Assembly: GCA_041666845.1 (NCBI GenBank) | Contig: JBAYGC010000004.1 | Coordinates: 7,965-71,964 of the forward strand | DNA: 64,000 bases | Direction of reading: 5' to 3' | Origin: Patescibacteria group bacterium | GTDB lineage: Bacteria; Patescibacteriota; Patescibacteriia; UM-FILTER-42-10 | Part shown: one piece after another, positions 1 through 64,000 of the stretch | Layout of the letters: each line of letters opens with the position of its first letter | Numbering within the stretch: position 1 is the stretch's first letter | The notes under the pieces: model-generated | What the model saw: the letters and a program-made list of their open reading frames with translations, nothing else | The model's database searches: none | Told to the model about the DNA's origin: nothing | Made by a program: the position numbers and the translations under genes

Positions 1-537
1 TCATCCGCATCATTATTCCAAACACCGATACATGTATCCTGTTCTGCCGCATTGACGACTTTGGTTGTTCCACAACTTACAGGCACAATATCACCGTCTG
101 TTTTTTTTGTCAGCTCGGTATCAAAATCGCATTTCCTGGTTGCCTCCCCGCCAATCGTGAGATCATCAACAACCGGAATAACCAACGGCTGCAGTGAAAC
201 AATATTGGGGTTTATGAAATTTAAAATCATATAGGAAGTTAGCGCTAATACTAATCCAAATACTGCGCTCATTATTTGTTCCTTGGCACCGCTGATGATG
301 GAAGTATTACCGGCCGCGGTAATCCATTTGTATCCGGCAATAACCATCATTGCCGCCGCCAAAATCCCGGCTGAGGTGACAAAAAATTCATAAAAAATCC
401 TGATATACTCCCCCAAATCATCCACTGACTTCGTGTCCCCAATCGGGATATTCAGCGGTATCGGTGCGGCAGAAACGACCAGTGGGAAAAATATTATACC
501 CAATGAAACGATAAATATTTTGAGAAATGACTTATTC
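1..537 (-). CDS. Partial (5' complete, 3' beyond window) secreted/membrane protein; candidate VirB2/TrbC-like T4SS pilin subunit
   Basis: Manual translation of the minus strand from ATG (rc of 535-537) gives MNKSFLKIFIVSLGIIFFPLVVSAAPIP (signal peptide). Two hydrophobic helices follow, joined by a short polar loop (SAGILAAAMMVIAGYKWITAAGN ... SAVFGLVLALTSYMILNFI), which is the hallmark topology of VirB2/TrbC pilins. It lies at the distal end of the VirB3/VirB4 operon. The ORF continues past window position 1. Confidence 0.3.
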
Positions 538-563
538 ATAATACTATAGTCAATAATTTTGAA

Positions 564-1724
564 TTATCTTTTTCTTTTACCTTTACCAATTTGTTTTTCA
601 ACTTCATTAAGCTTTTTTTTACGTTCATTGTTCTCCCTGACCGCTTTTATCCAGACATATAGTACAGTGATCGACCAGGTTGGTACCAAATCAAGAGTTG
701 GAATTATTTCAATAAGAGCAGCGATCCATAATAGTAATTTGATTTTCCATGTACTTCTGAATAATAGAAATATTCTAAGTGTAATTACCAAGAATATATC
801 AACAGTCCAGTCAACCCATGATAACAAGCTGAGCGTCAAAATGTCAGTCGCATCTTTAATTACCGCAAACAATAACGCAATAAAATAAGTTGAATCGCGG
901 TGATTATTAATTTGCTGTCTTAATCTAATACCAGTCTTTAATGCTTCAACAATTGCTTTTGGAAGAGAACCGCTTTCAGCAACATTAGCCAGTGATTCTA
1001 GGTTATTTTTTGTGATTTCGAAAGCGCTATCTTTTTCCTTTTCATTTTTTGATTCATTTCTCTGCTCGTCCAGTTGTTGTTCAGTATCATTTTCCTCTCC
1101 TTCTGAAATATTCAGTGGCTGTTCATCACCCTCGCCATCCTCTTCGTTTTCATCTGAATTTTCTTGATCGGACGGAATATTATCCAAATTTCTTTGACCG
1201 CTCAATCCGTTGCTGTATTCAGGGATTATCTGACCTGTCCTGGCCGGATTGTTTTGTCTTCTAATCTTTGACCTTCGCATCAGCCGATTCGCTCTCGATT
1301 GCTGTTCTTCATTAATGTCTTCCGGTAAAGCATTAGCGGGTAATTCTTGCACAGGAGAACCGAGATTGACTATTCCACGCGATACCTGTCTTTTCTTTTG
1401 ATACTCCTTTTTTTTGTTATTCAGTTCTCTTTTCCTGTCTTTTTCCGTCACCGCCTCTCTTGTATCTCCTCCACCCACTTGAGGCAGATCAGGTACCATG
1501 TCAGACGACTGGTCAGTATCCCTGATAATTACTTTAATTTTCGTTCCACCGTCATCAGTCGGCTGCGTACTGGCTGAAAATCCTTCTGAAGAAGCGGTAG
1601 AAGCCCCTGGTTGATTTACTGGATTTTGTGAAGAACTTGCCCCAGCATCCGCTGATTGGTCAGCATTATCAGCATTTACTTTAATATTATTTTCAGTGTC
1701 TTTAACTGTCTCAGATCTTTCCAT
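564..1724 (-). CDS. Hypothetical protein with acidic low-complexity N-terminal half and C-terminal multi-TM region
   Basis: 386-aa ORF, co-directional and tightly spaced with the VirB4 operon. C-terminal hydrophobic helices (FIALLFAVIKDATDILTLSLLSWVDW..LLLWIAALIEIIPTLDLV). No recognisable catalytic motifs. Confidence 0.5.
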   Translation of the reverse strand: MERSETVKDTENNIKVNADNADQSADAGASSSQNPVNQPGASTASSEGFSASTQPTDDGGTKIKVIIRDTDQSSDMVPDLPQVGGGDTREAVTEKDRKRELNNKKKEYQKKRQVSRGIVNLGSPVQELPANALPEDINEEQQSRANRLMRRSKIRRQNNPARTGQIIPEYSNGLSGQRNLDNIPSDQENSDENEEDGEGDEQPLNISEGEENDTEQQLDEQRNESKNEKEKDSAFEITKNNLESLANVAESGSLPKAIVEALKTGIRLRQQINNHRDSTYFIALLFAVIKDATDILTLSLLSWVDWTVDIFLVITLRIFLLFRSTWKIKLLLWIAALIEIIPTLDLVPTWSITVLYVWIKAVRENNERKKKLNEVEKQIGKGKRKR

Positions 1725-1747
1725 TTTTTTACACTAGATTAACTTAA

Positions 1748-2377
1748 TTACAGCCAGTCTGCCTCATTGACCTTCCATTCATTATTTTCTAAAATAAATT
1801 TCAATTTTATATTCTGGTAAATTATTTCTGAATCCTCATTTAATTTTGTCTGATTCCGTTGTGTCGATACTGTGAACTCCGCCTTGCCGGCGTCTTCATT
1901 TATCAAATCAGTCGTAATACTGAGCGCCCTAGTGGTTACGCCGTAATACGCGTCATCAGGGCTGGTTTTTGCCTGTTGCTCTGCCACATAATTTTCCGCC
2001 CACTTTTTTAAACTGGTCGACATGTATATTCCAAGCTTTGTAATATTCTCAAAGTTGCTGTCGGAAGAATAACTGCCGAATCTCTCGGCAAAGTTCCGCG
2101 CAATCGGCTTCAACAACGTTTCTACGCTGGCGTTAACGTCTGAAGTTGGGCTGTTTGTATTGGAAGGTGCGCTGTTTGAATTGGCATTACCGTTCGTATT
2201 TACAGCTTGGTTAGTATTAGCATTACTATTGGTTGTTGCGTTGATGTTTGTTGCCGAGTTGGTATTTGTCCCGTCTATGCGCTCTTTGGTAAAATAGACA
2301 ACGGCAAATATGACAATAGTAGCCACTATAATTAGTGACATTAATACAATTAACACTAATTTTAACTTTTTATTCAT
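1748..2377 (-). CDS. Membrane-anchored protein (N-terminal TM, N/T-rich linker, ~110-aa C-terminal globular domain); possible VirB8-like component
   Basis: 209-aa ORF immediately downstream of VirB4. N-terminal TM (LVLIVLMSLIIVATIVIFAVVYF) followed by an Asn/Thr-rich spacer. The VirB8-like assignment is inference from position and topology only. Confidence 0.45.
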   Translation of the reverse strand: MNKKLKLVLIVLMSLIIVATIVIFAVVYFTKERIDGTNTNSATNINATTNSNANTNQAVNTNGNANSNSAPSNTNSPTSDVNASVETLLKPIARNFAERFGSYSSDSNFENITKLGIYMSTSLKKWAENYVAEQQAKTSPDDAYYGVTTRALSITTDLINEDAGKAEFTVSTQRNQTKLNEDSEIIYQNIKLKFILENNEWKVNEADWL

Positions 2378-2396
2378 ACGGGTATTGATTTAAAAA

Positions 2397-4292
2397 TTAT
2401 GATTCTGTTTGGTTTGCCATTTCCGCTTCAAACTCTTTTTTGGCATCTTCAATTTCCAGAAGCTGACGCGGATCGGATGTAATCAGCTGGTCTTCAGTAT
2501 ATGAAGCGACAATTTTTATTGCTGCGTGTTTTGCGCCCGCAAAAAATATACCTTCGCCTAAACCTGATTCAATCAATAAATATTTTTCTCCTTCCGTCAG
2601 CATAAAAGTGTTTACCAGGAGATCAATGCCGGCCGGTGATTGTTTCAACAGAAGCTGCAGAGATGAGTTGGTAACAATCGCCTGCCCATACGGAGAGCGC
2701 AAAAAGTCATTAACATCCTGCGTGATTGTCGTGACTCCGAGGTAGTACTTACGGCAGCGTTTTACCAGCGCATAAATAAACTTCGCCGAATCTTCATTCT
2801 GCATCAGCCACCAGGCTTCATCAATAACCAGCACCCTTTTTTTCACTTCGGAACGGACAATATTCCAGATATAGTTAATAATCGTGTAGATTCCGATCGG
2901 TCGCAACTCATCCTCCAAATCGCGGACGCTGAATACCACTAGCTGATTCTGTGTATCAATATTGGTCGGGCTGTTAAACAACCCGGCAAACGTACCTTTG
3001 GTATATTTTTTCAATCTTTCCGACAAATCCGCTCCGCCTTCCATGCCCAATAATATGTCTTCAAAATCCTGCATGATCGGCGCCTCAATCTTGGTCAAAT
3101 CCGATTCTGCGGATATATCCTTCTTCGCATAGGTTTCGATCAAAGCACGGTCTACTAATGAGTCTTCAGCATGTGTCAGATCACCGAGCATTAACCGCAC
3201 CAAACCTTTAAGGGTAATTACCGCCGAACGAATGATATCCGCCGGTTTATCCCTGCCCGAAACCGGACGTGGCAGGTCAAACGGATTAATCTTGCTTTCG
3301 GAGTTCAATGAGATATCAATATAAGCACCGCCTACTGCATCGCTTAAATGTTTATACTCCATTTCCGGATCGATAATAATAACCTCCGTACCAAGCATTA
3401 AGCTTCTGAGTACCTCCAGTTTAACCGCGTAGCTTTTTCCGGCACCGGAAGTGGCAAATACGACCGTATTGGCGTTTTGCAGACTGAAGCGATCAAACAG
3501 GATTAAACTATTATTATGTCGATTGACACCGTACAAGATGCCATTGTCTGATGTAAGTTCGGAAGAAATGAAAGGAAAGGATGAGGCACAAGGGGATGTA
3601 TTCATATTAAATGTGATATACAACTCGTCATTACCGATCGGCAAAGTTGAATTGAACCCCTGTTCCGACTGGAACAAAACGCGCTTGGAATAAACAAGTT
3701 TGGAACCGAAGATGGACTCGATCCTTTCCGTAATCCTGTCGAGTTCCTTTGTATCGTCCGCATAGGCAGATATATATAAAGCATATTGAAAGAATTTTTC
3801 CGTGCCTTGGGTTATTTCATCCCGGAGCATTTCAATATCTTTCAATGCAGTCTCTCTTAGGGGATCACGCGGAGCGCCTTTTTCCGCATCAGAAAGTATC
3901 TGCGCTTCCAGGGCACCGACTTTGTTCTTTAACTGTTTCAGGATTGCCTCGGGTTTTACCGGGTAAAAATACATGGCGATATCCATCGGAATATTCAGAT
4001 TGATCACCGGAGCAAACCAGCCAACGCTGATATATCTGGGGTAAGTAACTACAAAGACAGTACTGACAAATTTGGTGCCGAGCTGGACATAACGCGCATC
4101 AACCTTAAACGCTGAAGGGGCTATTAAATCACGGACTGAAACCACACCGCGCTGGAAAGACCTTTCCGCTTCAAGAATTTCTTTTTCTTCCTGAGCGAGT
4201 GTCCTTTCGCGTTCAGCTTGCTTCAAGGAAGACGCTTCCTTTTTTGCCTCTTCTTCGTCTTTGATATCCGCCTTTTTGAATAGTTGAACCAT
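2397..4292 (-). CDS. virB4: VirB4/TrbE/CagE-family T4SS ATPase, C-terminal ATPase portion
   Basis: Walker A (VVFATSGAGKSY), Walker B-like (RVLVIDEAWWLM), and the FVVTYPRY / LIAPS motifs typical of VirB4/TraE-PrgJ family. 631 aa. Confidence 0.85.
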   Translation of the reverse strand: MVQLFKKADIKDEEEAKKEASSLKQAERERTLAQEEKEILEAERSFQRGVVSVRDLIAPSAFKVDARYVQLGTKFVSTVFVVTYPRYISVGWFAPVINLNIPMDIAMYFYPVKPEAILKQLKNKVGALEAQILSDAEKGAPRDPLRETALKDIEMLRDEITQGTEKFFQYALYISAYADDTKELDRITERIESIFGSKLVYSKRVLFQSEQGFNSTLPIGNDELYITFNMNTSPCASSFPFISSELTSDNGILYGVNRHNNSLILFDRFSLQNANTVVFATSGAGKSYAVKLEVLRSLMLGTEVIIIDPEMEYKHLSDAVGGAYIDISLNSESKINPFDLPRPVSGRDKPADIIRSAVITLKGLVRLMLGDLTHAEDSLVDRALIETYAKKDISAESDLTKIEAPIMQDFEDILLGMEGGADLSERLKKYTKGTFAGLFNSPTNIDTQNQLVVFSVRDLEDELRPIGIYTIINYIWNIVRSEVKKRVLVIDEAWWLMQNEDSAKFIYALVKRCRKYYLGVTTITQDVNDFLRSPYGQAIVTNSSLQLLLKQSPAGIDLLVNTFMLTEGEKYLLIESGLGEGIFFAGAKHAAIKIVASYTEDQLITSDPRQLLEIEDAKKEFEAEMANQTES

Positions 4293-4303
4293 ATTTTTCC
4301 TTT

Positions 4304-5017
4304 TTATTTTTTATCGTCCTCTTCCATTGAACTAGAATCTTCTTCCACCTGAAGCTTATCCAAATCAACTAACTGCTCCTGGCTAAAAACTTCTGGATTA
4401 TATGTATTGTAGAAAAGCTCTATGATACTCTGGGTATCCAGCTGTACGGATTTCAATCCGATTGAAGATAGACCGTCAGTCACATAATCCACCCTTTTGA
4501 ACAGTTCGGTCCGATATTTATCAAACTTTTTACGTTTTAAATGAATGACTGATGTTGGTGATAATACCTCCTTCAATCTGGCAAAATATTTTTTTTGTTT
4601 ATCCGAAATCGGTGAATATGGAACAATAACATAAAATCTCTTGCTCATAATATCCGCGATCTCCACCAGCTCTTTAATGTATTGCTGATACTCCGCCGTC
4701 TGCATCCTGAGCAGTTCATTGGACTGCTCTTTTTCTACTTTCTTCAGCCGGTCCAGGTATTCTTCAATATTCAATTTCCTGGATTGAATTACAATTTGAA
4801 TGGAAAAATCAAACGAATTAAGAAACTGGGTATAGCCCTGAATAACAGCCACCTGCTCATCTTCCGATTTCAATGCGAAATTGATAGAAGAAACCAAAAT
4901 AATCGCCCTTAGGGTTCCATCTTTCATCGCAACTACGTTATCTTTAATCTCCAAAATATCGAGATGACTCTGTGTGGAAGCTTTTGGTTTTTGTCCTGCT
5001 AGCTGGTTAGAATGCAT
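4304..5017 (-). CDS. VirB4 N-terminal (CagE_TrbE_VirB-type) domain encoded as a separate ORF (split VirB4)
   Basis: 237 aa. The motif DGTLRAIILVSSINFALKSEDEQVAVIQGYTQFLNSFDFSIQIVIQSRKLN resembles the VirB4 N-terminal domain. Stops 12 nt upstream of the ATPase ORF in a different frame. The downstream ORF has its own AAGGA ribosome-binding site 6 nt before ATG, so it appears to be a genuine two-ORF arrangement rather than an obvious frameshift. Confidence 0.55.
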   Translation of the reverse strand: MHSNQLAGQKPKASTQSHLDILEIKDNVVAMKDGTLRAIILVSSINFALKSEDEQVAVIQGYTQFLNSFDFSIQIVIQSRKLNIEEYLDRLKKVEKEQSNELLRMQTAEYQQYIKELVEIADIMSKRFYVIVPYSPISDKQKKYFARLKEVLSPTSVIHLKRKKFDKYRTELFKRVDYVTDGLSSIGLKSVQLDTQSIIELFYNTYNPEVFSQEQLVDLDKLQVEEDSSSMEEDDKK

Positions 5018-5037
5018 ATTTGTTTTATTATTTAAGC

Positions 5038-5475
5038 TTAAAAAACGCTGTCCTCATCTTCTTCTTTAAACGCCCCGCCGGTATCAACCACTAGGGATAA
5101 GCGGGTCAATTTTGAATTCGTTACAACCATCTTAGGCGGAACAACCGCTACGGTTTTGATCGGACCTTTATGAACAGATAACCCCTTTTCTTGGACTACT
5201 GTTTTATTCCAAATCTTAATTTTCGGTTTTCTGATAGTGTATACAATATTCAAAATAAAATAGTGGAACGCTTGTCCGTTAATTCTCGCGAAGGCAACAA
5301 TACCGGCAAATCCAAACGTGAATAAAGCAATAAATATAAACAGTACAAAACCGAAAATCTTATATTCGATGAAGATAATACCAAACGCAATCAGGAAAAT
5401 TACAAACTGTCTGACCGAAATAGGTCCGATGATTTTGTCCTCAACTTCGATAAACTGTGGCACCACAAAACGCAT
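5038..5475 (-). CDS. Small double-TM protein, VirB3/PrgI-like candidate
   Basis: 145 aa. Two adjacent TM helices (VIFLIAFGIIFIEYKIFGFVLFIFIALFTFGFAGIVAFA) and a position immediately upstream of VirB4 match the canonical VirB3-VirB4 order. Confidence 0.4.
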   Translation of the reverse strand: MRFVVPQFIEVEDKIIGPISVRQFVIFLIAFGIIFIEYKIFGFVLFIFIALFTFGFAGIVAFARINGQAFHYFILNIVYTIRKPKIKIWNKTVVQEKGLSVHKGPIKTVAVVPPKMVVTNSKLTRLSLVVDTGGAFKEEDEDSVF

Positions 5476-5480
5476 ATAGG

Positions 5481-6875
5481 CTAAAATCTTAATTGCTTAT
5501 TTAAATCACCCACCGCTTCAAATTCTTCATCCGTCAAATATGAACGGCCGTCTATTTTTCTGCTGGAAATCACTTCCTGTACCGACTTTCCTTTGTTCAT
5601 GCCCTCATTGCCGATATCAAGATAGATTTGATAGATTTCCGATTTTTTCCACGCCTGGATCGCTTCTGATTTCTTGGTAAATGATTCCTCCTCCAGTAAA
5701 TCAACCTTCTCCTTTATCTTTTCTATCGCCTGGTGGGGATTTCCTCCTAAGCGACGAAAATCAACCAAATTCAAACTTCTGATTTCCTCAATCGGCCCCA
5801 TCAATCTTGTTGGTGTTTTAATATCTACAATCTTCGGCCGGGCATCAAATTCCGGCAATGGCCGCTGGATTCTCGGCAGGATCGGAATTCTTCTTTCTAC
5901 CACAGGGACAACCGGAGTAACCGGCTGGCTAGATTTTGTTTTTATTTCATTTTCCAGTTCACTTTTATTTTGCTGATGTAAATTGAGCACCGCTTTTTTT
6001 ATCTGTTCATTGGCAACTGCTTTTCTCATCCTCTCCTGCTGCTCTTTCTCTTTTTCCGCCTCCTGCATTTTCATCCTTTGCCTCATTTCGATTTTCTTAA
6101 TCTCCCCTTCATCATGAAAACTCATTGCTTTTTCCGCAGTTATTTTTACTATCTGTTCAACTGTTGCCGGATCAAGTTCCAAACCACCGACTTTTTTTGA
6201 ACGAACCAACAATTCTCTCAGCTGAACGGATGTCCGGATATCCCGCAAACGCGATGTAATAAGACTTTCAAATCTTTTTTGCATCAGCTCATCGGAAAAA
6301 CTGACCCCAGCCTGAACTGCAATTTCTTTAACAACCGTACCATAATCAATCGCCCTGGCGGCTGATGATACTTCTTCGTTATGCATCCTTTTTACCTCTT
6401 CCTCATCCTCGACATCAAAGTAGAAACTGGCATTTACCCCTTTACCAGGGATCATTCTGCTGGCTAGCCCGGGCTTTAATTGGGAAGCCGTAATCTGCTG
6501 GACACCCTCTTGCTTTTCAGAAGCTGGTATGACCATCTTTACGTTCACCGGTTCTTGTTTTGGGACTGCCTGGGAAAAAGGAGCAGATTTCACCGTAGAA
6601 ATTGGAATTTTTTTTGTTGCTAATTGGGCAACCGCCTTTTGGATAACAGAAGGATCTATCGCGGCCGGCTTCGGGACACGGGCAGTATTTACCGGAGCAA
6701 CAACTGTATTTTCTTCGCCTAATAGTTTAGCACCATTAACATAGCTGAACTGACCTTTTTGGTCCTTAATCAAAATCCTGGCGCCTTTTAATATTTCCTT
6801 TTCCTCATTATCCTTTTTGCCGCTCGCAACATTCAAAGATATTGAGGGGTTACTTTTGTTTTTTTGATCCTCCAT
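5481..6875 (-). CDS. Hypothetical coiled-coil/charged protein, first structural gene of the T4SS-like operon
   Basis: 464-aa ORF. K/E-rich coiled-coil segment (MRQRMKMQEAEKEKEQQERMRKAVANEQIKK). Its start lies 1 nt downstream of the stop of the PPDK_N gene (…TAA A ATG…), indicating translational coupling. Confidence 0.5.
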   Translation of the reverse strand: MEDQKNKSNPSISLNVASGKKDNEEKEILKGARILIKDQKGQFSYVNGAKLLGEENTVVAPVNTARVPKPAAIDPSVIQKAVAQLATKKIPISTVKSAPFSQAVPKQEPVNVKMVIPASEKQEGVQQITASQLKPGLASRMIPGKGVNASFYFDVEDEEEVKRMHNEEVSSAARAIDYGTVVKEIAVQAGVSFSDELMQKRFESLITSRLRDIRTSVQLRELLVRSKKVGGLELDPATVEQIVKITAEKAMSFHDEGEIKKIEMRQRMKMQEAEKEKEQQERMRKAVANEQIKKAVLNLHQQNKSELENEIKTKSSQPVTPVVPVVERRIPILPRIQRPLPEFDARPKIVDIKTPTRLMGPIEEIRSLNLVDFRRLGGNPHQAIEKIKEKVDLLEEESFTKKSEAIQAWKKSEIYQIYLDIGNEGMNKGKSVQEVISSRKIDGRSYLTDEEFEAVGDLNKQLRF

Positions 6876-6876
6876 T

Positions 6877-7824
6877 TTATTTCAGTGTTGTTATTGGTCT
6901 TGACTGCGTAATATATATTTTATTTTTTTCTATCGCCCATTCAATATCCTGCGGATGCCGATAATGCTTTTCAATTGCTTCACAAACTGTTGCCAGCTTG
7001 ACGATTTGTTTGCCCGTAAGTTTCTGCCGCTCTTGTATTGCCTTTGGCACCTTAACTTTTTTTATTCCCTTAGTTCCGGCCTGGACAATCATTTCTTTTT
7101 GCTCGGAAATATTGACATCCAGGATTGCTTTCTCTTTTTTATCAAATACATACGTATCCGGTGTAATCTGTCCTGAAACTATCGCTTCACCTTGGCCATA
7201 ACCCGCTTCAATCACCATTTGATTCCGGTCATTAGTTACCGGATGGGCCGTAAAGGTGACACCGGACACTTCGGAATTAACCATTTTTTGCACCACCACC
7301 CCCACACTGACTTTGGTTTTATGCAGTTTCTTTTCAAAACGATAGAATATAGCACGCGGAGTAAATAATGAAGACCAGCATTTGCGCACAGCATCAGTCA
7401 AATTGGCACAAGTTACAAACAAATATGTTTCCAATTCCCCTGCCCAGGAAGCCACTGAGGAATCCTCTGCCGTTGCTGAGGAACGGACAGCAACGTATTT
7501 GGTCTTCAATTTGTTAAAGGATGTTATAACTTCCTTTGTAATATCTTCGGGAACGGTGAAATCATGAATCAAGTCCCGAATAGTATTGGATACCCGATCC
7601 ACACTGTTAATGTCATTCAGATTGACTTTCTTTAACAGTGCATCTATCTCAACATCCAGATCGGTTTCCGCTAAGAAACGCTCAAAAGTGCTGGAAAGTA
7701 TTACAAATCCAGGCGGAACTGGCATTTTTACCCTGGTCATCTCCCCCAGTTGTGCGCCTTTCCCTCCTGCTTCCGCTACACTCTTTCTATTTAATTGCGA
7801 AAAAGTTTTGGTAAATTTTGCCAT
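6877..7824 (-). CDS. Standalone PPDK_N-type ATP-grasp nucleotide-binding domain protein (PEP synthase / pyruvate-phosphate-dikinase / rifampin-phosphotransferase N-terminal domain only)
   Basis: 315 aa. Motifs GGKGAQLGEM, VAVRSSATAEDS, ASWAGELETY, FTPRAIFYR, VSVGVVVQKMV and DIEWAIE are diagnostic of Pfam PPDK_N. It has no swivel or PEP-binding domains. Confidence 0.8.
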   Translation of the reverse strand: MAKFTKTFSQLNRKSVAEAGGKGAQLGEMTRVKMPVPPGFVILSSTFERFLAETDLDVEIDALLKKVNLNDINSVDRVSNTIRDLIHDFTVPEDITKEVITSFNKLKTKYVAVRSSATAEDSSVASWAGELETYLFVTCANLTDAVRKCWSSLFTPRAIFYRFEKKLHKTKVSVGVVVQKMVNSEVSGVTFTAHPVTNDRNQMVIEAGYGQGEAIVSGQITPDTYVFDKKEKAILDVNISEQKEMIVQAGTKGIKKVKVPKAIQERQKLTGKQIVKLATVCEAIEKHYRHPQDIEWAIEKNKIYITQSRPITTLK

Positions 7825-7837
7825 GAAAAATCTTTTA

Positions 7838-7866
7838 TATTATAGCATAACTCATAATAATTCACA
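7838..7866 (-). promoter_or_regulatory. Candidate sigma70 promoter for the PPDK_N/T4SS operon (TTGTGA-17-TATAAT on minus strand)
   Basis: The reverse complement reads ttgtgaattattatgagttatgctataat, about 14 nt before the ATG at 7824. Confidence 0.35.
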
Positions 7867-7958
7867 ACATTACATACAGGCGCAATTACACCCCGCCTGC
7901 CTACGACCGAAGCCGTAGGCTACTGGCGGGCAGGAATCGCGCCTGTTCCCTGGCCATT

Positions 7959-7986
7959 GACCCCGTTAGAGCATTTGCTCTAACGG
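7959..7986. promoter_or_regulatory. Perfect 13-bp inverted repeat with 2-nt loop (ccccgttagagca tt tgctctaacgggg) abutting the -35 box; candidate operator or insulating hairpin
   Basis: Seen directly in the sequence. It is absent from the otherwise homologous copy-2 promoter region, where the flanking sequence ccattgac | ttgacaaat is contiguous. It is flanked by a TTGAC direct repeat. Confidence 0.5.
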
Positions 7987-8015
7987 GGTTGACAAATCTA
8001 CAAAAAAGGTATATA
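7987..8015 (+). promoter_or_regulatory. Consensus sigma70 promoter (TTGACA-17-TATAAT) driving GC-rich cassette 1
   Basis: TTGACA at 7987-7992, a 17-nt spacer, and TATAAT at 8010-8015. The ~190-nt conserved leader follows. Confidence 0.7.
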
Positions 8016-8213
8016 ATCCTGTGTTAATTAACCTACTAAAAGCAGGTCTAAGGCAGGCAGTTTTATTGGATTGCGTTAGTCAAATAAAATAGCGTGCTTT
8101 TGCACATGATTGCCCATTCGAAAACAATTGAGGAGTAATCCTCATAACAATACATTCACTACGTGAAGACGTGGTGAAGCAGGAGTATCCACTCCCCAGC
8201 CAAGGAGTTCGTG

Positions 8214-8867
8214 ATGGAACAGTTAGTTTCGCAGATCCTGGCCTGGATCCCCGTAGGTGCCACCCGCGTCTCTCTGCTCGGCCGGCATTCGCTGTCCGTG
8301 CAGATCGGACCGAACGATTCCCGCACGCTCTCGCCCAAGGGCATCAAGCTCTGCCACGAGGTGAGCGACTTCTACAACCGACTCGTCCGCGAACTGGAAA
8401 TACGCTTCGGTGGCAGTGCTGTTTGTTTCCGGTCCGAGATGGCGCGTTCGTTCTCGACCGTCTGGGAGATCTTGAATCCCGACCACATCATCTGCGACCC
8501 GCGCCTCAACCTGCTGGCCAGCCTGAAGAAGATCCAGGGTGGCGAATGGTACAGGAGACGGAAGATCGCTGGAAGATCCGACGTGGCGATCATTTCCGAT
8601 TTTCTAGCGGCCGATCTCAGTGTCGGCGAAGACCAGCCGTTCGGAGAAAATGCCTTGAACTATCGGGAGTGGGCTACCGAACTGGATAATGACACCCGCG
8701 TACGAATCACCTTCGCACACGAGGTGGCCTGTTCCCTGGCGGCCCACCCTTATCTCGACTCCGATGTCGAACCCGGCCTGTCCGAATGCCAGGCTTACCT
8801 GTTCTGTGTGGACGACGCGGGCAATGTCCTACACGTGATCAAGGTCACCCCTCCGGCTACCCTGTAG
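8214..8867 (+). CDS. GC-rich (~62% GC) ORF of unknown function, cassette paralog 1 (217 aa)
   Basis: AAGGAG ribosome-binding site at 8202-8207, 6 nt before ATG at 8214. Homologous along its whole length to 12600..13247, and the changes between the copies are mostly synonymous third-position changes, so it is protein-coding in this frame. The C-terminal 50 aa are identical to the paralog (VAFAHEVACSLAAHPYLDSDVEPGLSECQAYLFCVDD.GNVL.VIKVTPPATL). No recognisable family. The ORF-track start at 8211 is a GTG; the ATG at 8214 is preferred. Confidence 0.7.
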   Translation: MEQLVSQILAWIPVGATRVSLLGRHSLSVQIGPNDSRTLSPKGIKLCHEVSDFYNRLVRELEIRFGGSAVCFRSEMARSFSTVWEILNPDHIICDPRLNLLASLKKIQGGEWYRRRKIAGRSDVAIISDFLAADLSVGEDQPFGENALNYREWATELDNDTRVRITFAHEVACSLAAHPYLDSDVEPGLSECQAYLFCVDDAGNVLHVIKVTPPATL

Positions 8868-8896
8868 CCAACTCGCTCATTCCTCGCTTTTCGAAA

Positions 8897-8936
8897 GGTT
8901 CCCATTCACTCTCACGAATGCTCGGAGCCTTTTTTC
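8897..8936 (+). terminator. Rho-independent terminator of cassette 1 (nested stem ggttcc…ggagcc + T6), identical in cassette 2
   Basis: The outer stem ggttcc/ggagcc encloses the hairpin cattc-actctcac-gaatg and is followed by tttttt. It is 100% identical at 13277-13316. Confidence 0.6.
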
Positions 8937-9043
8937 TTTGGTAAGAAACACCCGCAAGCGCGAATTGCATTTACTATTCAAAAAAATAATGGTTGATTTT
9001 TTTGTCCAGATGTGTTACAATAAGCATATTAATCACCCAAACA

Positions 9044-9366
9044 TGAATATCGAAATAATCCGTAATGTAATACTGGCAATCGGTTGGCCAGTTTTATTTG
9101 TTTTCAGTCTTTACATATTTTTGATTGGTAAAAAGGTTTATTCCGTGATCAAGGGTTCTTTGGTCGGGAAAATTACCAAAGTGCTAATATATTCAATGCT
9201 GATTGAGATGTACAGTCTGGGCATCGTCAGTACGATGTATCTTTTTGAGAATGCTAAAGGAGTATATGTCGTCCTGCCCGTATTTATTGTCTGGGGTTTT
9301 GTCTTTGCCTGGAGCATTAACACAATTAAAAAATCGAGTGATTTAACCAATAATATTACAAAATAA
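9044..9366 (+). CDS. Small 3-TM membrane protein, tandem paralog A
   Basis: Starting at MNIEIIRNVILAIGWPVLF, it aligns with paralog B (MSLELMRNTILFIGWPILI). Shared core: KGSLVGKITKVL.Y.ML.EMYSLGIVST.Y.FENAKGVY.VLPVF. The longer ORF from 8938 is likely an over-extension. Confidence 0.5.
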
Positions 9367-9381
9367 TTAACTAATAAATTT

Positions 9382-9708
9382 ATGTCGCTAGAACTTATGA
9401 GAAATACTATATTATTCATTGGATGGCCGATATTGATCGGCGGCTCAATCTACATTTTTGTCAAAGGCAGGAGCGTTTACCAACTGGTCAAAGGATCGTT
9501 GGTCGGTAAAATAACCAAAGTTCTGGTTTATACCATGCTGGTTGAGATGTATTCACTGGGAATTGTCAGTACCGCTTATATGTTTGAAAATGCCAAAGGA
9601 GTTTACTGGGTACTGCCGGTATTTACCGGGTGGTTCATTACTTTTGTTTGGTCACTGAAAACACTAAAATCTGCTGGCGAGGAAGCCAAAAAAATTACCC
9701 AAGGATAA
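9382..9708 (+). CDS. Small 3-TM membrane protein, tandem paralog B
   Basis: 108 aa, about 60% identical to paralog A. Lies upstream of the histidine kinase. Confidence 0.55.
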   Translation: MSLELMRNTILFIGWPILIGGSIYIFVKGRSVYQLVKGSLVGKITKVLVYTMLVEMYSLGIVSTAYMFENAKGVYWVLPVFTGWFITFVWSLKTLKSAGEEAKKITQG

Positions 9709-9729
9709 AAAATTATTAACGTTAAAAAA

Positions 9730-10005
9730 ATGGCAAACGGTGAAGAATACAAAAATATAATGAGCGAGATGATTAAAAAGCAAATAGTCATCTTAGGGCC
9801 GGATATTGCAATTATGAAGGCAAAGAATGTTACCGAACTGACGATCAACCCGGATGGAGAGGTAACAGAAATCAACGGAGAACCGCAAGTGGCATTACAA
9901 AGATTAATTGACGAATATGTTGCGCTTTCGGGTTTAATTGTCAAAAAGACAATGGAACCTCTATTAGCAAAATATCCTTCAGTAGTAGTTGAGCAAAAAC
10001 AATAA
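9730..10005 (+). CDS. Hypothetical small soluble protein
   Basis: 91-aa ORF between the TM paralogs and the kinase. No motif recognised. Confidence 0.4.
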   Translation: MANGEEYKNIMSEMIKKQIVILGPDIAIMKAKNVTELTINPDGEVTEINGEPQVALQRLIDEYVALSGLIVKKTMEPLLAKYPSVVVEQKQ

Positions 10006-10028
10006 ATCTCAATAGAATTATAGAATTC

Positions 10029-11777
10029 ATGAATCAAACAAATGTAATGTTGATATTTATTTTTTCAGTTGTTATTGTTGCAATTGTTATTAGTTTTTGC
10101 ATTTATATCAGAAAATTACGTGGTACACTAAAAGCTGAAAGTGAAAAAAGAGAATCAGAAAACAGCCGGCGCATGTATGAGCTGTCAATTCTCAAAGAAA
10201 TCGGGGAAAGAGCCGGTTATTCATTAAATACTCAAAGGATTGCCGACATTATCACCGGTTCTTTAAAGGAACTAATTGATTATTCCACTACCTCCTACAT
10301 CCTGGAAGATTCTCAAAAGAAAGAACTGCTTTTTAAGTGCGAAGTTGAAGAAAGCGTCAGCCCGAAATTTGTAGAAGATGTAAAGAGCAGAATGGTAGCG
10401 GCGCTTTCGATATTAACCGACCAGAATTATCAGGAACGAAAGATTGAAGAAGTCGTTGCGGGGACTATTTTGGACGATGAGAATAATGAGCCTTTGAGTT
10501 CATTTTTTAATATTCCGCTGACCGTAGGTGACAAAGTTGTCGGTATTCTGAACGTGTCCAGCACTAAAACTGGCTTGTATAAAGAAGATGAGATGACCAT
10601 CCTGTATAAAATAACCGCACAGGCATCCAATGCCGTTACCCGTCTACAAGACGTATTGGACTCCGAGCAGAGCAAACTGAACGCCATGGTGGTCAGCATG
10701 GCTGACGGAGTATTGATGATTGATAGAGAAAACAGGGTATATGTTATTAATCCCAAAGTTAAAGAACTACTGGGGATAGAAAGTGAAGAAATATCCATAT
10801 TTGATATTATTGAGGCTTTTGAGGGCAAGGTGGATTTCAGAACCAAACTTGAAGAGTGTATAAAACTGAACCGTCAGGAAGTGGTTGAAGAAACCTATCT
10901 GCAACACCGGTACATCCGAATTCTGTTCTCACCAGTCAAAGATAAAAACAAAGAAACTTTAGGAGCTGTGATTATTCTGCATGATATTACACATGACAAA
11001 GAACTGGAAAAGGTTAAAGAGGACTTCACCAGTATGATGGTGCACGATCTACGCTCTCCTTTGAACGGGATCCGGCTGATTTCTGAAATGCTACAGGATA
11101 AGAAAATGCCGAAGGATCAGTTTTTGCAGTCGGCAAAGATGATTCACGAAAGCACTACTAACATCCTGGAGCTGGTTAATGATTTACTGGACGTTGCCAA
11201 ATTAGAAGCAGGTAAATTTATTGTCGCTAAAGAAAAGGGTGATTTGAAATCGGTAATTACCAGCAGGATCAATTTCTTTCAGGCTCTCGCTAACGAAAAA
11301 AATATAAAACTTGATTCCTATTGGGAACCGGATATTGAACAAATTCCGTTTGATGAAAAAGAAATAGTACAAGTTTTGAATAATCTCCTGTCCAACGCAA
11401 TCAAGTTTACCAATAAAAATGGTAAAGTAACCGTACAAACACTGCTCCTAAAAAAAGATGAAGACGTTAATAAGAAAGCGGATGCCAATAAAATTAAATG
11501 GTTTATTTCGAATGCATCCCCTGCTCTGATGCAGAGTAAAAATGATTTGTTAATCTGCGCCGTCACTGATAACGGCAGTGGCATTGAACAGGATAAAATT
11601 AAAAAGCTGTTTAATAAATTCCAGCAGGTAGAAAGCGGTAAAAAATCAGAGGTAAAAGGGACAGGGCTGGGTTTAGTAATCGCCAAGGGCATAATTGAAG
11701 CGCATGGTGGCATGGTTGGTGTTGAATCCGTAATGAAAAAAGGTAGTACGTTTTATTTTACATTACCATTAGAATAA
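10029..11777 (+). CDS. Sensor histidine kinase (N-terminal TM, GAF-like and PAS-like regions, HisKA H-box, HATPase_c)
   Basis: N-terminal TM helix. H-box MVHDLRSPLNGI, N-box LSNAIKFT, G-boxes DNGSGI and GTGLGLVIAKGIIEAHGG. Confidence 0.85.
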   Translation: MNQTNVMLIFIFSVVIVAIVISFCIYIRKLRGTLKAESEKRESENSRRMYELSILKEIGERAGYSLNTQRIADIITGSLKELIDYSTTSYILEDSQKKELLFKCEVEESVSPKFVEDVKSRMVAALSILTDQNYQERKIEEVVAGTILDDENNEPLSSFFNIPLTVGDKVVGILNVSSTKTGLYKEDEMTILYKITAQASNAVTRLQDVLDSEQSKLNAMVVSMADGVLMIDRENRVYVINPKVKELLGIESEEISIFDIIEAFEGKVDFRTKLEECIKLNRQEVVEETYLQHRYIRILFSPVKDKNKETLGAVIILHDITHDKELEKVKEDFTSMMVHDLRSPLNGIRLISEMLQDKKMPKDQFLQSAKMIHESTTNILELVNDLLDVAKLEAGKFIVAKEKGDLKSVITSRINFFQALANEKNIKLDSYWEPDIEQIPFDEKEIVQVLNNLLSNAIKFTNKNGKVTVQTLLLKKDEDVNKKADANKIKWFISNASPALMQSKNDLLICAVTDNGSGIEQDKIKKLFNKFQQVESGKKSEVKGTGLGLVIAKGIIEAHGGMVGVESVMKKGSTFYFTLPLE

Positions 11778-11791
11778 TTTATAATACAAAT

Positions 11792-12160
11792 ATGGCAAAA
11801 AAAATATTAGTCATCGACGATGACGATGCAATCCAACAAGTTGTAAAATCTGCCCTCCTTTCCGAAGGCTATGAGGTAAGAATTGCCGATGATGGCAAAG
11901 AGGGTATAAAAGTAGTTAAAGAATTCGAACCGGACTTGATAATACTGGATATTATAATGCCGGTAATGGATGGTTTGGGGTTCTTAAAAGAAAATAAAAA
12001 TAAATCAATTCCAGTCATTATACTGACTTCTCTGGGCAAAGATGATAATGAGCAGAAATTTATTGATCTGGGAGCCAAGCATTTTCTGCAGAAGAGTATT
12101 GTACATATTGATGATATTAAACAAAAAATTGCTGAGGTATTGAAAGAGAAAAGCAAATAG
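11792..12160 (+). CDS. Stand-alone response-regulator receiver (CheY-like) domain protein
   Basis: KKILVIDDDDAIQ…DLIILDIIMPVMDGLGF…ILTSLG receiver signature. 122 aa, with no output domain. Confidence 0.8.
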   Translation: MAKKILVIDDDDAIQQVVKSALLSEGYEVRIADDGKEGIKVVKEFEPDLIILDIIMPVMDGLGFLKENKNKSIPVIILTSLGKDDNEQKFIDLGAKHFLQKSIVHIDDIKQKIAEVLKEKSK

Positions 12161-12176
12161 CAAATTGGGTAAATTG

Positions 12177-12206
12177 AAAACCTCGGGACAAACCCGGGGT
12201 TTTATT
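12177..12206 (+). terminator. Rho-independent terminator after the two-component module
   Basis: aaaa cctcggg acaaa cccgggg ttttatt. Confidence 0.6.
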
Positions 12207-12217
12207 ATTGATCTTTT

Positions 12218-12362
12218 TTTATTGTTCACCCCCACACTGACTTTGGTTTCGTGTGGTTTCTTCTTATAACGATAGAAAATAGCACATAAAGTGAATAATG
12301 AAGACCAGTATTTGCACACATCATCAATCAAATTGGTTTTAGTAACAAACAAATATGTTTTC
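12218..12362 (-). pseudogene. Relic fragment of a PPDK_N ATP-grasp gene (duplicate of 7283-7432)
   Basis: About 85% nucleotide identity to the internal part of 6877..7824. It encodes …CKYWSSLFTLCAIFYRYKKKPHETKVSVGV…, which matches VRKCWSSLFTPRAIFYRFEKKLHKTKVSVGVV in the intact gene. It lacks both gene ends, and the ORF-track entry 12005..12352 is only this relic. Confidence 0.55.
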
Positions 12363-12380
12363 GCCCTCCCCCTTCAGCCA

Positions 12381-12409
12381 TTGACAAATATGCAAAAATG
12401 GTATATAAT
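12381..12409 (+). promoter_or_regulatory. Consensus sigma70 promoter (TTGACA-17-TATAAT) driving GC-rich cassette 2
   Basis: TTGACA at 12381-12386 and TATAAT at 12404-12409. The leader at 12410-12599 is about 90% identical to the cassette-1 leader. Confidence 0.7.
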
Positions 12410-12599
12410 CCCCTGTTAATTAACCTGCTAAAAGTAGGTCTAAGGCAGGCAGTTTTATTGGATTGCGTTAGTCAAATAAAACAGCGTGCTTTTGCACATA
12501 GTTGCCCATTCGAAAACAATTGAGGAGTAATCCTCATAACAATACATTCGCTGCGTGAGCACGTGGCGAAGCAGGATCCCCCAAGCCAAGGAGTTCGTG

Positions 12600-13247
12600 A
12601 TGGAAATGGGACAGATGATCCAAATGATCTTTTCCGCGATTCCCGACGGTACCACCCGCGTGTCCTTGCTTGGTCGGCATTCGCTGTCCGTGCAGGACGG
12701 GCCCAACGACACCCGCGCGCTCTCGCCCAAGGGCATCGAACTCTGTCACGAGGTGCGTGGTTTCTACGCTCATCTCGTCCTGAATCTGGAACTCATCGGC
12801 AACGCCTCCTACTACTATTCCCAGATGGCACGTTCACTCATAACCATCCGGGAGATTCTGCTTCCGCGTAACTTCATCCTGGATGAACGACTGAACCTGC
12901 TGGCCAGCCTGAAGAAGATACAGGGCGGCGCCTGGTTCAAGGCGCAGAAGGACACCGGGCATTCCGATGTGGAGATTATCCGCGCCTTCCTGACCGATTC
13001 CAGCATCGGCGCCGGCCAGCCGTTCAAGCAGAACGCCGCGAACTACCTGGCCTGGGCTACCGAACCATACGGCCACCGTCTGCGAGTCGCTTTCGCACAT
13101 GAGGTGGCCTGTTCCCTGGCGGCCCACCCCTATCTCGACTCCGATGTCGAACCCGGCCTGTCCGAATGTCAGGCCTACCTGTTCTGCGTGGACGACTCGG
13201 GCAATGTCCTGCGCGTGATCAAGGTCACCCCTCCGGCTACCCTGTAG
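12600..13247 (+). CDS. GC-rich ORF of unknown function, cassette paralog 2 (215 aa)
   Basis: Same ribosome-binding-site context (AAGGAGttcgtgATG). About 60% aa identity to 8214..8867, with an identical C-terminus and 3' UTR. Confidence 0.7.
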   Translation: MEMGQMIQMIFSAIPDGTTRVSLLGRHSLSVQDGPNDTRALSPKGIELCHEVRGFYAHLVLNLELIGNASYYYSQMARSLITIREILLPRNFILDERLNLLASLKKIQGGAWFKAQKDTGHSDVEIIRAFLTDSSIGAGQPFKQNAANYLAWATEPYGHRLRVAFAHEVACSLAAHPYLDSDVEPGLSECQAYLFCVDDSGNVLRVIKVTPPATL

Positions 13248-13276
13248 CCAACTCGCTCATTCCTCGCTTTTCGAAA

Positions 13277-13316
13277 GGTTCCCATTCACTCTCACGAATG
13301 CTCGGAGCCTTTTTTC
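13277..13316 (+). terminator. Rho-independent terminator of cassette 2 (identical to 8897-8936)
   Basis: Identical sequence to the cassette-1 terminator. Confidence 0.6.
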
Positions 13317-13386
13317 TTTGGGAAAAACTTGAAATTTTATCAAAATAATGCCAATATTACACTAATAGACAATTAAACATAAACTT

Positions 13387-14280
13387 ATGAAAGAAATCGG
13401 ACCAATAGCAGTAGATAAAATTGAACAAGGAAAGGAAAGGGAAGGAGAATTACCAAAAATGACCGTCTTTTTATTACGCCATGGAGAAAGTAATAATGAC
13501 AAAACAAATCCCAATCGAGGACTTACTAACAAGGGTACGGAGCAGGTAACAGAAAGCATTAATCAGATATTAAATAGCCTATTGTTAGAAGGCAATCCGG
13601 ACTTTGAAGCATGGGATAATGAAGAGTCAAGAATAACCGCCGTTCAAAATGCCATCCAAAATGTAGAATTCCATCTGAGAGATTCCGGTACTGCCAGAAC
13701 ATTGGAGCAGGTTTGGCTGGAATATGAAATACTAAAACAATACGGAGTACCGGAAGAACACATTTATCTGCCACAAAGCGCATTTGAATATAAAGATAAA
13801 GAACCGGACGAAAAAGCCGGTCCCGGCATAGCTAAAAGGCTCAAAGGAGTTCAAGGAATGGACCAGAACCCGGCATATAGGACTAAAATCAAATCAAAGG
13901 AATACCAAGAACGCGTTGGTGCAACCGGAGACATGATGGCCTGGGCCATTTCACCCGAAGAAGATGTCCCGGATGATGTTGAAAAAAGAAGTCACATGGA
14001 AGAACGTTACGCGTCTGATATTGCGAAACTTGACCGGGTAGTCACCCACAAAATGGAAGGTTATCCAAAACGGGTAGTAGCGATTGCCAATTCCCATGCT
14101 TCCATTGCTACTATTGCCGCCGCCAAAGAATCTGGAATCCCACTCGAAAAACTCATGGGGAAAATCGGGGAAGTGCCGGAAGCTCAGGGTTTGCGTTATG
14201 ATTTTTATGAAGGTGAAACTGAACATACAGCCAAACCCTTCGGCCCTGAGATGGAACAGGTTATAACAGAATTGAGATAA
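13387..14280 (+). CDS. Histidine phosphatase superfamily (phosphoglycerate-mutase/SixA-like, RHG motif) protein
   Basis: The N-terminal motif VFLLRHGES is the catalytic RHG signature of branch-1 histidine phosphatases. The true start is possibly the internal Met at 13459 (MTVFLLRHGES). Confidence 0.65.
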   Translation: MKEIGPIAVDKIEQGKEREGELPKMTVFLLRHGESNNDKTNPNRGLTNKGTEQVTESINQILNSLLLEGNPDFEAWDNEESRITAVQNAIQNVEFHLRDSGTARTLEQVWLEYEILKQYGVPEEHIYLPQSAFEYKDKEPDEKAGPGIAKRLKGVQGMDQNPAYRTKIKSKEYQERVGATGDMMAWAISPEEDVPDDVEKRSHMEERYASDIAKLDRVVTHKMEGYPKRVVAIANSHASIATIAAAKESGIPLEKLMGKIGEVPEAQGLRYDFYEGETEHTAKPFGPEMEQVITELR

Positions 14281-14291
14281 TAGAAATACTA

Positions 14292-14366
14292 CAAAAACCG
14301 TTCCCCCGCGTCCGCGTCCGCCAGTTGGCGGAGGTGGATAGCAGATAACAAATAGGACGGTTTTTT
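14292..14366. terminator. Bidirectional terminator region between convergent genes
   Basis: The long-range stem caaaaaccgttcc … ggacggtttttt encloses the GC hairpin ccgccagttggcgg. A/T runs lie on both sides. Confidence 0.45.
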
Positions 14367-14374
14367 GATCTACA

Positions 14375-15883
14375 TTATTTAATCTTCAATATCCCGGTAT
14401 TACCATCTACTGCCACGATTTGTCCGTCTTTAAGAATCTTGGTTGTCATTCTCAAGCCAATAATTCCGGGAATTCCTGCCTCACGAGCTAGAGTGGCAGG
14501 ATGTGAAGTAATCCCCGGCCCTCCATCACAAATCAGCGCTGAAGCTATAGAAAGCACTTGAGTAAATACAGGCGTAGCTTGCAGAGTACATATAATATCT
14601 CCCCTTTTCACTTTATGGAATGAATCTGGATTAATCACAATCTTCACCGGCCCCTTGGCAACACCCGGTGAAACAGCCATACCTACTAATTCTTTTACGT
14701 TCTTGTCTACTTCCACAAATTTTTTATAATACTGTTTCGCTTTTTCTCCTGTAAACAAACTCGTTTTGCCATTTTCCATAATAAACGCACACAGCTTTAT
14801 TCTTTCATTAAGGATATTACTCATATCTAAATCTTTGGTAAGCATCGGTCTGACTTCTGCGGTTCGCAAATGACGCGCCTGGCGCATGGAAAGCCCGCCA
14901 CGCCGAGCTATTTCCATCAAAATCGGATCATAGTAATAAAGGGTCTGTGAGACAATGCTTTTCCGCAGTTCTTTATAGTAGATCCCTTCGCGCATTGTTT
15001 GAAATAAGCGTTGATGTTTTTTGTCAATTTTTAATTTATCTTGAATCTCATTTATCTTCGTGTCAATTTCTTTTTCCTTTATCAGCATTTTTTCTAATAT
15101 ATTCCCAGGATTTCTTTTTAGATGCTTTTTAAAACGAATGATAAAATCTTCGTATGTTAATACCGGATCGTCATAATCCCTAGTAATCCAAAAGAATTTT
15201 CTCTCATGATTCTTTATTAATCTCAATAACTCTTTATCTTTTTGAATAGAGCTAGTGGTATTTATGACATTTCCCATAAAATAATCTGCCCACTTTTTTC
15301 GCTTATTAATAATCTTGCATATTTTTAAAGCAGCTAAAGTTTCCTGCCTACTTACCATTGCTTTTGTTTCTGTAATAAGAGCATCCACATAATGCGCGGC
15401 TTTTTTTGTATCCGATTCTTTAGCGGCTATATACTCCTGCAAATATTTAAACAAATAGTTTTCTATAGCCAAAATCGGGAAATAGTGGGAATACACCTGT
15501 TTATAGCGTCTTTCGTATTCCTCGTGCAATCCCGCCAACCTGCTGTTACTTACTGTTCTAAGTTTTTTTAGATTATTATTCTTCTTCAGAAATCCATAGA
15601 AGCTTTTGGCAAACGCCTTCTGTGTTTTACCAAGCTTAATAAACATGTCCGGCTTTAGAAATACTATTTTTAAAACATGCTTCCCCACTCGTTCGTGATC
15701 GGCCTTATCAAAATACAAATACATATGATTCTCTTCAAACATCTGCACTATTCTTTTATAGGTAGTCCCGACTACATTTTTTAGCTCTTTTCCGATTGAC
15801 TCCATTGAAAGGTAATTTGGAAAAGGGCTCATCCGCTGCCTTTGGGATATTTGGAACCATACGATTTTTTTATTCTTGATCAT
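14375..15883 (-). CDS. PEP-utilizing-enzyme mobile (phosphohistidine swivel) domain protein, paralog 1; divergent ~390-aa helical N-domain
   Basis: C-terminal GGPGITSHPATLAREAGIPGIIG plus upstream GVAKGPVKIV…GDIICTLQATP match Pfam PEP-utilizers with the catalytic His. No ATP-grasp or PEP-binding TIM barrel. Confidence 0.8.
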   Translation of the reverse strand: MIKNKKIVWFQISQRQRMSPFPNYLSMESIGKELKNVVGTTYKRIVQMFEENHMYLYFDKADHERVGKHVLKIVFLKPDMFIKLGKTQKAFAKSFYGFLKKNNNLKKLRTVSNSRLAGLHEEYERRYKQVYSHYFPILAIENYLFKYLQEYIAAKESDTKKAAHYVDALITETKAMVSRQETLAALKICKIINKRKKWADYFMGNVINTTSSIQKDKELLRLIKNHERKFFWITRDYDDPVLTYEDFIIRFKKHLKRNPGNILEKMLIKEKEIDTKINEIQDKLKIDKKHQRLFQTMREGIYYKELRKSIVSQTLYYYDPILMEIARRGGLSMRQARHLRTAEVRPMLTKDLDMSNILNERIKLCAFIMENGKTSLFTGEKAKQYYKKFVEVDKNVKELVGMAVSPGVAKGPVKIVINPDSFHKVKRGDIICTLQATPVFTQVLSIASALICDGGPGITSHPATLAREAGIPGIIGLRMTTKILKDGQIVAVDGNTGILKIK

Positions 15884-16013
15884 GATACAATAATATGTTT
15901 AGTGCTTTATTAAATTGGCTGTAGCTTTTCATTAAGATAATTAACTTAATTTGGGATTTTTTGTTCATAGTTTGTTACTCGTTAGGAATATGAAGCTTTA
16001 GCTCCATTTGTAT

Positions 16014-17540
16014 TCAATAAACCTGAGAGTTTATATTCCTTTTAATGATGCCTTTTGTCGCGTCTACTTCCACCACGTCACCATCCTTGAATACTTTAGT
16101 GGCAACCTCTGTACCAATTATACATGGTATTCCCAATTCCCGGGATACTATTGCTGCATGGCAGGTAATACCACCAGCATTAGTAACAATGGCAGCTGCT
16201 TTATTCATAGCTGGCACCAATGATGGATTGGTGGAATAACTAAGCAAAATATCACCCTCATTGAATTTGTTCAAATCGCCAGTGGAATTAATTATCTTCA
16301 CAATGCCTTTGGCTTTGCCCGGATAGGCTACTTGACCTCTGATAATATCACTGTGTTTAATATTGGGCTTGGTCTGGACAAATAATTTTTTAAATTCTTT
16401 AGCCTTCGCACCAGTATAAAAGCCAACTCGACCATTTATTAAAATATGAGCTGAACATTGATACCGTTCATTTAATTGATTGTTAGTAAATGCTTTTTTG
16501 TTTTTTAACAAAATATCCTGATACTCAGCTCTAGTGACATAACGAGCCTGTAGTGGTGACCAATAAAAACGACTGGCAATTTCTTGATACCATCTGCCCA
16601 TAGCATAATTATGGTAATAAACCTGAACTTCTTTCCTAATTTCTTTTAAATAAGCTAGCTCCCGAACAATCTCGATTTGGTGCCATTCTTCTTTAGTAAA
16701 AAATGATTTTGCTTTGCTGTGAAACTTTTTAAGTTCAGCTAACCTTTTCTGTTTTATCCTTATTTCTTTATCAGGAAATATCCCCCATCGCCTTTTGACT
16801 AGATCAAGATAATATTCTGGACCAGCAGGCGGACCAACATAATAATATTGCAACCAGCCAAACTTTTCGGCCAGTCTTTTCAAATCGTTTTGAGCGTCAG
16901 TGGATAATTCTCCTATATTTTTACTATTTTTAAACTGTCTTAATAAATCTTTATTTTTCTTTGTTTTACTAATAAATTTTAAAACTGATAAATTTTCTTC
17001 GCTAATAGCGGTCGGCTTAGTAGAAGCAACTAAATTACTAAATACAATTTCCGGGTTACCTAATTTTTTTAACTTAAGCTCTAATTCTTGATATAAATTC
17101 ACCGAAAATTTAACCCTACTCATATCCAGTGTTTGCACTACCAAACCCCATTTCCAGCACTCAGCAAAAACATCATACAAGCCACAGTAAATTTTAAATA
17201 ACTGATTGTTTGTTTTCATCTTTAGATTGTCGGCCAATAAACGTCGACATAATATTTTCATCATTTTAAAAGCATCATAGTGGCCACGACAAAGCTGCTG
17301 AAAAAACTTTTTATCTTTAATTAACTTCTGACCAAAATAATCCCCTGCTTTTATAAACTGCGATTCTACGGGCCCCCAAGTCACAAAATCTTTTTCAAAA
17401 ACAAATAAACTCTCCAACTTTAATTTGTTGGCAGAAAGTTTTGGCAAATCTATCTTAAAATTTTTCTCATTCAAAATACACCAAGGAGTCAAAGCTACAT
17501 TATAATCCTCAACTAAAATGACAAATTTTCTTTTTGGCAT
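16014..17540 (-). CDS. PEP-utilizing mobile domain protein, paralog 2
   Basis: C-terminal GGITCHAAIVSRELGIPCIIG and AYPGKAKGIVKII…GDILLSYSTNP. Confidence 0.8.
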   Translation of the reverse strand: MPKRKFVILVEDYNVALTPWCILNEKNFKIDLPKLSANKLKLESLFVFEKDFVTWGPVESQFIKAGDYFGQKLIKDKKFFQQLCRGHYDAFKMMKILCRRLLADNLKMKTNNQLFKIYCGLYDVFAECWKWGLVVQTLDMSRVKFSVNLYQELELKLKKLGNPEIVFSNLVASTKPTAISEENLSVLKFISKTKKNKDLLRQFKNSKNIGELSTDAQNDLKRLAEKFGWLQYYYVGPPAGPEYYLDLVKRRWGIFPDKEIRIKQKRLAELKKFHSKAKSFFTKEEWHQIEIVRELAYLKEIRKEVQVYYHNYAMGRWYQEIASRFYWSPLQARYVTRAEYQDILLKNKKAFTNNQLNERYQCSAHILINGRVGFYTGAKAKEFKKLFVQTKPNIKHSDIIRGQVAYPGKAKGIVKIINSTGDLNKFNEGDILLSYSTNPSLVPAMNKAAAIVTNAGGITCHAAIVSRELGIPCIIGTEVATKVFKDGDVVEVDATKGIIKRNINSQVY

Positions 17541-17561
17541 ATTATTAAATACATAATCATA

Positions 17562-19028
17562 CTATTTATTCAACTTTTTTATAATTCCCCTATTCGCGTC
17601 CACTTCCACCAGATCGCCATCTTTTAATACTCTAGTAGCAACCTTTGTCCCAATTACACAGGGGACCTTCAATTCCCTAGCTACAATAGCGGCGTGACAA
17701 GTAATACCGCCAGAGTCAGTGATTATTGCACCGGCTTTTTGCATAGCAGGAACGACTTGAGGATTTGTGGATGTTGATACAAGTATATCTCCTTTTTTCA
17801 TTTTCGGTAGATCTAATACCTCGTCAATCCGTTTAACCACACCTTTTACTAAACCCGGATAAGCAGTATTTCCGTAAAGTACTTTGATTTTTGGATCAAC
17901 ACATAACGAACGTGAGATATCTTGAGAGATCCGCTTCACATTATTACCAGAAAGCACTTGATAATCAGTGCCTTTAAATAATACTACCGATTCCCTAATT
18001 CGTTCGTTCATTAATTCGGCACTGATATTGTTTTTCAGCAAGGCATCTTTCATTTCCTTTGGTGAAATCATGGATGCCTGGACTCTGGACAAATGATTTC
18101 TTTTGGCCAATTCTTGAATAAAATCATCCATTAGTAAGTGGGCCTTCTGGTTTAAGAATTTCCGTTCGAATTTCCAAAACCCCAGAGTTCGTAAAGCATG
18201 GATAACTCTTTTTTCCTGAACATTTAACCCAAGTTCCTGTTCCATGTTCTCCTGTTTTTTTGATAACCTATTTGCCGACTTGCCTTTTACAGCTAGCAGC
18301 TCCGTAACTGTCACTTTCTTGGCAGGAAGCAGGCTGAGCCGCTGTCGGATATCTTTTACTCCCCAAGCTGGTCCGTTATAACCATAACCGATCCAAGCGT
18401 ATTTCTTAAGATGATCAGCAACATCTTTTTTTGATAACTCATATCTCAGTTGTTTAAGCCGTAGCTTCAGCAAAGCCTTTTCCTCACGCAATATCACAGT
18501 TTCTCGGGGGGAAGAAGACAAAAGTTGAAAATATTCCCCGATTTTCTCATTACCTTTCCCTAATTTCCGACTAATGATCTGTTCCACTCGGTTGCTCAAA
18601 AGAGGTATTTCCATTTCAGCTGCGGTCGCCATTACACTATAAGTCATCATAGAAATAAATTTTTTCAGCCAATCCTGCCAGCGTGCTCTAAGTTCTTGAC
18701 CGCTCAATGCCGATAAATCACCTGAAAGCTTTTCTGCTGCTTCAAGCATCATCGGTACTTCTTTTTTATTTACTAACTCAATTTTTTTTAGCAAAATATC
18801 ATTTTGCTCTAGACGCTCTAGAATCTTTCTTCCAGGAACGGCTAAAGATCCTTCATTTGTTAGATAACTGAACGAGTTATCCTTATACCAACAGCCAATA
18901 ATACCATCCTCCACACCCACCTTTTTTGCTGCATATTGCGCACACCACCAGTACAGCATGGTGGGATAAAGATAAGCATTTTTATCATGGGCCAGTTCAA
19001 GCCATTTCTTTTGATATTGAATACTCAT
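17562..19028 (-). CDS. PEP-utilizing mobile domain protein, paralog 3
   Basis: C-terminal GGITCHAAIVARELKVPCVIG and AYPGLVKGVVKRI…GDILVSTSTNP. Confidence 0.8.
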   Translation of the reverse strand: MSIQYQKKWLELAHDKNAYLYPTMLYWWCAQYAAKKVGVEDGIIGCWYKDNSFSYLTNEGSLAVPGRKILERLEQNDILLKKIELVNKKEVPMMLEAAEKLSGDLSALSGQELRARWQDWLKKFISMMTYSVMATAAEMEIPLLSNRVEQIISRKLGKGNEKIGEYFQLLSSSPRETVILREEKALLKLRLKQLRYELSKKDVADHLKKYAWIGYGYNGPAWGVKDIRQRLSLLPAKKVTVTELLAVKGKSANRLSKKQENMEQELGLNVQEKRVIHALRTLGFWKFERKFLNQKAHLLMDDFIQELAKRNHLSRVQASMISPKEMKDALLKNNISAELMNERIRESVVLFKGTDYQVLSGNNVKRISQDISRSLCVDPKIKVLYGNTAYPGLVKGVVKRIDEVLDLPKMKKGDILVSTSTNPQVVPAMQKAGAIITDSGGITCHAAIVARELKVPCVIGTKVATRVLKDGDLVEVDANRGIIKKLNK

Positions 19029-19029
19029 A

Positions 19030-20508
19030 CTAGTTAATAATCTTTATATCCCCTTTTCTAGTATCCAGCTCTACCAAATCGCCGTCCTTTAGAACTTTTG
19101 TGGCAATCTTAGCACCGATAATACAAGGCTTTTTCATTTCTCGGGCAACAATGGCCGCATGTGAAGTCAATCCGCCTACATCCGTGACAAATGCCGCGGC
19201 TCTTTTCATTGCCGGCAGGAGCGAGGGGGTAGTAGCAACCGATACTAAGATATCACCATTTTTCACTTTAGCCATTTTTGATGCTTCATTTACGATTTTT
19301 ACTTTTCCCTTGGCGTAACCGGCTGAAGCTACTGTCCCATGAATAACAAAAACCTGCTGTATCTTTTGTTTTTCTCTTTTTACATTTTGTCTGACATAGT
19401 CTCTGGCCTTTTTGCCGGTAAAAATTATCTGCCGATCCTCGCTTAGCGCAATCCAAACACAATATTTACTTCGCTCCTGCAATACTTCCAGTGGAACCGC
19501 CTTTCTTGCTTTCAGCCAGTTAACTAGCTCTGACTTTGAACAATAATACAGCAATTTTTTCGGTACCTTAAACCTCCTTGATGCTACGGAAAGAATCTTT
19601 TCCCATTGAGAATATACACCGAATAATATTTCCATACGCAATCCCTTTAGATAAGTAAATGTCTGGGCAACATTGAAGAGATATTTTTCTTGATCATTTA
19701 GACCGAGCTTCTCAAACGTGGCAAGCTGTTTTTTCCGAAGCACAGTAGCATAAGTAAGCAGATCATTCAATTCTTTCTTTGCTTTCTTTTTATTTTTAAC
19801 CAGCTCTTTAATAGAAAGCTCCACTTCTTCAAATGCCATACGGGGACCAAGTTGTCCGAAACTTACCCAGTTCCATTTCTTGTAATAATTACCGACCTTC
19901 CTTTCCTCAACATTTCTTCCGGCAGTATTGACAATCATCTGCATGAGTTCAATTCTGGCTGTCTTTGAGGGTATAGGTCTTACTGGAGAAGAAAGTGTAT
20001 TCACTGTTTCAGGAATTGACACAGACTTCTTATTCTTCTCCACCGCCCTTTTTACTATTTTTTTTAGTAAGTGGGAATATTTTTGGAAATAGTGATCAGA
20101 AAACACCGGCACATAACCCCAAATACAAAGGTCATTAGCCAGTTTATAAGTTTTTTGTAAATAATTTGCCAACTGATGATTAGCCCATTGTTCCGGGTCA
20201 TCGTTTTCCACATCTCGGATTGATTTCAATAGAACTTTCGCTATATCCTCTGATTCTTTACGAACTCTTTCTACAAACCCAGGATTCTCCTGAATTTTAC
20301 CAATCAAGAAATCCGACCCCTTATCCCACGCAACATAGTCAACATAAAACAGAAGCTTTTGCTTTTCGTGTTCACAAAAAGTTCTCTCACCTACTTTACG
20401 GCCGTCCAATAGCTTCATCAATAGATTGCTCGGCCAAGCATTATGATTGGGTGAAATAGTTAGTGGACTTATGGAATATTCTTCGTGTGATAATACGTAT
20501 CTTTTCAT
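19030..20508 (-). CDS. PEP-utilizing mobile domain protein, paralog 4
   Basis: C-terminal GGLTSHAAIVAREMKKPCIIG. Its stop is 1 nt from the start of paralog 3. Confidence 0.8.
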   Translation of the reverse strand: MKRYVLSHEEYSISPLTISPNHNAWPSNLLMKLLDGRKVGERTFCEHEKQKLLFYVDYVAWDKGSDFLIGKIQENPGFVERVRKESEDIAKVLLKSIRDVENDDPEQWANHQLANYLQKTYKLANDLCIWGYVPVFSDHYFQKYSHLLKKIVKRAVEKNKKSVSIPETVNTLSSPVRPIPSKTARIELMQMIVNTAGRNVEERKVGNYYKKWNWVSFGQLGPRMAFEEVELSIKELVKNKKKAKKELNDLLTYATVLRKKQLATFEKLGLNDQEKYLFNVAQTFTYLKGLRMEILFGVYSQWEKILSVASRRFKVPKKLLYYCSKSELVNWLKARKAVPLEVLQERSKYCVWIALSEDRQIIFTGKKARDYVRQNVKREKQKIQQVFVIHGTVASAGYAKGKVKIVNEASKMAKVKNGDILVSVATTPSLLPAMKRAAAFVTDVGGLTSHAAIVAREMKKPCIIGAKIATKVLKDGDLVELDTRKGDIKIIN

Positions 20509-20553
20509 ATTTTTTCCCGTGAAGATGTTCTAAATATATCACATGTTGATTAA

Positions 20554-21627
20554 TTATAATTTTCTCACTATTCCTTTATTCGCGTCTACTTCCACCAGAA
20601 CACCGTCTCTAAAAACTTTCGTCGCAACTTTAGTCCCTACAATACAGGGCTTCTTCAATTCTCTTGCGGTAATAGCAGCATGAGACAGCAATCCACCGGA
20701 ATCAGTAATAAAACCGCCCGCCTTCTTCATTAAGGGCAAATACTCCGGCCTGGTCATGCTGGCAACTAAAATATCCCCTTTAGTGAAAGAAGTGATATTT
20801 TTCGGGTCATGAACAATTCTGACATGCCCGACGATTTTCCCCCTTTGTGCTACAGTTCCGTGGAGAACTTCAAATGACTGAACCTTATTAAGAATTGCCT
20901 CAACTTGCTTAAATTGGCGCCCGATAAAATGAATATTCTTATTGGTATTTGCAAACACAGCAAATCCAGGGTTGCGCTTCTGCAGTATCAATTTTGAAGG
21001 AAGTGGTTTGCCGTTCAGATAATCCTCAATTTCCTGGTATGTGCAACATAAGACTAATGATTGCGGCAATTTTTCTTTTTTTCCAATTTGTTTTGCCATA
21101 TTTTCCAGAAACTCTTCGGTTTCAGTCAGCACTGTTTCAGCATACACCCTGGCTTTCTCAAGTAATACAAAATATCTTTTAATCTGATTTTCAGACAATC
21201 CATCGACTATATATTTTACATTAATATGCGGCTGATAATATGCCACCAGCTTCTGAAAATATTCTTCAAATATTTTTGCAGTAAATATCGAACGGCTGTG
21301 AGTGCGAAGAAATTTCCTGATATGGTCCGACTGTTTTTTCAAATTATTGCAGATCTGAATTACACGCTTTGGATTACGGTTTACTTCATCAGCCAAATAG
21401 TGACAGAATTCCTCCCGATCTCTCTGTCGTGCCCATCCTTGGCTTTTTCCATTTTTTACTACTATTACAGTTTCGGGTAAGAAAGGTCTTCCGCGGAACC
21501 TGATCAAGCTGACATATTCCACTGCAAAGTGACTGCAGGAGAAAAGACTCCATTTTCCGGCCCAAATCTGTAACCAGTCCGGTCGGTTCAGTTCATCGGG
21601 TTTTATTTGGACAGTCTTTTTCATCAA
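20554..21627 (-). CDS. PEP-utilizing mobile domain protein, paralog 5 (shorter N-domain)
   Basis: C-terminal GGLLSHAAITARELKKPCIVG. 357 aa. Overlaps paralog 6 by 4 nt. Confidence 0.75.
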   Translation of the reverse strand: MMKKTVQIKPDELNRPDWLQIWAGKWSLFSCSHFAVEYVSLIRFRGRPFLPETVIVVKNGKSQGWARQRDREEFCHYLADEVNRNPKRVIQICNNLKKQSDHIRKFLRTHSRSIFTAKIFEEYFQKLVAYYQPHINVKYIVDGLSENQIKRYFVLLEKARVYAETVLTETEEFLENMAKQIGKKEKLPQSLVLCCTYQEIEDYLNGKPLPSKLILQKRNPGFAVFANTNKNIHFIGRQFKQVEAILNKVQSFEVLHGTVAQRGKIVGHVRIVHDPKNITSFTKGDILVASMTRPEYLPLMKKAGGFITDSGGLLSHAAITARELKKPCIVGTKVATKVFRDGVLVEVDANKGIVRKL

Positions 21628-23249
21628 ATTTTCCTTACTATTCCCTTCGTTGCGTCTACTTCCACTAAATCCCCGTCTTTAAATACTTTGGTGGCAATTT
21701 TTGTGCCGATAACACAAGGGATACCTAGTTCGCGTGATATGATTGCAGCATGGGAAGTTACCCCACCTTGTTCCGTAACAATGGCGGAGGCTTTTTTCAT
21801 TGCCGGTACTATATCCGGATCTGTAGCTATTGATACCAGTACATCACCATTTTTCATTTTATTCATATCTGACGATCTGATAATCAACTTTACTGCGCCC
21901 CTGCCCCTGCCGACACATCCGCATTGTCCCTGTACTTCTGTTATTTCATTATCAATTGCTATTTTAGTTTTTTCGGCCATTTTTTTTGCTTCGTTGCCGA
22001 CAAATACCTTTTCAATTCCCTTCTCGGCATAATACACACAATATTTTGTTCTTTTCTGCAACGCTTTTTTATCCGGTTTCTTTCCCCCGATTAACGCATC
22101 CCCGATTTCTGATTTTAGCATAAATCTTACCTGCATTAATGAAATATCCAGTCGCCTAGCTATTTCTTCCAATACCGGCTGCATATTATAGATTGCATAA
22201 ATCTGGGCAAACCGTCGATAAATCTTGGTTATCATGAAATCAGCCCAACTGGTGAATATTGTTTTCCACGGATTTTTTATCTTTAGTTTTTTGATTAATG
22301 TATTTCTTTTTATAATCAGATTCTTGTGCTCATTGATTTCATCTTTCAATAATTCTACTACATTTATGCCTTCACCAATCAGTTTTACAAGTTCCTTAAG
22401 ATAATAGTCAAAAGTGTAAATACCGTCCTTACCGATCCACATAAACTTCACGTAATGATATTTAATATAATGTTGCTCAATTAGTTTTAGTATCTCCATC
22501 TTAATCTGATCTTTCATCTCCGCTACTTTCTTTTCGAATGCAGCTTCATATTCCGGCGTATGTGTTTCCAGGCCATAGGGTGAAACATTATACTCTAAAA
22601 ATTCCTGATACAGTTCCCGGAACAGTTTTTTGTGATAAGAATCTTTCTGAATTTTTGACGCGATTGTCAAGAACTCCTCGCGCTCAATCTGAATTAGTGA
22701 TTTTTTTTCAGGTACAGTCAGTGTTACTAAATATTCATTAATCTTTTCTTTTCTGACCCCGATTGACTTCAAATATTTTTTAAGCTCTTCAGTAAAGTCG
22801 TTATGAAACATGTCGGCTGCTACCGGCAACCAGCCCCATTGGTAATATTTTGTGTGGATTTCATCATGCCTTTGATAAAAGAACCAAAGTTGCTTTTTGG
22901 TAAGTTTTTCCAAATTTTCCTGGGGAAGATTATGCGCAAAATAACGCAGTTTATCAGACCATTTTACAATTTCTTCATTTACCTCCACCGTAAATTGAGG
23001 ATTTTTGACAAATTTTTCAACCAAATGTTTTCCTTGCTTAAAAGAATCATCTTCTCCGAAATAGAACCACAGATGATATCCTTTATAGATCGCCATTACT
23101 TTTTCGTTGGCAAATCCACCCGGTTTGACAAATTCGTTGGCAAAACAGGAAAGCCAAATTTGCGAAAAAAACAGATCAATATCCGGTATGTCTTCAGCCA
23201 ACATCCATGAGTCTTGGCTATTTAAATGCTTCAATCTTCTTTTTGACAT
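21624..23249 (-). CDS. PEP-utilizing mobile domain protein, paralog 6
   Basis: C-terminal GGVTSHAAIISRELGIPCVIG and GRGAVKLII…GDVLVSIATDP. Confidence 0.8.
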   Translation of the reverse strand: MSKRRLKHLNSQDSWMLAEDIPDIDLFFSQIWLSCFANEFVKPGGFANEKVMAIYKGYHLWFYFGEDDSFKQGKHLVEKFVKNPQFTVEVNEEIVKWSDKLRYFAHNLPQENLEKLTKKQLWFFYQRHDEIHTKYYQWGWLPVAADMFHNDFTEELKKYLKSIGVRKEKINEYLVTLTVPEKKSLIQIEREEFLTIASKIQKDSYHKKLFRELYQEFLEYNVSPYGLETHTPEYEAAFEKKVAEMKDQIKMEILKLIEQHYIKYHYVKFMWIGKDGIYTFDYYLKELVKLIGEGINVVELLKDEINEHKNLIIKRNTLIKKLKIKNPWKTIFTSWADFMITKIYRRFAQIYAIYNMQPVLEEIARRLDISLMQVRFMLKSEIGDALIGGKKPDKKALQKRTKYCVYYAEKGIEKVFVGNEAKKMAEKTKIAIDNEITEVQGQCGCVGRGRGAVKLIIRSSDMNKMKNGDVLVSIATDPDIVPAMKKASAIVTEQGGVTSHAAIISRELGIPCVIGTKIATKVFKDGDLVEVDATKGIVRKI

Positions 23250-23312
23250 TCTATCTATATTCTCAATAAATATATACAGCGAGTTTGCTGTAATGTTATT
23301 TTAATCTAAAAA

Positions 23313-23822
23313 TTATGGTTTCCCCCCAAACATTTGTGACCATGTGGTGTTACAAAAAAGACAAGCACCTTCAACTATCGGAGCTTTCCTTTCCAGTCTG
23401 TATAATAAGTAATATTTTTGAGATGCTACATCATCATCAAGCGCATATCGAGTATATAAATATATATAGTGTTGATTTGTTTCATTATCAGTAATATTCA
23501 ATGGATCACTTGGCAGTGTCGGCATATATTTTGGTACCAGCGAGGGAATCCAATTATTTGGCTCGCTCCATGAATCACAGACGATAACTGAAGGCAGGGC
23601 ATTACATACCTTGTAATCAGGATAAACCCCGTAGTCGTTATAATAAAGCTCCAGAGCATTTCGGATTGCGTCTAGATCCGCAAGTCTTTTTGTATCTCGT
23701 GCTTCAGCCCTGGCATTTTGCATAGATACGAAAGCAATAGATGATATAAGACCAATAATGGCAACCACCACTAAAAGCTCCATTAATGTGAAACCTTTTT
23801 GTCCCTTATATAGATATTTCAT
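23313..23822 (-). CDS. Type IV pilin-like (prepilin N-terminal cleavage/methylation domain) protein
   Basis: KGFTLMELLVVVAIIGLISSIAF class III signal (G|FTLMEL) at the N-terminus. 169 aa. Confidence 0.8.
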   Translation of the reverse strand: MKYLYKGQKGFTLMELLVVVAIIGLISSIAFVSMQNARAEARDTKRLADLDAIRNALELYYNDYGVYPDYKVCNALPSVIVCDSWSEPNNWIPSLVPKYMPTLPSDPLNITDNETNQHYIYLYTRYALDDDVASQKYYLLYRLERKAPIVEGACLFCNTTWSQMFGGKP

Positions 23823-23833
23823 ATGTTTTTTTA

Positions 23834-25480
23834 TTATTGTGGCATAAAGAATTTACCCACTGCTATGTTTACACCTGACGTCATTTCATTCGGAAAAGCC
23901 ACCACTTCATAAAGCGGGTGTTCGCCCATGCCTTTCCAAATCTTAATTACCGCCCGGTCGCCTGACTGTACCGCGGTTACTATTTCATCTTTTCCATCAT
24001 AATTGAAATCACCCGTAGCTAAGCTTACTCCACCGCGAAATTCGGGATGGTAGGCAAAAAAACCGTTGTAATAGAGAGTCATCGAACCGTCGGGTAAACG
24101 ACGGAATATTCGGACATGTGGTCCGCCAACCGCTACCGGCGCAGTGATTATTTCATCACCACTACTCCCTACCAAATCACCCGTTGCAATATTCACCCCC
24201 CCTCGAAAATCGGTGGGGTAAGCCATGAATCCTAAAATGTGCGGCCAAATTTTATTTCCTTCATAATGAAATATTCGCACGTGTGGACCGCCGGTCAATA
24301 TTCCCGGAACCGTAATTATGTCAGCATGACCATCTGAATCCAGATCACCGCTTGCCACTTCCCAGCTTCCCCTCAGCCATTCGTTATAAGCAAAAAAGTT
24401 TTCAATCGTCGGTACATACATACCGTCACGTTTGCCGAAGATCCTAATATTCGGCCCGCCACCTGAAGCAGGAGATACGATTATTTCACTGCCGCCCTTC
24501 TTATCTACATCACCAATTGCAACTTTCACGCCGTTTCGGAATCCATCCTGATATACTGAAATTTCATCAAGCAGATCGCCCTTCCAGTTGAAAATACGCA
24601 CTCTCGGTTCATAGCCGGTGCCCGGACCGACAACTATCTCATCAATACCATCCGAGTCAAGATCACCGGTTGCGACATTTACACCGCCACGAAATGACTG
24701 GGAATAGGCAAAAAATTGGGAAAGCAAATGGCCTTCTTTTGTAAATATTCTAACCTGTGGCCCACCTCCCTGGTTCGGGACAGCAACTAAGTAACTCTCC
24801 TGAAGTTGTAATTCACCCCCACCAACCGGCGGTTGTACAGGATCATCGGGCAAACTGTCGTCCCCCGGAATTTCCGCTGGTGGATTAACCACAGTACATT
24901 CATCTGTCAGGTATGGAATTTCCTCCTGTGTACCACAATTATTTAAATCGCTGCAGGTTCTGGATTTTACCCCATCTATACATTCCGACCAGGCTGAACA
25001 TGTCCAAGATTCAACACAATCCGTACTATGGGTTGTGATATTTGAAAGCGCGGACCATTGTCCTTCATTATCTGCGGTTTTGATTGCAAAATAGTAAGTG
25101 GTGTTTGGCGCCAAACCCATAACAATGAACGATTCTTCCGTCCCGGCAGAGGAAGGAGCAGGAGGATCAATCACTTGTGTTGCACTGTCCCAGTTAGAGC
25201 TATTAATCGCTTGCGTACTGTAACGAATATCATATTCAACTGCCGTACCGGTAAAACCATCATCGCCGGGCGCTGTCCATTCGAGATTTATCGAATTTGC
25301 CGAAGTAGCACTAAACCCTGCCTGCACTTCAGTTAAGTATAGCTGATTATTATATGGATAGAGCAGGCTGTATGACAAACCGATCAATGCTGAAAATCCC
25401 GCAATTATTGCAATCTCAATACTTATCCTGACAAGAATTATTGGTTTGTTTTTAATTATTGAATCTGTTTTCACCTGCAT
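23834..25480 (-). CDS. Membrane-anchored surface protein with fibronectin type III domain and FG-GAP/VCBS-type beta-propeller repeats
   Basis: N-terminal TM. FN3-like segment (INLEWTAPGDDGFTGTAVEYDIRYS). Repeated GDLDSDG..EI..GPG…PRVRIF motifs occur in at least 6 copies. Confidence 0.65.
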   Translation of the reverse strand: MQVKTDSIIKNKPIILVRISIEIAIIAGFSALIGLSYSLLYPYNNQLYLTEVQAGFSATSANSINLEWTAPGDDGFTGTAVEYDIRYSTQAINSSNWDSATQVIDPPAPSSAGTEESFIVMGLAPNTTYYFAIKTADNEGQWSALSNITTHSTDCVESWTCSAWSECIDGVKSRTCSDLNNCGTQEEIPYLTDECTVVNPPAEIPGDDSLPDDPVQPPVGGGELQLQESYLVAVPNQGGGPQVRIFTKEGHLLSQFFAYSQSFRGGVNVATGDLDSDGIDEIVVGPGTGYEPRVRIFNWKGDLLDEISVYQDGFRNGVKVAIGDVDKKGGSEIIVSPASGGGPNIRIFGKRDGMYVPTIENFFAYNEWLRGSWEVASGDLDSDGHADIITVPGILTGGPHVRIFHYEGNKIWPHILGFMAYPTDFRGGVNIATGDLVGSSGDEIITAPVAVGGPHVRIFRRLPDGSMTLYYNGFFAYHPEFRGGVSLATGDFNYDGKDEIVTAVQSGDRAVIKIWKGMGEHPLYEVVAFPNEMTSGVNIAVGKFFMPQ

Positions 25481-28027
25481 TTAATAAGCTATTAAGTCGC
25501 TGATAGTTCCAGGAGGTGTGCTATCTACTGGCGGCAGAGGATTAAGCAATATTCTGCCATCATACATACTTAGTGTTACTGAATCCGTCTCACCGCCCGG
25601 ATTGGCAGCAGGATCTTGACCTCCCTCCGTTGCATCAATATATCTGTATGTTCCACCAAGATTAACTGTAGAAGTCGCTATTGTATTATTTAATAATACA
25701 ATGCCATTTTCAAAATCTCTCCGGTATATGCCGGATTGTACTTGAGCATAATCTGTCGTCGGCAAACCCAAATAACCTCTACCGACAGCATAATCATCGG
25801 TAGGCTGTCCGGTTTCAAAATCAACCCAATATTCATCAAACCATGATTGTGACCTGTTACCGTCGGGACTCTGCGGATTGTAATATATTCCGGTCATTAA
25901 ACTGGCGGCAAGTCCATAACGATGATACCGATAATAAGAAGTGCTACCTTGGAGATTTGCATTTTCAAATAAATTATCATTCAGATGTGGTGCCAGTGAA
26001 TTTTCTTCCCAATATTCAAATCCGCGCGTATTGGCCGGATCAAAGTAATAAGTAAGGGTACTTGGCTGAAACACCCTTTCCCACAAATTACCATTGTAGT
26101 CTCCATGATACACCGCATTACCATTACCGACGGTCAGCATGTCTTGACCCAACCGCTCCCGGTTCTTTTGCATTTGCGCGTGCATCCCTTCGTTCCATAT
26201 TTGCGTTGCTTTATCCAAGTCCGCTGAGTTATTCAAATCCTCATCAATACCATCAAAATCAAAGTCACAATACTGCTCATATACTCCCGGATTCTCTACA
26301 TAATCATATAAAAACCAGAAGGAAGGTCCGACAACATCCCACCAAATCCCGTCAAAATAATTCAGCCGGTCAAAGATATCTTTTTCCATGTGTTCCGCTG
26401 AAATGTCTGTATAAGGTGAAATGACATTCAAATTATAAATCAAATTACTGGGGAAACTTGGGTTATAGCAATAAGTACCCGGACTTTCCGAACTTTGCAG
26501 ACGGAGACTGGGATTCAGACGGTCATTGAAAGTCTTAAATGCCACACCGCTGTAATCCTGATAACCGATTGCATCTTTATAAAGAAGTACTGCCGCATTA
26601 GGATTGGCTTCCTTAATTTGACGAATGACATCCGGAACTCCTATGGCAGCTTTAGAAAAATTTACCATATCGTATCTGCTTAAATATTCCACTTCACTAG
26701 TAGTTGGCAAATTACCCCACCACAATTCCGAAATTTTTGGATAGGTCTGCGGAATATCCGGCAACACCCTGAATTGACGGAAAAAACCGTAATCATCCGG
26801 ATCATCTGATGTTCCCTGGCACTTGATGGCAACAGGAAACTGGTCAATAATATCGTCAACTGTCTGTGTAATTGAATGTTCGGTTCCTGCGGGGCCAGTA
26901 GAATTTGCAAGTACACTGTATTGCTCCGGCCTTACTCCGTAACGGCAGGTCATGGGCGATGGTGTTGTAAAACTGATGGTAAATTGCTCCGTATTCGGTA
27001 TAAAATACCCGTCAGGACTGGTCACTGATATCTTATGATCCAAGACGGTCGCACTACTGCTTAAAGCATCTCCGCCACCCGTGACTGTTAAGCCGATTTC
27101 ATCGCCCAGCACAAGATCACCGTCATAATAGATATCACTTTCGGAAAACGGTACGGATCTTTTGTAGTATTCGTGTATCTGATCTGAACTGAGCGGCGCA
27201 TTCAAGAATCTTAGTTCATCAACAATCACATTATTATTACCAACAACTATATTTTCACTACCCGGTACAATAGAGGGAAAATTTTCCCCCTCCGTATAGT
27301 CTCTTCTATAAACCTGTTCACCATTATAATAATATTTAATAACCTTCCCAGAAGCGGACCAAGTAGCGGTTAAGAGTACTGGGATACCTGTCGGCATTAC
27401 CACACGATCATTACCCCCTTGTGCAGAAAGTTCCCAGCCATCAGCATAATCATACATTGTAAATTTGAGTACATTTATCTCATGTACGTTCATCATGAAC
27501 GAATCACCGGTCGAATTATTGTGATATCTGAAAATATACGGACTCGTATCAAACACCGGATCAGTAAGTGGTTTTTTTAATGTCAGCCAGATGTCCATCG
27601 TCCCCTCGCTAAAATCAATATTGTTTGATAGGGAATATTCCGCACTACCGACCATACCCTTGCCAAATTTACCATTTTCGTAAGTAACCGAACCGGATGA
27701 AACCGGATTTTCGCCAGTTACCGTTGCCTGAGAATCATCAAAATGTGCTAAAAAGGTAGTAGGCACTGTGCCATTTTCCGCCACTTCGCTGTTTAGCGAC
27801 CATTCATACAGTGAATCTTCCGTGGCATCGGAATGCGCAACTATTTCACTACCAACGTACGGCTGAACAATATTCAGATAGGAGTCGGTCGCCTGCGTTT
27901 CCGGAGCCAACTTGCCATCTTTCCATAAATAAAAAACCGCCGTTGAAACAGCGGCACTTAAAACAAAAATGACAACTACTCTAGTTATTATACCCCTAGC
28001 CCTGAATGCGCCAATATCACTACGCAT
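25481..28027 (-). CDS. Large secreted/membrane-anchored protein with LamG/concanavalin-like domain
   Basis: N-terminal TM. LamG-like stretch (GTMDIWLTL…VLLTATWSASGKVIKYYYNGEQV…VDELRFLNAPLS). 848 aa. The remainder is unassigned. Confidence 0.55.
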   Translation of the reverse strand: MRSDIGAFRARGIITRVVVIFVLSAAVSTAVFYLWKDGKLAPETQATDSYLNIVQPYVGSEIVAHSDATEDSLYEWSLNSEVAENGTVPTTFLAHFDDSQATVTGENPVSSGSVTYENGKFGKGMVGSAEYSLSNNIDFSEGTMDIWLTLKKPLTDPVFDTSPYIFRYHNNSTGDSFMMNVHEINVLKFTMYDYADGWELSAQGGNDRVVMPTGIPVLLTATWSASGKVIKYYYNGEQVYRRDYTEGENFPSIVPGSENIVVGNNNVIVDELRFLNAPLSSDQIHEYYKRSVPFSESDIYYDGDLVLGDEIGLTVTGGGDALSSSATVLDHKISVTSPDGYFIPNTEQFTISFTTPSPMTCRYGVRPEQYSVLANSTGPAGTEHSITQTVDDIIDQFPVAIKCQGTSDDPDDYGFFRQFRVLPDIPQTYPKISELWWGNLPTTSEVEYLSRYDMVNFSKAAIGVPDVIRQIKEANPNAAVLLYKDAIGYQDYSGVAFKTFNDRLNPSLRLQSSESPGTYCYNPSFPSNLIYNLNVISPYTDISAEHMEKDIFDRLNYFDGIWWDVVGPSFWFLYDYVENPGVYEQYCDFDFDGIDEDLNNSADLDKATQIWNEGMHAQMQKNRERLGQDMLTVGNGNAVYHGDYNGNLWERVFQPSTLTYYFDPANTRGFEYWEENSLAPHLNDNLFENANLQGSTSYYRYHRYGLAASLMTGIYYNPQSPDGNRSQSWFDEYWVDFETGQPTDDYAVGRGYLGLPTTDYAQVQSGIYRRDFENGIVLLNNTIATSTVNLGGTYRYIDATEGGQDPAANPGGETDSVTLSMYDGRILLNPLPPVDSTPPGTISDLIAY

Positions 28028-28124
28028 AGTTTTTTTATACTCATATTACGTGATTAATGATAACAGAAAAATCGCATTTTGTCAATTTAGTGCTACTTAT
28101 GAAAATTTTTGCAAAATCTATATT

Positions 28125-28796
28125 TTATAGTTTTCTCGTTTTTTCAAAACCTTTTTTCCAATCCAAAAAATTCTTCCAGATATTCTTGTCTTTATGCCAA
28201 TTATCCCGATCCGCTTCATATGCCTGTTCCAATGCCCAAGCAATTTCGCTGAAAAATCCTATCTTTCTGAAATAATGGTCTCGGTTTTTTTTGTTAAAAA
28301 GTGCTTCGAACTTGATTTTACGCTTGCTAATCCATCCAGGATATTTTCCGCCGGTATCATCTAGAATAACAAGTACTTCTTGAATATTTAATTTTCCTTT
28401 GACATTCTTAATGAATATTTCCTTGCTTGCTCCAGTGGCAATTACATCATCAACCAAAACCGCTCTTGCACCTTTGCTATATGCTCCCTCAATCAAAGAA
28501 TCCGTGGAATAACCTTTAGTCTTTTTTCTAATGTAAACCCAAGGCAATTTTGTTTCCAAGGCTGTAGCGGCAGCTAAACTAATTCCACCAGTTGCCCCAC
28601 CGGCGATTACTTCAATCTTAGGTCTGATATTTCTAATAATTCTGGCAAATTCTTGTGCTACTGCCTTTAGTACAACTGGATCAGACAAAGCCGCTTTAGG
28701 ATCCCAATAAATCGGAACAATCCGGTCTGCTTGGATTTTAACACCAGGAACATAAAAACGCTTTTGGGCTAATATTTTGATTACCTCATTTTTCAT
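28125..28796 (-). CDS. Orotate-phosphoribosyltransferase-like type I PRTase, paralog 1, with W/K-rich C-terminal tail
   Basis: PRPP-binding motif AVLVDDVIATGAS. OPRT-like core (IAGGATGGISLAAATA…YIRKK…IEG). Tail DNWHKDKNIWKNFLDWKKGF. Confidence 0.75.
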   Translation of the reverse strand: MKNEVIKILAQKRFYVPGVKIQADRIVPIYWDPKAALSDPVVLKAVAQEFARIIRNIRPKIEVIAGGATGGISLAAATALETKLPWVYIRKKTKGYSTDSLIEGAYSKGARAVLVDDVIATGASKEIFIKNVKGKLNIQEVLVILDDTGGKYPGWISKRKIKFEALFNKKNRDHYFRKIGFFSEIAWALEQAYEADRDNWHKDKNIWKNFLDWKKGFEKTRKL

Positions 28797-29422
28797 TTTT
28801 TTATCCTACTTCCCCAGTTAATTGGATCTTTAAGATACTGTTTAATCGCTAAAGTATCTTCGAGATCAAAAATGTTGTGTTTAATACCAAAATTGGCAAT
28901 TTCTTGAAAAGTTACTAGATAGTGAATCTTTATTTTACTTGCTTTCTCGATTTTTTTTGCCAGTTCCTTTTTGACTATTGAAACTACTATAACATCTTCA
29001 ACTTTTGCCTTGTTTTTCCTAAGTACTTTGACGGCATTGTTAATATTGCTTCCAGTCACCATCATATCATCTATCAGTACCACTTTCTGGCCAGGCTTGA
29101 GAATCCCTTCAATTTGTTTTTTTGTACCATTTGTTTTTGGTTTTTTTCTGACGTAAATCATTGGTTTGACAAGTGCTCGGGCGAGAATACCGGCAAAAGC
29201 GATGCCTGCCGATTCATTTCCCGCAATTATATTATAATGCTTTGGCAGTAACCCCTTTAATTGATTAAAAACTATTGATAGTTCCTTGGGGTATGATAAT
29301 AGATTTCTATGGTCAAGATAAATAGGTTGATATAGCCCCGCTCCACCTAATAGCGGCTTTTTGTAATCACAATAAACATTTTGCGCCTTGTATAATGCCT
29401 TTATGATTTTTGGTTTGTTCAT
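28793..29422 (-). CDS. OPRT-like PRTase, paralog 2
   Basis: VVLIDDMMVTGSN PRPP motif. Overlaps neighbouring genes by 4 nt on both sides. Confidence 0.7.
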   Translation of the reverse strand: MNKPKIIKALYKAQNVYCDYKKPLLGGAGLYQPIYLDHRNLLSYPKELSIVFNQLKGLLPKHYNIIAGNESAGIAFAGILARALVKPMIYVRKKPKTNGTKKQIEGILKPGQKVVLIDDMMVTGSNINNAVKVLRKNKAKVEDVIVVSIVKKELAKKIEKASKIKIHYLVTFQEIANFGIKHNIFDLEDTLAIKQYLKDPINWGSRIKK

Positions 29423-30999
29423 AGCTTTTGGATTATCCCTCTTTCTGCATCAACCAATATTTTATCACCGTCGTTTAGTAATTTATCACAATCCGTCACG
29501 CCAACCACGCACGGTATTTTCATTTCTCTTGCCACGATTGCAGTATGACAAGTCAATCCACCCGCTCCTCCGATTAATGCTGATGCTTTTTTCATGGCCG
29601 GTACTAAATTCGGATTGGTATTGTGCGCTACCATAATATCCCCTTGCCGCATCTTCTTCATATCTGCCGGAATGTTTACTATCTTTACCACCCCATCAAC
29701 CCTGCCAGGATAGGCGCAAGTTCCAGAGAGTTGATTTTTGCTTTTTTTGGATTTTTCTATGCTTATGGTCTTCATGAATTTTTCCGCTTCACTCCCGGTT
29801 ATAACTCTATTGATATACCCCGCCTGTCCCTTGCGCTTCCAATAATCAACCGCCTTTTTAATCCTTTCATTCAGTATGTGAACATCCACTTTGCCAACTT
29901 TCAAAATGGTTATTATTTCACTCGGCTTTAAAGCCTGCATCTGGCTGATCGACAGTCCAAACCTTTTTCCTACCTCTTTAAAAATTTTCTCATAATAATA
30001 CATTGCGTTGTATAGTCCATCCTTCCGGTAACTCTTCATATAAACCATTCCCTGAGCCATCTTCAGAATATCTTTTTCATGTTCAGAAAATCCGATTTGA
30101 CTAATGAGCTTTTTCTGTTCTTTCAATAAATCATCTCGATCATTTTGTTTTTTACTTAACATTGCTTGTGGATTTTTCTTTCCACGCAATAATGCCTGCC
30201 AACGAGCCAAATAATCCTTCAACGGATAAGCCGGACCTTTATATTGATATGTTAATGGACTAAATTTTTGATAGTGTCTGATGATATCCTTATAAATTTG
30301 CCTATCAATCCTTTCTAAATTATTCATCAAACTTTGCAAACTAGACTGAATAAATACCTCCTTAAGCTTTCTTCTTCTAACGATTGCTGATGCAATTTTC
30401 AGAAAACTTTCTTCTTCTTTGTATAACAAACTACGTTTTGTTGGTGAGGTAAGAATTGAGAAAGCTATAGAAATACTATGTTTTAGATTAGTATTTTTCA
30501 ATTTTTTTACAAACATCTTCATAATCGCCTTAGTAACCAGCTGGTCCCCGGCATCGGATTGCCAAGTTACACCTAACGCATATCCATGACTAAGCATGTG
30601 AACATTTCTAATTTCTTTCATCAGTTTCGCAATTTGCATGTTACTCATGCTTGATAAATTCATTCTTTTCACTCTGTTCATTATCTTGAAGAATTCAGCA
30701 GTCGCTTCCTCAACATCTTTAATGATTTTTAAAGCCCATCTCGGTTTCTTTATTACCTTCTTTGCTAGGAATCCGCATTGCGCTTCAAATTCTTTCTGCA
30801 CAAAGATCATTTGAGAAGAATCACCATCAAAATAAGTAATATATTCCCGCGCAAAACTCCCCAATCCTTGTTTTGGGTACACAGAAAAAAATGCTTCACT
30901 TGGAATTTCCATCATGAAAATAGTATTCTGGGGGATATCTTCAACTACTTCCCATATTTTTTTACCAATTAACCCAGATTTCATGTTTTTCTTTTTCAT
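29419..30999 (-). CDS. PEP-utilizing mobile domain protein, paralog 7 (start trimmed to Met at 30999; ORF-track N-terminus runs through a tRNA)
   Basis: C-terminal GGLTCHTAIVAREMKIPCVVG and AYPGRVDGVVKIV…GDIMVAHNTNP. The N-domain shares the Y.YKGPAYP motif with the other paralogs. The upstream 183 nt of the tracked ORF overlap tRNA-Arg and are rejected. Confidence 0.75.
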   Translation of the reverse strand: MKKKNMKSGLIGKKIWEVVEDIPQNTIFMMEIPSEAFFSVYPKQGLGSFAREYITYFDGDSSQMIFVQKEFEAQCGFLAKKVIKKPRWALKIIKDVEEATAEFFKIMNRVKRMNLSSMSNMQIAKLMKEIRNVHMLSHGYALGVTWQSDAGDQLVTKAIMKMFVKKLKNTNLKHSISIAFSILTSPTKRSLLYKEEESFLKIASAIVRRRKLKEVFIQSSLQSLMNNLERIDRQIYKDIIRHYQKFSPLTYQYKGPAYPLKDYLARWQALLRGKKNPQAMLSKKQNDRDDLLKEQKKLISQIGFSEHEKDILKMAQGMVYMKSYRKDGLYNAMYYYEKIFKEVGKRFGLSISQMQALKPSEIITILKVGKVDVHILNERIKKAVDYWKRKGQAGYINRVITGSEAEKFMKTISIEKSKKSKNQLSGTCAYPGRVDGVVKIVNIPADMKKMRQGDIMVAHNTNPNLVPAMKKASALIGGAGGLTCHTAIVAREMKIPCVVGVTDCDKLLNDGDKILVDAERGIIQKL

Positions 31000-31005
31000 T
31001 CTAAT

Positions 31006-31080
31006 TGGTGCCCCCATGAGGAATCGAACCTCAATCTTAGGCTCCGGAAGCCCACATTCTATCCGTTGAACTACAGGGGC
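31006..31080 (-). tRNA. tRNA-Arg (anticodon CCG), CCA encoded
   Basis: The reverse complement reads GCCCCTG-TA-GTTC-AACGGATA-GAAT-G-TGGGC-TTCCGGA-GCCTA-AGAT-TGAGG-TTCGATT-CCTCA-TGGGGGC-A-CCA. This gives a cloverleaf with a 7-bp acceptor stem (two G-U pairs), U8, a GTTCGATTCC T-arm, U33 and anticodon CCG. Confidence 0.85.
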
Positions 31081-31234
31081 ATGTTGAAATATTAATCTAC
31101 TACTTGCCTTCCGAAGCTCAAATCTAATTTGAGCGAAAGAAGGAGCTACAGGCGCATTCTTGACGCAGCTTAATATTAACACGTTTATATATACTGGATC
31201 TATTGCCCGTCCGCTTTAATACTATTTTCAACTA

Positions 31235-31930
31235 CTATAACTCGTCTTTTTTAAGTGATTTTTTCCAAGCCAAAAACATCCGCCAACTCTTTTTATCTTT
31301 ATGCCAGCCGGTAGGATCAGCCAAATAAGCTTTCTGGACAGTTATTGCTTCAACAGGCAGTTTTTTAGCTTTCCTCACATAGTCAAGCCATTCGTGGCGG
31401 TTATAAAGATTATCAAAAGTAATTCCCATTTTCTGTAATCGTTTTTTAAAATTCTGATTCCTTGCATGCCAAGAATCATTGATTACCACCACGTGCTTCA
31501 CCCTAATCCCGTCCTTAGCGCAATCCTGAATCGCTTTCAATACCGTACTCCCTAAACCGATTACATCGTCTACTAAAACCCCAACGGAATTCTTTTGGTA
31601 GTCCCCTTCCACCCATTTTTTTCGCAAGGTAGGCTTTCTCTTTTTGTTTAAATAGGCAAAGGGAATTCTGGTTTTTAGACTGGTTGCCAAAGCAATGGGA
31701 ATGCCAGCCATAGGAATACCCACGATTAAATCTACTCTTTTCTTTCGATTGTATTTATTAATAATCTTCCCCAATTCCTCCGCGATTATCTCCATTACCT
31801 CAGGATGTGAGTAAAGGCATCTACTGTCATTAAAGAAAGGTACAATCGCTCCAGTAGTCGACTGTCTGAAGGGACCGACCGAGATTTTCATTTTGGCTAC
31901 TGCATTTAATACTCGTTTATTCTCGCTCAT
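31235..31930 (-). CDS. OPRT-like PRTase, paralog 3, W-rich tail
   Basis: GVLVDDVIGLGST. Tail GWHKDKKSWRMFLAWKK. Confidence 0.7.
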   Translation of the reverse strand: MSENKRVLNAVAKMKISVGPFRQSTTGAIVPFFNDSRCLYSHPEVMEIIAEELGKIINKYNRKKRVDLIVGIPMAGIPIALATSLKTRIPFAYLNKKRKPTLRKKWVEGDYQKNSVGVLVDDVIGLGSTVLKAIQDCAKDGIRVKHVVVINDSWHARNQNFKKRLQKMGITFDNLYNRHEWLDYVRKAKKLPVEAITVQKAYLADPTGWHKDKKSWRMFLAWKKSLKKDEL

Positions 31931-32631
31931 ATCTTATCAAAACTTTCATCAAAAATTAAGTTCTTTTCTACTACACCTAATTGTTTGAATTCCTTCCAAT
32001 TTTTGGGATCCTTTTGCCAGCCGAAAGGATCGTCAAGCATTTTGATAATGAGTCTGCAAAAATCCTTTTCTAGAAATTTCTGATCTGCAGCATATTTCAT
32101 TATACCCGGCCAAGTTATTAGTGCGATAAATTTATATTTTCTACTCTTTCGGAGCCAATTTTGTGCCTTGCGGTATTTGAGTCCGTAAAATGCATCCATA
32201 ATCACGATAATACCCTTAACCTTCAAACCAGCTGCTTCTAATGTTTTAACTATCTCCTTCTTATCACCACCAGTAGACATAGCATCATCCACTATTACCA
32301 CACTCTGACCCTTATGATACATGCCCTCGATAACGTTATTTGTATTGTACCCCTTCGGTTTTTTTCTCAGATAAAGAAAGTCTCTTTTTAGAGTACTGGC
32401 TACCGCTACACCGAAAGGCACCCCTGCGGCTTCCCGGCTGGCGATTAAATCCGATTTTATAGTCGCCGCTGCTTTTGCCAGTTCTTGGGTCAGTATGCTA
32501 AAAACCCTGTTTCGGGAAAAAGCATTACGATGATCGGGATATAGGGGAAAATGTCCGATACGCGGACTTATAAAATTCCCAGCAATAAAATATCCTTTGA
32601 ATAACAATGCTTTTGCCGCCCGTTTATTCAT
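31927..32631 (-). CDS. OPRT-like PRTase, paralog 4, W-rich tail
   Basis: VVIVDDAMSTGGD. Tail GWQKDPKNWKEFKQLG. Confidence 0.7.
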   Translation of the reverse strand: MNKRAAKALLFKGYFIAGNFISPRIGHFPLYPDHRNAFSRNRVFSILTQELAKAAATIKSDLIASREAAGVPFGVAVASTLKRDFLYLRKKPKGYNTNNVIEGMYHKGQSVVIVDDAMSTGGDKKEIVKTLEAAGLKVKGIIVIMDAFYGLKYRKAQNWLRKSRKYKFIALITWPGIMKYAADQKFLEKDFCRLIIKMLDDPFGWQKDPKNWKEFKQLGVVEKNLIFDESFDKI

Positions 32632-32697
32632 ATAATTATCCTGAAATTAGCTACTTAGCAAGTTTTTCCTGCAATGAACCCACAGGATAAATTTACT

Positions 32698-33372
32698 CTA
32701 TTTAGCTGAATCAGTAAAACCTTCAGATTTTGCCAGTGAAACAAATTCGTTCCACTTTTTATTATCTTTCTGCCATATCTTCAAATTCTTCCATATATCA
32801 AACATATAATCACCGAGTTTCTTCGAGATATATCCGTTCTTAACCATGTATTTGACCAGATCATTATGTTTTACGAATGAGTGAATTCTTATTTTATTCT
32901 TTGCATAAAATGGTATGTACTCCACACCAGCATCATAAAGTACCAAAACGTCTTTTACAACCAGACCTTTTCTCTGTAATGTCTTAATGAAGCGTTCTTT
33001 GGTACTGCCGGTCCCGATTCCATCATCAACTACCAAGACATTCTCACCTTTTCTATACAACCCTTCCAGTAAAGTCGCTGTCGAACCGTCTTTGCGCGTT
33101 TTCTGCCGGAGATAAATAAAAGGTTTGTGTGAAGCAAGCGATACGGCCATAGCTAGAGGTGTGCCTGATACCATCGTGCCTGCTACCAGATCAATATTTT
33201 TTCCCTTCATAAAATTAGCAATTTCTTCTGACACAACTTTCATTTTATCCGGGTGGGAATAAAGACGCTTGCTGGTAATATAAATCGGAGATGGTTCGCC
33301 CAGTGAGCCGTAAAACTTGCCAAAAACAAAAAAACCAAAGTCACTCAGTAGCTTGGCGATACGTTTATTCAT
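32698..33372 (-). CDS. OPRT-like PRTase, paralog 5, W-rich tail (start taken at MNKRIAKLL, as in the other paralogs)
   Basis: VLVVDDGIGTGST. Tail IWQKDNKKWNEFVSLAK. The ORF track extends 11 codons further upstream, to 33405. Confidence 0.7.
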   Translation of the reverse strand: MNKRIAKLLSDFGFFVFGKFYGSLGEPSPIYITSKRLYSHPDKMKVVSEEIANFMKGKNIDLVAGTMVSGTPLAMAVSLASHKPFIYLRQKTRKDGSTATLLEGLYRKGENVLVVDDGIGTGSTKERFIKTLQRKGLVVKDVLVLYDAGVEYIPFYAKNKIRIHSFVKHNDLVKYMVKNGYISKKLGDYMFDIWKNLKIWQKDNKKWNEFVSLAKSEGFTDSAK

Positions 33373-33516
33373 AAAAACAATTAGTATTAATACATTAGAT
33401 AGCAACTACTATCATAACGGATTTTCCAAAATTTGAAAACCCCATAACCTACTATCTTCTACGCTTGGTATTTGAATTCGGGAATTAACTCCCACACTTG
33501 ATACTAAGTGTAGAAG

Positions 33517-33545
33517 TTGACAAAAATGGGAAATAGGTGTATAGT
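33517..33545 (+). promoter_or_regulatory. Consensus-like sigma70 promoter (TTGACA-17-TATAGT) for the GC-rich island 3 operon
   Basis: TTGACA at 33517-33522 and TATAGT at 33540-33545. Confidence 0.5.
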
Positions 33546-33561
33546 TGCCTGTTAAAATTGA

Positions 33562-33582
33562 ATACTCTTGTTGGAAGAGTAT
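33562..33582. promoter_or_regulatory. Perfect 8-bp/5-nt-loop palindrome (atactctt gttgg aagagtat) just downstream of the -10; candidate operator
   Basis: Seen directly in the sequence. Positioned +17 to +37 relative to the -10 box. Confidence 0.4.
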
Positions 33583-33711
33583 AGACAGTCTGTTAAATGT
33601 GAAGTAATTCGTTTTCAGCAGAGTGCCTATTTTACTGGCACATTGACATAGAACACAACCAGTCCTGAAATACTGGCTGGCACAGAATCACCACTATCCC
33701 GGAGGTAGATA

Positions 33712-34299
33712 ATGACGAAGCGAGTCTTTATCCAGGGTGATCGCGATCCCAGTGTGGATCTCGCCGCATGCGCGCTGGAGATTGCTCAGCTCCTTAAGCA
33801 GAGGGGTTGGGAAGCGAACGTCGGCGCGTACGGCGGACTGGTTCGGATCTTCGAGGAGTCTGGCATGCGCTGCCATGCGCATGTTATAGCACCTCGCGGT
33901 AGAGAAGTCCAGTTCAGCGAACGAATCGTCGCATCGGTCACAGACTGCAACCAACTCGTTCGGTCTCTCCCGGCGGAGGTCCGCTGGGGAGGCGAAGCCG
34001 ACCAGATTCTCACCTGGGGTCTTCGTCTCGGCATCTGGATGGCTCATTCCGATGCCTTCATCTTCTTCGCCGGCCGGGAAGGTACGATGGCCCACCTTAT
34101 CCCGGTTCTCGCCTGGAACCGCAAGGTTCTGGCCAAAGAAGGGCGGGCCAAGAAGGTTGTCCTGTTCGGGTGGTTACGCAGTCAGATCAACGCCCTGCGG
34201 GCACTCGGTCTGTATTCGCCAGCCGATACGTGGCTGGCCTTCTACCCGGCCTTCCGCTGGAGCGAAGAGCTGACCGTCAACTTCCTCACCGAGGAGTGA
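33712..34299 (+). CDS. GC-rich LOG/SLOG-like (TIGR00730 / lysine-decarboxylase-like Rossmann) protein
   Basis: GGAGG ribosome-binding site 6 nt upstream. The motifs VGAYGGLVRIFEES and SDAFIFFAGREGTMAHLIPVLAW resemble the LOG-family GGGxGxMG and SDAFIALPGGxGTxEE…W motifs. About 60% GC on the plus strand within AT-rich surroundings. 195 aa. Confidence 0.4.
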   Translation: MTKRVFIQGDRDPSVDLAACALEIAQLLKQRGWEANVGAYGGLVRIFEESGMRCHAHVIAPRGREVQFSERIVASVTDCNQLVRSLPAEVRWGGEADQILTWGLRLGIWMAHSDAFIFFAGREGTMAHLIPVLAWNRKVLAKEGRAKKVVLFGWLRSQINALRALGLYSPADTWLAFYPAFRWSEELTVNFLTEE

Positions 34300-34303
34300 C
34301 AAC

Positions 34304-34435
34304 ATGGGCTTCATCAAGCCTGTCGCGCTCCTGCTTTCGCTGGTATGCCTGCTGGTAGCGACGAAGAACCATCGCAGTGATGGATCTCTCGCCACGATCG
34401 GCACCCTGCTCCTTATCGTTGGCGCAATGGCCTAA
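34304..34435 (+). CDS. 43-aa double-TM hydrophobic peptide co-transcribed with the SLOG-like gene
   Basis: GAGGAG ribosome-binding site 7 nt before ATG. MGFIKPVALLLSLVCLLVATKNHRSDGSLATIGTLLLIVGAMA has two hydrophobic segments. It is GC-rich and below the ORF-track size cutoff. Confidence 0.4.
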   Translation: MGFIKPVALLLSLVCLLVATKNHRSDGSLATIGTLLLIVGAMA

Positions 34436-34461
34436 AGCCTGGCGCCCCGCATCCTCTTCCC

Positions 34462-34514
34462 CCCCGCGCATCAAACTGATTAATTTCAGGGCGATGCGCG
34501 GGGTGTTTATTTTG
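34462..34514. terminator. Large inverted repeat (ccccgcgcatc … gatgcgcgggg, 11-bp stems, 20-nt loop) + T-rich tract; bidirectional terminator
   Basis: Seen directly in the sequence. It closes the GC-rich island and abuts the stop of the convergent kinase gene. Confidence 0.45.
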
Positions 34515-35553
34515 TCAAAATACTTGCATACCAATCGGCCGTTTTGTTTTTACTTCTGGTTATTAAAGCCAATCCGGTTTCTCTGATTTTTGCCTCCAAT
34601 CGTGGCCGGTTTTTGTAATATGATCCAGACCGGCCGTCGGTTCTGGAGACCATATATATCCCGGTCCAGACGGTAGTTCGTTTGATGACCCCCTTAATTT
34701 CATGAGCGGATATACCAAAAGATTTCATTGTTTTAACGTATGCTTTTATAAAATTTTTGATAAAATATCGGCAATCTTTGGATACTGCTACTTTTTCTTC
34801 CAGTATTTTTATTAGCCAATGTGCTAAAAAAATTCCATTATCGAGGGCTGGGTCATTTTCCATGGCAAAATCAAAATCCAAAACAGAAAAGCCATGCTTG
34901 CTGACAAAAATATTTCTGTATACTGGATCACCCCAAACAAAAGATTTCTTTGCTCTATCAGAATTTTTAACAAATTTTTTGATTGCTTCTTCTTTAATTA
35001 ATTTTTTAGCACCGAACATAACCCAATCCCGCCATATGAAATTTACTTTATTTTGATTGGAAATATTACTAAATAGCAGAGGCATGTTGTAGGTTCTCCC
35101 GTGCATCTTTCCAAAAAAATTACCAAACTCTTCTGCTAACTGCGGTTGCACTTTGTCTCTATTAAATTCTTCAATTAGTATTTTCTTTTTTCCTTGGATA
35201 TCATCCAACACTAAAATATAGTTGTGATAATCAACATGCAAAACTTGTGGTACGATCTTTTTCCCGATTAGTGACTCTAAAAATTTCAATTTCCTACCTT
35301 CAATTACAGTTCTTGCCGGATTTATTCGAATCTTTCGGTCTCTTTTTACATACCCATCAGACTGCTTCAAGTATAATATTTTCTTACCTTGATTAGTAAG
35401 ACATTCTGCTCGATAAACAAAAAATGCATTTGAATATTTTGTTATTTCGGTAACATTTATTACCTTTTTTATTTCAAAAATGAATCCATCTACCGCCTTG
35501 GCATTCAAATATCCAGCAATATTTTTTTCAGATAAGATTGTCCTTTTATTCAT
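34507..35553 (-). CDS. Aminoglycoside-phosphotransferase/choline-kinase-fold (APH / MTR-kinase-like) small-molecule kinase
   Basis: Catalytic-loop-like VWGDPVYRNIFV (HGDxxxxN analogue) and VLDFDFAMENDPALDNG (DFE motif). 348 aa. Confidence 0.55.
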   Translation of the reverse strand: MNKRTILSEKNIAGYLNAKAVDGFIFEIKKVINVTEITKYSNAFFVYRAECLTNQGKKILYLKQSDGYVKRDRKIRINPARTVIEGRKLKFLESLIGKKIVPQVLHVDYHNYILVLDDIQGKKKILIEEFNRDKVQPQLAEEFGNFFGKMHGRTYNMPLLFSNISNQNKVNFIWRDWVMFGAKKLIKEEAIKKFVKNSDRAKKSFVWGDPVYRNIFVSKHGFSVLDFDFAMENDPALDNGIFLAHWLIKILEEKVAVSKDCRYFIKNFIKAYVKTMKSFGISAHEIKGVIKRTTVWTGIYMVSRTDGRSGSYYKNRPRLEAKIRETGLALITRSKNKTADWYASILTK

Positions 35554-35726
35554 GATATATTCATCTTAACGCTTGTTTTACCGCTTGTAAACACACTAAA
35601 ACATATCTACTATTCTTTAAATTATGTGAACAGCAGAGCTTGCCAAATGCAGTTGATCACAACTACACAGACTTGCTTGCCCCCATATTAGACTCTGCAC
35701 CTACATCTTCTCAAGTAAAAAACAGG

Positions 35727-35752
35727 CTTCTTGGCCTGCTTTTATAACTCGC
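35727..35752 (-). terminator. Rho-independent terminator (caggc ttcttg gcctg flanked by A6/T4)
   Basis: On the minus strand it reads gcaggccaagaagcctg tttttt, downstream of gene 35758..37107. Confidence 0.5.
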
Positions 35753-35757
35753 TAAAA

Positions 35758-37107
35758 CTATACCTGATTCGGTATGGAAAGTTTAACGCCCTCATCTTTA
35801 ACTTCCTGCCACACGTATTTTCCGCTGGCCAAATCGCCGTACACCATCCCCTGCACAGAAGTCTGTCCTTTTTCTACTAACATATTTTCGAGCTGTACAC
35901 CGAATCTGGCAGATTCAGCATCATCTAAACCCATTTTTTCTTTGAATATATTTTGTAAAAATACGCTGAAGTAGGGTGCGGTAAATCCGTTGCGTTGAAA
36001 ATCAGCTACTACTTCGGGCTTATATTCATTCTGCAAAATACTTTTTGTAAATGCACTGATTCTTTCGTTCAATTTCAATTCTGCGACCAGATCCCCTTTT
36101 TCCGCGATAATCCGCAAAGCCGCGATTGCCTTATATTTATCTTTTTGGTCAACTGCTGACATGAATGTTTCAACAATTGCACTTAAATTACCATTGTTCA
36201 GCTGTTCCAGGCCGGTTTCTGCATCATGAATCATAATCCTTTCTCCTTCGGAACCGAGGAATTCTTCAATCAGTTTTTCACGCTGTTTTTCCGGATCGAT
36301 AGTTTCGGCAGAAACTGGCTTTACTCTATCAACTATCTCTTCTTCAACCATATGCCCGGTAGTTGGAGTATAAAGTGGGGTCGGAAAACGGAGATAATCA
36401 TAAACCCGGATGACTTTCAGTATCAAATTTTTTTCCGCCGGAGCGAGGTTGCGCACATTTTTACCCTGGTTGATGTAGCTCACTTCTTCCACGGGCGAAT
36501 GCAAACTGGAAGAATTAAAGAATGCTTCAAAATCAACCAGCCAATTACCGACTGTCGACTCCTTCGTCTGCTTCAGGCCGTCATCTAAATTATATGCGCC
36601 ACCGATTGGCATTTTACCGATCTTTTCTTTGTTTTCCCTGATACTTTGAATCATGCGTTGACGTAAAACAACCAGCAAATCGAATGGGAAGCCTTTGAAT
36701 ACCATCATATTATAAAACAGCTCTTCAACCGGCAACTCCCAATAAAATGCTTTAACCAGAAAGTTTCGTAATAGCCAGGTGATTTCGAGCTCGCCACGGA
36801 CAGGCATTGTACGGAACATGCCATAAATCACCAAGTCCTGGTATTTCAGATATAGTTTCGGATCCTGTTCCTGGAAACCTTTGATCAGATTCTGCAGGAC
36901 GAAAATCATTTCCGATGAATCGCCCAATTCCATACCAAACTGCGGATCAATGAAAGTAATAAAAAGCCTTTCATATATTTTCTCATTTTTCAGATCTTCA
37001 GCGGATATTTGGCGGATGGAATCCGGAGTAAACAAAATAATTCGTTCCTGAACAATTTTATTTACGATATCTTCACGTAATGGAATTGAGTTTAAATCCA
37101 TGATCAA
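35758..37107 (-). CDS. Hypothetical protein
   Basis: 449-aa ORF with no recognised motifs. Upstream neighbour of the large membrane protein. Confidence 0.5.
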   Translation of the reverse strand: MIMDLNSIPLREDIVNKIVQERIILFTPDSIRQISAEDLKNEKIYERLFITFIDPQFGMELGDSSEMIFVLQNLIKGFQEQDPKLYLKYQDLVIYGMFRTMPVRGELEITWLLRNFLVKAFYWELPVEELFYNMMVFKGFPFDLLVVLRQRMIQSIRENKEKIGKMPIGGAYNLDDGLKQTKESTVGNWLVDFEAFFNSSSLHSPVEEVSYINQGKNVRNLAPAEKNLILKVIRVYDYLRFPTPLYTPTTGHMVEEEIVDRVKPVSAETIDPEKQREKLIEEFLGSEGERIMIHDAETGLEQLNNGNLSAIVETFMSAVDQKDKYKAIAALRIIAEKGDLVAELKLNERISAFTKSILQNEYKPEVVADFQRNGFTAPYFSVFLQNIFKEKMGLDDAESARFGVQLENMLVEKGQTSVQGMVYGDLASGKYVWQEVKDEGVKLSIPNQV

Positions 37108-37137
37108 TTTGATATTAAGTAACTGAAAATTAAACTA

Positions 37138-40100
37138 TTATTCCCCGCTGTCCGGGTTAGGATTCGGCTCTGTCGGAGGTTCTGGAGTAGGTTCGGAGGG
37201 TGTCGGGGGAACAGCACTGGACTCAGCAGAAGCATCAGTTGAGCTTGTCGGTCCCTGTGGCTCACTGTCTTCCGCTGACTTTCCGCTTGTATCGGGTGTC
37301 TCCGGTTTTGGCGCATCAGATTCGGAAGCAGTCGGAGAACTTGGTTCCGCGGATGGCTTTGATGTGGTGCCCGAAGACTGTCTCGGAGTATTATCACTTG
37401 GTTTGGTACCGGGTTGAGGACGCCCTGTTCGAGGTCGAGGTCCCGGTTTTCCCGGGGTCCGCGGAGCTGGCTTTGGAACAGATCCCTCTGCTGGCTTAGA
37501 AGATCCGGAGTCGGGAGCATCATCTTTTGGTTTTTCTTCACCTTTGAATTTATCCGCTTTTGCTTCTTTCATTAGTTTAACCAACTGCACCAAAGCTTGA
37601 GTCATGATTTGCTGTGACATTCGATCAGTAGCATTGCCACTGGATACCTGATCAAAATTGTGTTGAACAGTCTCAACTGCATTCCGCATACCTTTGCTCT
37701 TTTCCGATTCTTCCATTTTATCAATATTCTCCTTCATGGTAGACATTAGTCGATACATGGCAGCACTCATTTCCGTAAACGACTGCGGATCGATCACCTT
37801 ATCCAAACTGGCAAACTGACCACTCAGATTATCAAGTTGTCCCGCCAATTCACTAATATCTCCCAGAGCTCTGTCATCATCAGGGACAATACCGGCAAAT
37901 TCCGGTCCTTTCAATTCTTTATACGCATTTTCGATCTCGGTATTAATACTTCTTATTCGTTCAACTTCCGACGCGACAACTTCCTTCATTTGAGCATCAT
38001 CCAAAAAGTCCACCGGCTCTCCACCTTTTTTCGGAGTTTTGGACCAGACACCTCTATTGTATGTATAGTTGTGTTCATTTGCTTCGATGGGCTTCTTTTC
38101 ATCAATATTGGTTTGCATTTCTTCCATACTCTGTTCAACTGTTTTTGCTGGTGCAGCTTCTTCTTTAACCGGAGGTTTATATCCATTTTCTAATGCTTTG
38201 GCTAATTCAGGACCCGGAGCAGGTGGACTCATTCTGGACAAATCAACTGGAGCATTGTCTTTAAAGTCCTTACCATCAGTAACTTTATCACGATATTTAT
38301 AATAATCCCCATCTATTGGAATTGGTGCTGTAGGATTTTTTGAACCTCTATAAGCACTATTCCATAAAGCCCTGACCATTGCTGGATTTAAATCGTAAGT
38401 CTTCTTAAATTGCTTATAGGCAGCTGTTTCTTCTGTTTCTGTTCCATCCTTTTCTTCTTTTTTTGTTTTTACAAGATTTCCGTTTTCATCAAACAACCGA
38501 TCTTCCCAATTTTCGTCACTGATCCCATTATGACTACCAACCAGAATCTGCGATAACCGCGCCTGGAAATGATGCGCTTCCGGAATCATGGAAGGTGTTA
38601 GCACCTCACCCAAAAATCTTTTCTGGGAAACAGACATGAGATTCGCGTCGGTAGAAAAATCCCAACCATCCTCAATATCTTCACCTTTCTCATTTTTCCT
38701 GTTTTGTTTATATACAAGCGAGCGCATAGCATGGGGAGCCACGCCCTGCATGAAGGCACGCGAGCCTCTCTTGCGTGCCTCGCCTTTTACCTCTCCGATT
38801 CTTTCATCCTCATTCATAATCCGGTATTTGCCGGTTTTTGCATCCAAGGTAGCCATCGTCTGCTCCCAATGGCCGACATTGCGGGACGACTGGCTGATCG
38901 TATACATGGTACGCAAAGCAGTCTGCTCTTCATGTGAGGCCTTTCCCGCATTTATATTTGATTCTTTAGTAGCTCTTTTCATATAAGCACTTCTTTGTTT
39001 AGCATCTTTTTCAGGATCAAGTTTGTCGTAATTGACTCCTTCTGCATCAGCGATCTTTTTAGCAATAGTGGTTGGGTCAAATTTAGCACGATCCAACTGC
39101 AAATAACCCATTGTAAACTGCTTGAATCCTTCGTCATCCATTACTTTAGCTTTTTCATAACTATCAAAACCGAATTGCTTGGCTGTTGGGTCATCCTTTA
39201 TCAGACCGCTGGAAAGAAAATGGGCATAGACATCATCCAGGTTACCACGGGACGCGGCTAAGTTAATTACTGCTTCGCGAGAGCGCTCACCCTTGATACC
39301 ACCCATACGCATCGCTCGTTCCGCCAGTTCCGCCATTTTTTCTTTACCAGCGCCGGATTCTGAAATCTCTTTCAGCATTTCACTCTCATACTCACCTACC
39401 ACCGCACTGCGTGCCATTTCCGCTCTCGACATGGCTGCACCTTTAGCTGAAACTTTAAGATTACCCCGTTTCTGACGGAAAAAGCTTGGTATCCATTCGT
39501 CCATAACCTTTTCGGCCATCTGTTCTCCTTTACCGGCTATTTCCCTGTTTTGCTGTGTCGCCAAACGCTCACCTCTCTGACCAATACCCTTCCAGTACGA
39601 GGGACTCAAAATCGGCGCTTTTTCCGTAATCTTTCTGCCGATCGCACCGTAAGTTCGCTTCGCAAAGCGGTTGTTGAAAGGCTTCTTTAAAGTCTTCATG
39701 CCCATTGATTTCAGCTTGTCCGGGAACCGACCGACTGTCGATCCGCCCATCACACCGAATTCCTGCGTCAGCATAATACCGGTCAAAAGCAGTGCTATAG
39801 TAATAATATAATTAAACATGTTCTGAGTATTCATGATTGCTGAAGCACCTTTTGGCAATTTAGCAGCATCGGGAGCGGTGGGATCAGCAATAGTCCCATC
39901 ACTAACTCCTATATCAGATAAATCAATCGGCGCTCCCGCACTGGTAGAAATAACGGAAAGTGACAACCATAAAAAGAAAGCTAGGACCGGACCAGCCGTG
40001 AGATTTTTACCCAGCTCCGTCCACCAACGGGAAGCGTAACGCGAAGTGTTGGGCAAAACCGATGCTATATAGGCAACCGGGGAAAGAATCACCAAGATCC

Positions 40101-40800
40101 AGATCATCAGAATTCTTGCCACCAAGATTACCAGCATAGCCAGCAAAACCGCGATTGCCACGACCAACATCCCGTTAGCTAAAAAGATAGCCATAATTAC
40201 GGAACCGATGCCTTTCAATTCATTAACAAACCCCTTGGTGTCCTGGGCAAAACTGGTCATCTGCGCCAGATTCAACCCGACAGTCAAAACTATCGCGGCG
40301 GAATCCTGAAATGAATATACAAACGTCAGCATGATCACCTGGGAAAAATCCACAAAAATACCGGTGATGGTCTTACTGAAATTGATCAGAACCGCCATGA
40401 TTATCATCTTGGTCAGCAGACTGCGCGCGTGATACTGCTGAAGTTTCATGATTGTACCGAAAGCGATGACAATCAGGATCACAATAAACATCATATTGGA
40501 AAGATCTCTGATGATCGTCCAGCCGATATGCACTGCCGGCGGCGCTTTCATGTTGACGAAATTATTATAGCTGAATATTTTAATCACTAATTCAATTATC
40601 ATGCCCAATAAAGACCCCAACAATTGCATTATATTTGCGCCGAAATCTCCAATCGCACCGATAATCGCTTCAGAGACATCAAAGCCCGCAAGCGCTTCTG
40701 ACTTTTCCGGAAAAATAAGTCCGACAAAAACAAGTACACCCAACACGCCGAGTATTGGTAAGAGCGCCTTTCTGATTCGTGACAAAATCTTTCTGAACAT
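37138..40800 (-). CDS. Large polytopic membrane protein (N-terminal ~10 TM helices, long charged cytoplasmic/extracellular region, Pro/Ser/Thr-rich C-terminal tail); possible VirB6/TrbL-like
   Basis: 1220 aa. Multiple hydrophobic helices in the first ~330 aa. C-terminal low complexity (…PKPAPRTPGKPGPRPRTGRPQPGTKP…PTEPNPNPDSGE). The VirB6-like call is topology-based inference only. Confidence 0.6.
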   Translation of the reverse strand: MFRKILSRIRKALLPILGVLGVLVFVGLIFPEKSEALAGFDVSEAIIGAIGDFGANIMQLLGSLLGMIIELVIKIFSYNNFVNMKAPPAVHIGWTIIRDLSNMMFIVILIVIAFGTIMKLQQYHARSLLTKMIIMAVLINFSKTITGIFVDFSQVIMLTFVYSFQDSAAIVLTVGLNLAQMTSFAQDTKGFVNELKGIGSVIMAIFLANGMLVVAIAVLLAMLVILVARILMIWILVILSPVAYIASVLPNTSRYASRWWTELGKNLTAGPVLAFFLWLSLSVISTSAGAPIDLSDIGVSDGTIADPTAPDAAKLPKGASAIMNTQNMFNYIITIALLLTGIMLTQEFGVMGGSTVGRFPDKLKSMGMKTLKKPFNNRFAKRTYGAIGRKITEKAPILSPSYWKGIGQRGERLATQQNREIAGKGEQMAEKVMDEWIPSFFRQKRGNLKVSAKGAAMSRAEMARSAVVGEYESEMLKEISESGAGKEKMAELAERAMRMGGIKGERSREAVINLAASRGNLDDVYAHFLSSGLIKDDPTAKQFGFDSYEKAKVMDDEGFKQFTMGYLQLDRAKFDPTTIAKKIADAEGVNYDKLDPEKDAKQRSAYMKRATKESNINAGKASHEEQTALRTMYTISQSSRNVGHWEQTMATLDAKTGKYRIMNEDERIGEVKGEARKRGSRAFMQGVAPHAMRSLVYKQNRKNEKGEDIEDGWDFSTDANLMSVSQKRFLGEVLTPSMIPEAHHFQARLSQILVGSHNGISDENWEDRLFDENGNLVKTKKEEKDGTETEETAAYKQFKKTYDLNPAMVRALWNSAYRGSKNPTAPIPIDGDYYKYRDKVTDGKDFKDNAPVDLSRMSPPAPGPELAKALENGYKPPVKEEAAPAKTVEQSMEEMQTNIDEKKPIEANEHNYTYNRGVWSKTPKKGGEPVDFLDDAQMKEVVASEVERIRSINTEIENAYKELKGPEFAGIVPDDDRALGDISELAGQLDNLSGQFASLDKVIDPQSFTEMSAAMYRLMSTMKENIDKMEESEKSKGMRNAVETVQHNFDQVSSGNATDRMSQQIMTQALVQLVKLMKEAKADKFKGEEKPKDDAPDSGSSKPAEGSVPKPAPRTPGKPGPRPRTGRPQPGTKPSDNTPRQSSGTTSKPSAEPSSPTASESDAPKPETPDTSGKSAEDSEPQGPTSSTDASAESSAVPPTPSEPTPEPPTEPNPNPDSGE

Positions 40801-40816
40801 TATTGATTGATAAAGT

Positions 40817-43800
40817 TTAGCTTGGCTGTACTGTTATCGTCCCGTTGAATTCCTGGTAATTCTGAGTTGTACTGTTGATATCACATGGGCGAAGTCCGGG
40901 CGTCGCGCTGTTCTGGTCATTACAGAAGCCCCAATTATCTTTCAACATTATTTCAATATTATAGATCTGTGTCGCGCCCGGCTCATCATATGTATGGGAG
41001 AACAAATGCGGTTGACTTGGGTCAGATTTTGGCGCGCCGTTCCACACGATGGAACTGGTAGAACCGTCGCCCCAGTCGATAACAATGTTCTTCAAAGCTT
41101 CCTGTTCCGGATCCACAAAACTGGTAAATGACAGGGTAATTGACCCGCCGCCGAATAATTCCACATCCCCATCGGCACCGTTGATCAAGACATTATCAAT
41201 CGCCGGAAGAATAGCACAATAGTCGTTGTCCGGTGGCCAAGTCGGACGCGGACCGGCGCCGTCCGTGTTACAGAGTGGCATGTGGTTAAATTCATTATTC
41301 CATACATAGTTCCAGCTCGGATTGGCCGGATTAATTTTTTCGTATGTTGCCGTATCTACATCCCAGAACCAAGCATCGTAAACGTAGGCAAATATTCTTT
41401 GCAGATTATCTACCGCCCACACATTGCCGTCAAACCCGGTTGCCTGGTTCACGCCATCTCCGGCATTTCTGGCGGCCGCGCCAACACAGGATCCGGCGTT
41501 GACACTGGTACAATACGCGTCATCGGTGCAGTATTTGGTCACATCACCACTGCAATAACCTAACCCCACGCACACACCGCGGTTGCCGTCTTCCCCTCCG
41601 CAGTCCGCATCTGTCGTGCAGGCATACTGAGTTCCACGATGCACCGTGTCATAACTGCCACCCATACATACTTTCGGCACGCAATCACCATCACAACTGT
41701 ACGGACTGCCCGCTCGTGTATTATTCACCGGTGGAGTTGGTGTACTGTCAAAATTCTCAATATATAATGGCTGCATACCGTCCGATACACTGCTATCCCA
41801 AGTTGATCCCGGATCATCACCTTGACCCGCTACAATTGCCCCAAACGGAGCGGCATTTTCATTGTATTTATATAGAATATCGCGAATTTGATATGAGCTG
41901 GTATTAGCAGTTCTTTGTGCCCAGGCTTTATCGTCAGAAATACTGGCTACTTTTGCCACCTCGGTACAAACATCCCGCAGGTATACATAGCCCATTACCC
42001 ACATTCCTCCGCTACCACCACTGCCGTCTTCCATATAAACGTAATAATTATCTATAGTGTGATCAGTGGCAGAGAAATTGGTTTTGATTCTGAGATGATT
42101 GTCATTACCGTCCCAACTGATATCCCAGTCATTTTCGGCATTGGCTATCCAAGTAGCTCCACCACCCGGCCAGTCGGAATGTGATGATCGTTGCTGTACC
42201 CATTCAATCCGGTCTATTTCCCAATCATGATATGTCCGGTCACTTCCCTGGGCTAGGACTGTAGTGTTTATTCCACCACCACCGCGACAACTACAAAATC
42301 CCCAAGCGTTGTCACTTAAAGGTCGCTGGCCGTCATAGTTCTCACACCACCCAAGATCTTCAAGTGACCCACATCCACTATCATCACCATCACAAGTTTC
42401 TTCAATATCTCCAGCATGTGTGAAGTTTGTTACAAGATTACGTCGATAACCCGCCACTTTTCCAACTAAATCAGTTACTATATTAGAAGCACCGCAGAGA
42501 CTGTTTTCATCATCATTACCTACTAGTAGGGTTGTATCATCATAGTTTCCAGTAGCTTCCACACACATATATAAAGGTCTGCGTCCTTTGTAGCCTGCCG
42601 GATCTACCGTACCGAATACGCTGGACTCACCGGAAATAACATCTACCGGCCACCAGGTAATACACTTGTCCGGATTGGTCGGATCGGTCTCTATACAGTA
42701 ACCCTGCCAGCCGTTAAACTGCACTAGGTCGCTGTTTGTGTATTGGCAAACCTCGGAGTCTTCTCGCGGATACGCGCGACAGGACCTGATCAGGTATTTC
42801 TGATCGCCGTCAGTAGTGGAAAGATTTTCCGCTGGAACCGCTGTGATTGCCGGTGCCCCCGGTGGTTGCCAGTTGAATTGCATAGAAGAGTTGCCCAGTT
42901 TCTGATAATACTCAATCATGATCGGATGCCAACCGGCATCGAGCCCATTAACAGTAAACGAATCATTATGCACGCCGTCCGTCCAGTTTTCTTGAACCGG
43001 TACAGTCAGATCATCAATAAAGAATTTATATCCGTCATCCACAACCAAGTTGAATAAATGATTACCCGTATTTTCAACCAGTAATTTACCGGCCCAACGC
43101 ACCGCGACCATTTCTGTTGCTCCGGCATTATCATTCAGCAGTGTCGGCATTGATGCATTATCATAGTTCAGATAATCACTGACATAAGTACCAAGGTAAT
43201 TACCAAAGACTAATTCCAGCTCAGTAGTTAATTCAACCTGCGGAATCAAGTAGTTACTTGGAATGGCAGTAATTCTATTATATGTCGGAAATAACATTCC
43301 TTCAGTTAGTGGACTGATTACACCGTCACCATTTTGATCCCAGGCATAATTGATACAAAATGCATCCGGTATTCCACCACCACAATTTGTCGGGTTCCAT
43401 TGTCCTGATGTCCTTCCCATTTGTACTCCGCCATAACCACCACCATTAGTAAATTCAATCTTGACCGGATGCCAGCCGGCAGTGAAATATTGCGACCACA
43501 TATAACCCAGCGTTGGTATACTGCCCCAGGCGCTGACGATCTCCGAACCCGCCGCCATATCGTCCACCCAAATCCTGACTCCGTCATTCACATTGAAAAA
43601 TAATGTTTGATAGCCCGATGTCGGAATATTAATTCCACCTTCCCATCTGCCTGAACTGTTAGCAACAATAAAGTCAGCATTATCCGGTACTAGCGGATCC
43701 ATTTCTCCCGGGATCGTTACGGTCGCATCGCCATTTCCACATAGCGTACATAACGCTGTATCTCCGGCATTACAAGCTATACATGGCTCATACCAATTGA

Positions 43801-46800
43801 TCTTTGGTACGATATATGGATTACCAGGACAAGCTGTCGTCAAATTTCCATCTGTAAAACATTCCTCATTCAGTCCTGAAACACTGGTTGAACTTGGTTG
43901 ATAAACAAAAGTGTAGAAGTCTCCGCGGATACCCGGAGAGTCAGAAGCCTTCACCGCCAGTGCTGGCTTCATGGATACGTTGTCCACGGAGAACGAAACA
44001 TTACCGCCCATATTCCGAATCAACAGGAAGGTTTCCGCGTTTTCATCCGGGATGCCGTTAATCCTTACCGGTTTCAGTACCTGCTGTTCCCAACCGGTTG
44101 AACCATCAAAATAACCCAGGAAATTTTCACCGACAATATTGCCATTCTCAAATTGAGCTAGTGAAACTGAAATAGTTTCCTGTCCGGCTTCCGGCAGGTT
44201 TTCAAACCGGAAATCCAGACTGGCGATGTATTCAGTATTGTTTAATATATTTGTTCCCAAACTGGTCTTAATACCCAGTCCGGTAAATTCACAACTGCCA
44301 ATCACGCACTCTCCGCCGGCCACGGTACAGATTGTCCCCTGGTTCGTGGACAAATCATCGCAAACACCCTGCGACCCTGCCGAATATAGCAGGTAATTAT
44401 TCTCATCCAATGCGGAATTGCCGACCGTTTCCGGTCCTTCCACGACACTGACACTGCTGTCCAGATCGGGGAAGATAGCTGTCCACGACCCTTCTTCTTC
44501 GGCGGTAATACAATTCGGAATGGCGGTCAGATTCTCATCCGGTACGCAGTTCTCATCCACCACGCAAGAAGTATCTTTATTATCCATATTCTCATCACAA
44601 ACCATGAACCGACTTAACGCGTTCGACTCAAAATCACCAAATCTTACCAAATCTTTTGTGATTGCTCCGCCCAGACCAACTTCATACATTTCCGAATAGG
44701 GATAATACCCTTCAATAATGTCACACTTATCGCCAAGTCCGGCACAAGTAGTGGCTTCTGTTGCTACAGTGCAATCAACGGAATGATCATCCCGACAGCC
44801 ATACTGCAAACCGGCGCTGACATACCCGGACAGATTTTGAAACTCGTCCAGCGGATATGCCGCCGTATCACCGGTGACATTGGTCGGTCCTGGATCGATC
44901 GTACTGATACAGGAACCGTTGGAACCCAATTCATCACACAAGCCGATTTCAAAACAAACGTCCTCTTTTGTTTTACCATCACCGTCCAAGTCTGTGTTGT
45001 CATCCACCTCAAAAGATGTTTTGCAGTACAACCATTCGTCACAGACACGGTCTCTTTTAACCTTTAACACTGTGTTCGAATCCGCTATCGGACTTCCTCC
45101 TGCTGTATATAAACTGCACGCGCCTCCGCCCAGACATTCAGCGCCTCCGCTAGTACATAGGTCATTTGGATTTGTGCCCCCAATACAGGTTCCGAATCTA
45201 CCCAGTACCGGTGGTCCAAATTCCGGATTTTCAATACATAAACCGCCCGCACCGCAGTCCGCATCAACATCGCAATCATTACCATAAGTTACCGGATTAC
45301 CCAGGTCACAATAGAACTCCTGGCCATCCGGGCTTAAATCCGCCGTGTAATTCAGCGACTGAGTTGTATCACTGAATAAGACACAGCCTTTTTCTGCATT
45401 AACCACTCCGTTACAACTGGTGGAATCAACGCTGGATTTAATATTATAATATGTCGAACATCCCGGCAGTCCGCCCGGTGTCACAACACAATTCTCATCA
45501 AACAAAACCGTGTCGCCCTCATAAGGACACAACGGCTGACAGCCGATCGGATCCAGCGGGTCACTATAGGCCGTACATCCGTCCGCTTTGGAATCGCAAA
45601 GGCCCACCCATGGCACACATCTGGCACTATCAGCACATGGTACCGCATCATCCGGATTACAGATTGTATTCGGGGCCGCTGCCGGCGTGCCCCCCTCACA
45701 GACAAAAGCTGGGATCGCCGGACTGGGTGGTGTTGGTGTAGTTTCGCACGGTGTTTCTGTTCCGGAGATATACCAGTCAAAATCGTATGAACCCTGCAAC
45801 TGTTTATATTCGCAAGTACGACCATCAATCGGCTGTTTGAAATAAGTTTTGCCTCCGCCACCTGAGAAACCATATTCCTCGCAACCGGATTCGGAATTAT
45901 CGCACCAAATATTATCATATTCAGCTGCGTTATCTTTCAGATAAACATCCTCATACGAAATTAGATTATTTTCTTCATCAAAATTCGGTAACCCTAACCT
46001 ACTGCATCCCTGATTATCAGCTGAGCAATAATTGTCTGGATTGTTGATTACTGTTACCAGTGAATCATCTGGTGTAATAACATGACTTAGAGTTTGCGCG
46101 GGATCACCAAATTCCTCAGCATAAGGCGATCGGGTATTAGCAGTATCAATTAATGCTTCACAACCGACCGTATCTTCACTGCACAATTTCGAAAATGACA
46201 TCAGATAATGAATATTACTATCAACATCGGAATACGCTTCACAATTTTCGGATCCATAACAGGTATCATATGAACCACGGACTAAATACCGGTTTGTGGT
46301 TGTTTCAACCAGTTCAATATTATCCAAGTAAATTTGACTGCCGACATTTTGGAACTGTAGAGCGGTCGGTAGACCGGACCACAGCGCTGTATCAGAAGTA
46401 TTGATTGTTACCGGGCCTAGTCTAAATTCCTGCCATTCAGGTGTAAGCCATACTTCCGGAGGAAATGTAGTGCCTGATTGATCAGCAAACCAATTATCCC
46501 CGCCTACGGCACCGATCGCCGTATTAAACTTAATGTACATATTGTCACTAGCGGAATCAGATCTGCCCCAGAACTTTAATTCGTAAGTTTTTCCATCTTC
46601 CAAAGTTACCGGTTTTTCTGTATTGGCATTTGTATTAAGAGAGTGTCCGCCGACGATTATTGAATTATTACTGACTGTTCCCGGTGCCCAACTCATGGTT
46701 GTACCGTCCTCAAAATCATCAGAAAATATCTGGCGATAGTTATATCCCGAATTACCCAAGTATTCACGGCAACCGGCATATTGTGCCGGACAGGAACGGC

Positions 46801-49800
46801 TTTCGCTCGGAGTACCATAATAAGTATCACCGTCAATACTGTTTCTCTCCGGATGGCAATCATCAGTAACTGAAATTGTCATTGATTTGTATCGATAAAA
46901 CACATGCAAACTGGCATCAAAGAACTGCGTGCAGTCCGGATCCGTGCCATAAACTGCTGAACACTCAGAATCCGCCTGGATATTTGCGTTCGTATCCGCA
47001 CAGGTTAAGTTAGTCGGATTCGGATCAACATTCAAATGAGTACACGGTGCGTTGCCGACTTCCACCGGACCGCCGGTATAAACAATGTTACTTTGCTTCA
47101 ACCTGAATGAGCGCAATTGATAACCAGCTACCGCGTCCCCTTCCCAAGCATAGTAAGTATCAATATTTGCTGAGTTGGTCGGAACGCACTGTTTTAGGAA
47201 AGAATAATATTCAATTCCTTCTCCGCCGGCCGCGACTTCGTCCAGATTTGTATATTCTTCGCAACCGACATAGGCCGCGGAACACTGTTCTCCGGTATCC
47301 GGAATAAATGATATAACCGGTAAACATGCCCCTGTCCCGCAATCAGCATTAATTAAGCAAGCCTCCCCCTCATTCGGACCGCCATAGCAGTACTGACCAG
47401 AACGCTCAATATTATTGGGATCCGGCATTACAGTGGTCAGTTTAACTTCTTCAAAAGCTTTGCATCCGACATCTTCAGCAGAACACTCGTCAGACGGCCT
47501 GATTTGCGCCGGCACCGGATCTCCGCTTAATAGCGGGGTATAAAATTGGCATCCGACATCCAGCGGATCACAAGTATCTCTTTCACCGTTCAGGTATACT
47601 TTATTTATCGCGCCGTAATCCACATATTCACTGGCGATTTTTGATTCTTCCACCATAGTCGCATCCAGCAACAAATTGCATCCACTATCCGGTGCAATTT
47701 CAAAAGCAACATGTTCAGTACCAATGGGGAAGGAATCCGGGTATGTATAAGTCACGACATATCTTTGCCATTCACTGCTTATATTATCAATATTAACCGA
47801 CTCCAGTGGAACATTGATCGCGTCAACTATTTCTAATCTTGAATTATTATTGCACGATGCTAAATCATTCGGATCTTTTTTTGCGTAAATTGAAACCGTA
47901 AATGTCCTGCTACTTACCGGAGAACCTGTTTCCGCTGAACCTACTAATAACTCCGTTAACGCCGGTCCGGAGTTCAATATCAGTGCATTGTTACCTGCAT
48001 AAGGTGAATCACCAGGAGTATTTGGTGTTACTATTTCGACTTCCGCGCCAAAAACCGGCGCCCATGCTGAATCAAAATTATCCGCTATCCCATCATCTGG
48101 GACGCTCAGATTGTCATAGTAATCAAAGCTAGGATTGGTGTGTAAATTTGTGCCGTTGGTTGTGCGGATAAATTCGTCACAACCCGCCGCGCTTGCGTCG
48201 CAAGTTTCCGCTGAAGCGGTAAGATGCGACAACCATGATGCGCCTGCCGCTGGCGGCACATAGCCGGACGGCCCGACTACACCATCTGACCACGCGCTGT
48301 AATCATCATTATTCAAATCGTCCCAATAGCATTCCCATCTTTCATCGGTTTGGTTGTACTCTTTGCAGTACCATTGGCAACCGACATTATCCGCGGAACA
48401 GCCGTTGAAATCTAGGGTTGTCGCCAAATACGACGCAGGCTGGCCTTGTCGGTCAGTATAGGTGGTGCAGGTATTATAATAGTCGGGGCATGATTCGCCA
48501 TTGAATCTCCAAATCGGATCTTCTTTGGTGCAATAGCCGTATTCCAGACAGTTACCGGTTTCGTCTTCGGCAATACATGACTGATCATCAACACATGAGG
48601 TATTGCGTTGAATCTGGCGAACCTTTGGAGTTTCATCTATTCCGTCATCATCAATATATTCGTCAAAAAGGAATGTCTCATTATAACCGCTGTTCACGCA
48701 TTGGGTTGCCGGCGCTTTCAGTACCCAGTCCGGATCGATCAACTGATAATACTGGGAAGTTTCATCATTGAAATCTTTAATCAAATCATTCAAACTCCGT
48801 GCGCCTCCGCCGAACTCCCTGATGTAAGAAGCGGCTAACTCCCAACTGACCGGTACTATTCGATACCTTCTTAACAAAACCAAACTGCGGTACGGATAAC
48901 CCTCCTGATAATTCAGCTGTGATCCGCCGTCGCCGTAACCAAACGGTTTGTCACCGTTGATATAACCCAGCTCAATCGCTTCTTCCAGACGCAACTGCTG
49001 TTCCACTGCCGTACGGAAACTCGAATCAATGGCGCAGTTTTCCGGCTCGGCAAAATCAGTCGGGCAGGAAGATAGTTTATTTAAAATGTCTACAGATCCG
49101 CCCGCGCTCAGCGAAGGCTGGTTGAATGAAGCAAATTTTGCTTCCGCGGCCGCAATACCTGAAGACCGGCCGAACTTACCCTGGTCAAATCCCGTATTAT
49201 CCGCCGCGGGGTTCAAACCTTTGACCAAAATATATTCCATATACTTCTTGACTAAAGTATTGGTAAACGTTCCGATCATATCCGCGATAATACTGCCAGT
49301 GCTGGTTTTATCGGCAGTAGTTGTTTCCCATAAAGCAAAATTTTGTGCCGCTTCAATAGTCGCGGCCGGGGTTTTAATATCGCCGGTTACTATACTAGTC
49401 AGTGCCGTAAAATCCTTGGCTTGTTTCGCCGCTTCCGCCTCTTCCGCTTTTTGTTTTTCCGTCTTGGCTTCGCGATAGATTTTCAAATACTGTCCCACTT
49501 GTGCCGTATCCTCGCCGAACATATTCGGAAATTCTTGCAAAATAGTCCTAGATAATTGAGCGGGATCCACACCCTTGATGGCAAAACCTAAATCTATATC
49601 CGCTGAGAAAAGCGTGCCATCCGTAAACTTACTGACAATTGAAGTAACATCACATTTCGCCTTCCTGTCACTTCCAGGAGTTGGCAATCCTAAATCAAGA
49701 TTAATGCTTTCCGTTATTGATACTTTTAAAGTCGGATTAATGTCACAAATACTTTTTCCCCATGCTTCAGATGTGATCTGGTCAAGATAATCACCAACCG

Positions 49801-50161
49801 CGGAATTACCGGCGTCTAATAATGCCTGACCAAATTGTTTAGTATTGAATAACGGCTTTTGTCCGGCCGCGCCGCTCGCTATCTTCACTGCCGTATCATA
49901 AGCCAACTGTTGGGTAAAAGTCCTTAATGCATTTTTGAAAGCAATGTCCGAAGATTTTTCAACAGCAGAGGTGATGGCTTGCCACAATTTTGCCGGAATG
50001 TCCTGAATAACTGTCGTAAAAGTTACATCACCAACACCAAATAATGCGTTTGCCGGCTTCGGGATAAAAAGAAAAAGTTGTATCAGAAATGTAACAAAAA
50101 TAAAAACACCAATTAGTTTTCCTTTGAAATGGTGTTTAGGATTTTTTTGATCGCCACTCAT
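40817..50161 (-). CDS. Giant (3114 aa) Cys-rich secreted protein with two PA14-like domains and a C-terminal PKD domain; putative adhesin
   Basis: N-terminal signal/TM. PA14-like stretches (DGVRIWVDD…WHPVKIEFTNGGGYGGVQM and GYKFFIDDLTVP…WHPIMIEYYQKLGNSSMQFNWQ). PKD signature near the C-terminus (IDWGDGSTS…HLFSHTYDEPG). Numerous Cys pairs. Confidence 0.7.
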   Translation of the reverse strand: MSGDQKNPKHHFKGKLIGVFIFVTFLIQLFLFIPKPANALFGVGDVTFTTVIQDIPAKLWQAITSAVEKSSDIAFKNALRTFTQQLAYDTAVKIASGAAGQKPLFNTKQFGQALLDAGNSAVGDYLDQITSEAWGKSICDINPTLKVSITESINLDLGLPTPGSDRKAKCDVTSIVSKFTDGTLFSADIDLGFAIKGVDPAQLSRTILQEFPNMFGEDTAQVGQYLKIYREAKTEKQKAEEAEAAKQAKDFTALTSIVTGDIKTPAATIEAAQNFALWETTTADKTSTGSIIADMIGTFTNTLVKKYMEYILVKGLNPAADNTGFDQGKFGRSSGIAAAEAKFASFNQPSLSAGGSVDILNKLSSCPTDFAEPENCAIDSSFRTAVEQQLRLEEAIELGYINGDKPFGYGDGGSQLNYQEGYPYRSLVLLRRYRIVPVSWELAASYIREFGGGARSLNDLIKDFNDETSQYYQLIDPDWVLKAPATQCVNSGYNETFLFDEYIDDDGIDETPKVRQIQRNTSCVDDQSCIAEDETGNCLEYGYCTKEDPIWRFNGESCPDYYNTCTTYTDRQGQPASYLATTLDFNGCSADNVGCQWYCKEYNQTDERWECYWDDLNNDDYSAWSDGVVGPSGYVPPAAGASWLSHLTASAETCDASAAGCDEFIRTTNGTNLHTNPSFDYYDNLSVPDDGIADNFDSAWAPVFGAEVEIVTPNTPGDSPYAGNNALILNSGPALTELLVGSAETGSPVSSRTFTVSIYAKKDPNDLASCNNNSRLEIVDAINVPLESVNIDNISSEWQRYVVTYTYPDSFPIGTEHVAFEIAPDSGCNLLLDATMVEESKIASEYVDYGAINKVYLNGERDTCDPLDVGCQFYTPLLSGDPVPAQIRPSDECSAEDVGCKAFEEVKLTTVMPDPNNIERSGQYCYGGPNEGEACLINADCGTGACLPVISFIPDTGEQCSAAYVGCEEYTNLDEVAAGGEGIEYYSFLKQCVPTNSANIDTYYAWEGDAVAGYQLRSFRLKQSNIVYTGGPVEVGNAPCTHLNVDPNPTNLTCADTNANIQADSECSAVYGTDPDCTQFFDASLHVFYRYKSMTISVTDDCHPERNSIDGDTYYGTPSESRSCPAQYAGCREYLGNSGYNYRQIFSDDFEDGTTMSWAPGTVSNNSIIVGGHSLNTNANTEKPVTLEDGKTYELKFWGRSDSASDNMYIKFNTAIGAVGGDNWFADQSGTTFPPEVWLTPEWQEFRLGPVTINTSDTALWSGLPTALQFQNVGSQIYLDNIELVETTTNRYLVRGSYDTCYGSENCEAYSDVDSNIHYLMSFSKLCSEDTVGCEALIDTANTRSPYAEEFGDPAQTLSHVITPDDSLVTVINNPDNYCSADNQGCSRLGLPNFDEENNLISYEDVYLKDNAAEYDNIWCDNSESGCEEYGFSGGGGKTYFKQPIDGRTCEYKQLQGSYDFDWYISGTETPCETTPTPPSPAIPAFVCEGGTPAAAPNTICNPDDAVPCADSARCVPWVGLCDSKADGCTAYSDPLDPIGCQPLCPYEGDTVLFDENCVVTPGGLPGCSTYYNIKSSVDSTSCNGVVNAEKGCVLFSDTTQSLNYTADLSPDGQEFYCDLGNPVTYGNDCDVDADCGAGGLCIENPEFGPPVLGRFGTCIGGTNPNDLCTSGGAECLGGGACSLYTAGGSPIADSNTVLKVKRDRVCDEWLYCKTSFEVDDNTDLDGDGKTKEDVCFEIGLCDELGSNGSCISTIDPGPTNVTGDTAAYPLDEFQNLSGYVSAGLQYGCRDDHSVDCTVATEATTCAGLGDKCDIIEGYYPYSEMYEVGLGGAITKDLVRFGDFESNALSRFMVCDENMDNKDTSCVVDENCVPDENLTAIPNCITAEEEGSWTAIFPDLDSSVSVVEGPETVGNSALDENNYLLYSAGSQGVCDDLSTNQGTICTVAGGECVIGSCEFTGLGIKTSLGTNILNNTEYIASLDFRFENLPEAGQETISVSLAQFENGNIVGENFLGYFDGSTGWEQQVLKPVRINGIPDENAETFLLIRNMGGNVSFSVDNVSMKPALAVKASDSPGIRGDFYTFVYQPSSTSVSGLNEECFTDGNLTTACPGNPYIVPKINWYEPCIACNAGDTALCTLCGNGDATVTIPGEMDPLVPDNADFIVANSSGRWEGGINIPTSGYQTLFFNVNDGVRIWVDDMAAGSEIVSAWGSIPTLGYMWSQYFTAGWHPVKIEFTNGGGYGGVQMGRTSGQWNPTNCGGGIPDAFCINYAWDQNGDGVISPLTEGMLFPTYNRITAIPSNYLIPQVELTTELELVFGNYLGTYVSDYLNYDNASMPTLLNDNAGATEMVAVRWAGKLLVENTGNHLFNLVVDDGYKFFIDDLTVPVQENWTDGVHNDSFTVNGLDAGWHPIMIEYYQKLGNSSMQFNWQPPGAPAITAVPAENLSTTDGDQKYLIRSCRAYPREDSEVCQYTNSDLVQFNGWQGYCIETDPTNPDKCITWWPVDVISGESSVFGTVDPAGYKGRRPLYMCVEATGNYDDTTLLVGNDDENSLCGASNIVTDLVGKVAGYRRNLVTNFTHAGDIEETCDGDDSGCGSLEDLGWCENYDGQRPLSDNAWGFCSCRGGGGINTTVLAQGSDRTYHDWEIDRIEWVQQRSSHSDWPGGGATWIANAENDWDISWDGNDNHLRIKTNFSATDHTIDNYYVYMEDGSGGSGGMWVMGYVYLRDVCTEVAKVASISDDKAWAQRTANTSSYQIRDILYKYNENAAPFGAIVAGQGDDPGSTWDSSVSDGMQPLYIENFDSTPTPPVNNTRAGSPYSCDGDCVPKVCMGGSYDTVHRGTQYACTTDADCGGEDGNRGVCVGLGYCSGDVTKYCTDDAYCTSVNAGSCVGAAARNAGDGVNQATGFDGNVWAVDNLQRIFAYVYDAWFWDVDTATYEKINPANPSWNYVWNNEFNHMPLCNTDGAGPRPTWPPDNDYCAILPAIDNVLINGADGDVELFGGGSITLSFTSFVDPEQEALKNIVIDWGDGSTSSIVWNGAPKSDPSQPHLFSHTYDEPGATQIYNIEIMLKDNWGFCNDQNSATPGLRPCDINSTTQNYQEFNGTITVQPS

Positions 50162-50194
50162 ATTTCTTATAGAAATAATTAAACTCCCGAGATA

Positions 50195-51028
50195 TTATAA
50201 CCCCTCTTGCAACGCTTGCGTGTATAAAAGCAGTAGAGTCTCATCATCTACCTGGCTCAAATCCGATTCACTCACTCCGCTACTAATAAGTAGCTGCCTG
50301 ATTTGCGTCGCATCCAGTTTTTGTAAAGCATCTACCGTAATCTCTTGCCCGGCAGAATCACTTGGCACTCCGGTGTTGGTATTCTTAAGATCATTGATAT
50401 CAATGCCGGTATCAGTGACTGTATCCTGGTAAACAGATTTGAGTGTCGCGTCATCCATGGCATCCACGATATTTGCCGGCGCACCTAGCTCTTTCAATGT
50501 CGCTCTCAAATCCGCGGAAGAAATATCAGCTGTCACAGTTGCACTATTAGTTGAACTGTTAATATTCGTGTTTCCGGCAACCGGGGTGATCACACAAGTC
50601 TTACCCTTTGGACAGTTTGGATCACTTCCGCTGTCTAACTCGTCTTTGTCTGTAATATTATCTCCATCAGAATCCGCTAAATACGGACTAGTCTCATAAA
50701 TATTGAGCTCATCATAATCATTTAACCCATCCTGATCCGTATCTTTGCCCTTCAGAAAGACCAACTGAACATCTTCTGATGTACTATTTACTAACGAATT
50801 ATCAGTGCTATCGCTATTATCACCAGATAATGGAGCCTTAATAGTGCCAGTAATCTGGAACACACCCAGAATCATTGCACTAAAACCAATAAATAAAACG
50901 GCTCCAAAAATTATACTCTGACGCTTTTGGGAATCGATTTGTGACTTTTTGTTTTGATTTTCCTGGGGTGAGACTATATCCATAACTCGTTTGTGGAGTG
51001 TATAATAGCTCAAAATTACGCGCCCCAA
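50195..51028 (-). CDS. Membrane-anchored protein with thrombospondin-type-3-like Ca-binding Asp-rich repeats
   Basis: TM helix. DTDQDGLNDYDE and DSDGDNITDKDE motifs. Confidence 0.5.
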   Translation of the reverse strand: MGRVILSYYTLHKRVMDIVSPQENQNKKSQIDSQKRQSIIFGAVLFIGFSAMILGVFQITGTIKAPLSGDNSDSTDNSLVNSTSEDVQLVFLKGKDTDQDGLNDYDELNIYETSPYLADSDGDNITDKDELDSGSDPNCPKGKTCVITPVAGNTNINSSTNSATVTADISSADLRATLKELGAPANIVDAMDDATLKSVYQDTVTDTGIDINDLKNTNTGVPSDSAGQEITVDALQKLDATQIRQLLISSGVSESDLSQVDDETLLLLYTQALQEGL

Positions 51029-51098
51029 TTATATCATAATAACCCCAAAGTGTCAAACTATGTATAACTAACTACCCTGAATCTCCCAGGATAAGCCA

Positions 51099-51971
51099 TT
51101 ATTCTAATATTTTCGCTAATATTAGACCCATTGTCAGACTTTTCCAGTCATTTATTGTGATATCCTGCGGTCTTAATTCTGGTTTTATACCATTTTCAGA
51201 TAAAATTCCCTTAATTTTCTGCGCGTCAGCGTGAAAACTATTGGTTAAATTGTTGTGAATCTGCTTGCGTTTGGCTGAAAAACCCCCTTTTACCACCTGA
51301 AAAAACTGTTTTTGGGTGAAGTTATAGCCATTTTGTGTATTTTCTTCCTTGATCTGTTTATCACTCTTAATCCCCTCAATCATGATCACTGAACTATCCA
51401 CCTTTGGTTTTGGCCAAAAGCAGTCTTTAGACACTGCTCTTACAATGCGTGGATTACCGAAATATTGCACAGAAACCGCCAAAAGACTCAATTCGGAAGG
51501 CTTGGCAGTAATTCTTTCCGCCACTTCCTTTTGAATCAATACTGACATTGTTTTAGGCTTTGGATCCTGCTCCAGAAATTTTCTCAAGACATATGAAGTA
51601 ATGTTATATGGAATATTCGCGACAATTTTGTATTGCTCACCCCCCATCAGTTTACTGACATCCATTTTGATAATATCCTGATGAATTACTTCAATCGCCG
51701 GAAAAGATTTTTCTAATTTTTTAAGTGCCGGGATAAATCTTTTTTCCAGCTCTACCGCCCAGACTTTATTGACCTTCTCCGCCAGTTTCTTTGTTAATGG
51801 CCCGAAGCCGGCGCCGATCTCCAGTACATTGTCATCAGGTTTAAGTTGTGCCGAATCAACAATCGCATCCAACACCTCTTCGTCAACTAAAAAATTCTGT
51901 CCGCTCTCCCGCTGAGGACGGATGCCGAAGTTCTTAGTCAGATATTTTATTTCCGCTTCTAGATTATTCAA
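51099..51971 (-). CDS. rsmA: 16S rRNA (adenine1518/1519-N6)-dimethyltransferase RsmA/KsgA
   Basis: QNFLVDEEVLDAIVD, SAM motif LEIGAGFGPLTKKL, IVANIPYNITS. Confidence 0.85.
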   Translation of the reverse strand: MNNLEAEIKYLTKNFGIRPQRESGQNFLVDEEVLDAIVDSAQLKPDDNVLEIGAGFGPLTKKLAEKVNKVWAVELEKRFIPALKKLEKSFPAIEVIHQDIIKMDVSKLMGGEQYKIVANIPYNITSYVLRKFLEQDPKPKTMSVLIQKEVAERITAKPSELSLLAVSVQYFGNPRIVRAVSKDCFWPKPKVDSSVIMIEGIKSDKQIKEENTQNGYNFTQKQFFQVVKGGFSAKRKQIHNNLTNSFHADAQKIKGILSENGIKPELRPQDITINDWKSLTMGLILAKILE

Positions 51972-51988
51972 AATATATTTATTTACAA

Positions 51989-52600
51989 TTAAACAACAAC
52001 ACTCCCTTTTCTCAATATAATTATTTTACTGGATGCGACTTTTACGATAGTTGAAGGTTTAACTTCCGGCAGTTTGCCCGCATCCACTACCAAATCAATT
52101 TTTTGATCAAACCCGTGAATTTGTTTCTTAATCGCGCTGACAGAATAACACTCTTTTCCCTTTGACTGATTTGCGCTGGTGCTGATTATCGGTCGACCTA
52201 ATTCATCGGCAATTGTGCGGGCAATTTTATTCCCGGACACTCTTACTGCCAAACTCGGTTTTCTGGCAGTAAGCATTGCTGGAATATTTTTTTTCTTTTT
52301 TAATACTAACGTCAAGGCGCCCGGCCAGAATTTTTTCGCAAGTAGAAGTGATGGGGAATTAAACATAACAAACTTTCTGGCCTGTTTTAAATCACCGACA
52401 ATTACAGGTAGTGGAAGCTTTACTGATCGTCTTTTTATGGCGTAAATCTTTTTTATTACTTCTTTGTTCAGAGCATCGCCACCTACGGCATAGGCGGTTT
52501 CCGTCGGATAGACAATTACACTACCAGATTTCAGATGCGCGACAATTTTATTTAGCGTTTGTTTGGAAAGTCTATTATTTTGGACAGAAACAGTCTCCAT
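51989..52600 (-). CDS. tsaC: L-threonylcarbamoyladenylate synthase (YrdC/TsaC domain)
   Basis: VIVYPTETAYAVGGDA, FWPGALTLVL, PIISTSANQSKG motifs. Confidence 0.8.
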   Translation of the reverse strand: METVSVQNNRLSKQTLNKIVAHLKSGSVIVYPTETAYAVGGDALNKEVIKKIYAIKRRSVKLPLPVIVGDLKQARKFVMFNSPSLLLAKKFWPGALTLVLKKKKNIPAMLTARKPSLAVRVSGNKIARTIADELGRPIISTSANQSKGKECYSVSAIKKQIHGFDQKIDLVVDAGKLPEVKPSTIVKVASSKIIILRKGSVVV

Positions 52601-52606
52601 GAATTT

Positions 52607-53785
52607 CTATAATACATTAATGAATAATGATACTAGGGCGGCTAGTGGAAAGGCTAAACCCATGCCCCCCAGGGCAATTACTAAAAGCATAAAGCTCAAT
52701 ATTATAACTCGCCCCAAACCGATAGCCATTTCGCGCAGTACCGTATATTCATCAACATAATGGCCGGAATCAGCCGCTTTTTCATACATCAACGCGTCAA
52801 ATGGAGTGCGCATCACAATAGTTGCAAAACTGTGGTATGTCGACGCGATAAAGATTTGGAAACCGGTAGTAACAAAAGTTTTAATCAGCCAACCAACCGC
52901 ATACAAAATAGAGCCGGTACGCATCAGTTTCTTTTTGCGCATCTGATCTGTATATTTCCCCATTCCCAATTGAATAATAATAGTCAGCAACACAACTACC
53001 GAGGAGATGATGCCGATCATCAGATATTTGCCATCTAGAATTTGCCAGACAAAGATCGGCCATAAAACAACCCCGACCGAATTTTCCGCCCCATCCGCGC
53101 CGTAAGCTAGAAGCATTCTCCGGTTTTTTTTATGAAAAAGTTTTTTGAATGTTTCGAAGTAACCGAAGCTGTACTTCTCATAAACCGCCCTGGTTAAAAG
53201 AAACGGGATCAATGACAGAGTGATCAGAATAATTACTACCACAAACAGTATTTGAAAATTAAACTGGTCCAAAATAAATCCGCCGGCAAACGGAACGGCA
53301 ATGCTGACCAGCGATGCGATTGCCGCCAGAAAGCTGATTTGCTTCCCTCGGTTGCGCCGGTCCGTGAATTCGGCAAAGTCAGTGTGGTACGGAACCCAGT
53401 AAAACATCCGGTAGATTGTGAGAAAAACCAAAGAGGCAATTGTAAATACCCAGATATTGGATTCAAAATAATAAAAACAGACGTAATGTAAAACCAAAAA
53501 AGGAATGCTCAAAATGAGCGTCTTTTTCAGATTTATCCTGGACATTACACGGGCGCCGATCGGACAAGTGAAAAAATAGGCTAGATACCCTATTAAAAAA
53601 TAATAGATAACGTAGTAAATATTTTTGTCATATACCAGGTAAAGAAAAACGGGCAAAAAAAGCCCGAGCATTCCATTCGCCACCTGCAGAATCACCCGAT
53701 TCATATACAGCGAAATCACTCCTGAAGAAAGTTCGCTCTTCAGATAGAATTTTGAAAAAAATCCGCTCATCTTATTTGACCACAA
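52607..53785 (-). CDS. Polytopic membrane transporter, MFS-like
   Basis: About 12 predicted TM helices across 392 aa. No definitive MFS signature was read, so the call is topology-based. Confidence 0.5.
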   Translation of the reverse strand: MWSNKMSGFFSKFYLKSELSSGVISLYMNRVILQVANGMLGLFLPVFLYLVYDKNIYYVIYYFLIGYLAYFFTCPIGARVMSRINLKKTLILSIPFLVLHYVCFYYFESNIWVFTIASLVFLTIYRMFYWVPYHTDFAEFTDRRNRGKQISFLAAIASLVSIAVPFAGGFILDQFNFQILFVVVIILITLSLIPFLLTRAVYEKYSFGYFETFKKLFHKKNRRMLLAYGADGAENSVGVVLWPIFVWQILDGKYLMIGIISSVVVLLTIIIQLGMGKYTDQMRKKKLMRTGSILYAVGWLIKTFVTTGFQIFIASTYHSFATIVMRTPFDALMYEKAADSGHYVDEYTVLREMAIGLGRVIILSFMLLVIALGGMGLAFPLAALVSLFINVL

Positions 53786-56700
53786 TATTTAACAGCTTGC
53801 CCGGTACAAATATTTTCTTGACGACTTGCTTATCTGCAATCAATTCCTGAATTTTACTGCTTTGCTCTAAATATTGTAGCACATCTTCCTCCGTAACGTC
53901 AGCCGGCATCAGGCATTTATCTTTCAGCTTGCCGTTGATTTGTATCACAAACTCAATTTTCTGGTCTTTAACCAGTCTCGGATCAAATTTCGGCCAGGAT
54001 TCCAGATGGATAGATTTATTGTTTCCCAGTTGTAACCATAATTCTTCAGTTAAATGTGGTGCAAATGGGGATAATATCAGTAATAATTTTTCAAATGTAA
54101 TCTTATCAATCTTCCTTGCTCCCTGCATTTCATTGACCAAAATCATTAAAGCTGAGACAGCCGTATTAAACCGGAATTCATTGATGTCTTCCGTTACCTT
54201 TTTAATCGTTTTATGCAGTAGACTCTTTATCTTTTCATCAACACCCTTAACCCCTAATCCCTTAGCCCTTAATCCTAATAAATAAACTTTATCCAAAAAT
54301 CTTCTCACTCCCACAATCCCCTTCGTATCCCAAGGAATCGCCTCGGCAAACGGGCCCATGAACATTTCATACATCCGCAGAGTATCCGCGCCGTATTCTT
54401 TTACCACGTCGTCGGGATTGATTACGTTGCCCAGCGATTTCGACATTTTCTTACCATCTTCCGCTAGCACCATACCGTGTGAAATTCGTTTTTGATATGG
54501 CTCGGATGTCGGCACTAACTTCAAATCGTAAAGCGCTTTGTGCCAGAACCGGGAATATAATAGATGCAGTGTCGTGTGTTCCATCCCGCCGTTGTATAAA
54601 TCAACCGGCGTCCAGTATTTCAATGCTTGCTGTGAAGCAAACTCTTTGTCATTATGCGGATCCGTATAACGCAAGAAATACCAACTGGAACCCGCCCAGT
54701 TCGGCATGGTGTCCGTCTCCCTTTTTGCTTTACCACCACACTTGGGACATTTCACATTCACCCAATCTTTAATTCCCGCCAGCGGTGACTCGCCGGTTTC
54801 TGTCGGTTCGTAGTTTTTAACTTTTGGCAGTTCCACGGGCAAATCTTTTTCCAGCACCGACACGATTCCGCATTTTTCGCAGTGAACTAATGGAATCGGC
54901 TCGCCCCAGTAATGCTGACGGGAAAAAATCCAATCACGGAGTTTATATTGCACTGAAGAATCTGCTAAACCCAATTTCTTTAAATCTTCAATAATCTTTA
55001 CTTTAGCACCCAGTTTACCAAACGAAGTTAATCCATTATATTTGCCTGAATTTATTAAGTTACCTTCCCCAGCAAATACTGACTTATTTGCAACAATTTC
55101 GGGATGTGGTTGATTTTCTGAATGAACAATTATCGGTTCAATTACTTTTATTACTGGCAACTTATACTTCGTTGCAAATTCAAAATCCCGTTCATCATGA
55201 GCCGGTACGGCCATAATCGCGCCAGTGCCATATCCCGTCAGCACATAATCCGCGACCCAAACCGGAATCTCTTCACCACTGGCCGGATTGATTGCTTTGA
55301 CTCCTTTCAGTTCAACCCCGGTTTTGTCTTTTGCCAGATCCGTTCTCTCCAAATCGCTTTTATTCTGGGATGCTTTAATATATTTTTCTACTTCTTCAAA
55401 ATTATTAATTTCCGGTTTCAGCTTCTCCACCAATTCATGTTCCGGCGCCAATACCAGATAGGTCGCACCGAATATCGTATCCGGCCGGGTAGTAAATATT
55501 TTTACCGAAGGAATTAAATCATCCAGCAGTTCCGGCAGTTTTATAATACCTTTGCGTTCATTAAAATGGCCTTTCCCCGGTAGTAGTTTAAAACTCGCTT
55601 CTGGGATGTGCTTCTTATAAAAATCTATCGATTCTGGTGAGATGTATGGATCATCGTCAGAATAATATACCACTACTTTTCTGACATTCTGCTTGATCTT
55701 TTTCCAGTCGAATTTTAAATCAGCAAATTTCTTTATTGCATCCCAATCAGCATGGGGAAATTCTTTGTTTAAGTGTTTCCAATCCTGAAGCGGATTGACC
55801 GGAGCAACCATAATTAGTTGATCAATTTCTCGATTGGTTTCTTGAATAAGATTTAAAGCGGCTGGCGCACCTAGGCTATGGCAGACAATAGTTGAAACAT
55901 CGCTAAAAGAGTCCATAAGAGCTTTTGTCCAATCATTAACTACCGGGTGATCGGTAGCAGGAAGATCGGGTACGCCTACTTGCCACCCTTCTTCTTGTAA
56001 TACATTTTTTAGCCAAGGAAACCAATTCTCCCTTCGATGACCACTTACCCCGTGCACAATTAAACAATGCTTCGTTTTATTCCCCGCTAATCTTGGATAT
56101 TTAATTTTAAAAGATACCTCCGCGCCTTCACTGCGCCCGATCCAGTTGATCTGCTGAGATTTTATCTTTTCCAGATAATCAACCGTATCCAAATCGTCAA
56201 TCAGACGCTGGGCATACTGAGTTATTTTAAACATCCATTGTTTCAAATTCTTTTTGGTTACTTCCGTACCACAGCGCTCGCATTTGCCGTTCACTACTTC
56301 CTCATTAGCTAGTCCGATCTTACAGGAAGGACACCAGTTAATCGGCATTTCACTTTGATAGACCAGTCCTTTCTTATACAGCTGTAAAAAAATCCACTGC
56401 GTCCATTTATAATATTCCGTGTCGGTAGTAACCACTTCTCTGGACCAATCAAAAGAGAGCCCCAGGGATTTTAATTGTGTGCGGAAACGTTCTATATTAT
56501 CTTTAGTAATGTCGGCTGGATTTTTTTTAACCTTAATCGCGTAATTTTCTGTCGGCAGACCGAATGCGTCAAAACCGATGGGGAAAAGGACATTATTGCC
56601 TTCCATCCGTTTTTTGCGCGCCACGATGTCGAGTGCCGTATAACTGCGCGGGTGACCGACATGCAATCCTTCCGCCGAAGGATACGGAAATTCAATCAAA

Positions 56701-56816
56701 CAGTAGAATTTGTCCTTTTTAGGATCGTCTTTTGTCACATAAAGACCGTCCTGACTCCACTTGTCCTGCCACTTTTTTTCGATTAAGTGATGATCGTACT
56801 TCTCTGCCTCGGACAT
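53772..56816 (-). CDS. leuS: Leucyl-tRNA synthetase with an inserted alpha/beta-hydrolase (YdeN/RBBP9-like serine hydrolase) domain upstream of the CP1 editing domain
   Basis: HIGH = HVGH. Zn knuckle CPSC…CERCG. WIGRSEGAEVSF. TTRPDT editing motif. GTGAIMAVPAHDERD. KMSKS. About 190 extra residues (aa ~245-435, nt ~55512-56084) lie between WIGRSEGAEVSFKI and IFTTRPDT, with IVHGVSGH…VCHSLGA…MVAPV…SDDDP…GKGHF, i.e. GxSxG nucleophile-elbow hydrolase architecture. Confidence 0.85.
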   Translation of the reverse strand: MSEAEKYDHHLIEKKWQDKWSQDGLYVTKDDPKKDKFYCLIEFPYPSAEGLHVGHPRSYTALDIVARKKRMEGNNVLFPIGFDAFGLPTENYAIKVKKNPADITKDNIERFRTQLKSLGLSFDWSREVVTTDTEYYKWTQWIFLQLYKKGLVYQSEMPINWCPSCKIGLANEEVVNGKCERCGTEVTKKNLKQWMFKITQYAQRLIDDLDTVDYLEKIKSQQINWIGRSEGAEVSFKIKYPRLAGNKTKHCLIVHGVSGHRRENWFPWLKNVLQEEGWQVGVPDLPATDHPVVNDWTKALMDSFSDVSTIVCHSLGAPAALNLIQETNREIDQLIMVAPVNPLQDWKHLNKEFPHADWDAIKKFADLKFDWKKIKQNVRKVVVYYSDDDPYISPESIDFYKKHIPEASFKLLPGKGHFNERKGIIKLPELLDDLIPSVKIFTTRPDTIFGATYLVLAPEHELVEKLKPEINNFEEVEKYIKASQNKSDLERTDLAKDKTGVELKGVKAINPASGEEIPVWVADYVLTGYGTGAIMAVPAHDERDFEFATKYKLPVIKVIEPIIVHSENQPHPEIVANKSVFAGEGNLINSGKYNGLTSFGKLGAKVKIIEDLKKLGLADSSVQYKLRDWIFSRQHYWGEPIPLVHCEKCGIVSVLEKDLPVELPKVKNYEPTETGESPLAGIKDWVNVKCPKCGGKAKRETDTMPNWAGSSWYFLRYTDPHNDKEFASQQALKYWTPVDLYNGGMEHTTLHLLYSRFWHKALYDLKLVPTSEPYQKRISHGMVLAEDGKKMSKSLGNVINPDDVVKEYGADTLRMYEMFMGPFAEAIPWDTKGIVGVRRFLDKVYLLGLRAKGLGVKGVDEKIKSLLHKTIKKVTEDINEFRFNTAVSALMILVNEMQGARKIDKITFEKLLLILSPFAPHLTEELWLQLGNNKSIHLESWPKFDPRLVKDQKIEFVIQINGKLKDKCLMPADVTEEDVLQYLEQSSKIQELIADKQVVKKIFVPGKLLNIVVK

Positions 56817-57173
56817 GCTAATTATCTTCCTTTCAAAACATTAATTTAGACCCTTGTTTACAGTATTTTAACACTTTTTGGCACTTATTGGAATCAACAA
56901 AACGTAGAAAAAATGGGGGTAATCTGTGCATTGGATCAAATATTTTGGCTAATCTAAGCTATTATTTCATCAATTTTTCATAAATTAATTTGACAAATGA
57001 AAGTGACCATGATAGCTTACTGAGTATCCTAAATCGCTCTGAACTAAAACACTGGTTTAGGTAATAAATTATGAAATACTAAAACAACTAATAGCTATTT
57101 TCTAAATCATAGAACATGGCTTTTAATTTGGGAGAAAACGATTAGTATTCAAATCAAAAAAACACTCAGTCAT

Positions 57174-58466
57174 ATGTTGGTAATCTTCTTGAAAGGTTTG
57201 ATCTACCTGAAGAAAGTGATTTTCTTTTTGGGAAAATATCTGATAGTAATCCCTGTTCAAAAAATAGCAAGTTTTATATTTTATTTCCTGATTGTCCGGA
57301 TGTATAAGATATATTTGACAATCAAATCACAGTTGGGTTCAATTTACCGTCCGGCAAAAGGAAAATTGCTTTATTCTTTCTCAACCAGGTATGTCGTGCA
57401 TGCGCTGATAATCCTATTAACAATTATTGTCACAACCAGCAATTTAAATGCCAAGGAGCTAAACTCGGAAGTCGGACAAAATAATATCCTATCAACCCTT
57501 GTTCATCCACAGGGCGAAGAGCTGTACGTTGAGACCTCTGAAACCAACATTGATAATAATTCAATCTTCGCGCAGTCTAGCGGAAGTGTTACCAGTTCAG
57601 GAGGTATTGGTGGCAATACTGTGACAATCGGCGATAACACTACTATTACTGCGGAAGGGGCGATTATTAAACCGAATTTAATTGCCACAACGATTGGTGA
57701 CCGTGTTCGTGAATCAGTAATTTATCATGACGTCCAGGGCGGAGAAACAGTTAGCGACATTGCGGCTTTATATAGTGTTTCTACTAATACAATATTATGG
57801 GAAAATAAACTTGGTGCCCGAGATTTTATCAAACCCGGACAAAGATTAACCATTCTTCCGGTATCCGGAATTTCTTATCAAGTTAAATCCGGAGATACTC
57901 TGGACAAAATAGCAGAAAAATACGGAGCAAAGGCAGATGAAATAGTTGAATACAACCAGTTGGCTTCCGCTGAAGCAATTTCCAAAGATCAGATTATCAT
58001 ATTGCCCGGCGGAGTGCCGCCGGCACCACCGGCGCCTGTTGTACAGCCAACATCCCGCTTCGCTTCTGTTTCCGATTTCTTCGTGCCGGATGATGCGACA
58101 CCGACATATGGCACAAAACTACAATGGCCGACACCCAGTCACAGGATCAACCAATATTATGGCTGGCGACATACAGGACTGGACATTGACGGTACTACTG
58201 CTTCTCCAAACTATGCTGCTGACACAGGGCGTGTTATCTACGCCGGCTGGTCGGGCGGATACGGACTGATGGTGAAGATTGATCATGGCAACGGTATGCA
58301 GACACTCTATGGCCATTTCAGCAAAATAGCCGTCAGCGTCGGTGACAACGTCACTAGGGGTCAAACACTGGGTATGATGGGTTGTACGGGTTGGTGTACA
58401 GGAAATCATTTACACTTCGAAGTGATTGTAAACGGTAAGAAACAGAACCCATTAAGTTATTTATAA
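57174..58466 (+). CDS. Membrane-anchored LysM-LysM-M23 peptidoglycan metallo-endopeptidase
   Basis: Two LysM-like segments (YHDVQGGETVSDIAALY…, YQVKSGDTLDKIAEKYG…). M23 motifs (HTGLDIDG, GHFSKI, GNHLHFEV). The true start is probably an internal Met. Confidence 0.75.
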   Translation: MLVIFLKGLIYLKKVIFFLGKYLIVIPVQKIASFIFYFLIVRMYKIYLTIKSQLGSIYRPAKGKLLYSFSTRYVVHALIILLTIIVTTSNLNAKELNSEVGQNNILSTLVHPQGEELYVETSETNIDNNSIFAQSSGSVTSSGGIGGNTVTIGDNTTITAEGAIIKPNLIATTIGDRVRESVIYHDVQGGETVSDIAALYSVSTNTILWENKLGARDFIKPGQRLTILPVSGISYQVKSGDTLDKIAEKYGAKADEIVEYNQLASAEAISKDQIIILPGGVPPAPPAPVVQPTSRFASVSDFFVPDDATPTYGTKLQWPTPSHRINQYYGWRHTGLDIDGTTASPNYAADTGRVIYAGWSGGYGLMVKIDHGNGMQTLYGHFSKIAVSVGDNVTRGQTLGMMGCTGWCTGNHLHFEVIVNGKKQNPLSYL

Positions 58467-58474
58467 ACAAAAAA

Positions 58475-58503
58475 GGCTTGATTGCGTAATTGAGCCTTTT
58501 TTA
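58475..58503 (+). terminator. Rho-independent terminator (ggcttgatt gcgt aattgagcc + T-run)
   Basis: 9-bp stem including two G-U pairs, followed by ttttttatt. Confidence 0.55.
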
Positions 58504-58533
58504 TTATTTTTAAAATGATATAATAGATCCGCT

Positions 58534-59196
58534 ATGGGAAATTTATATACTATTGCCACACCAATTGGAAACTTAGAGGATATTACTCTAAGAGCCCTTA
58601 AAACGCTCAAAGAGGTGGATCTTATCGCATGTGAAGACACCAGGCACACATTGATACTATTGAATCATTTTGAAATCAACAAACCTCTGATTAGCTATCA
58701 CCAGCACAGTAAAATATCCAAAATAGATTACCTGATCGGGGAATTGAAGGCGGGTAAAAATGTTGCGGTAGTTACTGACGCTGGTACACCCGGTATATCC
58801 GATCCCGGACAGGTTTTAATAAATAAAGCCATAGAAAATAATATTTCTGTAATACCAATTCCAGGCCCGTCTGCGGTTATTACAGCGCTCTCCGCAGCTG
58901 GTGTACCAACCGATTCATTTGTATATTTAGGATTTCTTCCCCATAAAAAAGGAAGGAAAACAATACTAGATTCTTTTGAAAATGAAAAAAGAACAATTGT
59001 TTTTTATGAATCAACGCACCGTATCGAAAAACTGCTTGGAGAATTAATAAACATCCTTGGAGATAGAAAAATTGTAATTGCTCGTGAATTGACCAAAATT
59101 TATGAAGAATTCTTAAGAGGTACTGTTACTGAAGTGCAGGAAAATTTAAAAGTCACTAAAGGTGAGTTTGTGGTAATTATCAGCGCCATTAAGTAA
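58534..59196 (+). CDS. rsmI: 16S rRNA (cytidine1402-2'-O)-methyltransferase RsmI (tetrapyrrole-methylase fold)
   Basis: MGNLYTIATPIGNLEDITLRALKTL…LIACEDTRHT N-terminal signature. An extended -10 (tgatataat) lies at 58516-58524. Confidence 0.8.
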   Translation: MGNLYTIATPIGNLEDITLRALKTLKEVDLIACEDTRHTLILLNHFEINKPLISYHQHSKISKIDYLIGELKAGKNVAVVTDAGTPGISDPGQVLINKAIENNISVIPIPGPSAVITALSAAGVPTDSFVYLGFLPHKKGRKTILDSFENEKRTIVFYESTHRIEKLLGELINILGDRKIVIARELTKIYEEFLRGTVTEVQENLKVTKGEFVVIISAIK

Positions 59197-59249
59197 TAGC
59201 CATCCCTCTGTCTATTTGTCATTCCCGACCTGATTGGGAATGACCTAAC

Positions 59250-59282
59250 AAAAAAGAGCTGTGATCTACACAGCTCTTTTCT
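59250..59282. terminator. Bidirectional rho-independent terminator (agagctgtg atcta cacagctct flanked by A6 and T5)
   Basis: Perfect 9-bp stem between convergent genes. Preceded by a second 8-bp hairpin, tcattccc…gggaatga, at 59219-59243. Confidence 0.65.
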
Positions 59283-59292
59283 ATTTTATAAA

Positions 59293-60024
59293 CTAGAAAT
59301 TTGTCCCGGGCGCAGTAATCATTCCCGCGCCAAAATCATTAACCATCAGTTTGCTCGGGTCCATACTGACCATGATTGGTGTCGAGGCCGTGGTTCCATC
59401 CTTATAAGTAACTACTATGTTGAATGATAACGTACGGTTTATCGAAGCCGGTGTATGGTTAGCATACTGCAGTATATTGCTTGAATTGTGTGAGCCCATA
59501 GTCTCAAGGATATCATCTTCGTTGTACGTCACGCCCGGACGGCATTCGATACGCACCTCCACTGCTGATATTTGTGTTTGACTGCTACTGATCCAAGTAC
59601 CAAGATTCGGTGTATTGGAAACTGTCTCGCAACTGCCCATGGCACTCATATTATTTATACTGACATTCTCCGCGGCTACGGCAGACGCTTCATTAGTTGT
59701 TTTTACTGACGCGTGCCCGAGCATATAGTAACCCGGCTCATGGATTTTTGTTGTGGAAAATTCCATAGCACTAACAGTTGCGTATGTTGAATCAACTGTT
59801 GCATATTTTCCTGTTGCCGGTTTTTTATTACCTTCTGAAACGGTCGAGTTCATATTAGCCGACTGATTTACATTAATTGCAGAATTTGTATTTGAGATAT
59901 TAGTATTATAATCATCTCCGGCACCCTGAGATAAAAAATACCAGGTTAAACCACCACCAATAATTACTACCCCGGCAATAATAGCTATCAATGCTACTGT
60001 GACAATCCCTTTCTGGTTATTCAT
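59293..60024 (-). CDS. Membrane-anchored N/T-rich secreted protein (paralog family with next two genes)
   Basis: N-terminal TM (IVTVALIAIIAGVVIIGGG) and an Asn-rich low-complexity linker. Confidence 0.5.
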   Translation of the reverse strand: MNNQKGIVTVALIAIIAGVVIIGGGLTWYFLSQGAGDDYNTNISNTNSAINVNQSANMNSTVSEGNKKPATGKYATVDSTYATVSAMEFSTTKIHEPGYYMLGHASVKTTNEASAVAAENVSINNMSAMGSCETVSNTPNLGTWISSSQTQISAVEVRIECRPGVTYNEDDILETMGSHNSSNILQYANHTPASINRTLSFNIVVTYKDGTTASTPIMVSMDPSKLMVNDFGAGMITAPGTNF

Positions 60025-60060
60025 ATTATTTTGACTGATAATTTTAATTAAATATGTGAC

Positions 60061-61317
60061 TTAATCAGTGAATTGGAAAGTAGAAATCATATCCTCAAAA
60101 ATCTCCGTATACGAACCTTGAAATTCATCTTCAGGAATATACTGGACTATGCTGTATAGTCTCCCATCTTTTAGCATATATAATCGGTTGTTGTAAGCGC
60201 CAAAAACATCTTCACCGGTCTGCCGGATCGCTGCAATGCCGTCAACAGTCACATTGTTTTGCGTTATCACCGTAGAGTCCCCGTTAATATTAGCAACCGC
60301 TTCCGTAACCGTTGCTGCGGTATTTCCTCCCCACCAAATCTCAACTTTACTGCCCTGCATCATTTCTGTCGCCACTTCCTGAGCCAGCGCGCGCTCATCC
60401 ATAAACATCACCGGATTGCCAGAGCTTAAGTCCAGCTCCCAAGTATCCGGGTAATCAATGGAAAACGCGGGTGCTTGGTTGGTATAAGTTTGCCAGCCAC
60501 TTGTCATCGTAGTATCTGAAGTGAATTGGAATGTGGAAACAAAACTGTTATATAGTGCCTCACGTTCAGATGAAAATTCAGGTGATAATTGATTGCCTGT
60601 ACTGATTTGGTAAAAAATATCATCAGTAATGAACATAGTGTTTGCTCCAACAACCTTTTCATTTCCGCTGCTATCTTTAACTATATTCATAAATACAAAT
60701 GCCCGTTCCCCATTTATTGTTTTTTCTTCATAAGTAGCATCCTCGCTAATATATTTTGGCATATTACTTGCAAGTACATCTTCGAGACTCTCAACACCGG
60801 CGGAATTGTCTGATGTATTGACTCTAACTACCATGTCGTTACCTATTTGGAAGTCTACAATATAACCAAGGTCATCAGAACCACTAATTCCACTTCCCAA
60901 CTCACTATAGCTCCCATTTGCTGGATATTTAACTTTATAATTATATCTATCACTTACATATAACTCCCACTCCGCAGTCACCGCAAAAGTATTGGTATTA
61001 AGTGCTGTGTTGGTATTTGAATGTGGATTAAATCCACTATTTGTATTAGCCGAAGTATTTGTATTGGTAATCACTTCCGTGAACGTCTTTCCGCCCGCCG
61101 CGCATTGTCTGGGATAACTTTCCATTACTGGATAGCCGGCGGCCTCACATTCAGCAAAAGAATTTATTGTAACTACTGTGTTGGTATTTGAAGTATTGGT
61201 ATTTGCATTGTCGGAACGCCCGAATATTAACCACCACGCACCTAAAAAAATAACTGCAGCCCCGACAAACGCCGAAATTGCAATGATTAAATGAGTAAAT
61301 TTATTTTGATTAATCAT
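60061..61317 (-). CDS. Membrane-anchored N/T-rich secreted protein
   Basis: N-terminal TM and TNTNTS-type low-complexity repeats. 418 aa. Confidence 0.5.
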   Translation of the reverse strand: MINQNKFTHLIIAISAFVGAAVIFLGAWWLIFGRSDNANTNTSNTNTVVTINSFAECEAAGYPVMESYPRQCAAGGKTFTEVITNTNTSANTNSGFNPHSNTNTALNTNTFAVTAEWELYVSDRYNYKVKYPANGSYSELGSGISGSDDLGYIVDFQIGNDMVVRVNTSDNSAGVESLEDVLASNMPKYISEDATYEEKTINGERAFVFMNIVKDSSGNEKVVGANTMFITDDIFYQISTGNQLSPEFSSEREALYNSFVSTFQFTSDTTMTSGWQTYTNQAPAFSIDYPDTWELDLSSGNPVMFMDERALAQEVATEMMQGSKVEIWWGGNTAATVTEAVANINGDSTVITQNNVTVDGIAAIRQTGEDVFGAYNNRLYMLKDGRLYSIVQYIPEDEFQGSYTEIFEDMISTFQFTD

Positions 61318-61327
61318 ATCATTCGAG

Positions 61328-62050
61328 TTAGTTATTTTTTAATTGAAATGAATTATAAAAAGTTTCAAATTCCAGATTGCGGCTGGCACCGTCATTGATC
61401 GCATAGAGCGTGTCACCATCCTCAAAGAATATTTGTACGTGTCTCCAGCCTGTTATCGTATCCGTCGTTACAGTAGCTCTGGTCGCCTGCTTGCCGGCAA
61501 CTGTAATTCTTTCTCTTATCTCCCTGCGGTCCGAAAACTGACTGCCCATTTTAGCAATTAATTCATCCATTTCGGTTGAAGCGGTACTATAAAGCAGAAC
61601 AGACCAGATATTATCACCTTCTACCTCCGGTGATGAAAATGTGACAGTCTCCAAAGCAAGGTCTGATCCGGATATGTCTGTGTGCATTTCCCAACCACTG
61701 GGATATTGCACAGTAAATTTTTGATGTTCATATAACTGCCTTTCTTCATTCTGGACGTTTGTGTTTGCAGTCACATTAATATTAGACGCACTCTTTATTT
61801 TAATACAACTGCACTGGCATTCGCCGTTGACTAGCCGATAATTACTGCTCGTACCTGCCGAACAGATCTGCTCCTCCTGACATTTACCGATGCATGCGGT
61901 AATAATATTATTTGAAGGATCTAGATCACCACCGACGTATGTATTAAAATACCAAAAAATTCCGTACGCCAAGCCGGCAATCAATGTAATCATTATCATA
62001 GCAATTGATAATGTCAGAATGATGTGAATATAATTTGTGCTTCCCTTCAT
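61328..62050 (-). CDS. Membrane-anchored Cys-rich secreted protein
   Basis: N-terminal TM and a Cys cluster (CIGKCQEEQICSAG…CQCSC). Confidence 0.5.
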   Translation of the reverse strand: MKGSTNYIHIILTLSIAMIMITLIAGLAYGIFWYFNTYVGGDLDPSNNIITACIGKCQEEQICSAGTSSNYRLVNGECQCSCIKIKSASNINVTANTNVQNEERQLYEHQKFTVQYPSGWEMHTDISGSDLALETVTFSSPEVEGDNIWSVLLYSTASTEMDELIAKMGSQFSDRREIRERITVAGKQATRATVTTDTITGWRHVQIFFEDGDTLYAINDGASRNLEFETFYNSFQLKNN

Positions 62051-62147
62051 ATTTTATGGTAAATATACTACTATAGTATATACCATTTTGTGTTTTTATT
62101 ATAGATTTATGATTAAAGATTAAAGATATTTCCATAAATCTTAAAAC

Positions 62148-63668
62148 TTATAACTTTAATCTGTACTGAAGCGCCTCGGCAATGTGCTGGGTTTGGATTT
62201 TCTCCACCTGTTCTATATCGGCAATTGTTCTGGCTACTTTCAGTACCCGATAATACGCCCGGGCTGACAGGGGGAATTTTTCCACTGCTTGCTTTAACAA
62301 TGCCTGAGCCTCTTTACCCACCCGGCAGTAACAGTTGATCTCCTTTTGTGTCATCTCAGAATTTTCCAAAAGTCCGACCGGTTTTAAGCGATCAATTTGG
62401 ATTAACCGTGCTTTTTTTACTTTTTTTCTAATCTCGATTGTTTCTGAAAGCGTTCCCGGTTCTTTAACCAGTTCTGAAAATTCAATCCTGGCAACTTCGA
62501 CATGCAAATCCATCCTATCAAGCAATGGTCCGGATACTCTTTTTTGGTAATTAATTATTTGGTTGGGTGCGCACCGACACTCCTTTTTCGGGTCGGAAAG
62601 ATAACCGCATGGGCAAGGATTAGCTGCGGTGATCAGCATGAACTTAGCAGGAAACTGAATTGTACTGGACACTCTGGCCACCATTACTTGCCCATCCTCC
62701 AAAGGCTGGCGAAGACTCTCTAAAACAATCCGCGGGAATTCCGGTAACTCGTCCAAAAACAACACCCCGCGGTGCGCCAAAGATATTTCGCCCGGCTTTG
62801 GAGTTCTGCCGCCGCCGATCAGTGCGGCGGCAGATGCGGTATGGTGTGGTGATCTGAACGGTCTTTTGGTAATCAGTGCCCCGCCTTTAGCCAGCAATTT
62901 GGCAACACTGTAAATTTTAGTAACTTCAAACATTTCCGGTGTTTCCAGTTCCGGAAGAATTGAAAGGATACTTCTGGCCAACATCGTTTTGCCAGTGCCG
63001 GGAGGACCGGTCATAAAGAGATTGTGCCCGCCGGCCGCAGCAATCACCAGCGCCCGTTTGGCAAATTCCTGACCTTTCACTTGAGAAAAAGTTTCATCAA
63101 TATTACCATCATCAGTCTGCTTTGTAATACGATACAGCGTTGGAGTTATTAGCCGGACATTATTTAAATGATCAACAAGCTGCATTAAGCTTGAAACAGC
63201 GAACACTTTTACGCCGGAGATGACCCGTGCTTCCTCTATGTTTTCAGCGGGTAAAAATATGTTTCTGATATGATTTTGTTTCGCCATCATAACGACAGAT
63301 AATACCCCACTCACCTTCCGTACCGTTCCATCCAAAGCAAGCTCCCCAATGAATATTGATTTCTCTTTTGGTAAGTTTATATCAACACCCCGCGTTGCCA
63401 TATATATCCCCAATGCTATCGGCAAGTCAAACGATGAACCTTCTTTTTTCAGATCGGCAGGTGCCAAATTTACCGTTACCCTGGTTCTGGGAAATGGCAG
63501 GCCACTATTAATGATCGCCGAGCGAACCCTGATCTTGGCTTCCTGTACAGCAGTATCCGGTAACCCCACCACAATCATATTGGGCAGGCCAGGCGCGACA
63601 TCCGCTTCCACTTCAATAATTTGGCTTTCGATACCGACTAAAGCGGCGGAGTATAGTTTTGAAGGCAT
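62148..63668 (-). CDS. comM: YifB/ComM-family Mg-chelatase-like AAA+ ATPase
   Basis: N-terminal MPSKLYSAALVGIESQIIEVEADVAPGLP…VGLPDTAVQEAKIRV matches the ComM N-domain. Walker A TGPPGTGKT. Confidence 0.8.
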   Translation of the reverse strand: MPSKLYSAALVGIESQIIEVEADVAPGLPNMIVVGLPDTAVQEAKIRVRSAIINSGLPFPRTRVTVNLAPADLKKEGSSFDLPIALGIYMATRGVDINLPKEKSIFIGELALDGTVRKVSGVLSVVMMAKQNHIRNIFLPAENIEEARVISGVKVFAVSSLMQLVDHLNNVRLITPTLYRITKQTDDGNIDETFSQVKGQEFAKRALVIAAAGGHNLFMTGPPGTGKTMLARSILSILPELETPEMFEVTKIYSVAKLLAKGGALITKRPFRSPHHTASAAALIGGGRTPKPGEISLAHRGVLFLDELPEFPRIVLESLRQPLEDGQVMVARVSSTIQFPAKFMLITAANPCPCGYLSDPKKECRCAPNQIINYQKRVSGPLLDRMDLHVEVARIEFSELVKEPGTLSETIEIRKKVKKARLIQIDRLKPVGLLENSEMTQKEINCYCRVGKEAQALLKQAVEKFPLSARAYYRVLKVARTIADIEQVEKIQTQHIAEALQYRLKL

Positions 63669-63724
63669 GGGTCTTTTGGTAATTGGTTATTTCGTAATTG
63701 GTAATTGTCAAAATGTACTCCTCG

Positions 63725-64000
63725 CTATATTTTCTGCCTATCAATAGATCGAATTAGACCATTAATAAGCATCCCGACTTGATTACATTTACAGATTAAA
63801 GTGTTGGACTCTACTTCATTGATATAATCCAAACTCACAGCAAGTATCAAATAATTATGAACCTCAGCCAATGATCCTCTGGCAATATAGTAAATGCGTA
63901 CTTTGTCCCTGAAATGATAACGTGCAAATCCCTCAGCTATGTTTGCGGGAGCAGAAAGAGAAGCTCTTCTTAGCTGACTAATGATTCCAAAGGTTTCTTC
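63725..64000 (-). CDS. Partial four-helix-bundle (23S rRNA intervening-sequence-type) protein, 5' end beyond window
   Basis: The reverse complement translates to …RSSLSAPANIAEGFARYHFRDKVRIYYIARGSLAEVHNYLILAV…, a motif typical of the TIGR02436 family. Stop (rc TAG) at 63725-63727. Confidence 0.5.
   Translation of the reverse strand, partial: EETFGIISQLRRASLSAPANIAEGFARYHFRDKVRIYYIARGSLAEVHNYLILAVSLDYINEVESNTLICKCNQVGMLINGLIRSIDRQKI

Follow-up and report, generated by a model that had tools for sequence, protein, structure and literature searches.

A chromosomal T4SS operon with a two-piece VirB4 and an adjoining, predicted dikinase ATP-grasp gene in a Patescibacteria genome

In the Staphylococcus plasmids pGO1 and pSK41 the gene order VirB3-like, TrsD, VirB4 is that of trsC-trsD-trsE. 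No T4SS component is commoner in Patescibacteria than TrsD, which is known from the pGO1 subclass (Quinonero-Coronel et al. 2025, PMC12102498). The T4SS loci of ABY1 include radA and recG, and relaxases are mostly missing from Patescibacteria T4SS, being located near virB4 in only 15 genomes of the survey (PMC12102498). For Southlakia epibionticum T4SS genes, including that of a TrsD homologue, were reported to be essential (Wang et al. 2023; PMC12102498). Among phosphotransfer enzymes, HpeHI, CreHI and PpsAB (phenylphosphate synthase) are established two-component small-molecule dikinases (PMC12167813) and split homologues of rifampin phosphotransferase (PMC12167813; PMC4844700).

The window, a stretch of 64,000 nt from a Patescibacteria genome, contains eight tightly packed minus-strand genes with intergenic gaps of 1-24 nt in its ORF list. 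Their order is PPDK_N, a 464-aa protein, a PrgI/VirB3-like protein, a 237-aa VirB4 N-terminal piece, a 631-aa VirB4 ATPase, a 209-aa protein, an acidic TM protein and a T4SS pilin. The first-pass annotation had described a T4SS-like operon; every ORF it described was found on the minus strand, and family and fold matches confirmed the description. The operon is the chromosomal T4SS operon previously described for Patescibacteria and is not new. We regard it as likely that the region represents the second half of an ABY1-type T4SS of the monoderm MPF_FATA kind, chromosomal and inherited vertically, and that PPDK_N, rather than being a part of the T4SS, provides the ATP-grasp subunit for a two-component dikinase of small molecules.

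The PPDK_N gene (6877..7824, minus strand) encodes a standalone ATP-grasp protein of 315 aa (Pfam PF01326, E = 4e-99). With NCBIfam it matched only positions ~1-315 of the ~870-aa PEP-synthase/RPH models, which is the ATP-grasp third. PDB matches were obtained with RPH (5hv6, 3e-57) and a 387-aa entry (9goj, 6.5e-48), and the best 120 homologues were all 308-350 aa long. Upstream in the window, six divergent paralogs (502, 508, 488, 492, 357 and 541 aa; 14375..23249, minus strand) each carry a C-terminal PEP-utilizers swivel domain (PF00391, E = 1e-14 to 4e-26), and in NCBIfam they match RPH/PRK06241 models over the C-terminal parts. All six retain the phospho-histidine motif GGxT[SC]H at mutual identities of 24-48%. 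A seventh swivel-domain paralog is located at 29419..31005 (minus strand; PF00391, E = 4e-24); the ORF call extends into a tRNA-Arg at 31006-31080, which leaves its start uncertain. The ~400-aa N-terminal domains of the paralogs gave no sequence match to solved structures. Swivel-domain arrays adjoin PPDK_N in 37 of 43 PPDK_N-anchored loci (86%), and of the 15 T4SS loci with PPDK_N, 12-13 are flanked by swivel paralogs. Since only the ATP-grasp third was matched, since all seven swivel paralogs of the window keep the motif and since such paralogs commonly adjoin PPDK_N, this protein is predicted not to be an orphan but to bind ATP as one subunit of a two-component (RPH/HpeI-like) small-molecule dikinase. 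The swivel paralogs are likely the phospho-carrier/substrate subunits served by it. The earlier view of a standalone ATP-grasp module tied to a translocation machine was not borne out, with seven swivel partners encoded upstream in the same window. Furthermore, a degenerate PPDK_N fragment (residues ~129-176; 12227..12360, minus strand) is part of a segmental duplication flanking a histidine-kinase/response-regulator block.

The junction of PPDK_N with the 464-aa gene reads CTG AAA TAA A ATG. This direct reading verified the annotated gap of 1 nt between the PPDK_N stop and the first T4SS gene, and the tight junction recurs in other species; in about 13 loci with confidently readable gaps, the distance from PPDK_N to the next gene is mostly <= 26 nt. 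Co-transcription with the T4SS operon is plausible, and dikinase capacity would then be expressed alongside the T4SS. A candidate promoter for PPDK_N and the operon (TTGTGA, 17 nt, TG-TATAAT; 7839..7867, minus strand), with 10 of 12 consensus matches and an extended -10 TG, lies 15 nt upstream of the PPDK_N start. It is a lead only, because consensus matches across the region are no commoner than in shuffles.

PPDK_N adjoins the T4SS operon in 15 of 65 ABY1-type T4SS loci (23%), in at least three clades, and the distances of PPDK_N correlate with those of VirB4 (Mantel p ~ 8e-4). A T4SS is found downstream in only 9 of 60 PPDK_N loci (15%). Because of the recurrence and the co-divergence with VirB4, the adjacency is an old but minority arrangement of only some lineages, its patchiness being judged on an NJ tree carrying no support values. 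Of the unusual operonic association claimed at first, the junction is real and recurrent, but it belongs to a minority of loci and no biochemical tie was seen.

A closer relation was considered, in which PPDK_N acts in the T4SS programme. Together with the dikinase/PRTase island it would act on small molecules or nucleotides that the T4SS obtains, by phosphorylating or trapping them, or it would modify a T4SS component, e.g. the 464-aa protein. We consider this unlikely. The 1-nt coupling is in its favour, as are the survival of the adjacency through deep divergence (53-67% PPDK_N identity across clades) and the co-divergence with VirB4. In three loci (L009, L065 and L086) PPDK_N adjoins the 464-aa gene though the 7-10 kb upstream are free of swivel-domain genes, which hints at more than chance synteny. 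Furthermore, an island breaks up the T4SS cluster of the window; its genes are seven swivel paralogs, five PRTase paralogs, three phosphatase-like genes and one for an APH-like kinase. Host nucleic acid is, moreover, scavenged by Patescibacteria. However, ~77% of the ABY1 T4SS loci are without PPDK_N, ~85% of the PPDK_N loci are without a T4SS downstream, and some Patescibacteria carry a T4SS with PPDK_N elsewhere. A scan of the 464-aa family's 10 longest proteins within the top 150 showed no PPDK_N fusion, and PPDK_N is not mentioned in the main text and two supplementary files of the T4SS neighbourhood survey (PMC12102498). The dikinase subunit is the preferred reading of PPDK_N.

The first gene of the conserved ABY1 T4SS core encodes the soluble 464-aa protein (5481..6875, minus strand), present upstream of PrgI in 74 loci. 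No TM segment was predicted for it, and no Pfam, NCBIfam or PDB match was found. Its C-terminal domain of ~120 aa is conserved, and the family of 2400 representatives of 50%-identity clusters is always matched at the C-terminus. The PrgI/VirB3-like small membrane protein (145 aa; 5038..5475, minus strand) matched PF12666 at the gathering threshold (E = 4e-6, 27.6 bits against a cut-off of 27); it has a hydrophobic segment at residues 43-61, and its position before TrsD is kept across related loci. The 209-aa protein (1748..2377, minus strand) is bitopic, with an N-terminal TM helix, a low-complexity linker and an NTF2-like domain. Its AF2 model reached a pLDDT > 90 for the C-terminal domain, and Foldseek matched CagV/VirB8 (7e-6), TrwG/VirB8, PrgL (2e-4), Brucella VirB8, TraH and TcpC in the PDB; the family profile matched PrgL weakly and non-significantly (E = 1.7). 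Thus, the TM/NTF2-like candidate of the annotation is VirB8-like by its modelled fold. The 386-aa protein (564..1724, minus strand) has an acidic N-terminal region and three predicted C-terminal TM segments. It gave no family match in Pfam and NCBIfam profile searches and is poorly conserved, BLAST detecting a counterpart at the same position in only two other loci (L005 and L051). The VirB2-like pilin with a Cys-rich C-terminal extension (1..539, minus strand; PF18895, E = 6e-6, 26.7 bits against a cut-off of 26.6; NCBIfam Mbov_0395 pilin-like, 6e-5) is cut by the window edge; in locus L001 its complete length is 315 aa.

In L001 the pilin is followed by a 411-aa protein, DsbA, RadA and RecG. 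RadA and RecG are thus downstream of the operon, and a ComM-like gene is located inside the window. Clustering of the upstream genes of 65 loci and tblastn revealed three further families on the minus strand of the window: c2 (449 aa; 35758-37107), c0 (1220 aa; 37138-40800) and c4, a secreted protein of 3114 aa (40817-50161). In most other ABY1 loci they lie immediately before the 464-aa gene, from which they are about 29-30 kb away in the window (35758..50161). None of them matched Pfam or NCBIfam; the polytopic c0 protein, with at least seven TM segments, is putatively VirB6-like by topology.

VirB4, TrsD, PrgI and the VirB8-like protein are homologous to monoderm conjugation proteins, and the best NCBIfam matches are ICE/conjugal-transfer families. 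Nevertheless, an operon belonging to a conjugative element (ICE or plasmid) that exports DNA from the cell is very unlikely. No relaxase or VirD4-type coupling protein was detected among the window ORFs scanned by profile, in line with the rarity of relaxases near virB4 in the survey (PMC12102498). The same chromosomal context (RadA, RecG and the c0/c2/c4 genes) recurs across 80 species, and protein identities across the class amount to 60-77%, consistent with vertical descent of a chromosomal T4SS.

VirB4 is encoded in two pieces. The TrsD/TraC-like protein (237 aa; 4304..5017, minus strand) is a detached VirB4 N-terminal sub-domain. NCBIfam matches were VirB4_plasma (98-256/894, 2e-11), CD1110 (12-138/752) and TrsD/TraD NF041427 (3e-6), and the precomputed Pfam assignment is PF26593 TraC-like. 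The best 14 PDB fold matches of its AF2 model were all TrwK/VirB4; the model is moderate (pLDDT 64) and the TM-scores against VirB4 are low (0.34-0.42). The VirB4 N-domain assignment of the annotation stands on profile search, but for the first ~140 positions of the full-length profiles only and not for the whole N-domain. The 631-aa ATPase (2397..4292, minus strand) comprises the rest of the N-terminal domain and the P-loop C-terminal domain, and matched CD1110 VirB4 (369 bits against a cut-off of 325) and the VirB4 C-terminal domain 4ag5 (E = 5e-49). The profiles are covered at 155-729/752 (CD1110) and 263-892/894 (VirB4_plasma), so the second half of the N-terminal domain is included. The translation shows the Walker A (ATSGAGKS) and Walker B (VLVIDEAW) motifs.

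At the junction the TAA stop of TrsD (4306-4304) is followed by the 11-nt spacer AAAGGAAAAAT (4293..4303, minus strand) and the ATG at 4292. The spacer holds a Shine-Dalgarno-like AAGGA (4302-4298), 5 nt upstream of this ATG, and VirB4 is read in a frame shifted by 2 (equal to -1) relative to that of TrsD. The separate N-domain ORF in another frame, with its own AAGGA for the ATPase, was thus correctly read. TrsD and VirB4 were separate ORFs in 74 of 74 related species loci and fused in none; frame offsets were distributed 22/30/22, every relative frame being present, and spacers ranged from -17 to +502 nt. The 237-aa protein has 5795 homologues, the best 120 of which are all 207-243 aa long and from Patescibacteria. 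The two-piece VirB4 is an ancient, conserved and stable feature. It is genuine yet neither new nor a peculiarity of this genome, corresponding to the published TrsD + VirB4 arrangement with the pGO1 prototype (PMC12102498).

A programmed -1 ribosomal frameshift at A AAA AAT before the TrsD stop would yield some fused TrsD-VirB4 protein. The VirB4 frame fits, and according to the junction sequence a slip on the A-run would give ...KK-IKRKN-MVQ..., in frame with VirB4. This is highly improbable, however, as the arrangement is not conserved: 12-nt spacers, 1 nt different from that of the window and also with AAGGA, put VirB4 in frame 0 behind the stop in the relatives L005, with TrsD and VirB4 100% identical to those of the window, and L006 (92% and 86% identical). 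Moreover, frames are evenly distributed over the 74 loci, with spacers of up to 502 nt, and VirB4 starts at an ATG with an SD of its own. A frameshift from assembly or sequencing, or a recent pseudogenisation, in the A-rich, error-prone homopolymer run of the junction (GATAAAAAATAAAAAGGAAAAATATG) is refuted in practice by the identical 237-aa protein in independent JGI and NCBI assemblies, by the two ORFs with every relative frame and variable spacers in all 74 loci, by thousands of ~230-aa homologues (62-100% identity) and by the published TrsD family (PMC12102498), as the first-pass annotation had argued for a sequencing frameshift.

Gene identities, the conserved split, fold assignments and synteny statistics come from the analysis itself; for the assembly and substrates of this T4SS with a two-piece VirB4 we infer the following scheme by analogy with homologous systems. 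PrgI would anchor the motor at the membrane. TrsD would contribute the first N-terminal sub-domain of this motor, the equivalent of which sits by VirB3 and the membrane in one-piece VirB4, with the ATPase and the remaining N-domain coming from the 631-aa protein. Channel and pilus would be completed by the pilins together with the VirB8-like and the polytopic VirB6-like proteins. The task is likely host interaction and transfer of macromolecules, probably nucleic acid, and not conjugation. PPDK_N would move phosphate from ATP onto the swivel histidine of its seven partners in the window, each with a small-molecule substrate of its own to which the phosphate is handed on. The T4SS operon of this lineage has long been headed by PPDK_N, with which it is probably co-transcribed and translationally coupled.

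In comparison with known systems, the locus shares PrgI/VirB3, TrsD, VirB4, the VirB8-like protein and VirB2-like pilins with the MPF_FATA-like ABY1-class T4SS of Patescibacteria (PMC12102498), as well as the conserved chromosomal location, radA and recG alongside and no relaxase/T4CP nearby. It differs in the PPDK_N dikinase gene heading the operon, as in ~23% of the ABY1 loci, and in ~29 kb of phosphotransfer genes parting the operon from c4/c0/c2; neither feature is described in the main text and two supplements of that survey. TrsC-TrsD-TrsE of pGO1/pSK41, the MPF_FATA prototype, likewise has a small homologue of the VirB4 N-terminus encoded beside the ATPase. In contrast, pGO1 is a conjugative plasmid with relaxase and coupling protein TrsK, and its TrsD is only remotely similar (NF041427, 27 bits against a cut-off of 200). 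The TrsD model matches chains of the one-piece VirB4/TrwK of R388 (PDB 7o41, 8rtb) by fold, and residues 445-741 of TrwK align with the 631-aa protein. VirB4 of R388, from a diderm T4SS with outer-membrane core complex, is one chain of ~820 aa, whereas the first sub-domain is a separate polypeptide in the window. With HpeHI, CreHI and PpsAB the locus shares a standalone ATP-grasp subunit of ~315-340 aa and a separate subunit with substrate-binding region and C-terminal swivel histidine domain (GGxT[SC]H). Unlike in these, a single ATP-grasp gene of the window would serve as many as seven highly divergent swivel subunits, in a reduced genome of the ~1-Mb class without aromatic-catabolism context, and this gene is detached from the swivel array and joined to the T4SS operon, with which it is probably co-transcribed.

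Eight genes were found on the minus strand of this Patescibacteria MAG (locus tags WC693_) between window positions 1 and 7824, separated by gaps of 1, 5, 20, 11, 19, 23 and 24 nt. PPDK_N (315 aa, 7824-6877; PF01326, E = 4e-99) is followed by a 464-aa protein (6875-5481), a PrgI/VirB3-like protein of 145 aa (5475-5038; PF12666 at 27.6 bits, cut-off 27) and the 237-aa TrsD/TraC-like protein (5017-4304), which matches the N-terminal part of VirB4 profiles. Then come the 631-aa VirB4 (4292-2397), a VirB8-like protein of 209 aa (2377-1748), an acidic protein of 386 aa with three C-terminal TM segments (1724-564) and a T4SS_pilin (539-1; PF18895), which is cut by the window edge. The first-pass annotation had given this gene order and both junctions correctly, as seen from the ORFs on the minus strand and from direct reading of the sequence. 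At the first junction (CTG AAA TAA A ATG) the stop of PPDK_N and the start of the first T4SS gene are 1 nt apart, as claimed. TrsD, the detached N-terminal piece of VirB4, ends with TAA at 4306-4304; AAAGGAAAAAT and the ATG of VirB4 at 4292 follow. The ribosome-binding site AAGGA ascribed to the VirB4 ATPase is present 5 nt ahead of this ATG, and the reading frames of TrsD and VirB4 are unequal. A promoter-like site lies at 7867-7839, just 5' of PPDK_N; similar matches are no more numerous in this region than in shuffled sequence.

The translation of the 631-aa VirB4 contains Walker A (ATSGAGKS) and Walker B (VLVIDEAW) motifs, and its P-loop C-terminal domain matched PDB 4ag5 (5e-49), TrwK (5e-7) and PF19044/PF12846. 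Against NF045971, the CD1110-family VirB4 of NCBIfam, 369.2 bits were reached (cut-off 325), despite the missing first ~150 profile positions. On this model (752 positions) TrsD covers 12-138 and the 631-aa protein 155-729; on the mycoplasma model VirB4_plasma (894 positions) the values are 98-256 and 263-892. Thus, TrsD is the first N-terminal sub-domain only, and VirB4 keeps the rest of the N-domain together with the ATPase. The VirB4 polypeptide lacks a complete N-terminal domain in the window and likewise in 74 of 74 relatives, with profile positions ~12-140 located on TrsD. The earlier assignment of the VirB4 N-domain to a separate ORF in another frame therefore holds for the separation, but only the first sub-domain is detached.

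TrsD matched VirB4_plasma (2e-11), CD1110, TIGR00929 and NF041427 TrsD/TraD (3e-6), all at N-terminal positions. Its score against NF041427 was 27.1 bits, below the curated 200-bit cut-off; the window protein is, judged by sequence, a remote relative of staphylococcal TrsD proper. The precomputed Pfam annotation is PF26593 'TraC-like', whereas a Pfam scan of the 237-aa protein gave no match. For the AlphaFold model (pLDDT 64), the 14 best PDB fold matches were all R388 TrwK/VirB4 chains (E = 2.5e-3 to 3.5e-2), and the first unrelated match appeared only at E = 0.8.

TrsD homologues are numerous (n = 5795); the best 120 all have 207-243 aa, are 62-100% identical and belong to Patescibacteria. 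The comparison with related CPR loci comprised 80 species-representative loci of the ABY1 class (Kerfeld-, Falkow-, Uhr-, Buchanan- and Veblenbacteria), 74 of which contain both genes. Separate ORFs were found in all 74 and a fused gene in none. The relative frames are distributed 22/30/22 and the spacers vary between -17 and +502 nt (median 8). The order PrgI-TrsD-VirB4 is shared by the window and all but few related loci. In the related locus L005, TrsD and VirB4 are identical to the proteins of the window, with a spacer of 12 nt versus 11; in L006 the identities are 92% and 86%, respectively, and the spacer is also 12 nt.

Directly before the TrsD stop lies an A AAA AAT run (4293-4312, minus strand) with VirB4 in the -1 frame, a frameshift-compatible arrangement. 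The geometry of a programmed -1 frameshift fits the window alone; the 12-nt spacers of L005 and L006 correspond to frame 0, which removes this idea. A sequencing frameshift is ruled out by the conservation of the two-ORF state, which settles the question of an artefact, and by the agreement of independent assemblies; the split was rightly called genuine. The split VirB4 is correct, yet already published phylum-wide as TrsD and VirB4, so that the window is a further example and no new kind.

For Patescibacteria a distinct T4SS related to MPF_FATA was described, accompanied by PrgI/VirB3, VirB6 and VirB2-like pilins (Quinonero-Coronel et al. 2025, PMC12102498). The same study names TrsD as the T4SS component met most often in this group. 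Relaxases are nearly absent from these systems, and VirB8 homologues are detectable almost exclusively in ABY1 (PMC12102498). The locus of the window fits this description. Relaxase and VirD4/TcpA coupling protein, which together mark the locus of a conjugative T4SS (ICE/plasmid), were detected neither in the scanned ORFs of the 64-kb window (small ORFs not exhaustively) nor in the downstream flank of the related locus L001; the system was not assigned to this class. The 209-aa protein had been proposed as TM/NTF2-like VirB8 candidate. Its family profile gave PrgL alone among PDB sequences (E = 1.7, not significant), and the fold settled the matter. The model consists of a helix (3-30) and an alpha+beta NTF2-like domain (85-209) with pLDDT > 90, and the best PDB fold matches were CagV/VirB8 (7e-6), TrwG, PrgL, Brucella VirB8, TraH and TcpC. 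Hence, the proposal was right. The protein is predicted to be bitopic, with an N-terminal TM helix and an NTF2-like extracytoplasmic domain.

The genes comF, recG and radA are part of ABY1 T4SS loci (PMC12102498). RadA and RecG follow the T4SS operon just beyond the window start (17512-18858 and 18860-20714 of L001), and a ComM/YifB-like Mg-chelatase ATPase was found at 62148-63668 (minus strand). Therefore, DNA-processing genes cluster around the T4SS, matching the reports on ABY1.

The 464-aa protein showed no match in Pfam or NCBIfam, and its family profile gave no significant match to PDB sequences. The family is uncharacterised, CPR-specific and T4SS-associated, with 2400 representative clusters at 50% identity, and its gene is always located just ahead of PrgI. 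The N-terminus is variable and of low complexity; the C-terminal domain of ~120 aa is conserved with the motif GPVEEL..L.DFRRLG...AW..SP...LY. A Rosetta-stone search of ten long members of the family (671-980 aa) revealed no fusion with PPDK_N or with the swivel domain (PEP-utilizers phospho-histidine domain, PF00391) and no other Pfam domain.

The association of PPDK_N with the T4SS, considered an unusual operonic link in the first-pass annotation, is real but a minority arrangement. Of 65 informative TrsD-anchored loci, 15 carry PPDK_N directly 5' of the 464-aa gene, and two more such loci (L086 and L089) were found by anchoring on PPDK_N. The gap between both genes is mostly ≤26 nt (about 13 loci with confidently readable start). 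From the PPDK_N side, a T4SS was found downstream in only 9 of 60 metagenome loci with sufficient downstream sequence; the contexts vary from swivel arrays near dnaA to loci with neither swivel array nor T4SS. The PPDK_N-positive T4SS loci fall into at least three clades of the TrsD+VirB4 NJ tree, and the pairwise identities of PPDK_N and VirB4 correlate (Spearman 0.43, Mantel p ~ 8e-4). Therefore, the linkage appears old, has apparently been co-inherited and was probably lost many times. A minority of ABY1 lineages probably transcribe PPDK_N together with the T4SS; over a long divergence, the ATP-grasp gene has been the first T4SS cistron in about one fifth of the ABY1 lineages. PPDK_N-negative loci likewise lack swivel genes. 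L009, L065 and L086 retain PPDK_N as the first gene of the operon even though the 7-10 kb upstream lack swivel genes.

In PPDK_N-negative loci the 464-aa gene is preceded by three gene families: c4 encodes a giant secreted protein, c0 a polytopic one (~950-1200 aa, 7 or more TM segments) and c2 a protein of 420 aa. In most ABY1 genomes, these genes are found directly 5' of the T4SS core. The window carries them at 35758-50161 (minus strand), encoding 449 aa (c2), 1220 aa (c0) and 3114 aa (c4); the polytopic c0 protein appears VirB6-like in topology. Thus, the two halves of the T4SS cluster are parted by ~29 kb, an island of phosphotransfer genes. Besides swivel paralogs and tRNA-Arg, this island includes genes for five paralogous PRTases, an APH-like kinase and a two-component system, as well as three that are His-phosphatase-like. 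The five tandem type-I PRTase paralogs and the APH/MTR-kinase-like gene are located at 28125-29422, 31235-33405 and 34507-35553 (minus strand); a swivel paralog and tRNA-Arg(CCG) (31006-31080) lie among them. The PRTases are orotate/adenine-PRTase-like, all under the family cut-offs. Their identity with ComF, known from ABY1 loci, was rejected at a TIGR00201 match of only 25 bits.

A segmental duplication of ~1 kb (7989-8947 versus 12381-13327 and 7297-7430 versus 12227-12360; 74-94% identical) carries paralogous genes of 218 and 230 aa (67% amino acid identity) and a PPDK_N fragment. An RHS motif suggests that both paralogs are of the histidine-phosphatase type. The copies bracket a block of ~3.3 kb (8947-12227), which contains three small membrane ORFs besides a histidine kinase and a response regulator; in the close relative L005 the histidine-kinase/response-regulator block is located elsewhere. 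A perfect sigma-70 consensus (TTGACA, 17 nt, TATAAT) was found at 7989-8017 (plus strand) ahead of the divergent 218-aa gene, and the surrounding segment 7989-8184 is duplicated with 92% identity at 12381-12576, ahead of the 230-aa paralog. Between the swivel array and the gene of a GHL15-like protein of 848 aa, two further genes were found (23313-25480, minus strand), one type IV pilin-like (169 aa, N_methyl motif) and the other encoding an FG-GAP/fn3 protein of 548 aa. The leucyl-tRNA synthetase (53772-56816, minus strand) shows an apparent Ser_hydrolase/alpha-beta hydrolase insert (aa 252-431; PF06821, E = 5e-19) between catalytic core and editing domain.

A functional tie between PPDK_N and the T4SS is a hypothesis of low probability. 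In an improbable scenario, a subset of ABY1 would deliberately place the shared ATP-grasp subunit of a multi-paralog small-molecule dikinase system under control of the T4SS operon. Together with the swivel/PRTase/phosphatase island inside the T4SS cluster, it would then form an 'acquire and phospho-trap' module for nucleobases or metabolites that the T4SS draws from the host. T4SS genes are essential in Southlakia epibionticum (PMC12102498), the only Patescibacterium tested; with the ATP-grasp gene as long-standing first cistron, this leads to the testable idea that host-contact machinery and small-molecule phosphorylation are co-regulated.

The first reading of the ATP-grasp gene as a standalone module tied to a translocation apparatus was not upheld; the gene reads as a dikinase subunit with swivel partners in its flank. 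PPDK_N spans positions ~1-315 of the ~870-aa models of rifampin phosphotransferase (RPH) and PEP synthase, the ATP-grasp third only, and matched RPH in the PDB with 3e-57. Six divergent swivel paralogs lie 5' of it at 14375-23249 and a seventh at 29419-31005, all on the minus strand. These seven proteins are 24-48% identical, each with a ~400-aa N-terminal region without assignment and the C-terminal PEP-utilizers domain; the phospho-histidine motif GGxT[SC]H is intact in the six array paralogs checked. For all seven, the window holds a single ATP-grasp gene. Of 43 metagenome loci that extend 3 kb or more to each side of PPDK_N, 37 have swivel paralogs in its flank.

PEP synthase or pyruvate phosphate dikinase proper does not describe these genes. 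The TIM-barrel domain PEP-utilizers_C (PF02896) of these enzymes was absent from PPDK_N and every swivel paralog in the Pfam scan, and the NCBIfam scores were far under the equivalog cut-offs. A truncated PEP synthase pseudogene was ruled out, as the ~312-aa form is 64-100% conserved in more than 120 clusters. Standalone PPDK_N is widespread and strongly conserved in Patescibacteria, and the best 120 homologues have 308-350 aa.

PPDK_N is best read as a predicted dikinase subunit, for which ATP-dependent phosphotransfer via the swivel histidine to a small molecule is predicted. A literature search found no paper on such CPR arrays. The conserved standalone PPDK_N, usually beside divergent swivel arrays, suggests that two-component small-molecule dikinases form a large and so far unstudied family in bacteria otherwise considered minimal in metabolism. 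If true, a single ATP-grasp subunit for as many as seven divergent swivel proteins, widespread in CPR genomes, would be an undescribed expansion of these dikinases in organisms with almost no metabolism, independent of the T4SS link. HpeHI, CreHI and PpsAB are known two-component dikinases, split homologues of rifampin phosphotransferase (PMC12167813). The window resembles all three in its standalone ATP-grasp subunit without swivel or substrate domains and in its separate partners with putative substrate-binding region and swivel catalytic histidine.

Follow-up and report, generated by a model that had tools for sequence, protein, structure and literature searches.

A Probable Two-Component, Multi-Acceptor Small-Molecule Dikinase in a Patescibacteria Genome

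Dikinases related to rifampin phosphotransferase (RPH) include several published two-component members, namely HpeHI, CreHI, and PpsAB (PMC12167813). The characterized relatives, comprising RPH, HpeHI, CreHI, PpsAB, and PigC/HapC, act on aromatic or hydrophobic compounds, and HpeH alone has been found to shuttle phosphate between substrates (PMC12167813), so some ATP-independent activity is possible in acceptor modules of this type. In RPH, the ATP-grasp, the substrate domain, and the His domain follow one another in this order, while the His domain of PEP synthase is central (PMC4844700); the first-pass annotation of the DNA discussed here had ascribed the former order to both enzymes, which is correct for RPH only.

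The window refers to the whole stretch of 64,000 nucleotides analysed, which derives from a Patescibacteria group bacterium and contains one intact PPDK_N ATP-grasp gene, one decayed grasp fragment, seven swivel paralogs, and five OPRT-like PRTases. The locus is likely to encode a two-component, multi-acceptor small-molecule dikinase, with the grasp at 6877-7824 as the proposed source of phosphate for the swivel His of seven acceptor subunits. The division of labour between a separate grasp and an acceptor is shared with HpeHI, CreHI, and PpsAB, so the split itself is not novel; the window differs from these systems by its one-to-many layout, which is new, widespread in ultra-small bacteria and archaea, and apparently undescribed.

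The standalone ATP-grasp and the seven swivel paralogs

The genes assigned to the proposed dikinase are as follows.

6877..7824 (-): standalone ATP-grasp (PPDK_N), 315 aa; proposed shared ATP-binding and His-charging component
12218..12362 (-): decayed fragment of a duplicated grasp gene, about residues 128-175 of the grasp
14375..15883 (-): putative acceptor module 1, 502 aa; PF00391 E 1.3e-14; N-domain HMM E 1e-89
16014..17540 (-): putative acceptor module 2, 508 aa; PF00391 E 6e-26; N-domain HMM E 2e-88
17562..19028 (-): putative acceptor module 3, 488 aa; paralog chosen for modelling
19030..20508 (-): putative acceptor module 4, 492 aa; PF00391 E 1.8e-25
20554..21627 (-): putative acceptor module 5, short form, 357 aa; PF00391 E 8e-25
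21624..23249 (-): putative acceptor module 6, 541 aa; PF00391 E 3.5e-26
29419..30999 (-): putative acceptor module 7, 526 aa; sits among PRTases; PF00391 E 4.5e-24

The single intact PPDK_N gene reported in the first-pass annotation is confirmed as full length (PF01326 E 4e-99, profile positions 3-312 of 328), and its PDB matches are PEP synthase (8a8e, E 5e-70), RPH (5hv6, E 3e-57), and HpeI (9goj, E 6.5e-48). The best 120 homologues, from Patescibacteria, are all PPDK_N-only proteins of 308-350 aa with 64-100% identity, and sequence comparison indicates that the grasp is far better conserved than the modules. To our knowledge, a standalone PPDK_N of the PEP-utilising enzyme family has no activity without a phospho-acceptor His domain. 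The gene does not adjoin the modules, the nearest of which is 6.5 kb away; a 1-nt gap separates it from orf464, which follows immediately downstream on its strand together with T4SS-like genes. The decayed second copy described earlier was also recovered, as about 50 residues of an ORF delimited as 12005-12352 or 12008-12373 match the grasp HMM (E 7e-15), with DNA about 85% identical to 7300-7440 (alignment spanning 7280-7460).

Each of the seven co-oriented paralogs consists of a helical N-domain and a phosphohistidine swivel domain, and the earlier statement that none carries its own ATP-grasp or TIM barrel was borne out. PF00391 is the sole Pfam domain in all seven, located C-terminally (E 1.3e-14 to 3.5e-26), the catalytic His is invariant in the paralog alignment, and profile and structure comparison detected neither a cryptic ATP-grasp nor a TIM barrel in the N-domains. 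Instead, the N-domains are homologous to the rifampin-binding domain of RPH in sequence and fold, with RPH as the closest structure. The profile built from the paralogs matches RPH over residues 512-865, which take in the rifampin-binding domain and the swivel (E 7e-27). Within the KxxR[KR] motif, the invariant Lys aligns with Arg666 of RPH and the next basic residue with Lys670, both of which are phosphotransfer residues in RPH. The AF2 model of module 3 is confident, and the scores of the NCBIfam RPH models fall well short of cut-off.

The mean identity among the window paralogs is 49% for the swivels and 19% for the N-domains, which fits a common docking partner combined with divergent acceptor sites. 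The most divergent swivel is that of module 1, with the atypical sequence GGPGITSHPA. The N-domain length of roughly 350-400 aa given previously fails for module 5, whose N-domain of about 250 aa yields no N-domain HMM match and is interrupted in the paralog alignment by a gap over the KxxR[KR] motif; short modules resembling it occur in L020 and P0051. Overlaps of 4 nt between genes are found at 21624/21627, 28793/28796, 29419/29422, and 31927/31930, and the true start of module 7 is placed at the ATG at 30999 because a tRNA occupies 31006-31080.

Full-length orthologues, about 40-60% identical, exist elsewhere for each window paralog, across CPR bacteria and even in DPANN archaea. Examples include those of module 1 (L087, 61%; P0277, 47%), module 2 (P0292, 46%), module 4 (P0268, 58%), module 6 (L014, 52%; P0273, 51%), and module 7 (P0275, 51%), the last of which heads a module array in L091 with no PRTase nearby. 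The subfamilies are therefore old, and the earlier reading of the paralogs as a diversified arsenal is weakened for this reason.

One grasp and many modules in CPR bacteria and DPANN archaea

With a threshold of E<=1e-10, at least 2,846 clusters belong to the N-domain family, for the most part from CPR bacteria and DPANN archaea; the family is not represented by any Pfam model, and a literature search found no paper on it. In the grasp-side survey, a standalone grasp formed the centre of each of 80 metagenomic loci, 21 of which are at least 15 kb long. Exactly one grasp is present in all 80, and modules lie within 10 kb of it in 20 of the 21 larger loci (mean 3.9, maximum 7), including 9 in which no T4SS block accompanies them (for example, L089 and L090). 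A one-to-many ratio is also seen in fused proteins, such as the polyprotein of about 3,760 aa in L020, which combines one grasp with 8 swivels, all bearing the His motif, and further polyproteins with one grasp to 4 modules (L036) or to 2 (L010). Denoting N-domain, swivel, and grasp as N, S, and G, the order is N-S-N-S-N-S-G-N-S in P0260, G-N-S in P0053 and P0056, and N-S-G in P0034, and thus fusions exist in both orders. The proposal in the first-pass annotation of a split RPH-like unit, with one nucleotide-binding module serving several substrate modules, is supported by the RPH homology, the co-occurrence in 20 of 21 loci with one grasp per locus, the single-grasp fusions, and the much stronger conservation of the grasp.

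From the module side, a standalone or fused grasp was present in only 13 of 42 loci within the DNA examined, and the DPANN arrays L003, L004, and L016 have no grasp within 10 kb, so part of the modules may depend on a different donor, for example a true PEP synthase acting through its grasp. Classic PEP synthase is also present in many CPR and DPANN genomes.

Neighbouring genes

The other features of the neighbourhood are listed below.

2397..6875 (-): orf464, PrgI/VirB3-like, TraC-like, and VirB4-like ATPase genes (T4SS block; Pfam), downstream of the grasp
7989..8947 (+): direct repeat of about 1 kb, copy 1, carrying the conserved gene 8211-8867
10029..12160 (+): HK (GAF-PAS-HisKA-HATPase) and receiver-only RR (Pfam); neighbours only
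12381-13327: direct repeat, copy 2, with gene 12555-13247
13387..14280 (+): RHG/SH-motif protein, 297 aa; conserved beside module 1 in three loci
15873..15938 (-): HAD hydrolase gene remnant, last 22 aa; tblastn of the L001 HAD, 68% identity, E 1e-4
28125-28796 (-): OPRT-like PRTase, full tail
28793-29422 (-): OPRT-like PRTase, tail cut off just after W
31235-31930 (-): OPRT-like PRTase, PF00156
31927-32631 (-): OPRT-like PRTase, PF00156
32698-33405 (-): OPRT-like PRTase, PF00156
33712..34299 (+): orf195, 195 aa, on the opposite strand to the PRTases; conserved PRTase/APH partner
34507..35553 (-): APH/methylthioribose-kinase-like kinase, 348 aa; PF01636 E 6e-7; MTRK E 1.5e-11

The five PRTases match PF00156 (E 1e-7 to 1e-11), and among NCBIfam models they come closest to OPRT, with all scores below the curated cut-offs. 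The tail formerly attributed to all five is present as W.KD.K.W..F in four, with the WKK ending in two. Orthologues of 31235-31930 in Uhrbacteria and Kerfeldbacteria are 50-67% identical and keep a GWHKDKxxWxKFLxWK tail. The APH-like kinase was correctly recognized earlier, as was the HK/RR pair, but lies outside the range then assigned to it; its full-length orthologues (31-32% identical) adjoin PRTases in L085 and L086. The protein orf195 has a weak LOG-like motif (HSDAFIFFAGREGT), no Pfam match, and 2a33 (E 0.26) as its sole PDB match, and tblastn retrieves it in L085 (32%, E 2e-18) and L086 (36%, E 5e-11). In these two loci, from Uhrbacteria and Kerfeldbacteria, PRTase, APH-like kinase, and orf195 occur together with no swivel module. 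PRTases lie near only 2 of the 80 grasp loci (L097 and L105), and directly beside a module in L001, a close relative. The PRTases, the APH-like kinase, and orf195 constitute a separate, conserved neighbouring module.

The protein at 13387-14280, earlier called an RHG histidine phosphatase, does possess the RHG and SH motifs; it has no Pfam or PDB match, and a weak SixA match (E 3e-4) is confined to the RHG region. Judged from its sequence, it is probably an enzyme of the histidine-phosphatase superfamily, with orthologues in L001 (88%) and L087 (46%), the latter showing a faint His_Phos_1 match. A HAD gene precedes module 1 in relatives, adjoining its orthologue in both L001 and L087; HAD genes occur in 8 of the 21 larger grasp loci and adjoin modules in 4 module loci, and P0291 is an N-swivel-HAD fusion. 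Both the HAD and the histidine-phosphatase-type hydrolases probably act on dikinase products. The order grasp-orf464-T4SS recurs in L011, L087, and L088, and is found in 11 of the 21 larger loci. Of the loci that were fetched and annotated, only the window and L001 have the HK/RR pair next to modules, and the block lies between two copies of the local duplication, which suggests rearrangement; the pair is incidental and outside the dikinase system.

Proposed reaction and competing readings

From the analogy with RPH and HpeHI, we infer a dikinase cycle in which the C-terminal swivel of an acceptor subunit would dock onto the ATP-bound grasp, where the swivel His (GGxT[SC]H; H445 in module 3) would take the beta-phosphate, with release of AMP and Pi. 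The swivel would then return to its own RPH-like helical N-domain, in which the family-invariant K286, R289, E325, and R343 would position the phosphoryl group. The recipient would be a small molecule, phosphorylated on a hydroxyl-type group while bound in a cleft that varies from paralog to paralog. A single grasp would charge many subunits. The old, conserved subfamily of each paralog points to a fixed set of different substrates, and scavenged or common metabolites appear more likely than fast-changing toxins, a preference drawn solely from orthologue conservation.

The modules could alternatively form an antibiotic or xenobiotic inactivation battery, each directed at its own toxic natural product, which it would phosphorylate in the manner of RPH acting on rifampin, and so protecting an epibiont among antibiotic producers. 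The similarity to RPH, the aromatic or hydrophobic substrates of known relatives, and the resemblance of divergent tandem paralogs to resistance arsenals favour this reading, which is nevertheless unlikely, since the 40-60% identical orthologues across CPR and DPANN indicate fixed substrates and no arms race, the recurrent and once-fused HAD and His_Phos hydrolases would undo an inactivating phosphorylation, and the RPH models of NCBIfam give scores far short of the cut-off. There is rather less reason to regard the modules as independent of the standalone grasp, shuttling phosphate between small molecules or using a PEP synthase/PPDK grasp or other donor, with the grasp linked in function to the T4SS-like genes. 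The activity of HpeH alone (PMC12167813), the many arrays with no grasp within 10 kb, the frequent classic PEP synthase, and the recurrent grasp-orf464/T4SS order are in its favour, yet modules accompany the grasp in 20 of 21 larger loci, 9 of them without the T4SS block, grasp-module fusions take three different arrangements, and a standalone PPDK_N has no activity known to us without an acceptor His domain.

A wider phospho-His/phosphoribosyl pathway or signalling relay, uniting the modules with the five PRTases, the RHG phosphatase, the HK/RR pair, and the APH-like kinase, had been suggested earlier and is very improbable. In its favour, these genes are intermingled in the window, PRTases adjoin a module in L001 and lie near two further grasp loci, and the RHG protein neighbours module 1 in three loci; however, synteny largely contradicts this integration, given the PRTase-kinase-orf195 set without swivels in L085 and L086, the 2 of 80 grasp loci with PRTases, the module 7 orthologue without a PRTase neighbour, the adjacency of HK/RR in the window and L001 only among the loci annotated, and the position of that block between duplication copies. 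The paralogs might finally represent PEP synthase genes that have been truncated or are decaying and that lack a function of their own, in keeping with their annotation as PEP-utilizing enzymes, the swivel-only Pfam matches, and the decayed grasp and HAD sequences. This is refuted by the intact ORFs, the invariant catalytic and N-domain residues, the confident AF2 model, the family of 2,846 clusters at E<=1e-10, and an RPH-like N-domain that has no counterpart in PEP synthase.

Local decay at the locus is visible in the grasp fragment and the HAD remnant. Repeat families D1-D4 are 74-94% identical; the repeat-borne gene has no Pfam or Rfam match, and homologues of its protein are found in L001 (59-63%) and L087 (40%).

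A lone ATP-grasp and seven swivel-bearing modules

The grasp gene, at 6877-7824(-), encodes a 315-aa protein that consists of a complete PPDK_N domain and no other domain (PF01326, E 4e-99, Pfam), confirming the lone ATP-grasp of the first-pass annotation. [quoted passage not shown] The decayed second copy that had been proposed is also present, as a fragment of ~140 nt at ~12218-12362 with ~85% DNA identity to an internal part of the grasp gene.

The candidate acceptor partners are seven co-oriented paralogs, each with a C-terminal PF00391 swivel domain:

14375-15883(-), module 1
16014-17540(-), module 2
17562-19028(-), module 3
19030-20508(-), module 4
20554-21627(-), module 5
21624-23249(-), module 6
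29419-30999(-), module 7, the start being placed at 30999 because a tRNA-Arg(CCG) occupies 31006-31080

The swivel matches range from E 1e-14 to 4e-26 and represent the sole Pfam domain in each module, which agrees with the original description of seven swivel-His paralogs devoid of an ATP-grasp or TIM barrel of their own. The catalytic swivel His is invariant in all seven modules as well as in a 48-sequence alignment. Mean identity among the window modules is 49% for the swivels and 19% for the N-domains, as would be expected if a single docking partner received every swivel and the acceptor sites were different from one another.

No Pfam model covers any of the seven N-domains. The profile of the seven modules aligns to residues 512-865 of Listeria RPH (E 7e-27), a span that takes in the swivel and the latter half of the rifampin-binding domain, so the suspected kinship of the N-domain to the rifampin-binding domain stands; module 3 is predicted by modelling to have a helical N-domain and a C-terminal swivel. 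The residues K286, R289, E325, and R343 (module 3 numbering) are invariant across 48 sequences, and the profile alignment places K286 opposite RPH Arg666 and the basic residue that follows opposite Lys670. In RPH, Arg666 and Lys670, together with Glu667, hold the transferred phosphate, and mutation of Arg666 or Glu667 abolishes the second half-reaction (PMC4844700). The position of Glu667 is not conserved in the window modules.

The N-domain length of 350-400 aa attributed to every paralog does not apply to module 5, a 357-aa protein with an N-domain of only ~250 aa, whose aligned sequence lacks the KxxR[KR] region as well as the N-terminal ~150 aa of the N-domain. This short form (~350-370 aa), represented in the window at 20554-21627(-), recurs in four other genomic loci (L003, L006, L009, L028) and in the protein P0012, where it is fused ahead of a full-length module, and it may have another role, such as that of carrier or regulator. 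A fusion of modules to UDP-GlcNAc 2-epimerase, indicated by precomputed PF02350 matches (P0057, P0060, and weakly module 5), was rejected, as the matches are below the gathering score and those on P0057 and module 5, for which the stretch is reported, overlap the swivel.

Genomic linkage, natural fusions, and conservation of the modules

The linkage between modules and grasp is much clearer from the grasp side than from the module side. Exactly one grasp was present in each of 80 metagenomic loci centred on standalone grasp genes, and modules were located within 10 kb of it in 20 of the 21 loci of at least 15 kb (3.9 on average, at most 7), in line with the anticipated co-occurrence, and in 28 of the 35 loci of at least 10 kb; four individually examined grasp loci held 3, 4, 2, and 0 modules. 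On the module side, one genome per species was scanned and ORFs were classified with HMMs built in this analysis, revealing tandem arrays in many CPR and DPANN genomes, including the following:

L006, Nealsonbacteria contig: 11 full modules and a fragment within 21.5 kb
L018: 10 modules and a standalone grasp
L022, Falkowbacteria contig: ~8 modules
L016, Woesearchaeota contig: 6 complete and 2 partial modules

A standalone or fused grasp was found in 13 of 42 module loci within the DNA examined, and none was seen near several DPANN arrays. In the window itself the grasp does not adjoin the modules, which is a caveat on their pairing.

Independent support for one grasp serving several modules is provided by natural fusions, listed here with G, N, and S denoting grasp, N-domain, and swivel:

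P0053, P0056: G-N-S, the order of RPH
P0034: N-S-G
L010, P0303: one grasp and 2 modules
L036 7958-13948: one grasp and 4 modules
P0260: N-S-N-S-N-S-G-N-S, with the grasp in mid-chain
L020 7214-18496 (Woesearchaeota MAG): ORF of ~3,760 codons with one grasp, then 8 swivels, each carrying GGxT[SC]HAAI

When a profile of the N-domain only was compared with 1.84 billion representative proteins, 4,476 clusters were matched at E<=1e-3, 2,846 at E<=1e-10, and 720 at E<=1e-30, giving a family of at least 2,846 clusters at 50% identity, with the named matches belonging overwhelmingly to Patescibacteria and DPANN archaea (Nanoarchaeota, Micrarchaeota, Woesearchaeota, Diapherotrites). Modules 1-4, 6, and 7 each possess their own full-length orthologues in other genomes at 40-60% identity, the best case for module 3 being a Diapherotrites protein at 54%, whereas pairwise identity among the window modules is only 25-37%; the module subfamilies are therefore old and conserved. 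Judged from these sequence comparisons, they would correspond to a fixed set of distinct substrates rather than to a rapidly diversifying arsenal, and the diversified arsenal put forward in the first-pass annotation is weakened.

Relation to known dikinases and candidate mechanism

A two-component RPH-like dikinase has already been published, so the window system does not constitute a new kind. HpeHI of Rhodococcus, characterised in 2025, is a two-component dikinase in which HpeI is the ATP-grasp (PDB 9GOJ) and HpeH combines an RPH-like substrate domain with a swivel bearing an essential His; its main product is AMP, CreHI and phenylphosphate synthase PpsAB are its homologues, and HpeH on its own can shuttle phosphate between substrates (PMC12167813). 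This last ability is a caveat for the mechanism proposed below. These systems share with the window a separate PPDK_N ATP-grasp subunit (~35-40 kDa class; 315 aa in the window), a second subunit composed of an RPH-like substrate-binding domain and a C-terminal swivel His domain, the conserved GGxxxH motif (T/SxxGGxxxH), and, presumably, the dikinase mechanism. They are, however, encoded by single pairs of genes, one grasp to one acceptor, in actinobacterial and proteobacterial operons for aromatic catabolism, whereas the window combines one grasp with seven modules in a CPR/DPANN lineage and has no aromatic catabolic genes nearby. When the N-domain was compared with the ~600-aa NCBIfam PRK08296 models that have a C-terminal swivel, which we take to be of the PpsA/HpeH type, only the swivel aligned (residues 370-487).

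For both the grasp and the swivels of the window, true PEP synthase is a nearer relative than HpeI or RPH. Likeness to PEP synthase and PPDK extends over the ATP-grasp (8a8e, E 5e-70) and the swivel, which is ~60% identical to 8a8e over ~100 residues, and the motif GGxT[SC]HAAI is common to the modules and PEP synthase. Those enzymes nevertheless have a central swivel and a PEP/pyruvate TIM barrel, whereas the window swivel is C-terminal, the acceptor domain is of the helical RPH type, and no TIM barrel was found, Pfam returning only PF00391 in the modules and only PF01326 in the grasp. The grasp-substrate-His order that had been ascribed to PEP synthase is wrong, as its His/swivel domain is central. 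RPH carries its grasp within its single chain (PDB 5FBS/5HV1; PMC4844700), while the window has split genes with ~18% identity, and the NCBIfam model RIF_Ptrans_rph gives 285.9 bits for the grasp and 60.1 bits for module 3, far below its cut-off of 999. An anti-phage defence system was likewise rejected: no PADLOC defence model matched the grasp, the modules, the RHG protein, the APH-like kinase, or orf195, and the search yielded only weak generic PRTase_III-A matches on one PRTase (E 1.5e-5). What appears to be undescribed is the pairing of one grasp with many modules, along with the multi-module polyproteins, the occurrence in CPR and DPANN lineages, and the separate N-domain family. No description of CPR/DPANN arrays was found in the literature covered, which includes a DPANN protein-family paper and one on the T4SS of Patescibacteria and lacks most subscription journals, and this absence is accordingly not proof of novelty.

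If the system works like RPH and HpeHI, each module would have its swivel His charged on the ATP-bound grasp, AMP and Pi being released; the charged swivel would then swing back to its own N-domain, where the conserved Lys, Arg, and Glu may position the phosphoryl group for delivery to a small molecule in a variable cleft. The arrangement recalls, as an analogy only, the PTS, in which Enzyme I feeds HPr and many Enzyme II branches, since in both cases one charging component would supply many acceptors through phospho-His; the PTS differs in using PEP rather than ATP as donor, homology is confined to the swivel domain, and the window is without transporters. A broader reading, which we consider rather improbable, is that a general PTS-like, ATP-driven hub operates across CPR and DPANN lineages, in which a single conserved grasp charges 2-12 interchangeable modules (separate genes or polyproteins of up to 8 modules), each for a different scavenged metabolite, replacing conventional kinases missing from minimal genomes and trapping host-derived compounds by the dikinase driving force. 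Outside the window, module counts reach 7 beside a standalone grasp (in the loci of at least 15 kb), 8 within a single polyprotein, and 11 in a single array.

Much of microbial diversity belongs to Patescibacteria and DPANN archaea, whose metabolism has mostly been deduced from what their genomes lack. The module family is large, common to bacteria and archaea, and often present in many copies per genome, and its members are annotated merely as "PEP-utilizing enzyme" or "pyruvate, water dikinase". Some metabolic reconstructions may score them as PEP synthase and thus take them as evidence for gluconeogenesis, an error that their recognition as multi-acceptor RPH-like dikinases would put right. 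Additionally, one ATP subunit with a panel of acceptors would offer a simple experimental system that could reveal the small molecules these symbionts phosphorylate. The recently defined two-component dikinase subfamily, so far made up of one-to-one pairs, thereby gains one-to-many arrays and giant polyproteins, a point relevant to enzyme modularity and to biocatalytic phosphorylation.

Neighbouring genes

The first-pass annotation had included five PRTases in the same system and had placed an HK/RR pair in its neighbourhood. The relevant features are as follows:

28125-35553, PRTase/APH-like kinase/orf195 module
31235-31930, PRTase with orthologues in Uhrbacteria and Kerfeldbacteria
33712-34299, orf195, a 195-aa ORF
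34507-35553, APH-like kinase

All five PRTases belong to PF00156, above its 26.3-bit gathering score, and the PRPP loop keeps its DD..G residues in every one; the Trp-rich tail thought to be common to all occurs in only four of the five. They match OPRT models best, with 68-129 bits, all below the equivalog cut-offs of 106.8-245 (e.g., 128.6 vs 245). Like PyrE, they have the PRPP loop V[LV]DD..TG and a Lys-rich flexible loop RKKxK...EG, but they differ from it in the C-terminal W.KD.K.W..F extension and in occurring as 3-5 paralogs accompanied by an APH/MTR-kinase-like kinase and a 195-aa ORF. Orthologues of the PRTase at 31235-31930 in Uhrbacteria (L085) and Kerfeldbacteria (L086) are 50-67% identical with the tail kept, and lie in clusters of 4 and 3 PRTases, respectively. 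Each cluster is accompanied by an APH-like kinase orthologous to that of the window (31-32% identical from end to end) and by an orthologue of orf195 on the opposite strand, the whole modules spanning L085 4750-10783 and L086 8285-11751.

No swivel modules were found in the DNA retrieved around these two clusters, up to 10 kb on each side, PRTases are near only 2 of the 80 grasp loci, and in L091 a module 7 orthologue heads a module array without a PRTase. This synteny argues against functional coupling of PRTases and dikinase and against counting the former as part of the dikinase system; the region 28125-35553 is, on these comparative grounds, a conserved CPR module independent of the dikinase arrays. 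It may, as a conjecture, act in nucleobase, nucleotide, or ribose salvage. The APH-like kinase, which exists as described, weakly resembles methylthioribose kinase. For membership of orf195 in the LOG family the sole hint is a LOG-like motif at noise level (PDB 2a33, E 0.26), and this, with the kinase resemblance, is what points to the conjectured nucleotide or ribose salvage. The HK/RR pair also exists as described, but its membership of the system is not supported, the pair being adjacent to modules only in the window and its close relative L001 among the annotated loci fetched.

Phosphohydrolases recur near the modules and thus accompany the kinases. HAD hydrolases adjoin modules in 4 module loci and are present in 8 of the 21 grasp loci of at least 15 kb, and P0291 is an N-swivel-HAD fusion. 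In the window the last 22 codons of a HAD gene survive at 15873-15938(-), the rest having been lost in this genome. In L001 and L087 this gene lies ahead of the module 1 orthologue. Motif I of the intact L001 protein is FDCYG, which we take to resemble DxYGT of haloacid dehalogenases more than DxDxT of phosphatases. The RHG protein adjoins module 1 not only in the window but also in L001 and L087, a conserved association; it is a candidate histidine phosphatase, as proposed, on the strength of the motifs LLRHGES and ANSHAS and of weak matches (SixA, E 3e-4 over just 38 residues; a faint His_Phos_1 match in an orthologue), the protein itself having no Pfam or PDB match. An HD-domain-like protein, assigned from a sequence motif alone, is found in three other loci.

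The grasp is the first gene of a block at 2397-7824(-), followed by orf464, PrgI/VirB3-like, TraC-like, and VirB4-like ATPase genes. Its stop is separated by 1 nt from the start of orf464 on the same strand, placing it directly upstream of the T4SS-like block, and the conserved part of orf464 is its C-terminal ~120 aa. A T4SS-like block headed by the grasp is also present in L011, L087, L088, and 11 of the 21 grasp loci of at least 15 kb. The T4SS of Patescibacteria is often near the replication origin, and the paper reporting this does not mention the grasp gene (PMC12102498). DnaA is 10 kb from the grasp in L089.

A ~1-kb direct repeat at 7989-8947 and 12381-13327 has ends that are 92-94% identical and a middle that is 74-78% identical, and is GC-richer than its surroundings. 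The repeats were rejected as structured RNA, with no Rfam match. They encode a conserved protein: each carries a 218/230-aa gene whose homologues at the same position in L001 and L087 are 59-63% and 40% identical. The HK/RR block is flanked by the two copies, the second of which abuts the grasp fragment, and this pattern suggests a duplication-mediated rearrangement. Two tandem small ORFs at 9043-9363 and 9382-9705(+) are ~60% identical paralogs with no Pfam match, and the pair is also found beside the HK in L001.

The window lies on a Patescibacteria (CPR) chromosome, its exact proteins being recorded under that name, and housekeeping and surface genes of typical kinds flank the region. The stretch 23313-28027(-), which separates module 6 from the PRTases, encodes a type IV pilin-like protein (N_methyl), an fn3/FG-GAP protein, and an 848-aa GHL15-like protein, a trio found at the same place in L001. 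A 3114-aa ORF with a single PA14 domain (40817-50161(-)) and the adjoining 1220-aa ORF without a Pfam match (37138-40800(-)) are probably giant surface proteins. The 1014-aa leucyl-tRNA synthetase at 53772-56816(-) contains an inserted alpha/beta-hydrolase domain (Ser_hydrolase PF06821, E 5e-19, residues 252-431), located within the catalytic domain just before the editing domain (437-598).

Follow-up and report, generated by a model that had tools for sequence, protein, structure and literature searches.

The window analysed here, a 64,000-nucleotide stretch of DNA from a Patescibacteria group bacterium, carries two plus-strand units whose products, W1 and W2, are predicted paralogs with a histidine-phosphatase fold. 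The best explanation as a whole, which we regard as probable, is that they are residents of their locus, that they derive from a lineage-specific duplication and that gene conversion has maintained the similarity of their ends.

Two units of the same build

In each unit, a TTGACA-17-TATAAT promoter that fits the consensus perfectly is followed by a leader of about 190 nt, an AAGGAG motif, an ORF of 215-217 aa and a terminator, and all the elements described in the original prediction were found in place. In copy 1, the promoter (7989..8017, + strand, as for all elements of both units; 12/12 consensus match) is kept in the homologs L001, L003 and L006. It is followed by a leader (8018..8213) with a long hairpin, P2 (8050-8101), then UUUU, three further hairpins and AAGGAG (8202-8207), by the ORF of W1 (8214..8867, 217 aa) and by an intrinsic terminator (8894..8935), read from the sequence as a two-tier hairpin, AAAGGTTCC...GGAGCCTTT, and a T-run. 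In copy 2, the promoter (12381..12409, 12/12 match) precedes a leader (12410..12599; P2 at about 12442-12493, AAGGAG at 12588-12593), the ORF of W2 (12600..13247, 215 aa, 68% amino acid identity to W1) and a terminator (13274..13315). The copy 1 terminator is 100% identical to that of copy 2, 95% to that of L001 and 82% to that of L003. Ahead of copy 1 (7878..7988) lie nested GC-rich hairpins, also read from the sequence: an outer palindrome, CAGGCGCAATT...AATCGCGCCTG (7878-7945), and a hairpin, CCCCGTTAGAGC...GCTCTAACGGGG (7961-7988), which directly adjoins the -35 box and is kept in L001.

Between positions 5000 and 16000, the two promoters are the only 12/12 sigma-70 matches (7989-8017 and 12381-12409). 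A regular-expression search of the whole window for TTGACA-N16-18-TAnAnT returned four sites, three of which head GC-rich units. AAGGAG lies 6 nt 5' of both start codons (ATG 8214 and ATG 12600), and a strong Shine-Dalgarno sequence was found at only three of 39 gene starts checked, those of W1, W2 and a third GC-rich gene (33712), in agreement with the claim that native genes do without AAGGAG-type sites. Each copy would be a self-contained monocistronic unit, with a sigma-70 promoter, a structured 5' leader, a strong Shine-Dalgarno sequence, its ORF and a long-stem intrinsic terminator.

The third GC-rich gene belongs to a unit, W3 (33517..34500, + strand), of the same build and with unrelated cargo: TTGACA-17-TATAGT, a leader of about 165 nt, GGAGGT, a 195-aa ORF (33712-34299) plus a 43-aa ORF, and a terminator. 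Its ortholog in the L001 genome is alike in build and synteny. W1, W2 and W3 alone are GC3-rich, Shine-Dalgarno-led and headed by a consensus promoter in a window otherwise devoid of Shine-Dalgarno sequences.

A divergent family with a predicted histidine-phosphatase fold

No recognisable family had been seen in the original prediction. An AF2 model built from 62 sequences (pLDDT 97.3, pTM 0.92) clearly has the predicted fold of the histidine phosphatase superfamily, and the same families were listed for a first, shallower model. Profile-to-PDB sequence matches were weak (E 0.02-0.3) and all in this superfamily; in the alignments listed (PGAM5, SixA) the RH motifs fall together, for example 'LIRHSQ' of PGAM5. 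Pfam, NCBIfam, PADLOC and PDB sequence searches gave no significant match to the W1/W2 family, Pfam His_Phos_1 did not match, and sequence identity to the small-molecule phosphatases of the superfamily is 13-14%. Because no sequence search reaches significance, membership in the superfamily is judged from fold and motif.

The key residues of W1 are R24-H25, R78, E85 and H169-E170, and W2 has the same catalytic residues. The 16 closest members all have R24, H25 and H169, and R78 and E170 are almost invariant among them; some distant members lack H25 or H169 and may be non-catalytic. An exhaustive search of 1.84 billion representatives yielded 70 proteins, nearly all of about 200-240 aa. The named homologs are all from Patescibacteria, and the viral contigs searched contained no match. 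Fold and motif conservation thus suggest that W1 and W2 are paralogs in a small, Patescibacteria-restricted, unannotated family of PGAM/SixA-like histidine phosphatases, which would be a new divergent family of a known superfamily. In the predicted catalysis, His25 of the RHS motif would be the nucleophile, R24, R78 and H169 would make up the pocket for the phosphate, and the acid would be E170 or E85.

A GC-rich gene resident at a putative split dikinase locus

The family gene sits between a divergent PPDK_N gene and convergent PEP-utilizers genes. In the window, the product of the PPDK_N (ATP-grasp) gene (6877..7824, - strand, 315 aa), divergent from copy 1, matches Pfam PF01326 (E 4e-99) and residues 4-316 of the rifampin phosphotransferase 5FBS (E 8e-57). 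The first of seven PEP-utilizers (swivel phospho-His) paralogs (14375..15883, - strand; Pfam PF00391; repeat families D1 and D2) matches residues 631-865 of 5FBS (E 6e-12), and the remaining ones lie at 16014-23249 and 29419-31182. By these matches, the PPDK_N gene encodes the predicted ATP-binding component of a split RPH/PEP-synthase-like dikinase, and the seven paralogs are its predicted substrate-binding and swivel components. Together they would form a rifampin-phosphotransferase-like dikinase in which phosphate is passed via a phospho-histidine swivel domain.

The two copies are separated by a five-gene block (9044..12160, + strand; defined from ORFs, gene tables and Pfam matches). It encodes a pair of small membrane proteins that are paralogs of each other, a 91-aa protein, and a GAF/PAS histidine kinase together with a response regulator. 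The L001 genome has the block elsewhere, after PEP-utilizers and HAD genes. Downstream of copy 2, a 297-aa gene with an LLRHGES motif (13387..14280, + strand) has a weak, below-cut-off match to SixA TIGR00249 (E 3e-4), and hhalign pairs its RHGES with the RHS motif of the W1/W2 family (probability 34%). It probably encodes a second, unrelated-looking histidine-phosphatase-type protein.

The units had also been proposed to be horizontally acquired, and several features would fit an origin in a GC-rich, Shine-Dalgarno-using donor that supplied promoter and ribosome-binding site, followed later by duplication. The ORFs have 59-60% GC, with 200-nt peaks of 62-65%; GC3 is 0.74-0.77, versus 0.30-0.48 in other ORFs of the window, and codon usage is atypical (CTG/CTC, ACC 94%, AAG 100%). 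The GC richness of the units was thus correctly noted, at about 62%, but the window as a whole has 41.5% GC and not the supposed 35% or so. The strong Shine-Dalgarno sites and perfect promoters restricted to GC-rich units also fit a foreign donor, as do the mostly GC>AT third-position changes in W1 and W2, which amelioration predicts. L007, a distant member, is part of a GC-rich island of three ORFs whose context is different and non-syntenic, and the L003 unit is bordered on both sides by the same GC-rich perfect palindrome, GCAGGCGCGAATTC(A/G)AATTCGCGCCTGC.

We nevertheless consider a foreign origin decidedly unlikely. The order PPDK_N / gene / PEP-utilizers is alike in six lineages, the window's and five other Patescibacteria lineages (L001, L003, L008, L010-12 and L134/135), down to 39-45% protein identity. 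Compared with the L001 ortholog, dS is 0.62-0.70, equal to that of neighbouring genes (0.6-1.0), and dN is 0.26-0.31, versus 0.002-0.07 in the neighbours. The restriction of named homologs to Patescibacteria, the family's 70 proteins in so large a search and the viral contigs without a match also count against a donor, as does the leader, which at about 40% GC is host-like. A transfer could only have taken place before the last ancestor that the window shares with L001 and L003. GC3 is high in the orthologs too (0.84 in L001, 0.72 in L003); the GC-rich codon usage is ancestral to this clade and gives no sign of recent import. Since the gene holds the same syntenic position in five other lineages and the closest two orthologs are equally GC-rich, it is a fast-evolving, long-standing resident of one locus, not a recent import. 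Recent horizontal import is largely refuted by synteny, flank-like dS and Patescibacteria-restricted homologs. The homologs show an ordinary single-copy syntenic distribution, which defeats the horizontal-transfer part of the prediction, although they do not show a known housekeeping function.

Composition shifts abruptly at the unit borders, as it would if GC-rich segments had been misjoined into an AT-rich contig during assembly. Such a chimera is hardly credible, given that the junctions are identical in the JGI, NCBI and ENA records of the window genome, that an NCBI MAG shows the ortholog junctions, as does a separate Logan assembly (run SRR6484324), which spans both, and that the architecture recurs in L003, L006, L008, L010-12 and L134/135, from different samples. 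The preferred reading, residency with duplication and conversion, leaves unaccounted for the anomalous GC3, Shine-Dalgarno sequence and consensus promoter that W1 and W2 have in common with the unrelated W3.

Proposed duplication and homogenisation of the ends

Upstream of copy 2 lies a decayed fragment of the genome's own PPDK_N gene (12227..12360, - strand), 84% identical to its source, an internal PPDK_N segment co-duplicated with the unit (7297..7430, - strand; repeat family D6). Because copy 2 carries this fragment, which marks the edge of a segmental duplication, we infer that the second copy arose by lineage-specific segmental duplication. In a three-way alignment with L001 and L003, the fragment shares the window-specific states, its differences being mostly G>A and C>T, and gene order differs from that of L001 as duplication followed by loss predicts. 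The two-copy state would be specific to the window lineage: a tandem segmental duplication would have started within PPDK_N, reciprocal losses would then have left the histidine kinase/response regulator block between the copies, and the protein middle would have diverged quickly. Gene conversion would have homogenised the 5' leader as well as the 3' end (the final ~150 nt of the ORF, the 3'UTR and the terminator), and the leader and terminator would also be under purifying selection as RNA elements.

As predicted, conservation is higher in the non-coding flanks than in the coding core. The promoters are identical at 26/29 positions and the leaders at 92% (about 90% had been proposed), and the ORFs have 75% nucleotide identity overall, falling to 68% in the core (8331-8717), lower as claimed but not as low as 60%. 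The 3' end had been described as 100% identical; this holds for the 3'UTR plus terminator (8868-8939, 72/72) and not for the last 150 nt of the ORF (94.7%, 8 mismatches). Taking the 16% divergence of the PPDK_N pseudogene fragment as a neutral clock, the probability of 72/72 identity is about 0.84^72 = 3.5e-6, so the flanks are more alike than the core beyond chance. Over the ORFs, dN is 0.23 and dS 0.60; in the core, dS is 0.6-2 and dN about 0.3, and in the last 40 codons synonymous divergence is low too (dS 0.14-0.27).

Informative sites, counted as W1=W2 : W1=L001 : W2=L001, change their grouping along the unit: 19:0:3 in the 5' part of the leader, 4:19:7 in ORF nt 1-117, 25:22:22 in nt 118-307, 19:17:38 in nt 308-505, 33:3:4 in nt 506-654 and 13:0:0 in the 3'UTR. 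This mosaic history with homogenised ends indicates gene conversion, and supports the suggestion that conversion was limited to the ends. An antigenic-variation-like cassette, also suggested, is not supported: each copy has a promoter of its own, and the window yielded no silent copy.

Segments in which one window copy is nearer to L001 than to its paralog, despite a duplication later than the split from L001, need very uneven rates or import of a divergent allele. The units could be cassettes in which promoter/leader and 3' end/terminator serve as homology arms, by which naturally transformable Patescibacteria exchange the specificity-determining middle among strains or paralogs; the high GC3 would then follow from frequent recombination accompanied by GC-biased gene conversion. 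In addition to the mosaic, core divergence exceeds that predicted by the 16% diverged co-duplicated fragment, W3 has one sharply divergent 130-nt segment relative to its ortholog, and the tandem copies of L008 encode proteins only 39% identical within near-identical promoter (91%) and terminator (~95%) modules. We hold such exchange to be unlikely, if worth keeping in view. The donor alleles are hypothetical, with five close sequences only, the L008 arms measure just 40-50 nt, and no 20-codon segment has a dN/dS above 1. When third-position changes in the two genes are polarised, they go towards AT (18 S>W vs 2 W>S, by a parsimony that is biased in the same direction), opposite to active GC-biased conversion, and the divergent middle of W1 has a GC3 of 0.64 versus 0.81-0.83, as fast AT-biased point mutation would give.

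Partial support for RNA-level constraint on leader and terminator

The copy 1 leader folds with an MFE of -54.6 kcal/mol (z = -3.4). A consensus structure over five leaders pairs 85.7% of cells, versus 37-49% in slid controls, and has nine pairs changed on both sides; the leader has no match in Rfam. Identity to L001 is 95% in the terminator and 86-93% in the 3' half of the leader, and 46-94%, mostly 60-80%, in 40-nt windows of the ORF. The proposed RNA-level constraint is thus partly supported, by conservation of leader and terminator across species and some compensatory pairs.

Purifying selection on functional RNA or DNA elements, for instance through a common trans-acting factor, might by itself keep the flanks alike with no conversion at all. 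Conserved leader structure would fit, as would cross-species conservation of the terminator and of the 3' half of the leader, and so would the L008 pair, whose conserved islands coincide exactly with promoter and terminator; such short identical islands are hard for ordinary gene conversion to maintain. Selection as the sole cause is still very improbable. W1 and W2 agree at 100% of positions in the 28-nt 3'UTR spacer (8868-8895), which is only ~55% identical to L001, the 5' part of the leader (8027-8090) is 92-97% identical between the paralogs and ~59% or deleted in L001, and the last 40 codons are alike at synonymous sites as well. Different lineages have entirely different promoter-proximal and terminator sequences, so the constraint is not on one particular sequence.

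Predicted role and comparison with known systems

Gene neighbourhood suggests that the enzyme would strip phosphate put on by the neighbouring dikinase system. Its target would be either the phospho-His of swivel proteins, as for SixA, or phosphorylated small-molecule products, as for RosC, CobC and PhoE. The two paralogs would each act on different swivel proteins of the seven-paralog array, and the fast-diverging protein middle would correspond to the helical cap, which determines substrate specificity in the superfamily.

Partial gene conversion is a general cause of concerted evolution among bacterial paralogs, seen for example in tuf gene pairs. As there, paralog-specific identity in W1/W2 is limited to tracts, and successive stretches of the gene carry different phylogenetic signals. 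The difference is that conversion has affected the regulatory ends here, with divergence in the coding middle, a picture that recurs in the independent L008 pair despite its more divergent proteins.

SixA (branch 1, PDB 1UJC) resembles W1/W2 in its N-terminal Arg-His catalytic dyad and C-terminal His, and the genomic neighbours of W1/W2 carry phospho-histidine domains, the substrate type of SixA. The SixA profile TIGR00249, however, did not match W1/W2, which are ~60 aa longer, with a helical insert at residues ~104-155, and have the motif RHS...HE instead of RHG...SH. The phospho-His proteins nearby have PEP-utilizers swivel domains in place of HPt domains. RosC (8S6Q), PhoE (1H2E), CobC (6E4B) and phosphoserine phosphatase (4IJ5) are of the same superfamily, at the 13-14% identity given above; W1/W2 differ from them in genomic context and in lacking a Pfam His_Phos_1 match.

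For the neighbouring genes, as distinct from W1/W2, the accessible parts of two descriptions offer a comparison: HpeHI, a characterised two-component dikinase, is a precedent for a split dikinase (PMC12167813), and 5FBS is RPH, a rifampin phosphotransferase (PMC4844700). Those parts contained no mention of a phosphatase partner for HpeHI (PMC12167813) or RPH (PMC4844700). The likeness lies in a separate PPDK_N ATP-grasp protein and separate proteins with a C-terminal swivel-His domain, which in the locus match the corresponding parts of 5FBS, and the difference in the gene content of the locus, with one ATP-grasp gene, seven swivel paralogs and one to three genes with a predicted histidine-phosphatase fold.

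Two GC-rich units carry complete expression signals

In the window, which comes from a Patescibacteria MAG contig, both plus-strand units were found at the places described in the original prediction, each with a promoter, leader, Shine-Dalgarno (SD) site, ORF and terminator. The first unit, W1 (gene WC693_04670 in NCBI), comprises a TTGACA-17-TATAAT promoter at position 7989, a leader of about 190 nt, an AAGGAG motif 6 nt ahead of the ATG, an ORF of 217 aa (8214-8867) and a long-stem terminator (8894-8935). The second unit, W2 (WC693_04700), has the same leader length and AAGGAG spacing, with its promoter at 12381, an ORF of 215 aa (12600-13247) and a long-stem terminator at 13274-13315. Both promoters match the consensus at 12 of 12 positions and are the only such matches between 5000 and 16000. 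The GC content of the ORFs is 59-60%, against 41.5% for the whole window, and their GC3 is 0.74-0.77, against 0.30-0.48 for all other long ORFs in the window, with 33712-34299 as the sole exception. Their codon table is likewise distinct from that of the other window ORFs. Between the two units, identity reaches 26 of 29 positions in the promoter, 92% in the leader, 75% over the whole ORF and 68% in the ORF core. The final 150 nt of the ORF, predicted to be 100% identical, differ at 8 positions (94.7% identity), and the 3'UTR with the terminator is identical at 72 of 72 positions. An assembly artefact is rejected, as the protein sequences and junctions are alike in JGI (record 3300037810), NCBI and ENA records; the junctions of the closest ortholog, at locus L001, are spanned by an independent Logan assembly.

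A divergent family of the histidine phosphatase superfamily

Sequence searches of Pfam, PADLOC, NCBIfam and PDB with the single W proteins returned nothing significant, and neither Pfam (including His_Phos_1) nor NCBIfam gave a match at E<=1. The family thus appears too divergent for curated sequence models. A word-indexed homolog search recovered 4-6 relatives, and an exhaustive profile search 70 representatives, nearly all of about 200-240 aa. The predicted model has the alpha/beta fold of the histidine phosphatase superfamily (PGAM/SixA-like, branch 1), and the families listed from it include PGAM5, CobC, fructose-2,6-bisphosphatase and phytases; an earlier model built on four sequences only (pLDDT 68) gave the same list. 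The family profile matched PDB sequences only weakly (E 0.02-0.3), namely PGAM5, SixA and phosphoglycerate-mutase-like chains, and among the alignments listed the match falls on the Arg-His motif.

The 16 closest members all have R24, H25 and H169, and nearly all have R78 and E170. The GRHS stretch containing R24-H25 aligns with "RHS" of PGAM5 and "RHA" of SixA, with Ser in place of Gly as in PGAM5, and the His of this motif is missing in a few distant members. R78, H169 and E170, together with E85, are conserved in the chain order expected for the catalytic set of the superfamily, and W1 and W2 both retain the whole set. The "HEV...HEVAC" motifs noticed earlier correspond to C47-H48-E49-V50 and A168-H169-E170-V171-A172-C173, of which the latter is putatively catalytic. 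Although the proteins had been described as having no recognisable family, the modelled fold and the motifs argue otherwise: W1 and W2 are predicted to belong to a new, divergent family of the histidine phosphatase superfamily, with a new genomic partnership. The poorly conserved middle coincides with model helices at about residues 104-155, which by analogy may form a cap shaping substrate specificity. The protein-level pattern of conserved ends and a variable core would then be in part plain fold architecture. A scan for positive selection gave dN/dS <=1 in every 20-codon segment. A fold and a testable chemistry can now be proposed for a family that all sources annotate as hypothetical and that curated models do not see.

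The gene is a long-standing resident of its locus

Homologs occupy the same site in five other lineages, with a divergently oriented PPDK_N gene (the ATP-grasp half of a split dikinase) on one side and convergent PEP-utilizers genes (the swivel phospho-His half) on the other. Single copies are present in L001 and L003 (59% and 57% protein identity) and two tandem copies in L008/L009 (39-41%); identity is 41% in L010-12 and 44-45% in L134/135, from Ca. Komeilibacteria. VirB4-like, TraC-like and PrgI genes lie beyond PPDK_N in the longer contigs (the window, L001, L010-12 and L134/135), and these nearby genes are conserved in all lineages. In comparison with L001, the flanking genes have a dS of 0.6-1.0 and a dN of 0.002-0.07, and the W1/W2 ORFs a dS of 0.62-0.70 and a dN of 0.26-0.31. 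Since the dS values agree, the gene has resided in the locus as long as the genes around it, and its protein has evolved 4-100 times faster than theirs. Mean nucleotide identity to L001 falls from 86-87% in the flanks to 71-74% in the ORFs.

The units had been proposed to be a foreign two-copy module. Anomalous composition and codon usage, as expected of a recent island, are indeed present. Absence from the syntenic site of relatives, patchiness and donors outside the clade were not found, the gene being at the same site in L001, L003, L008, L010-12 and L134/135. This shared site, the dS equal to that of the neighbours and the fact that all named homologs are from Patescibacteria (and annotated as hypothetical) speak against recent import. 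With a narrow family alignment, no relative was found in the viral contigs searched, and the genome contigs searched returned the L001 genome alone. Neither mobility genes (integrase, transposase) nor attachment sites were found among the annotated neighbours of W1 and W2. A literature search on GC-rich islands in CPR genomes or on PPDK_N/PEP-utilizers in Patescibacteria found nothing relevant. In this case a strong composition anomaly combined with a consensus promoter and an SD site does not equate to recent horizontal transfer, which calls for caution in island-calling in CPR genomes.

An integron-type or antigenic-variation cassette, also envisaged from the conserved ends and variable core, is contradicted by the full set of perfect promoter, SD site and terminator that each copy carries. 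No further partial copies were found in the window beyond the two, and none of the neighbours examined was identified as a recombinase. The suggested search for further copies in metagenomes, done with the 15-mer terminator core AAAGGTTCCCATTCA, did return at least 120 matches, but tblastn found no family member encoded by any of the matches listed. At L003, a GC-rich palindrome, GCAGGCGCGAATTC(A/G)AATTCGCGCCTGC, occurs once on each side of the unit (780-815 and 1795-1822 of that locus). Its counterparts in the window are an upstream element with a nested GC-rich hairpin insertion (7878-7945) and a downstream remnant (8954-8966), and it was not found as a window-wide repeat. This palindrome could act as an insulator or terminator, or be what an old insertion left behind.

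Duplication was probably followed by gene conversion at both ends

A 134-nt fragment upstream of W2 (12227-12360; PPDK_N') matches an internal stretch of PPDK_N at 84% identity, and most of its differences are G>A and C>T changes. It carries window-specific states relative to L001 and L003, from which it follows that the duplication began inside PPDK_N, after the split from L001. Gene order in L001 is PPDK_N, the cassette gene (C), a 300-aa gene, PEP-utilizers, HAD and a block B of two membrane proteins, a small protein and a histidine kinase. The window reads PPDK_N, C1, B, PPDK_N', C2, a 297-aa gene and PEP-utilizers, an order that a tandem duplication running from PPDK_N' through C to B, then reciprocal deletions, would produce. 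Two adjacent paralogous small membrane proteins of about 107 aa (9044-9366 and 9382-9708) head the histidine kinase/response regulator block between the copies.

Informative sites were counted in the triplet W1, W2 and L001 and are given as W1=W2 : W1=L001 : W2=L001. The ratios are 19:0:3 in the 5' part of the leader, 4:19:7 in ORF nt 1-117, 25:22:22 in nt 118-307, 19:17:38 in nt 308-505, 33:3:4 in nt 506-654 and 13:0:0 in the 3'UTR, so that the triplet topology switches along the unit. The 3'UTR spacer is identical in W1 and W2 and about 55% identical to that of L001. The pseudogene fragment that was duplicated along with the unit has diverged by 16%; at that rate the chance of 72/72 identity is about 3.5e-6 by our arithmetic, so such identity would be unexpected unless homogenisation came later. 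Conversion limited to the flanks, one of the explanations first put forward, is thus well supported by the topology switching and the identical 3'UTR. The segments in which one copy is nearer to L001 than to its paralog, and the core divergence beyond that of the pseudogene "clock", require either strongly uneven rates or import of divergent alleles. The divergent middle of W1 has a GC3 of 0.64, against 0.81-0.83, which fits fast AT-biased mutation; the divergent 5' segment of W2 has no such drop. In L008, the tandem genes P0007 and P0006 are 39% identical in protein, with 91% identity in the promoter regions (2890-2940 and 3855-3905 of that locus) and about 95% in the terminators (3728-3770 and 4678-4715), all wholly unlike the promoter and terminator sequences of the window. 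The excess of flank over core conservation therefore recurs independently, there in tracts too short for easy conversion.

Leader and terminator as RNA elements

Identity to L001 is 95% for the terminator and 86-93% for the 3' part (half) of the leader, whereas 40-nt windows of the ORF are mostly at 60-80%, which indicates selection on these RNA elements as well. The leader has a stable predicted fold (z = -3.4). Its consensus comprises four hairpins, one of them the 21-bp P2 with UUUU behind it; pairing holds in 85.7% of cells, compared with 37-49% for slid controls, and 9 pairs have changed on both sides. These figures rest on five sequences, from which the structure was itself derived. Searched over the whole window, Rfam gave no match at the gathering threshold; over 7850-9050 it gave none at E<=1. 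P2 and the U-run are one candidate for a riboswitch-type attenuator, but in L001 P2 begins about 10 nt past the predicted start, leaving no space for a sensor ahead of it. It seems at least as likely that P2 is a stabilising hairpin at the 5' end or a protein-binding site.

A GC-rich, SD-led gene class that includes an unrelated cargo

The prediction that native genes lack ribosome-binding sites was borne out: among 39 starts in the window, a strong SD site is present only in W1, W2 and a third unit, W3. Located at 33517-34500 on the plus strand among minus-strand genes, W3 consists of a TTGACA-17-TATAGT promoter, a leader of about 165 nt, a GGAGGT site, an ORF of 195 aa (33712-34299, GC3 0.71), a 43-aa hydrophobic ORF and a terminator. 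The 195-aa ORF has no Pfam or NCBIfam match. Its ortholog in the L001 genome (77% aa identity) has the same build and synteny and a GC3 of 0.72 (neighbours 0.33-0.43); over their final ~130 nt, the two ORFs share only about 50% identity. Common to W1, W2 and W3 are the consensus promoter, long leader, SD site and terminator, together with GC-rich codons (CTG/CTC, ACC, AAG, ATC and TTC being favoured), while native genes of the window have AT-rich upstream regions lacking an SD site. A single RNA module common to W1-type and W3-type leaders appears unlikely: outside the promoter and a GTTAA motif close to the start they align weakly, and the stability of the W3 leader is unremarkable (z = -1.05). 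Elsewhere in the window, two very large minus-strand ORFs of 1220 and 3114 aa (37138-50161) have a local GC of 45-51%.

The SD site of the family is also found in L001, L003, L006, L008, L010 and L135. GC3 is 0.84 in L001 and 0.72 in L003, and the excess is smaller or absent in more distant members: 0.42-0.46 in L008 (neighbours 0.25-0.30), 0.29 in L010 (0.13-0.22) and 0.54 in L135 (0.39-0.60). The distant member at L007 (27% identity) lies in a three-ORF GC-rich island (3300-4800; 55-67% GC) of a contig of about 40% GC, adjoining AbiEii, NUDIX, thioredoxin and DsbA genes with the usual synteny absent; another island of high GC occupies the end of that contig (1-1200). Polarised third-position changes are mostly GC>AT in W1/W2 (18 vs 2) and balanced in L001 (8 vs 6), in counts whose parsimony is biased in this same direction. 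This points to an ancestrally GC-rich state eroding slowly rather than to active GC drive. The candidates for its origin are an ancient transfer to the clade ancestor, selection for high, SD-dependent expression and recombination-associated GC bias. The puzzle is that, in a genome otherwise without SD sites, three window genes of two unrelated families retain canonical signals for initiation as well as GC-rich codons. A broader reading would make the conserved promoter/leader and terminator a fixed "expression socket", whose flanks would act as homology arms for exchanging the middle of the phosphatase gene, the part that sets specificity, between paralogs and strains of naturally competent Patescibacteria. 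With W3, the units would then form a distinct GC-rich, SD-dependent, consensus-promoter class long kept in SD-less, AT-rich genomes, a separately expressed and recombination-prone compartment with its composition held by something besides genome-wide mutation bias. We regard this reading as rather improbable.

A putative phosphatase between the halves of a split dikinase

The 502-aa neighbour resembles residues 631-865 of 5FBS (E 6e-12), the C-terminal end of RPH (PMC4844700) with its swivel His domain region, and PF00391 covers query residues 426-497. Split dikinases of the RPH type have been characterised, as described for HpeHI (PMC12167813). One ATP-grasp gene (PPDK_N, 6877-7824, minus strand) faces seven paralogs of about 360-590 aa with a PEP-utilizers swivel domain at the end (14375-23249 and 29419-31182), which looks like a one-to-many split dikinase system. 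Downstream of W2, a 297-aa gene (13387-14280) has an LLRHGESNND motif and matches the SixA model TIGR00249 weakly (E 3e-4). This is probably another gene of histidine-phosphatase type, the second here and a very divergent one, which L001 and L003 share and L008, L010 and L135 lack. Five paralogous phosphoribosyltransferase-domain genes of about 210-235 aa surround a PEP-utilizers gene (28125-33405). A tRNA is located at 31009-31080 (minus strand) and an APH-like kinase at 34507-35553.

In six lineages, a gene with a predicted histidine-phosphatase fold is wedged between the halves of this phospho-His relay. Such gene neighbourhoods suggest that the W1/W2 proteins may remove the phosphate installed by the relay, from the swivel His or from the product. 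The Patescibacteria locus to which the family is tied combines a single ATP-grasp gene with seven swivel phospho-His paralogs and as many as three genes of histidine-phosphatase type. Should split RPH-like dikinases regularly have the phosphatase as a partner, the pair would constitute a kinase/phosphatase cycle in organisms with poorly understood metabolism, with possible roles in antibiotic or metabolite modification or in phospho-His regulation. The value of these findings lies in this functional lead on a CPR-specific kinase/phosphatase locus, together with the puzzling class of GC-rich, SD-led genes.

A point of comparison is SixA proper, which has a core of about 155 aa without a cap, matches TIGR00249 and acts on an HPt domain. 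No HPt protein was identified next to W1 or W2. In contrast to SixA, the W proteins have 215-217 aa with a helical insert and give no match to TIGR00249, and any partners would be PEP-utilizers domains.
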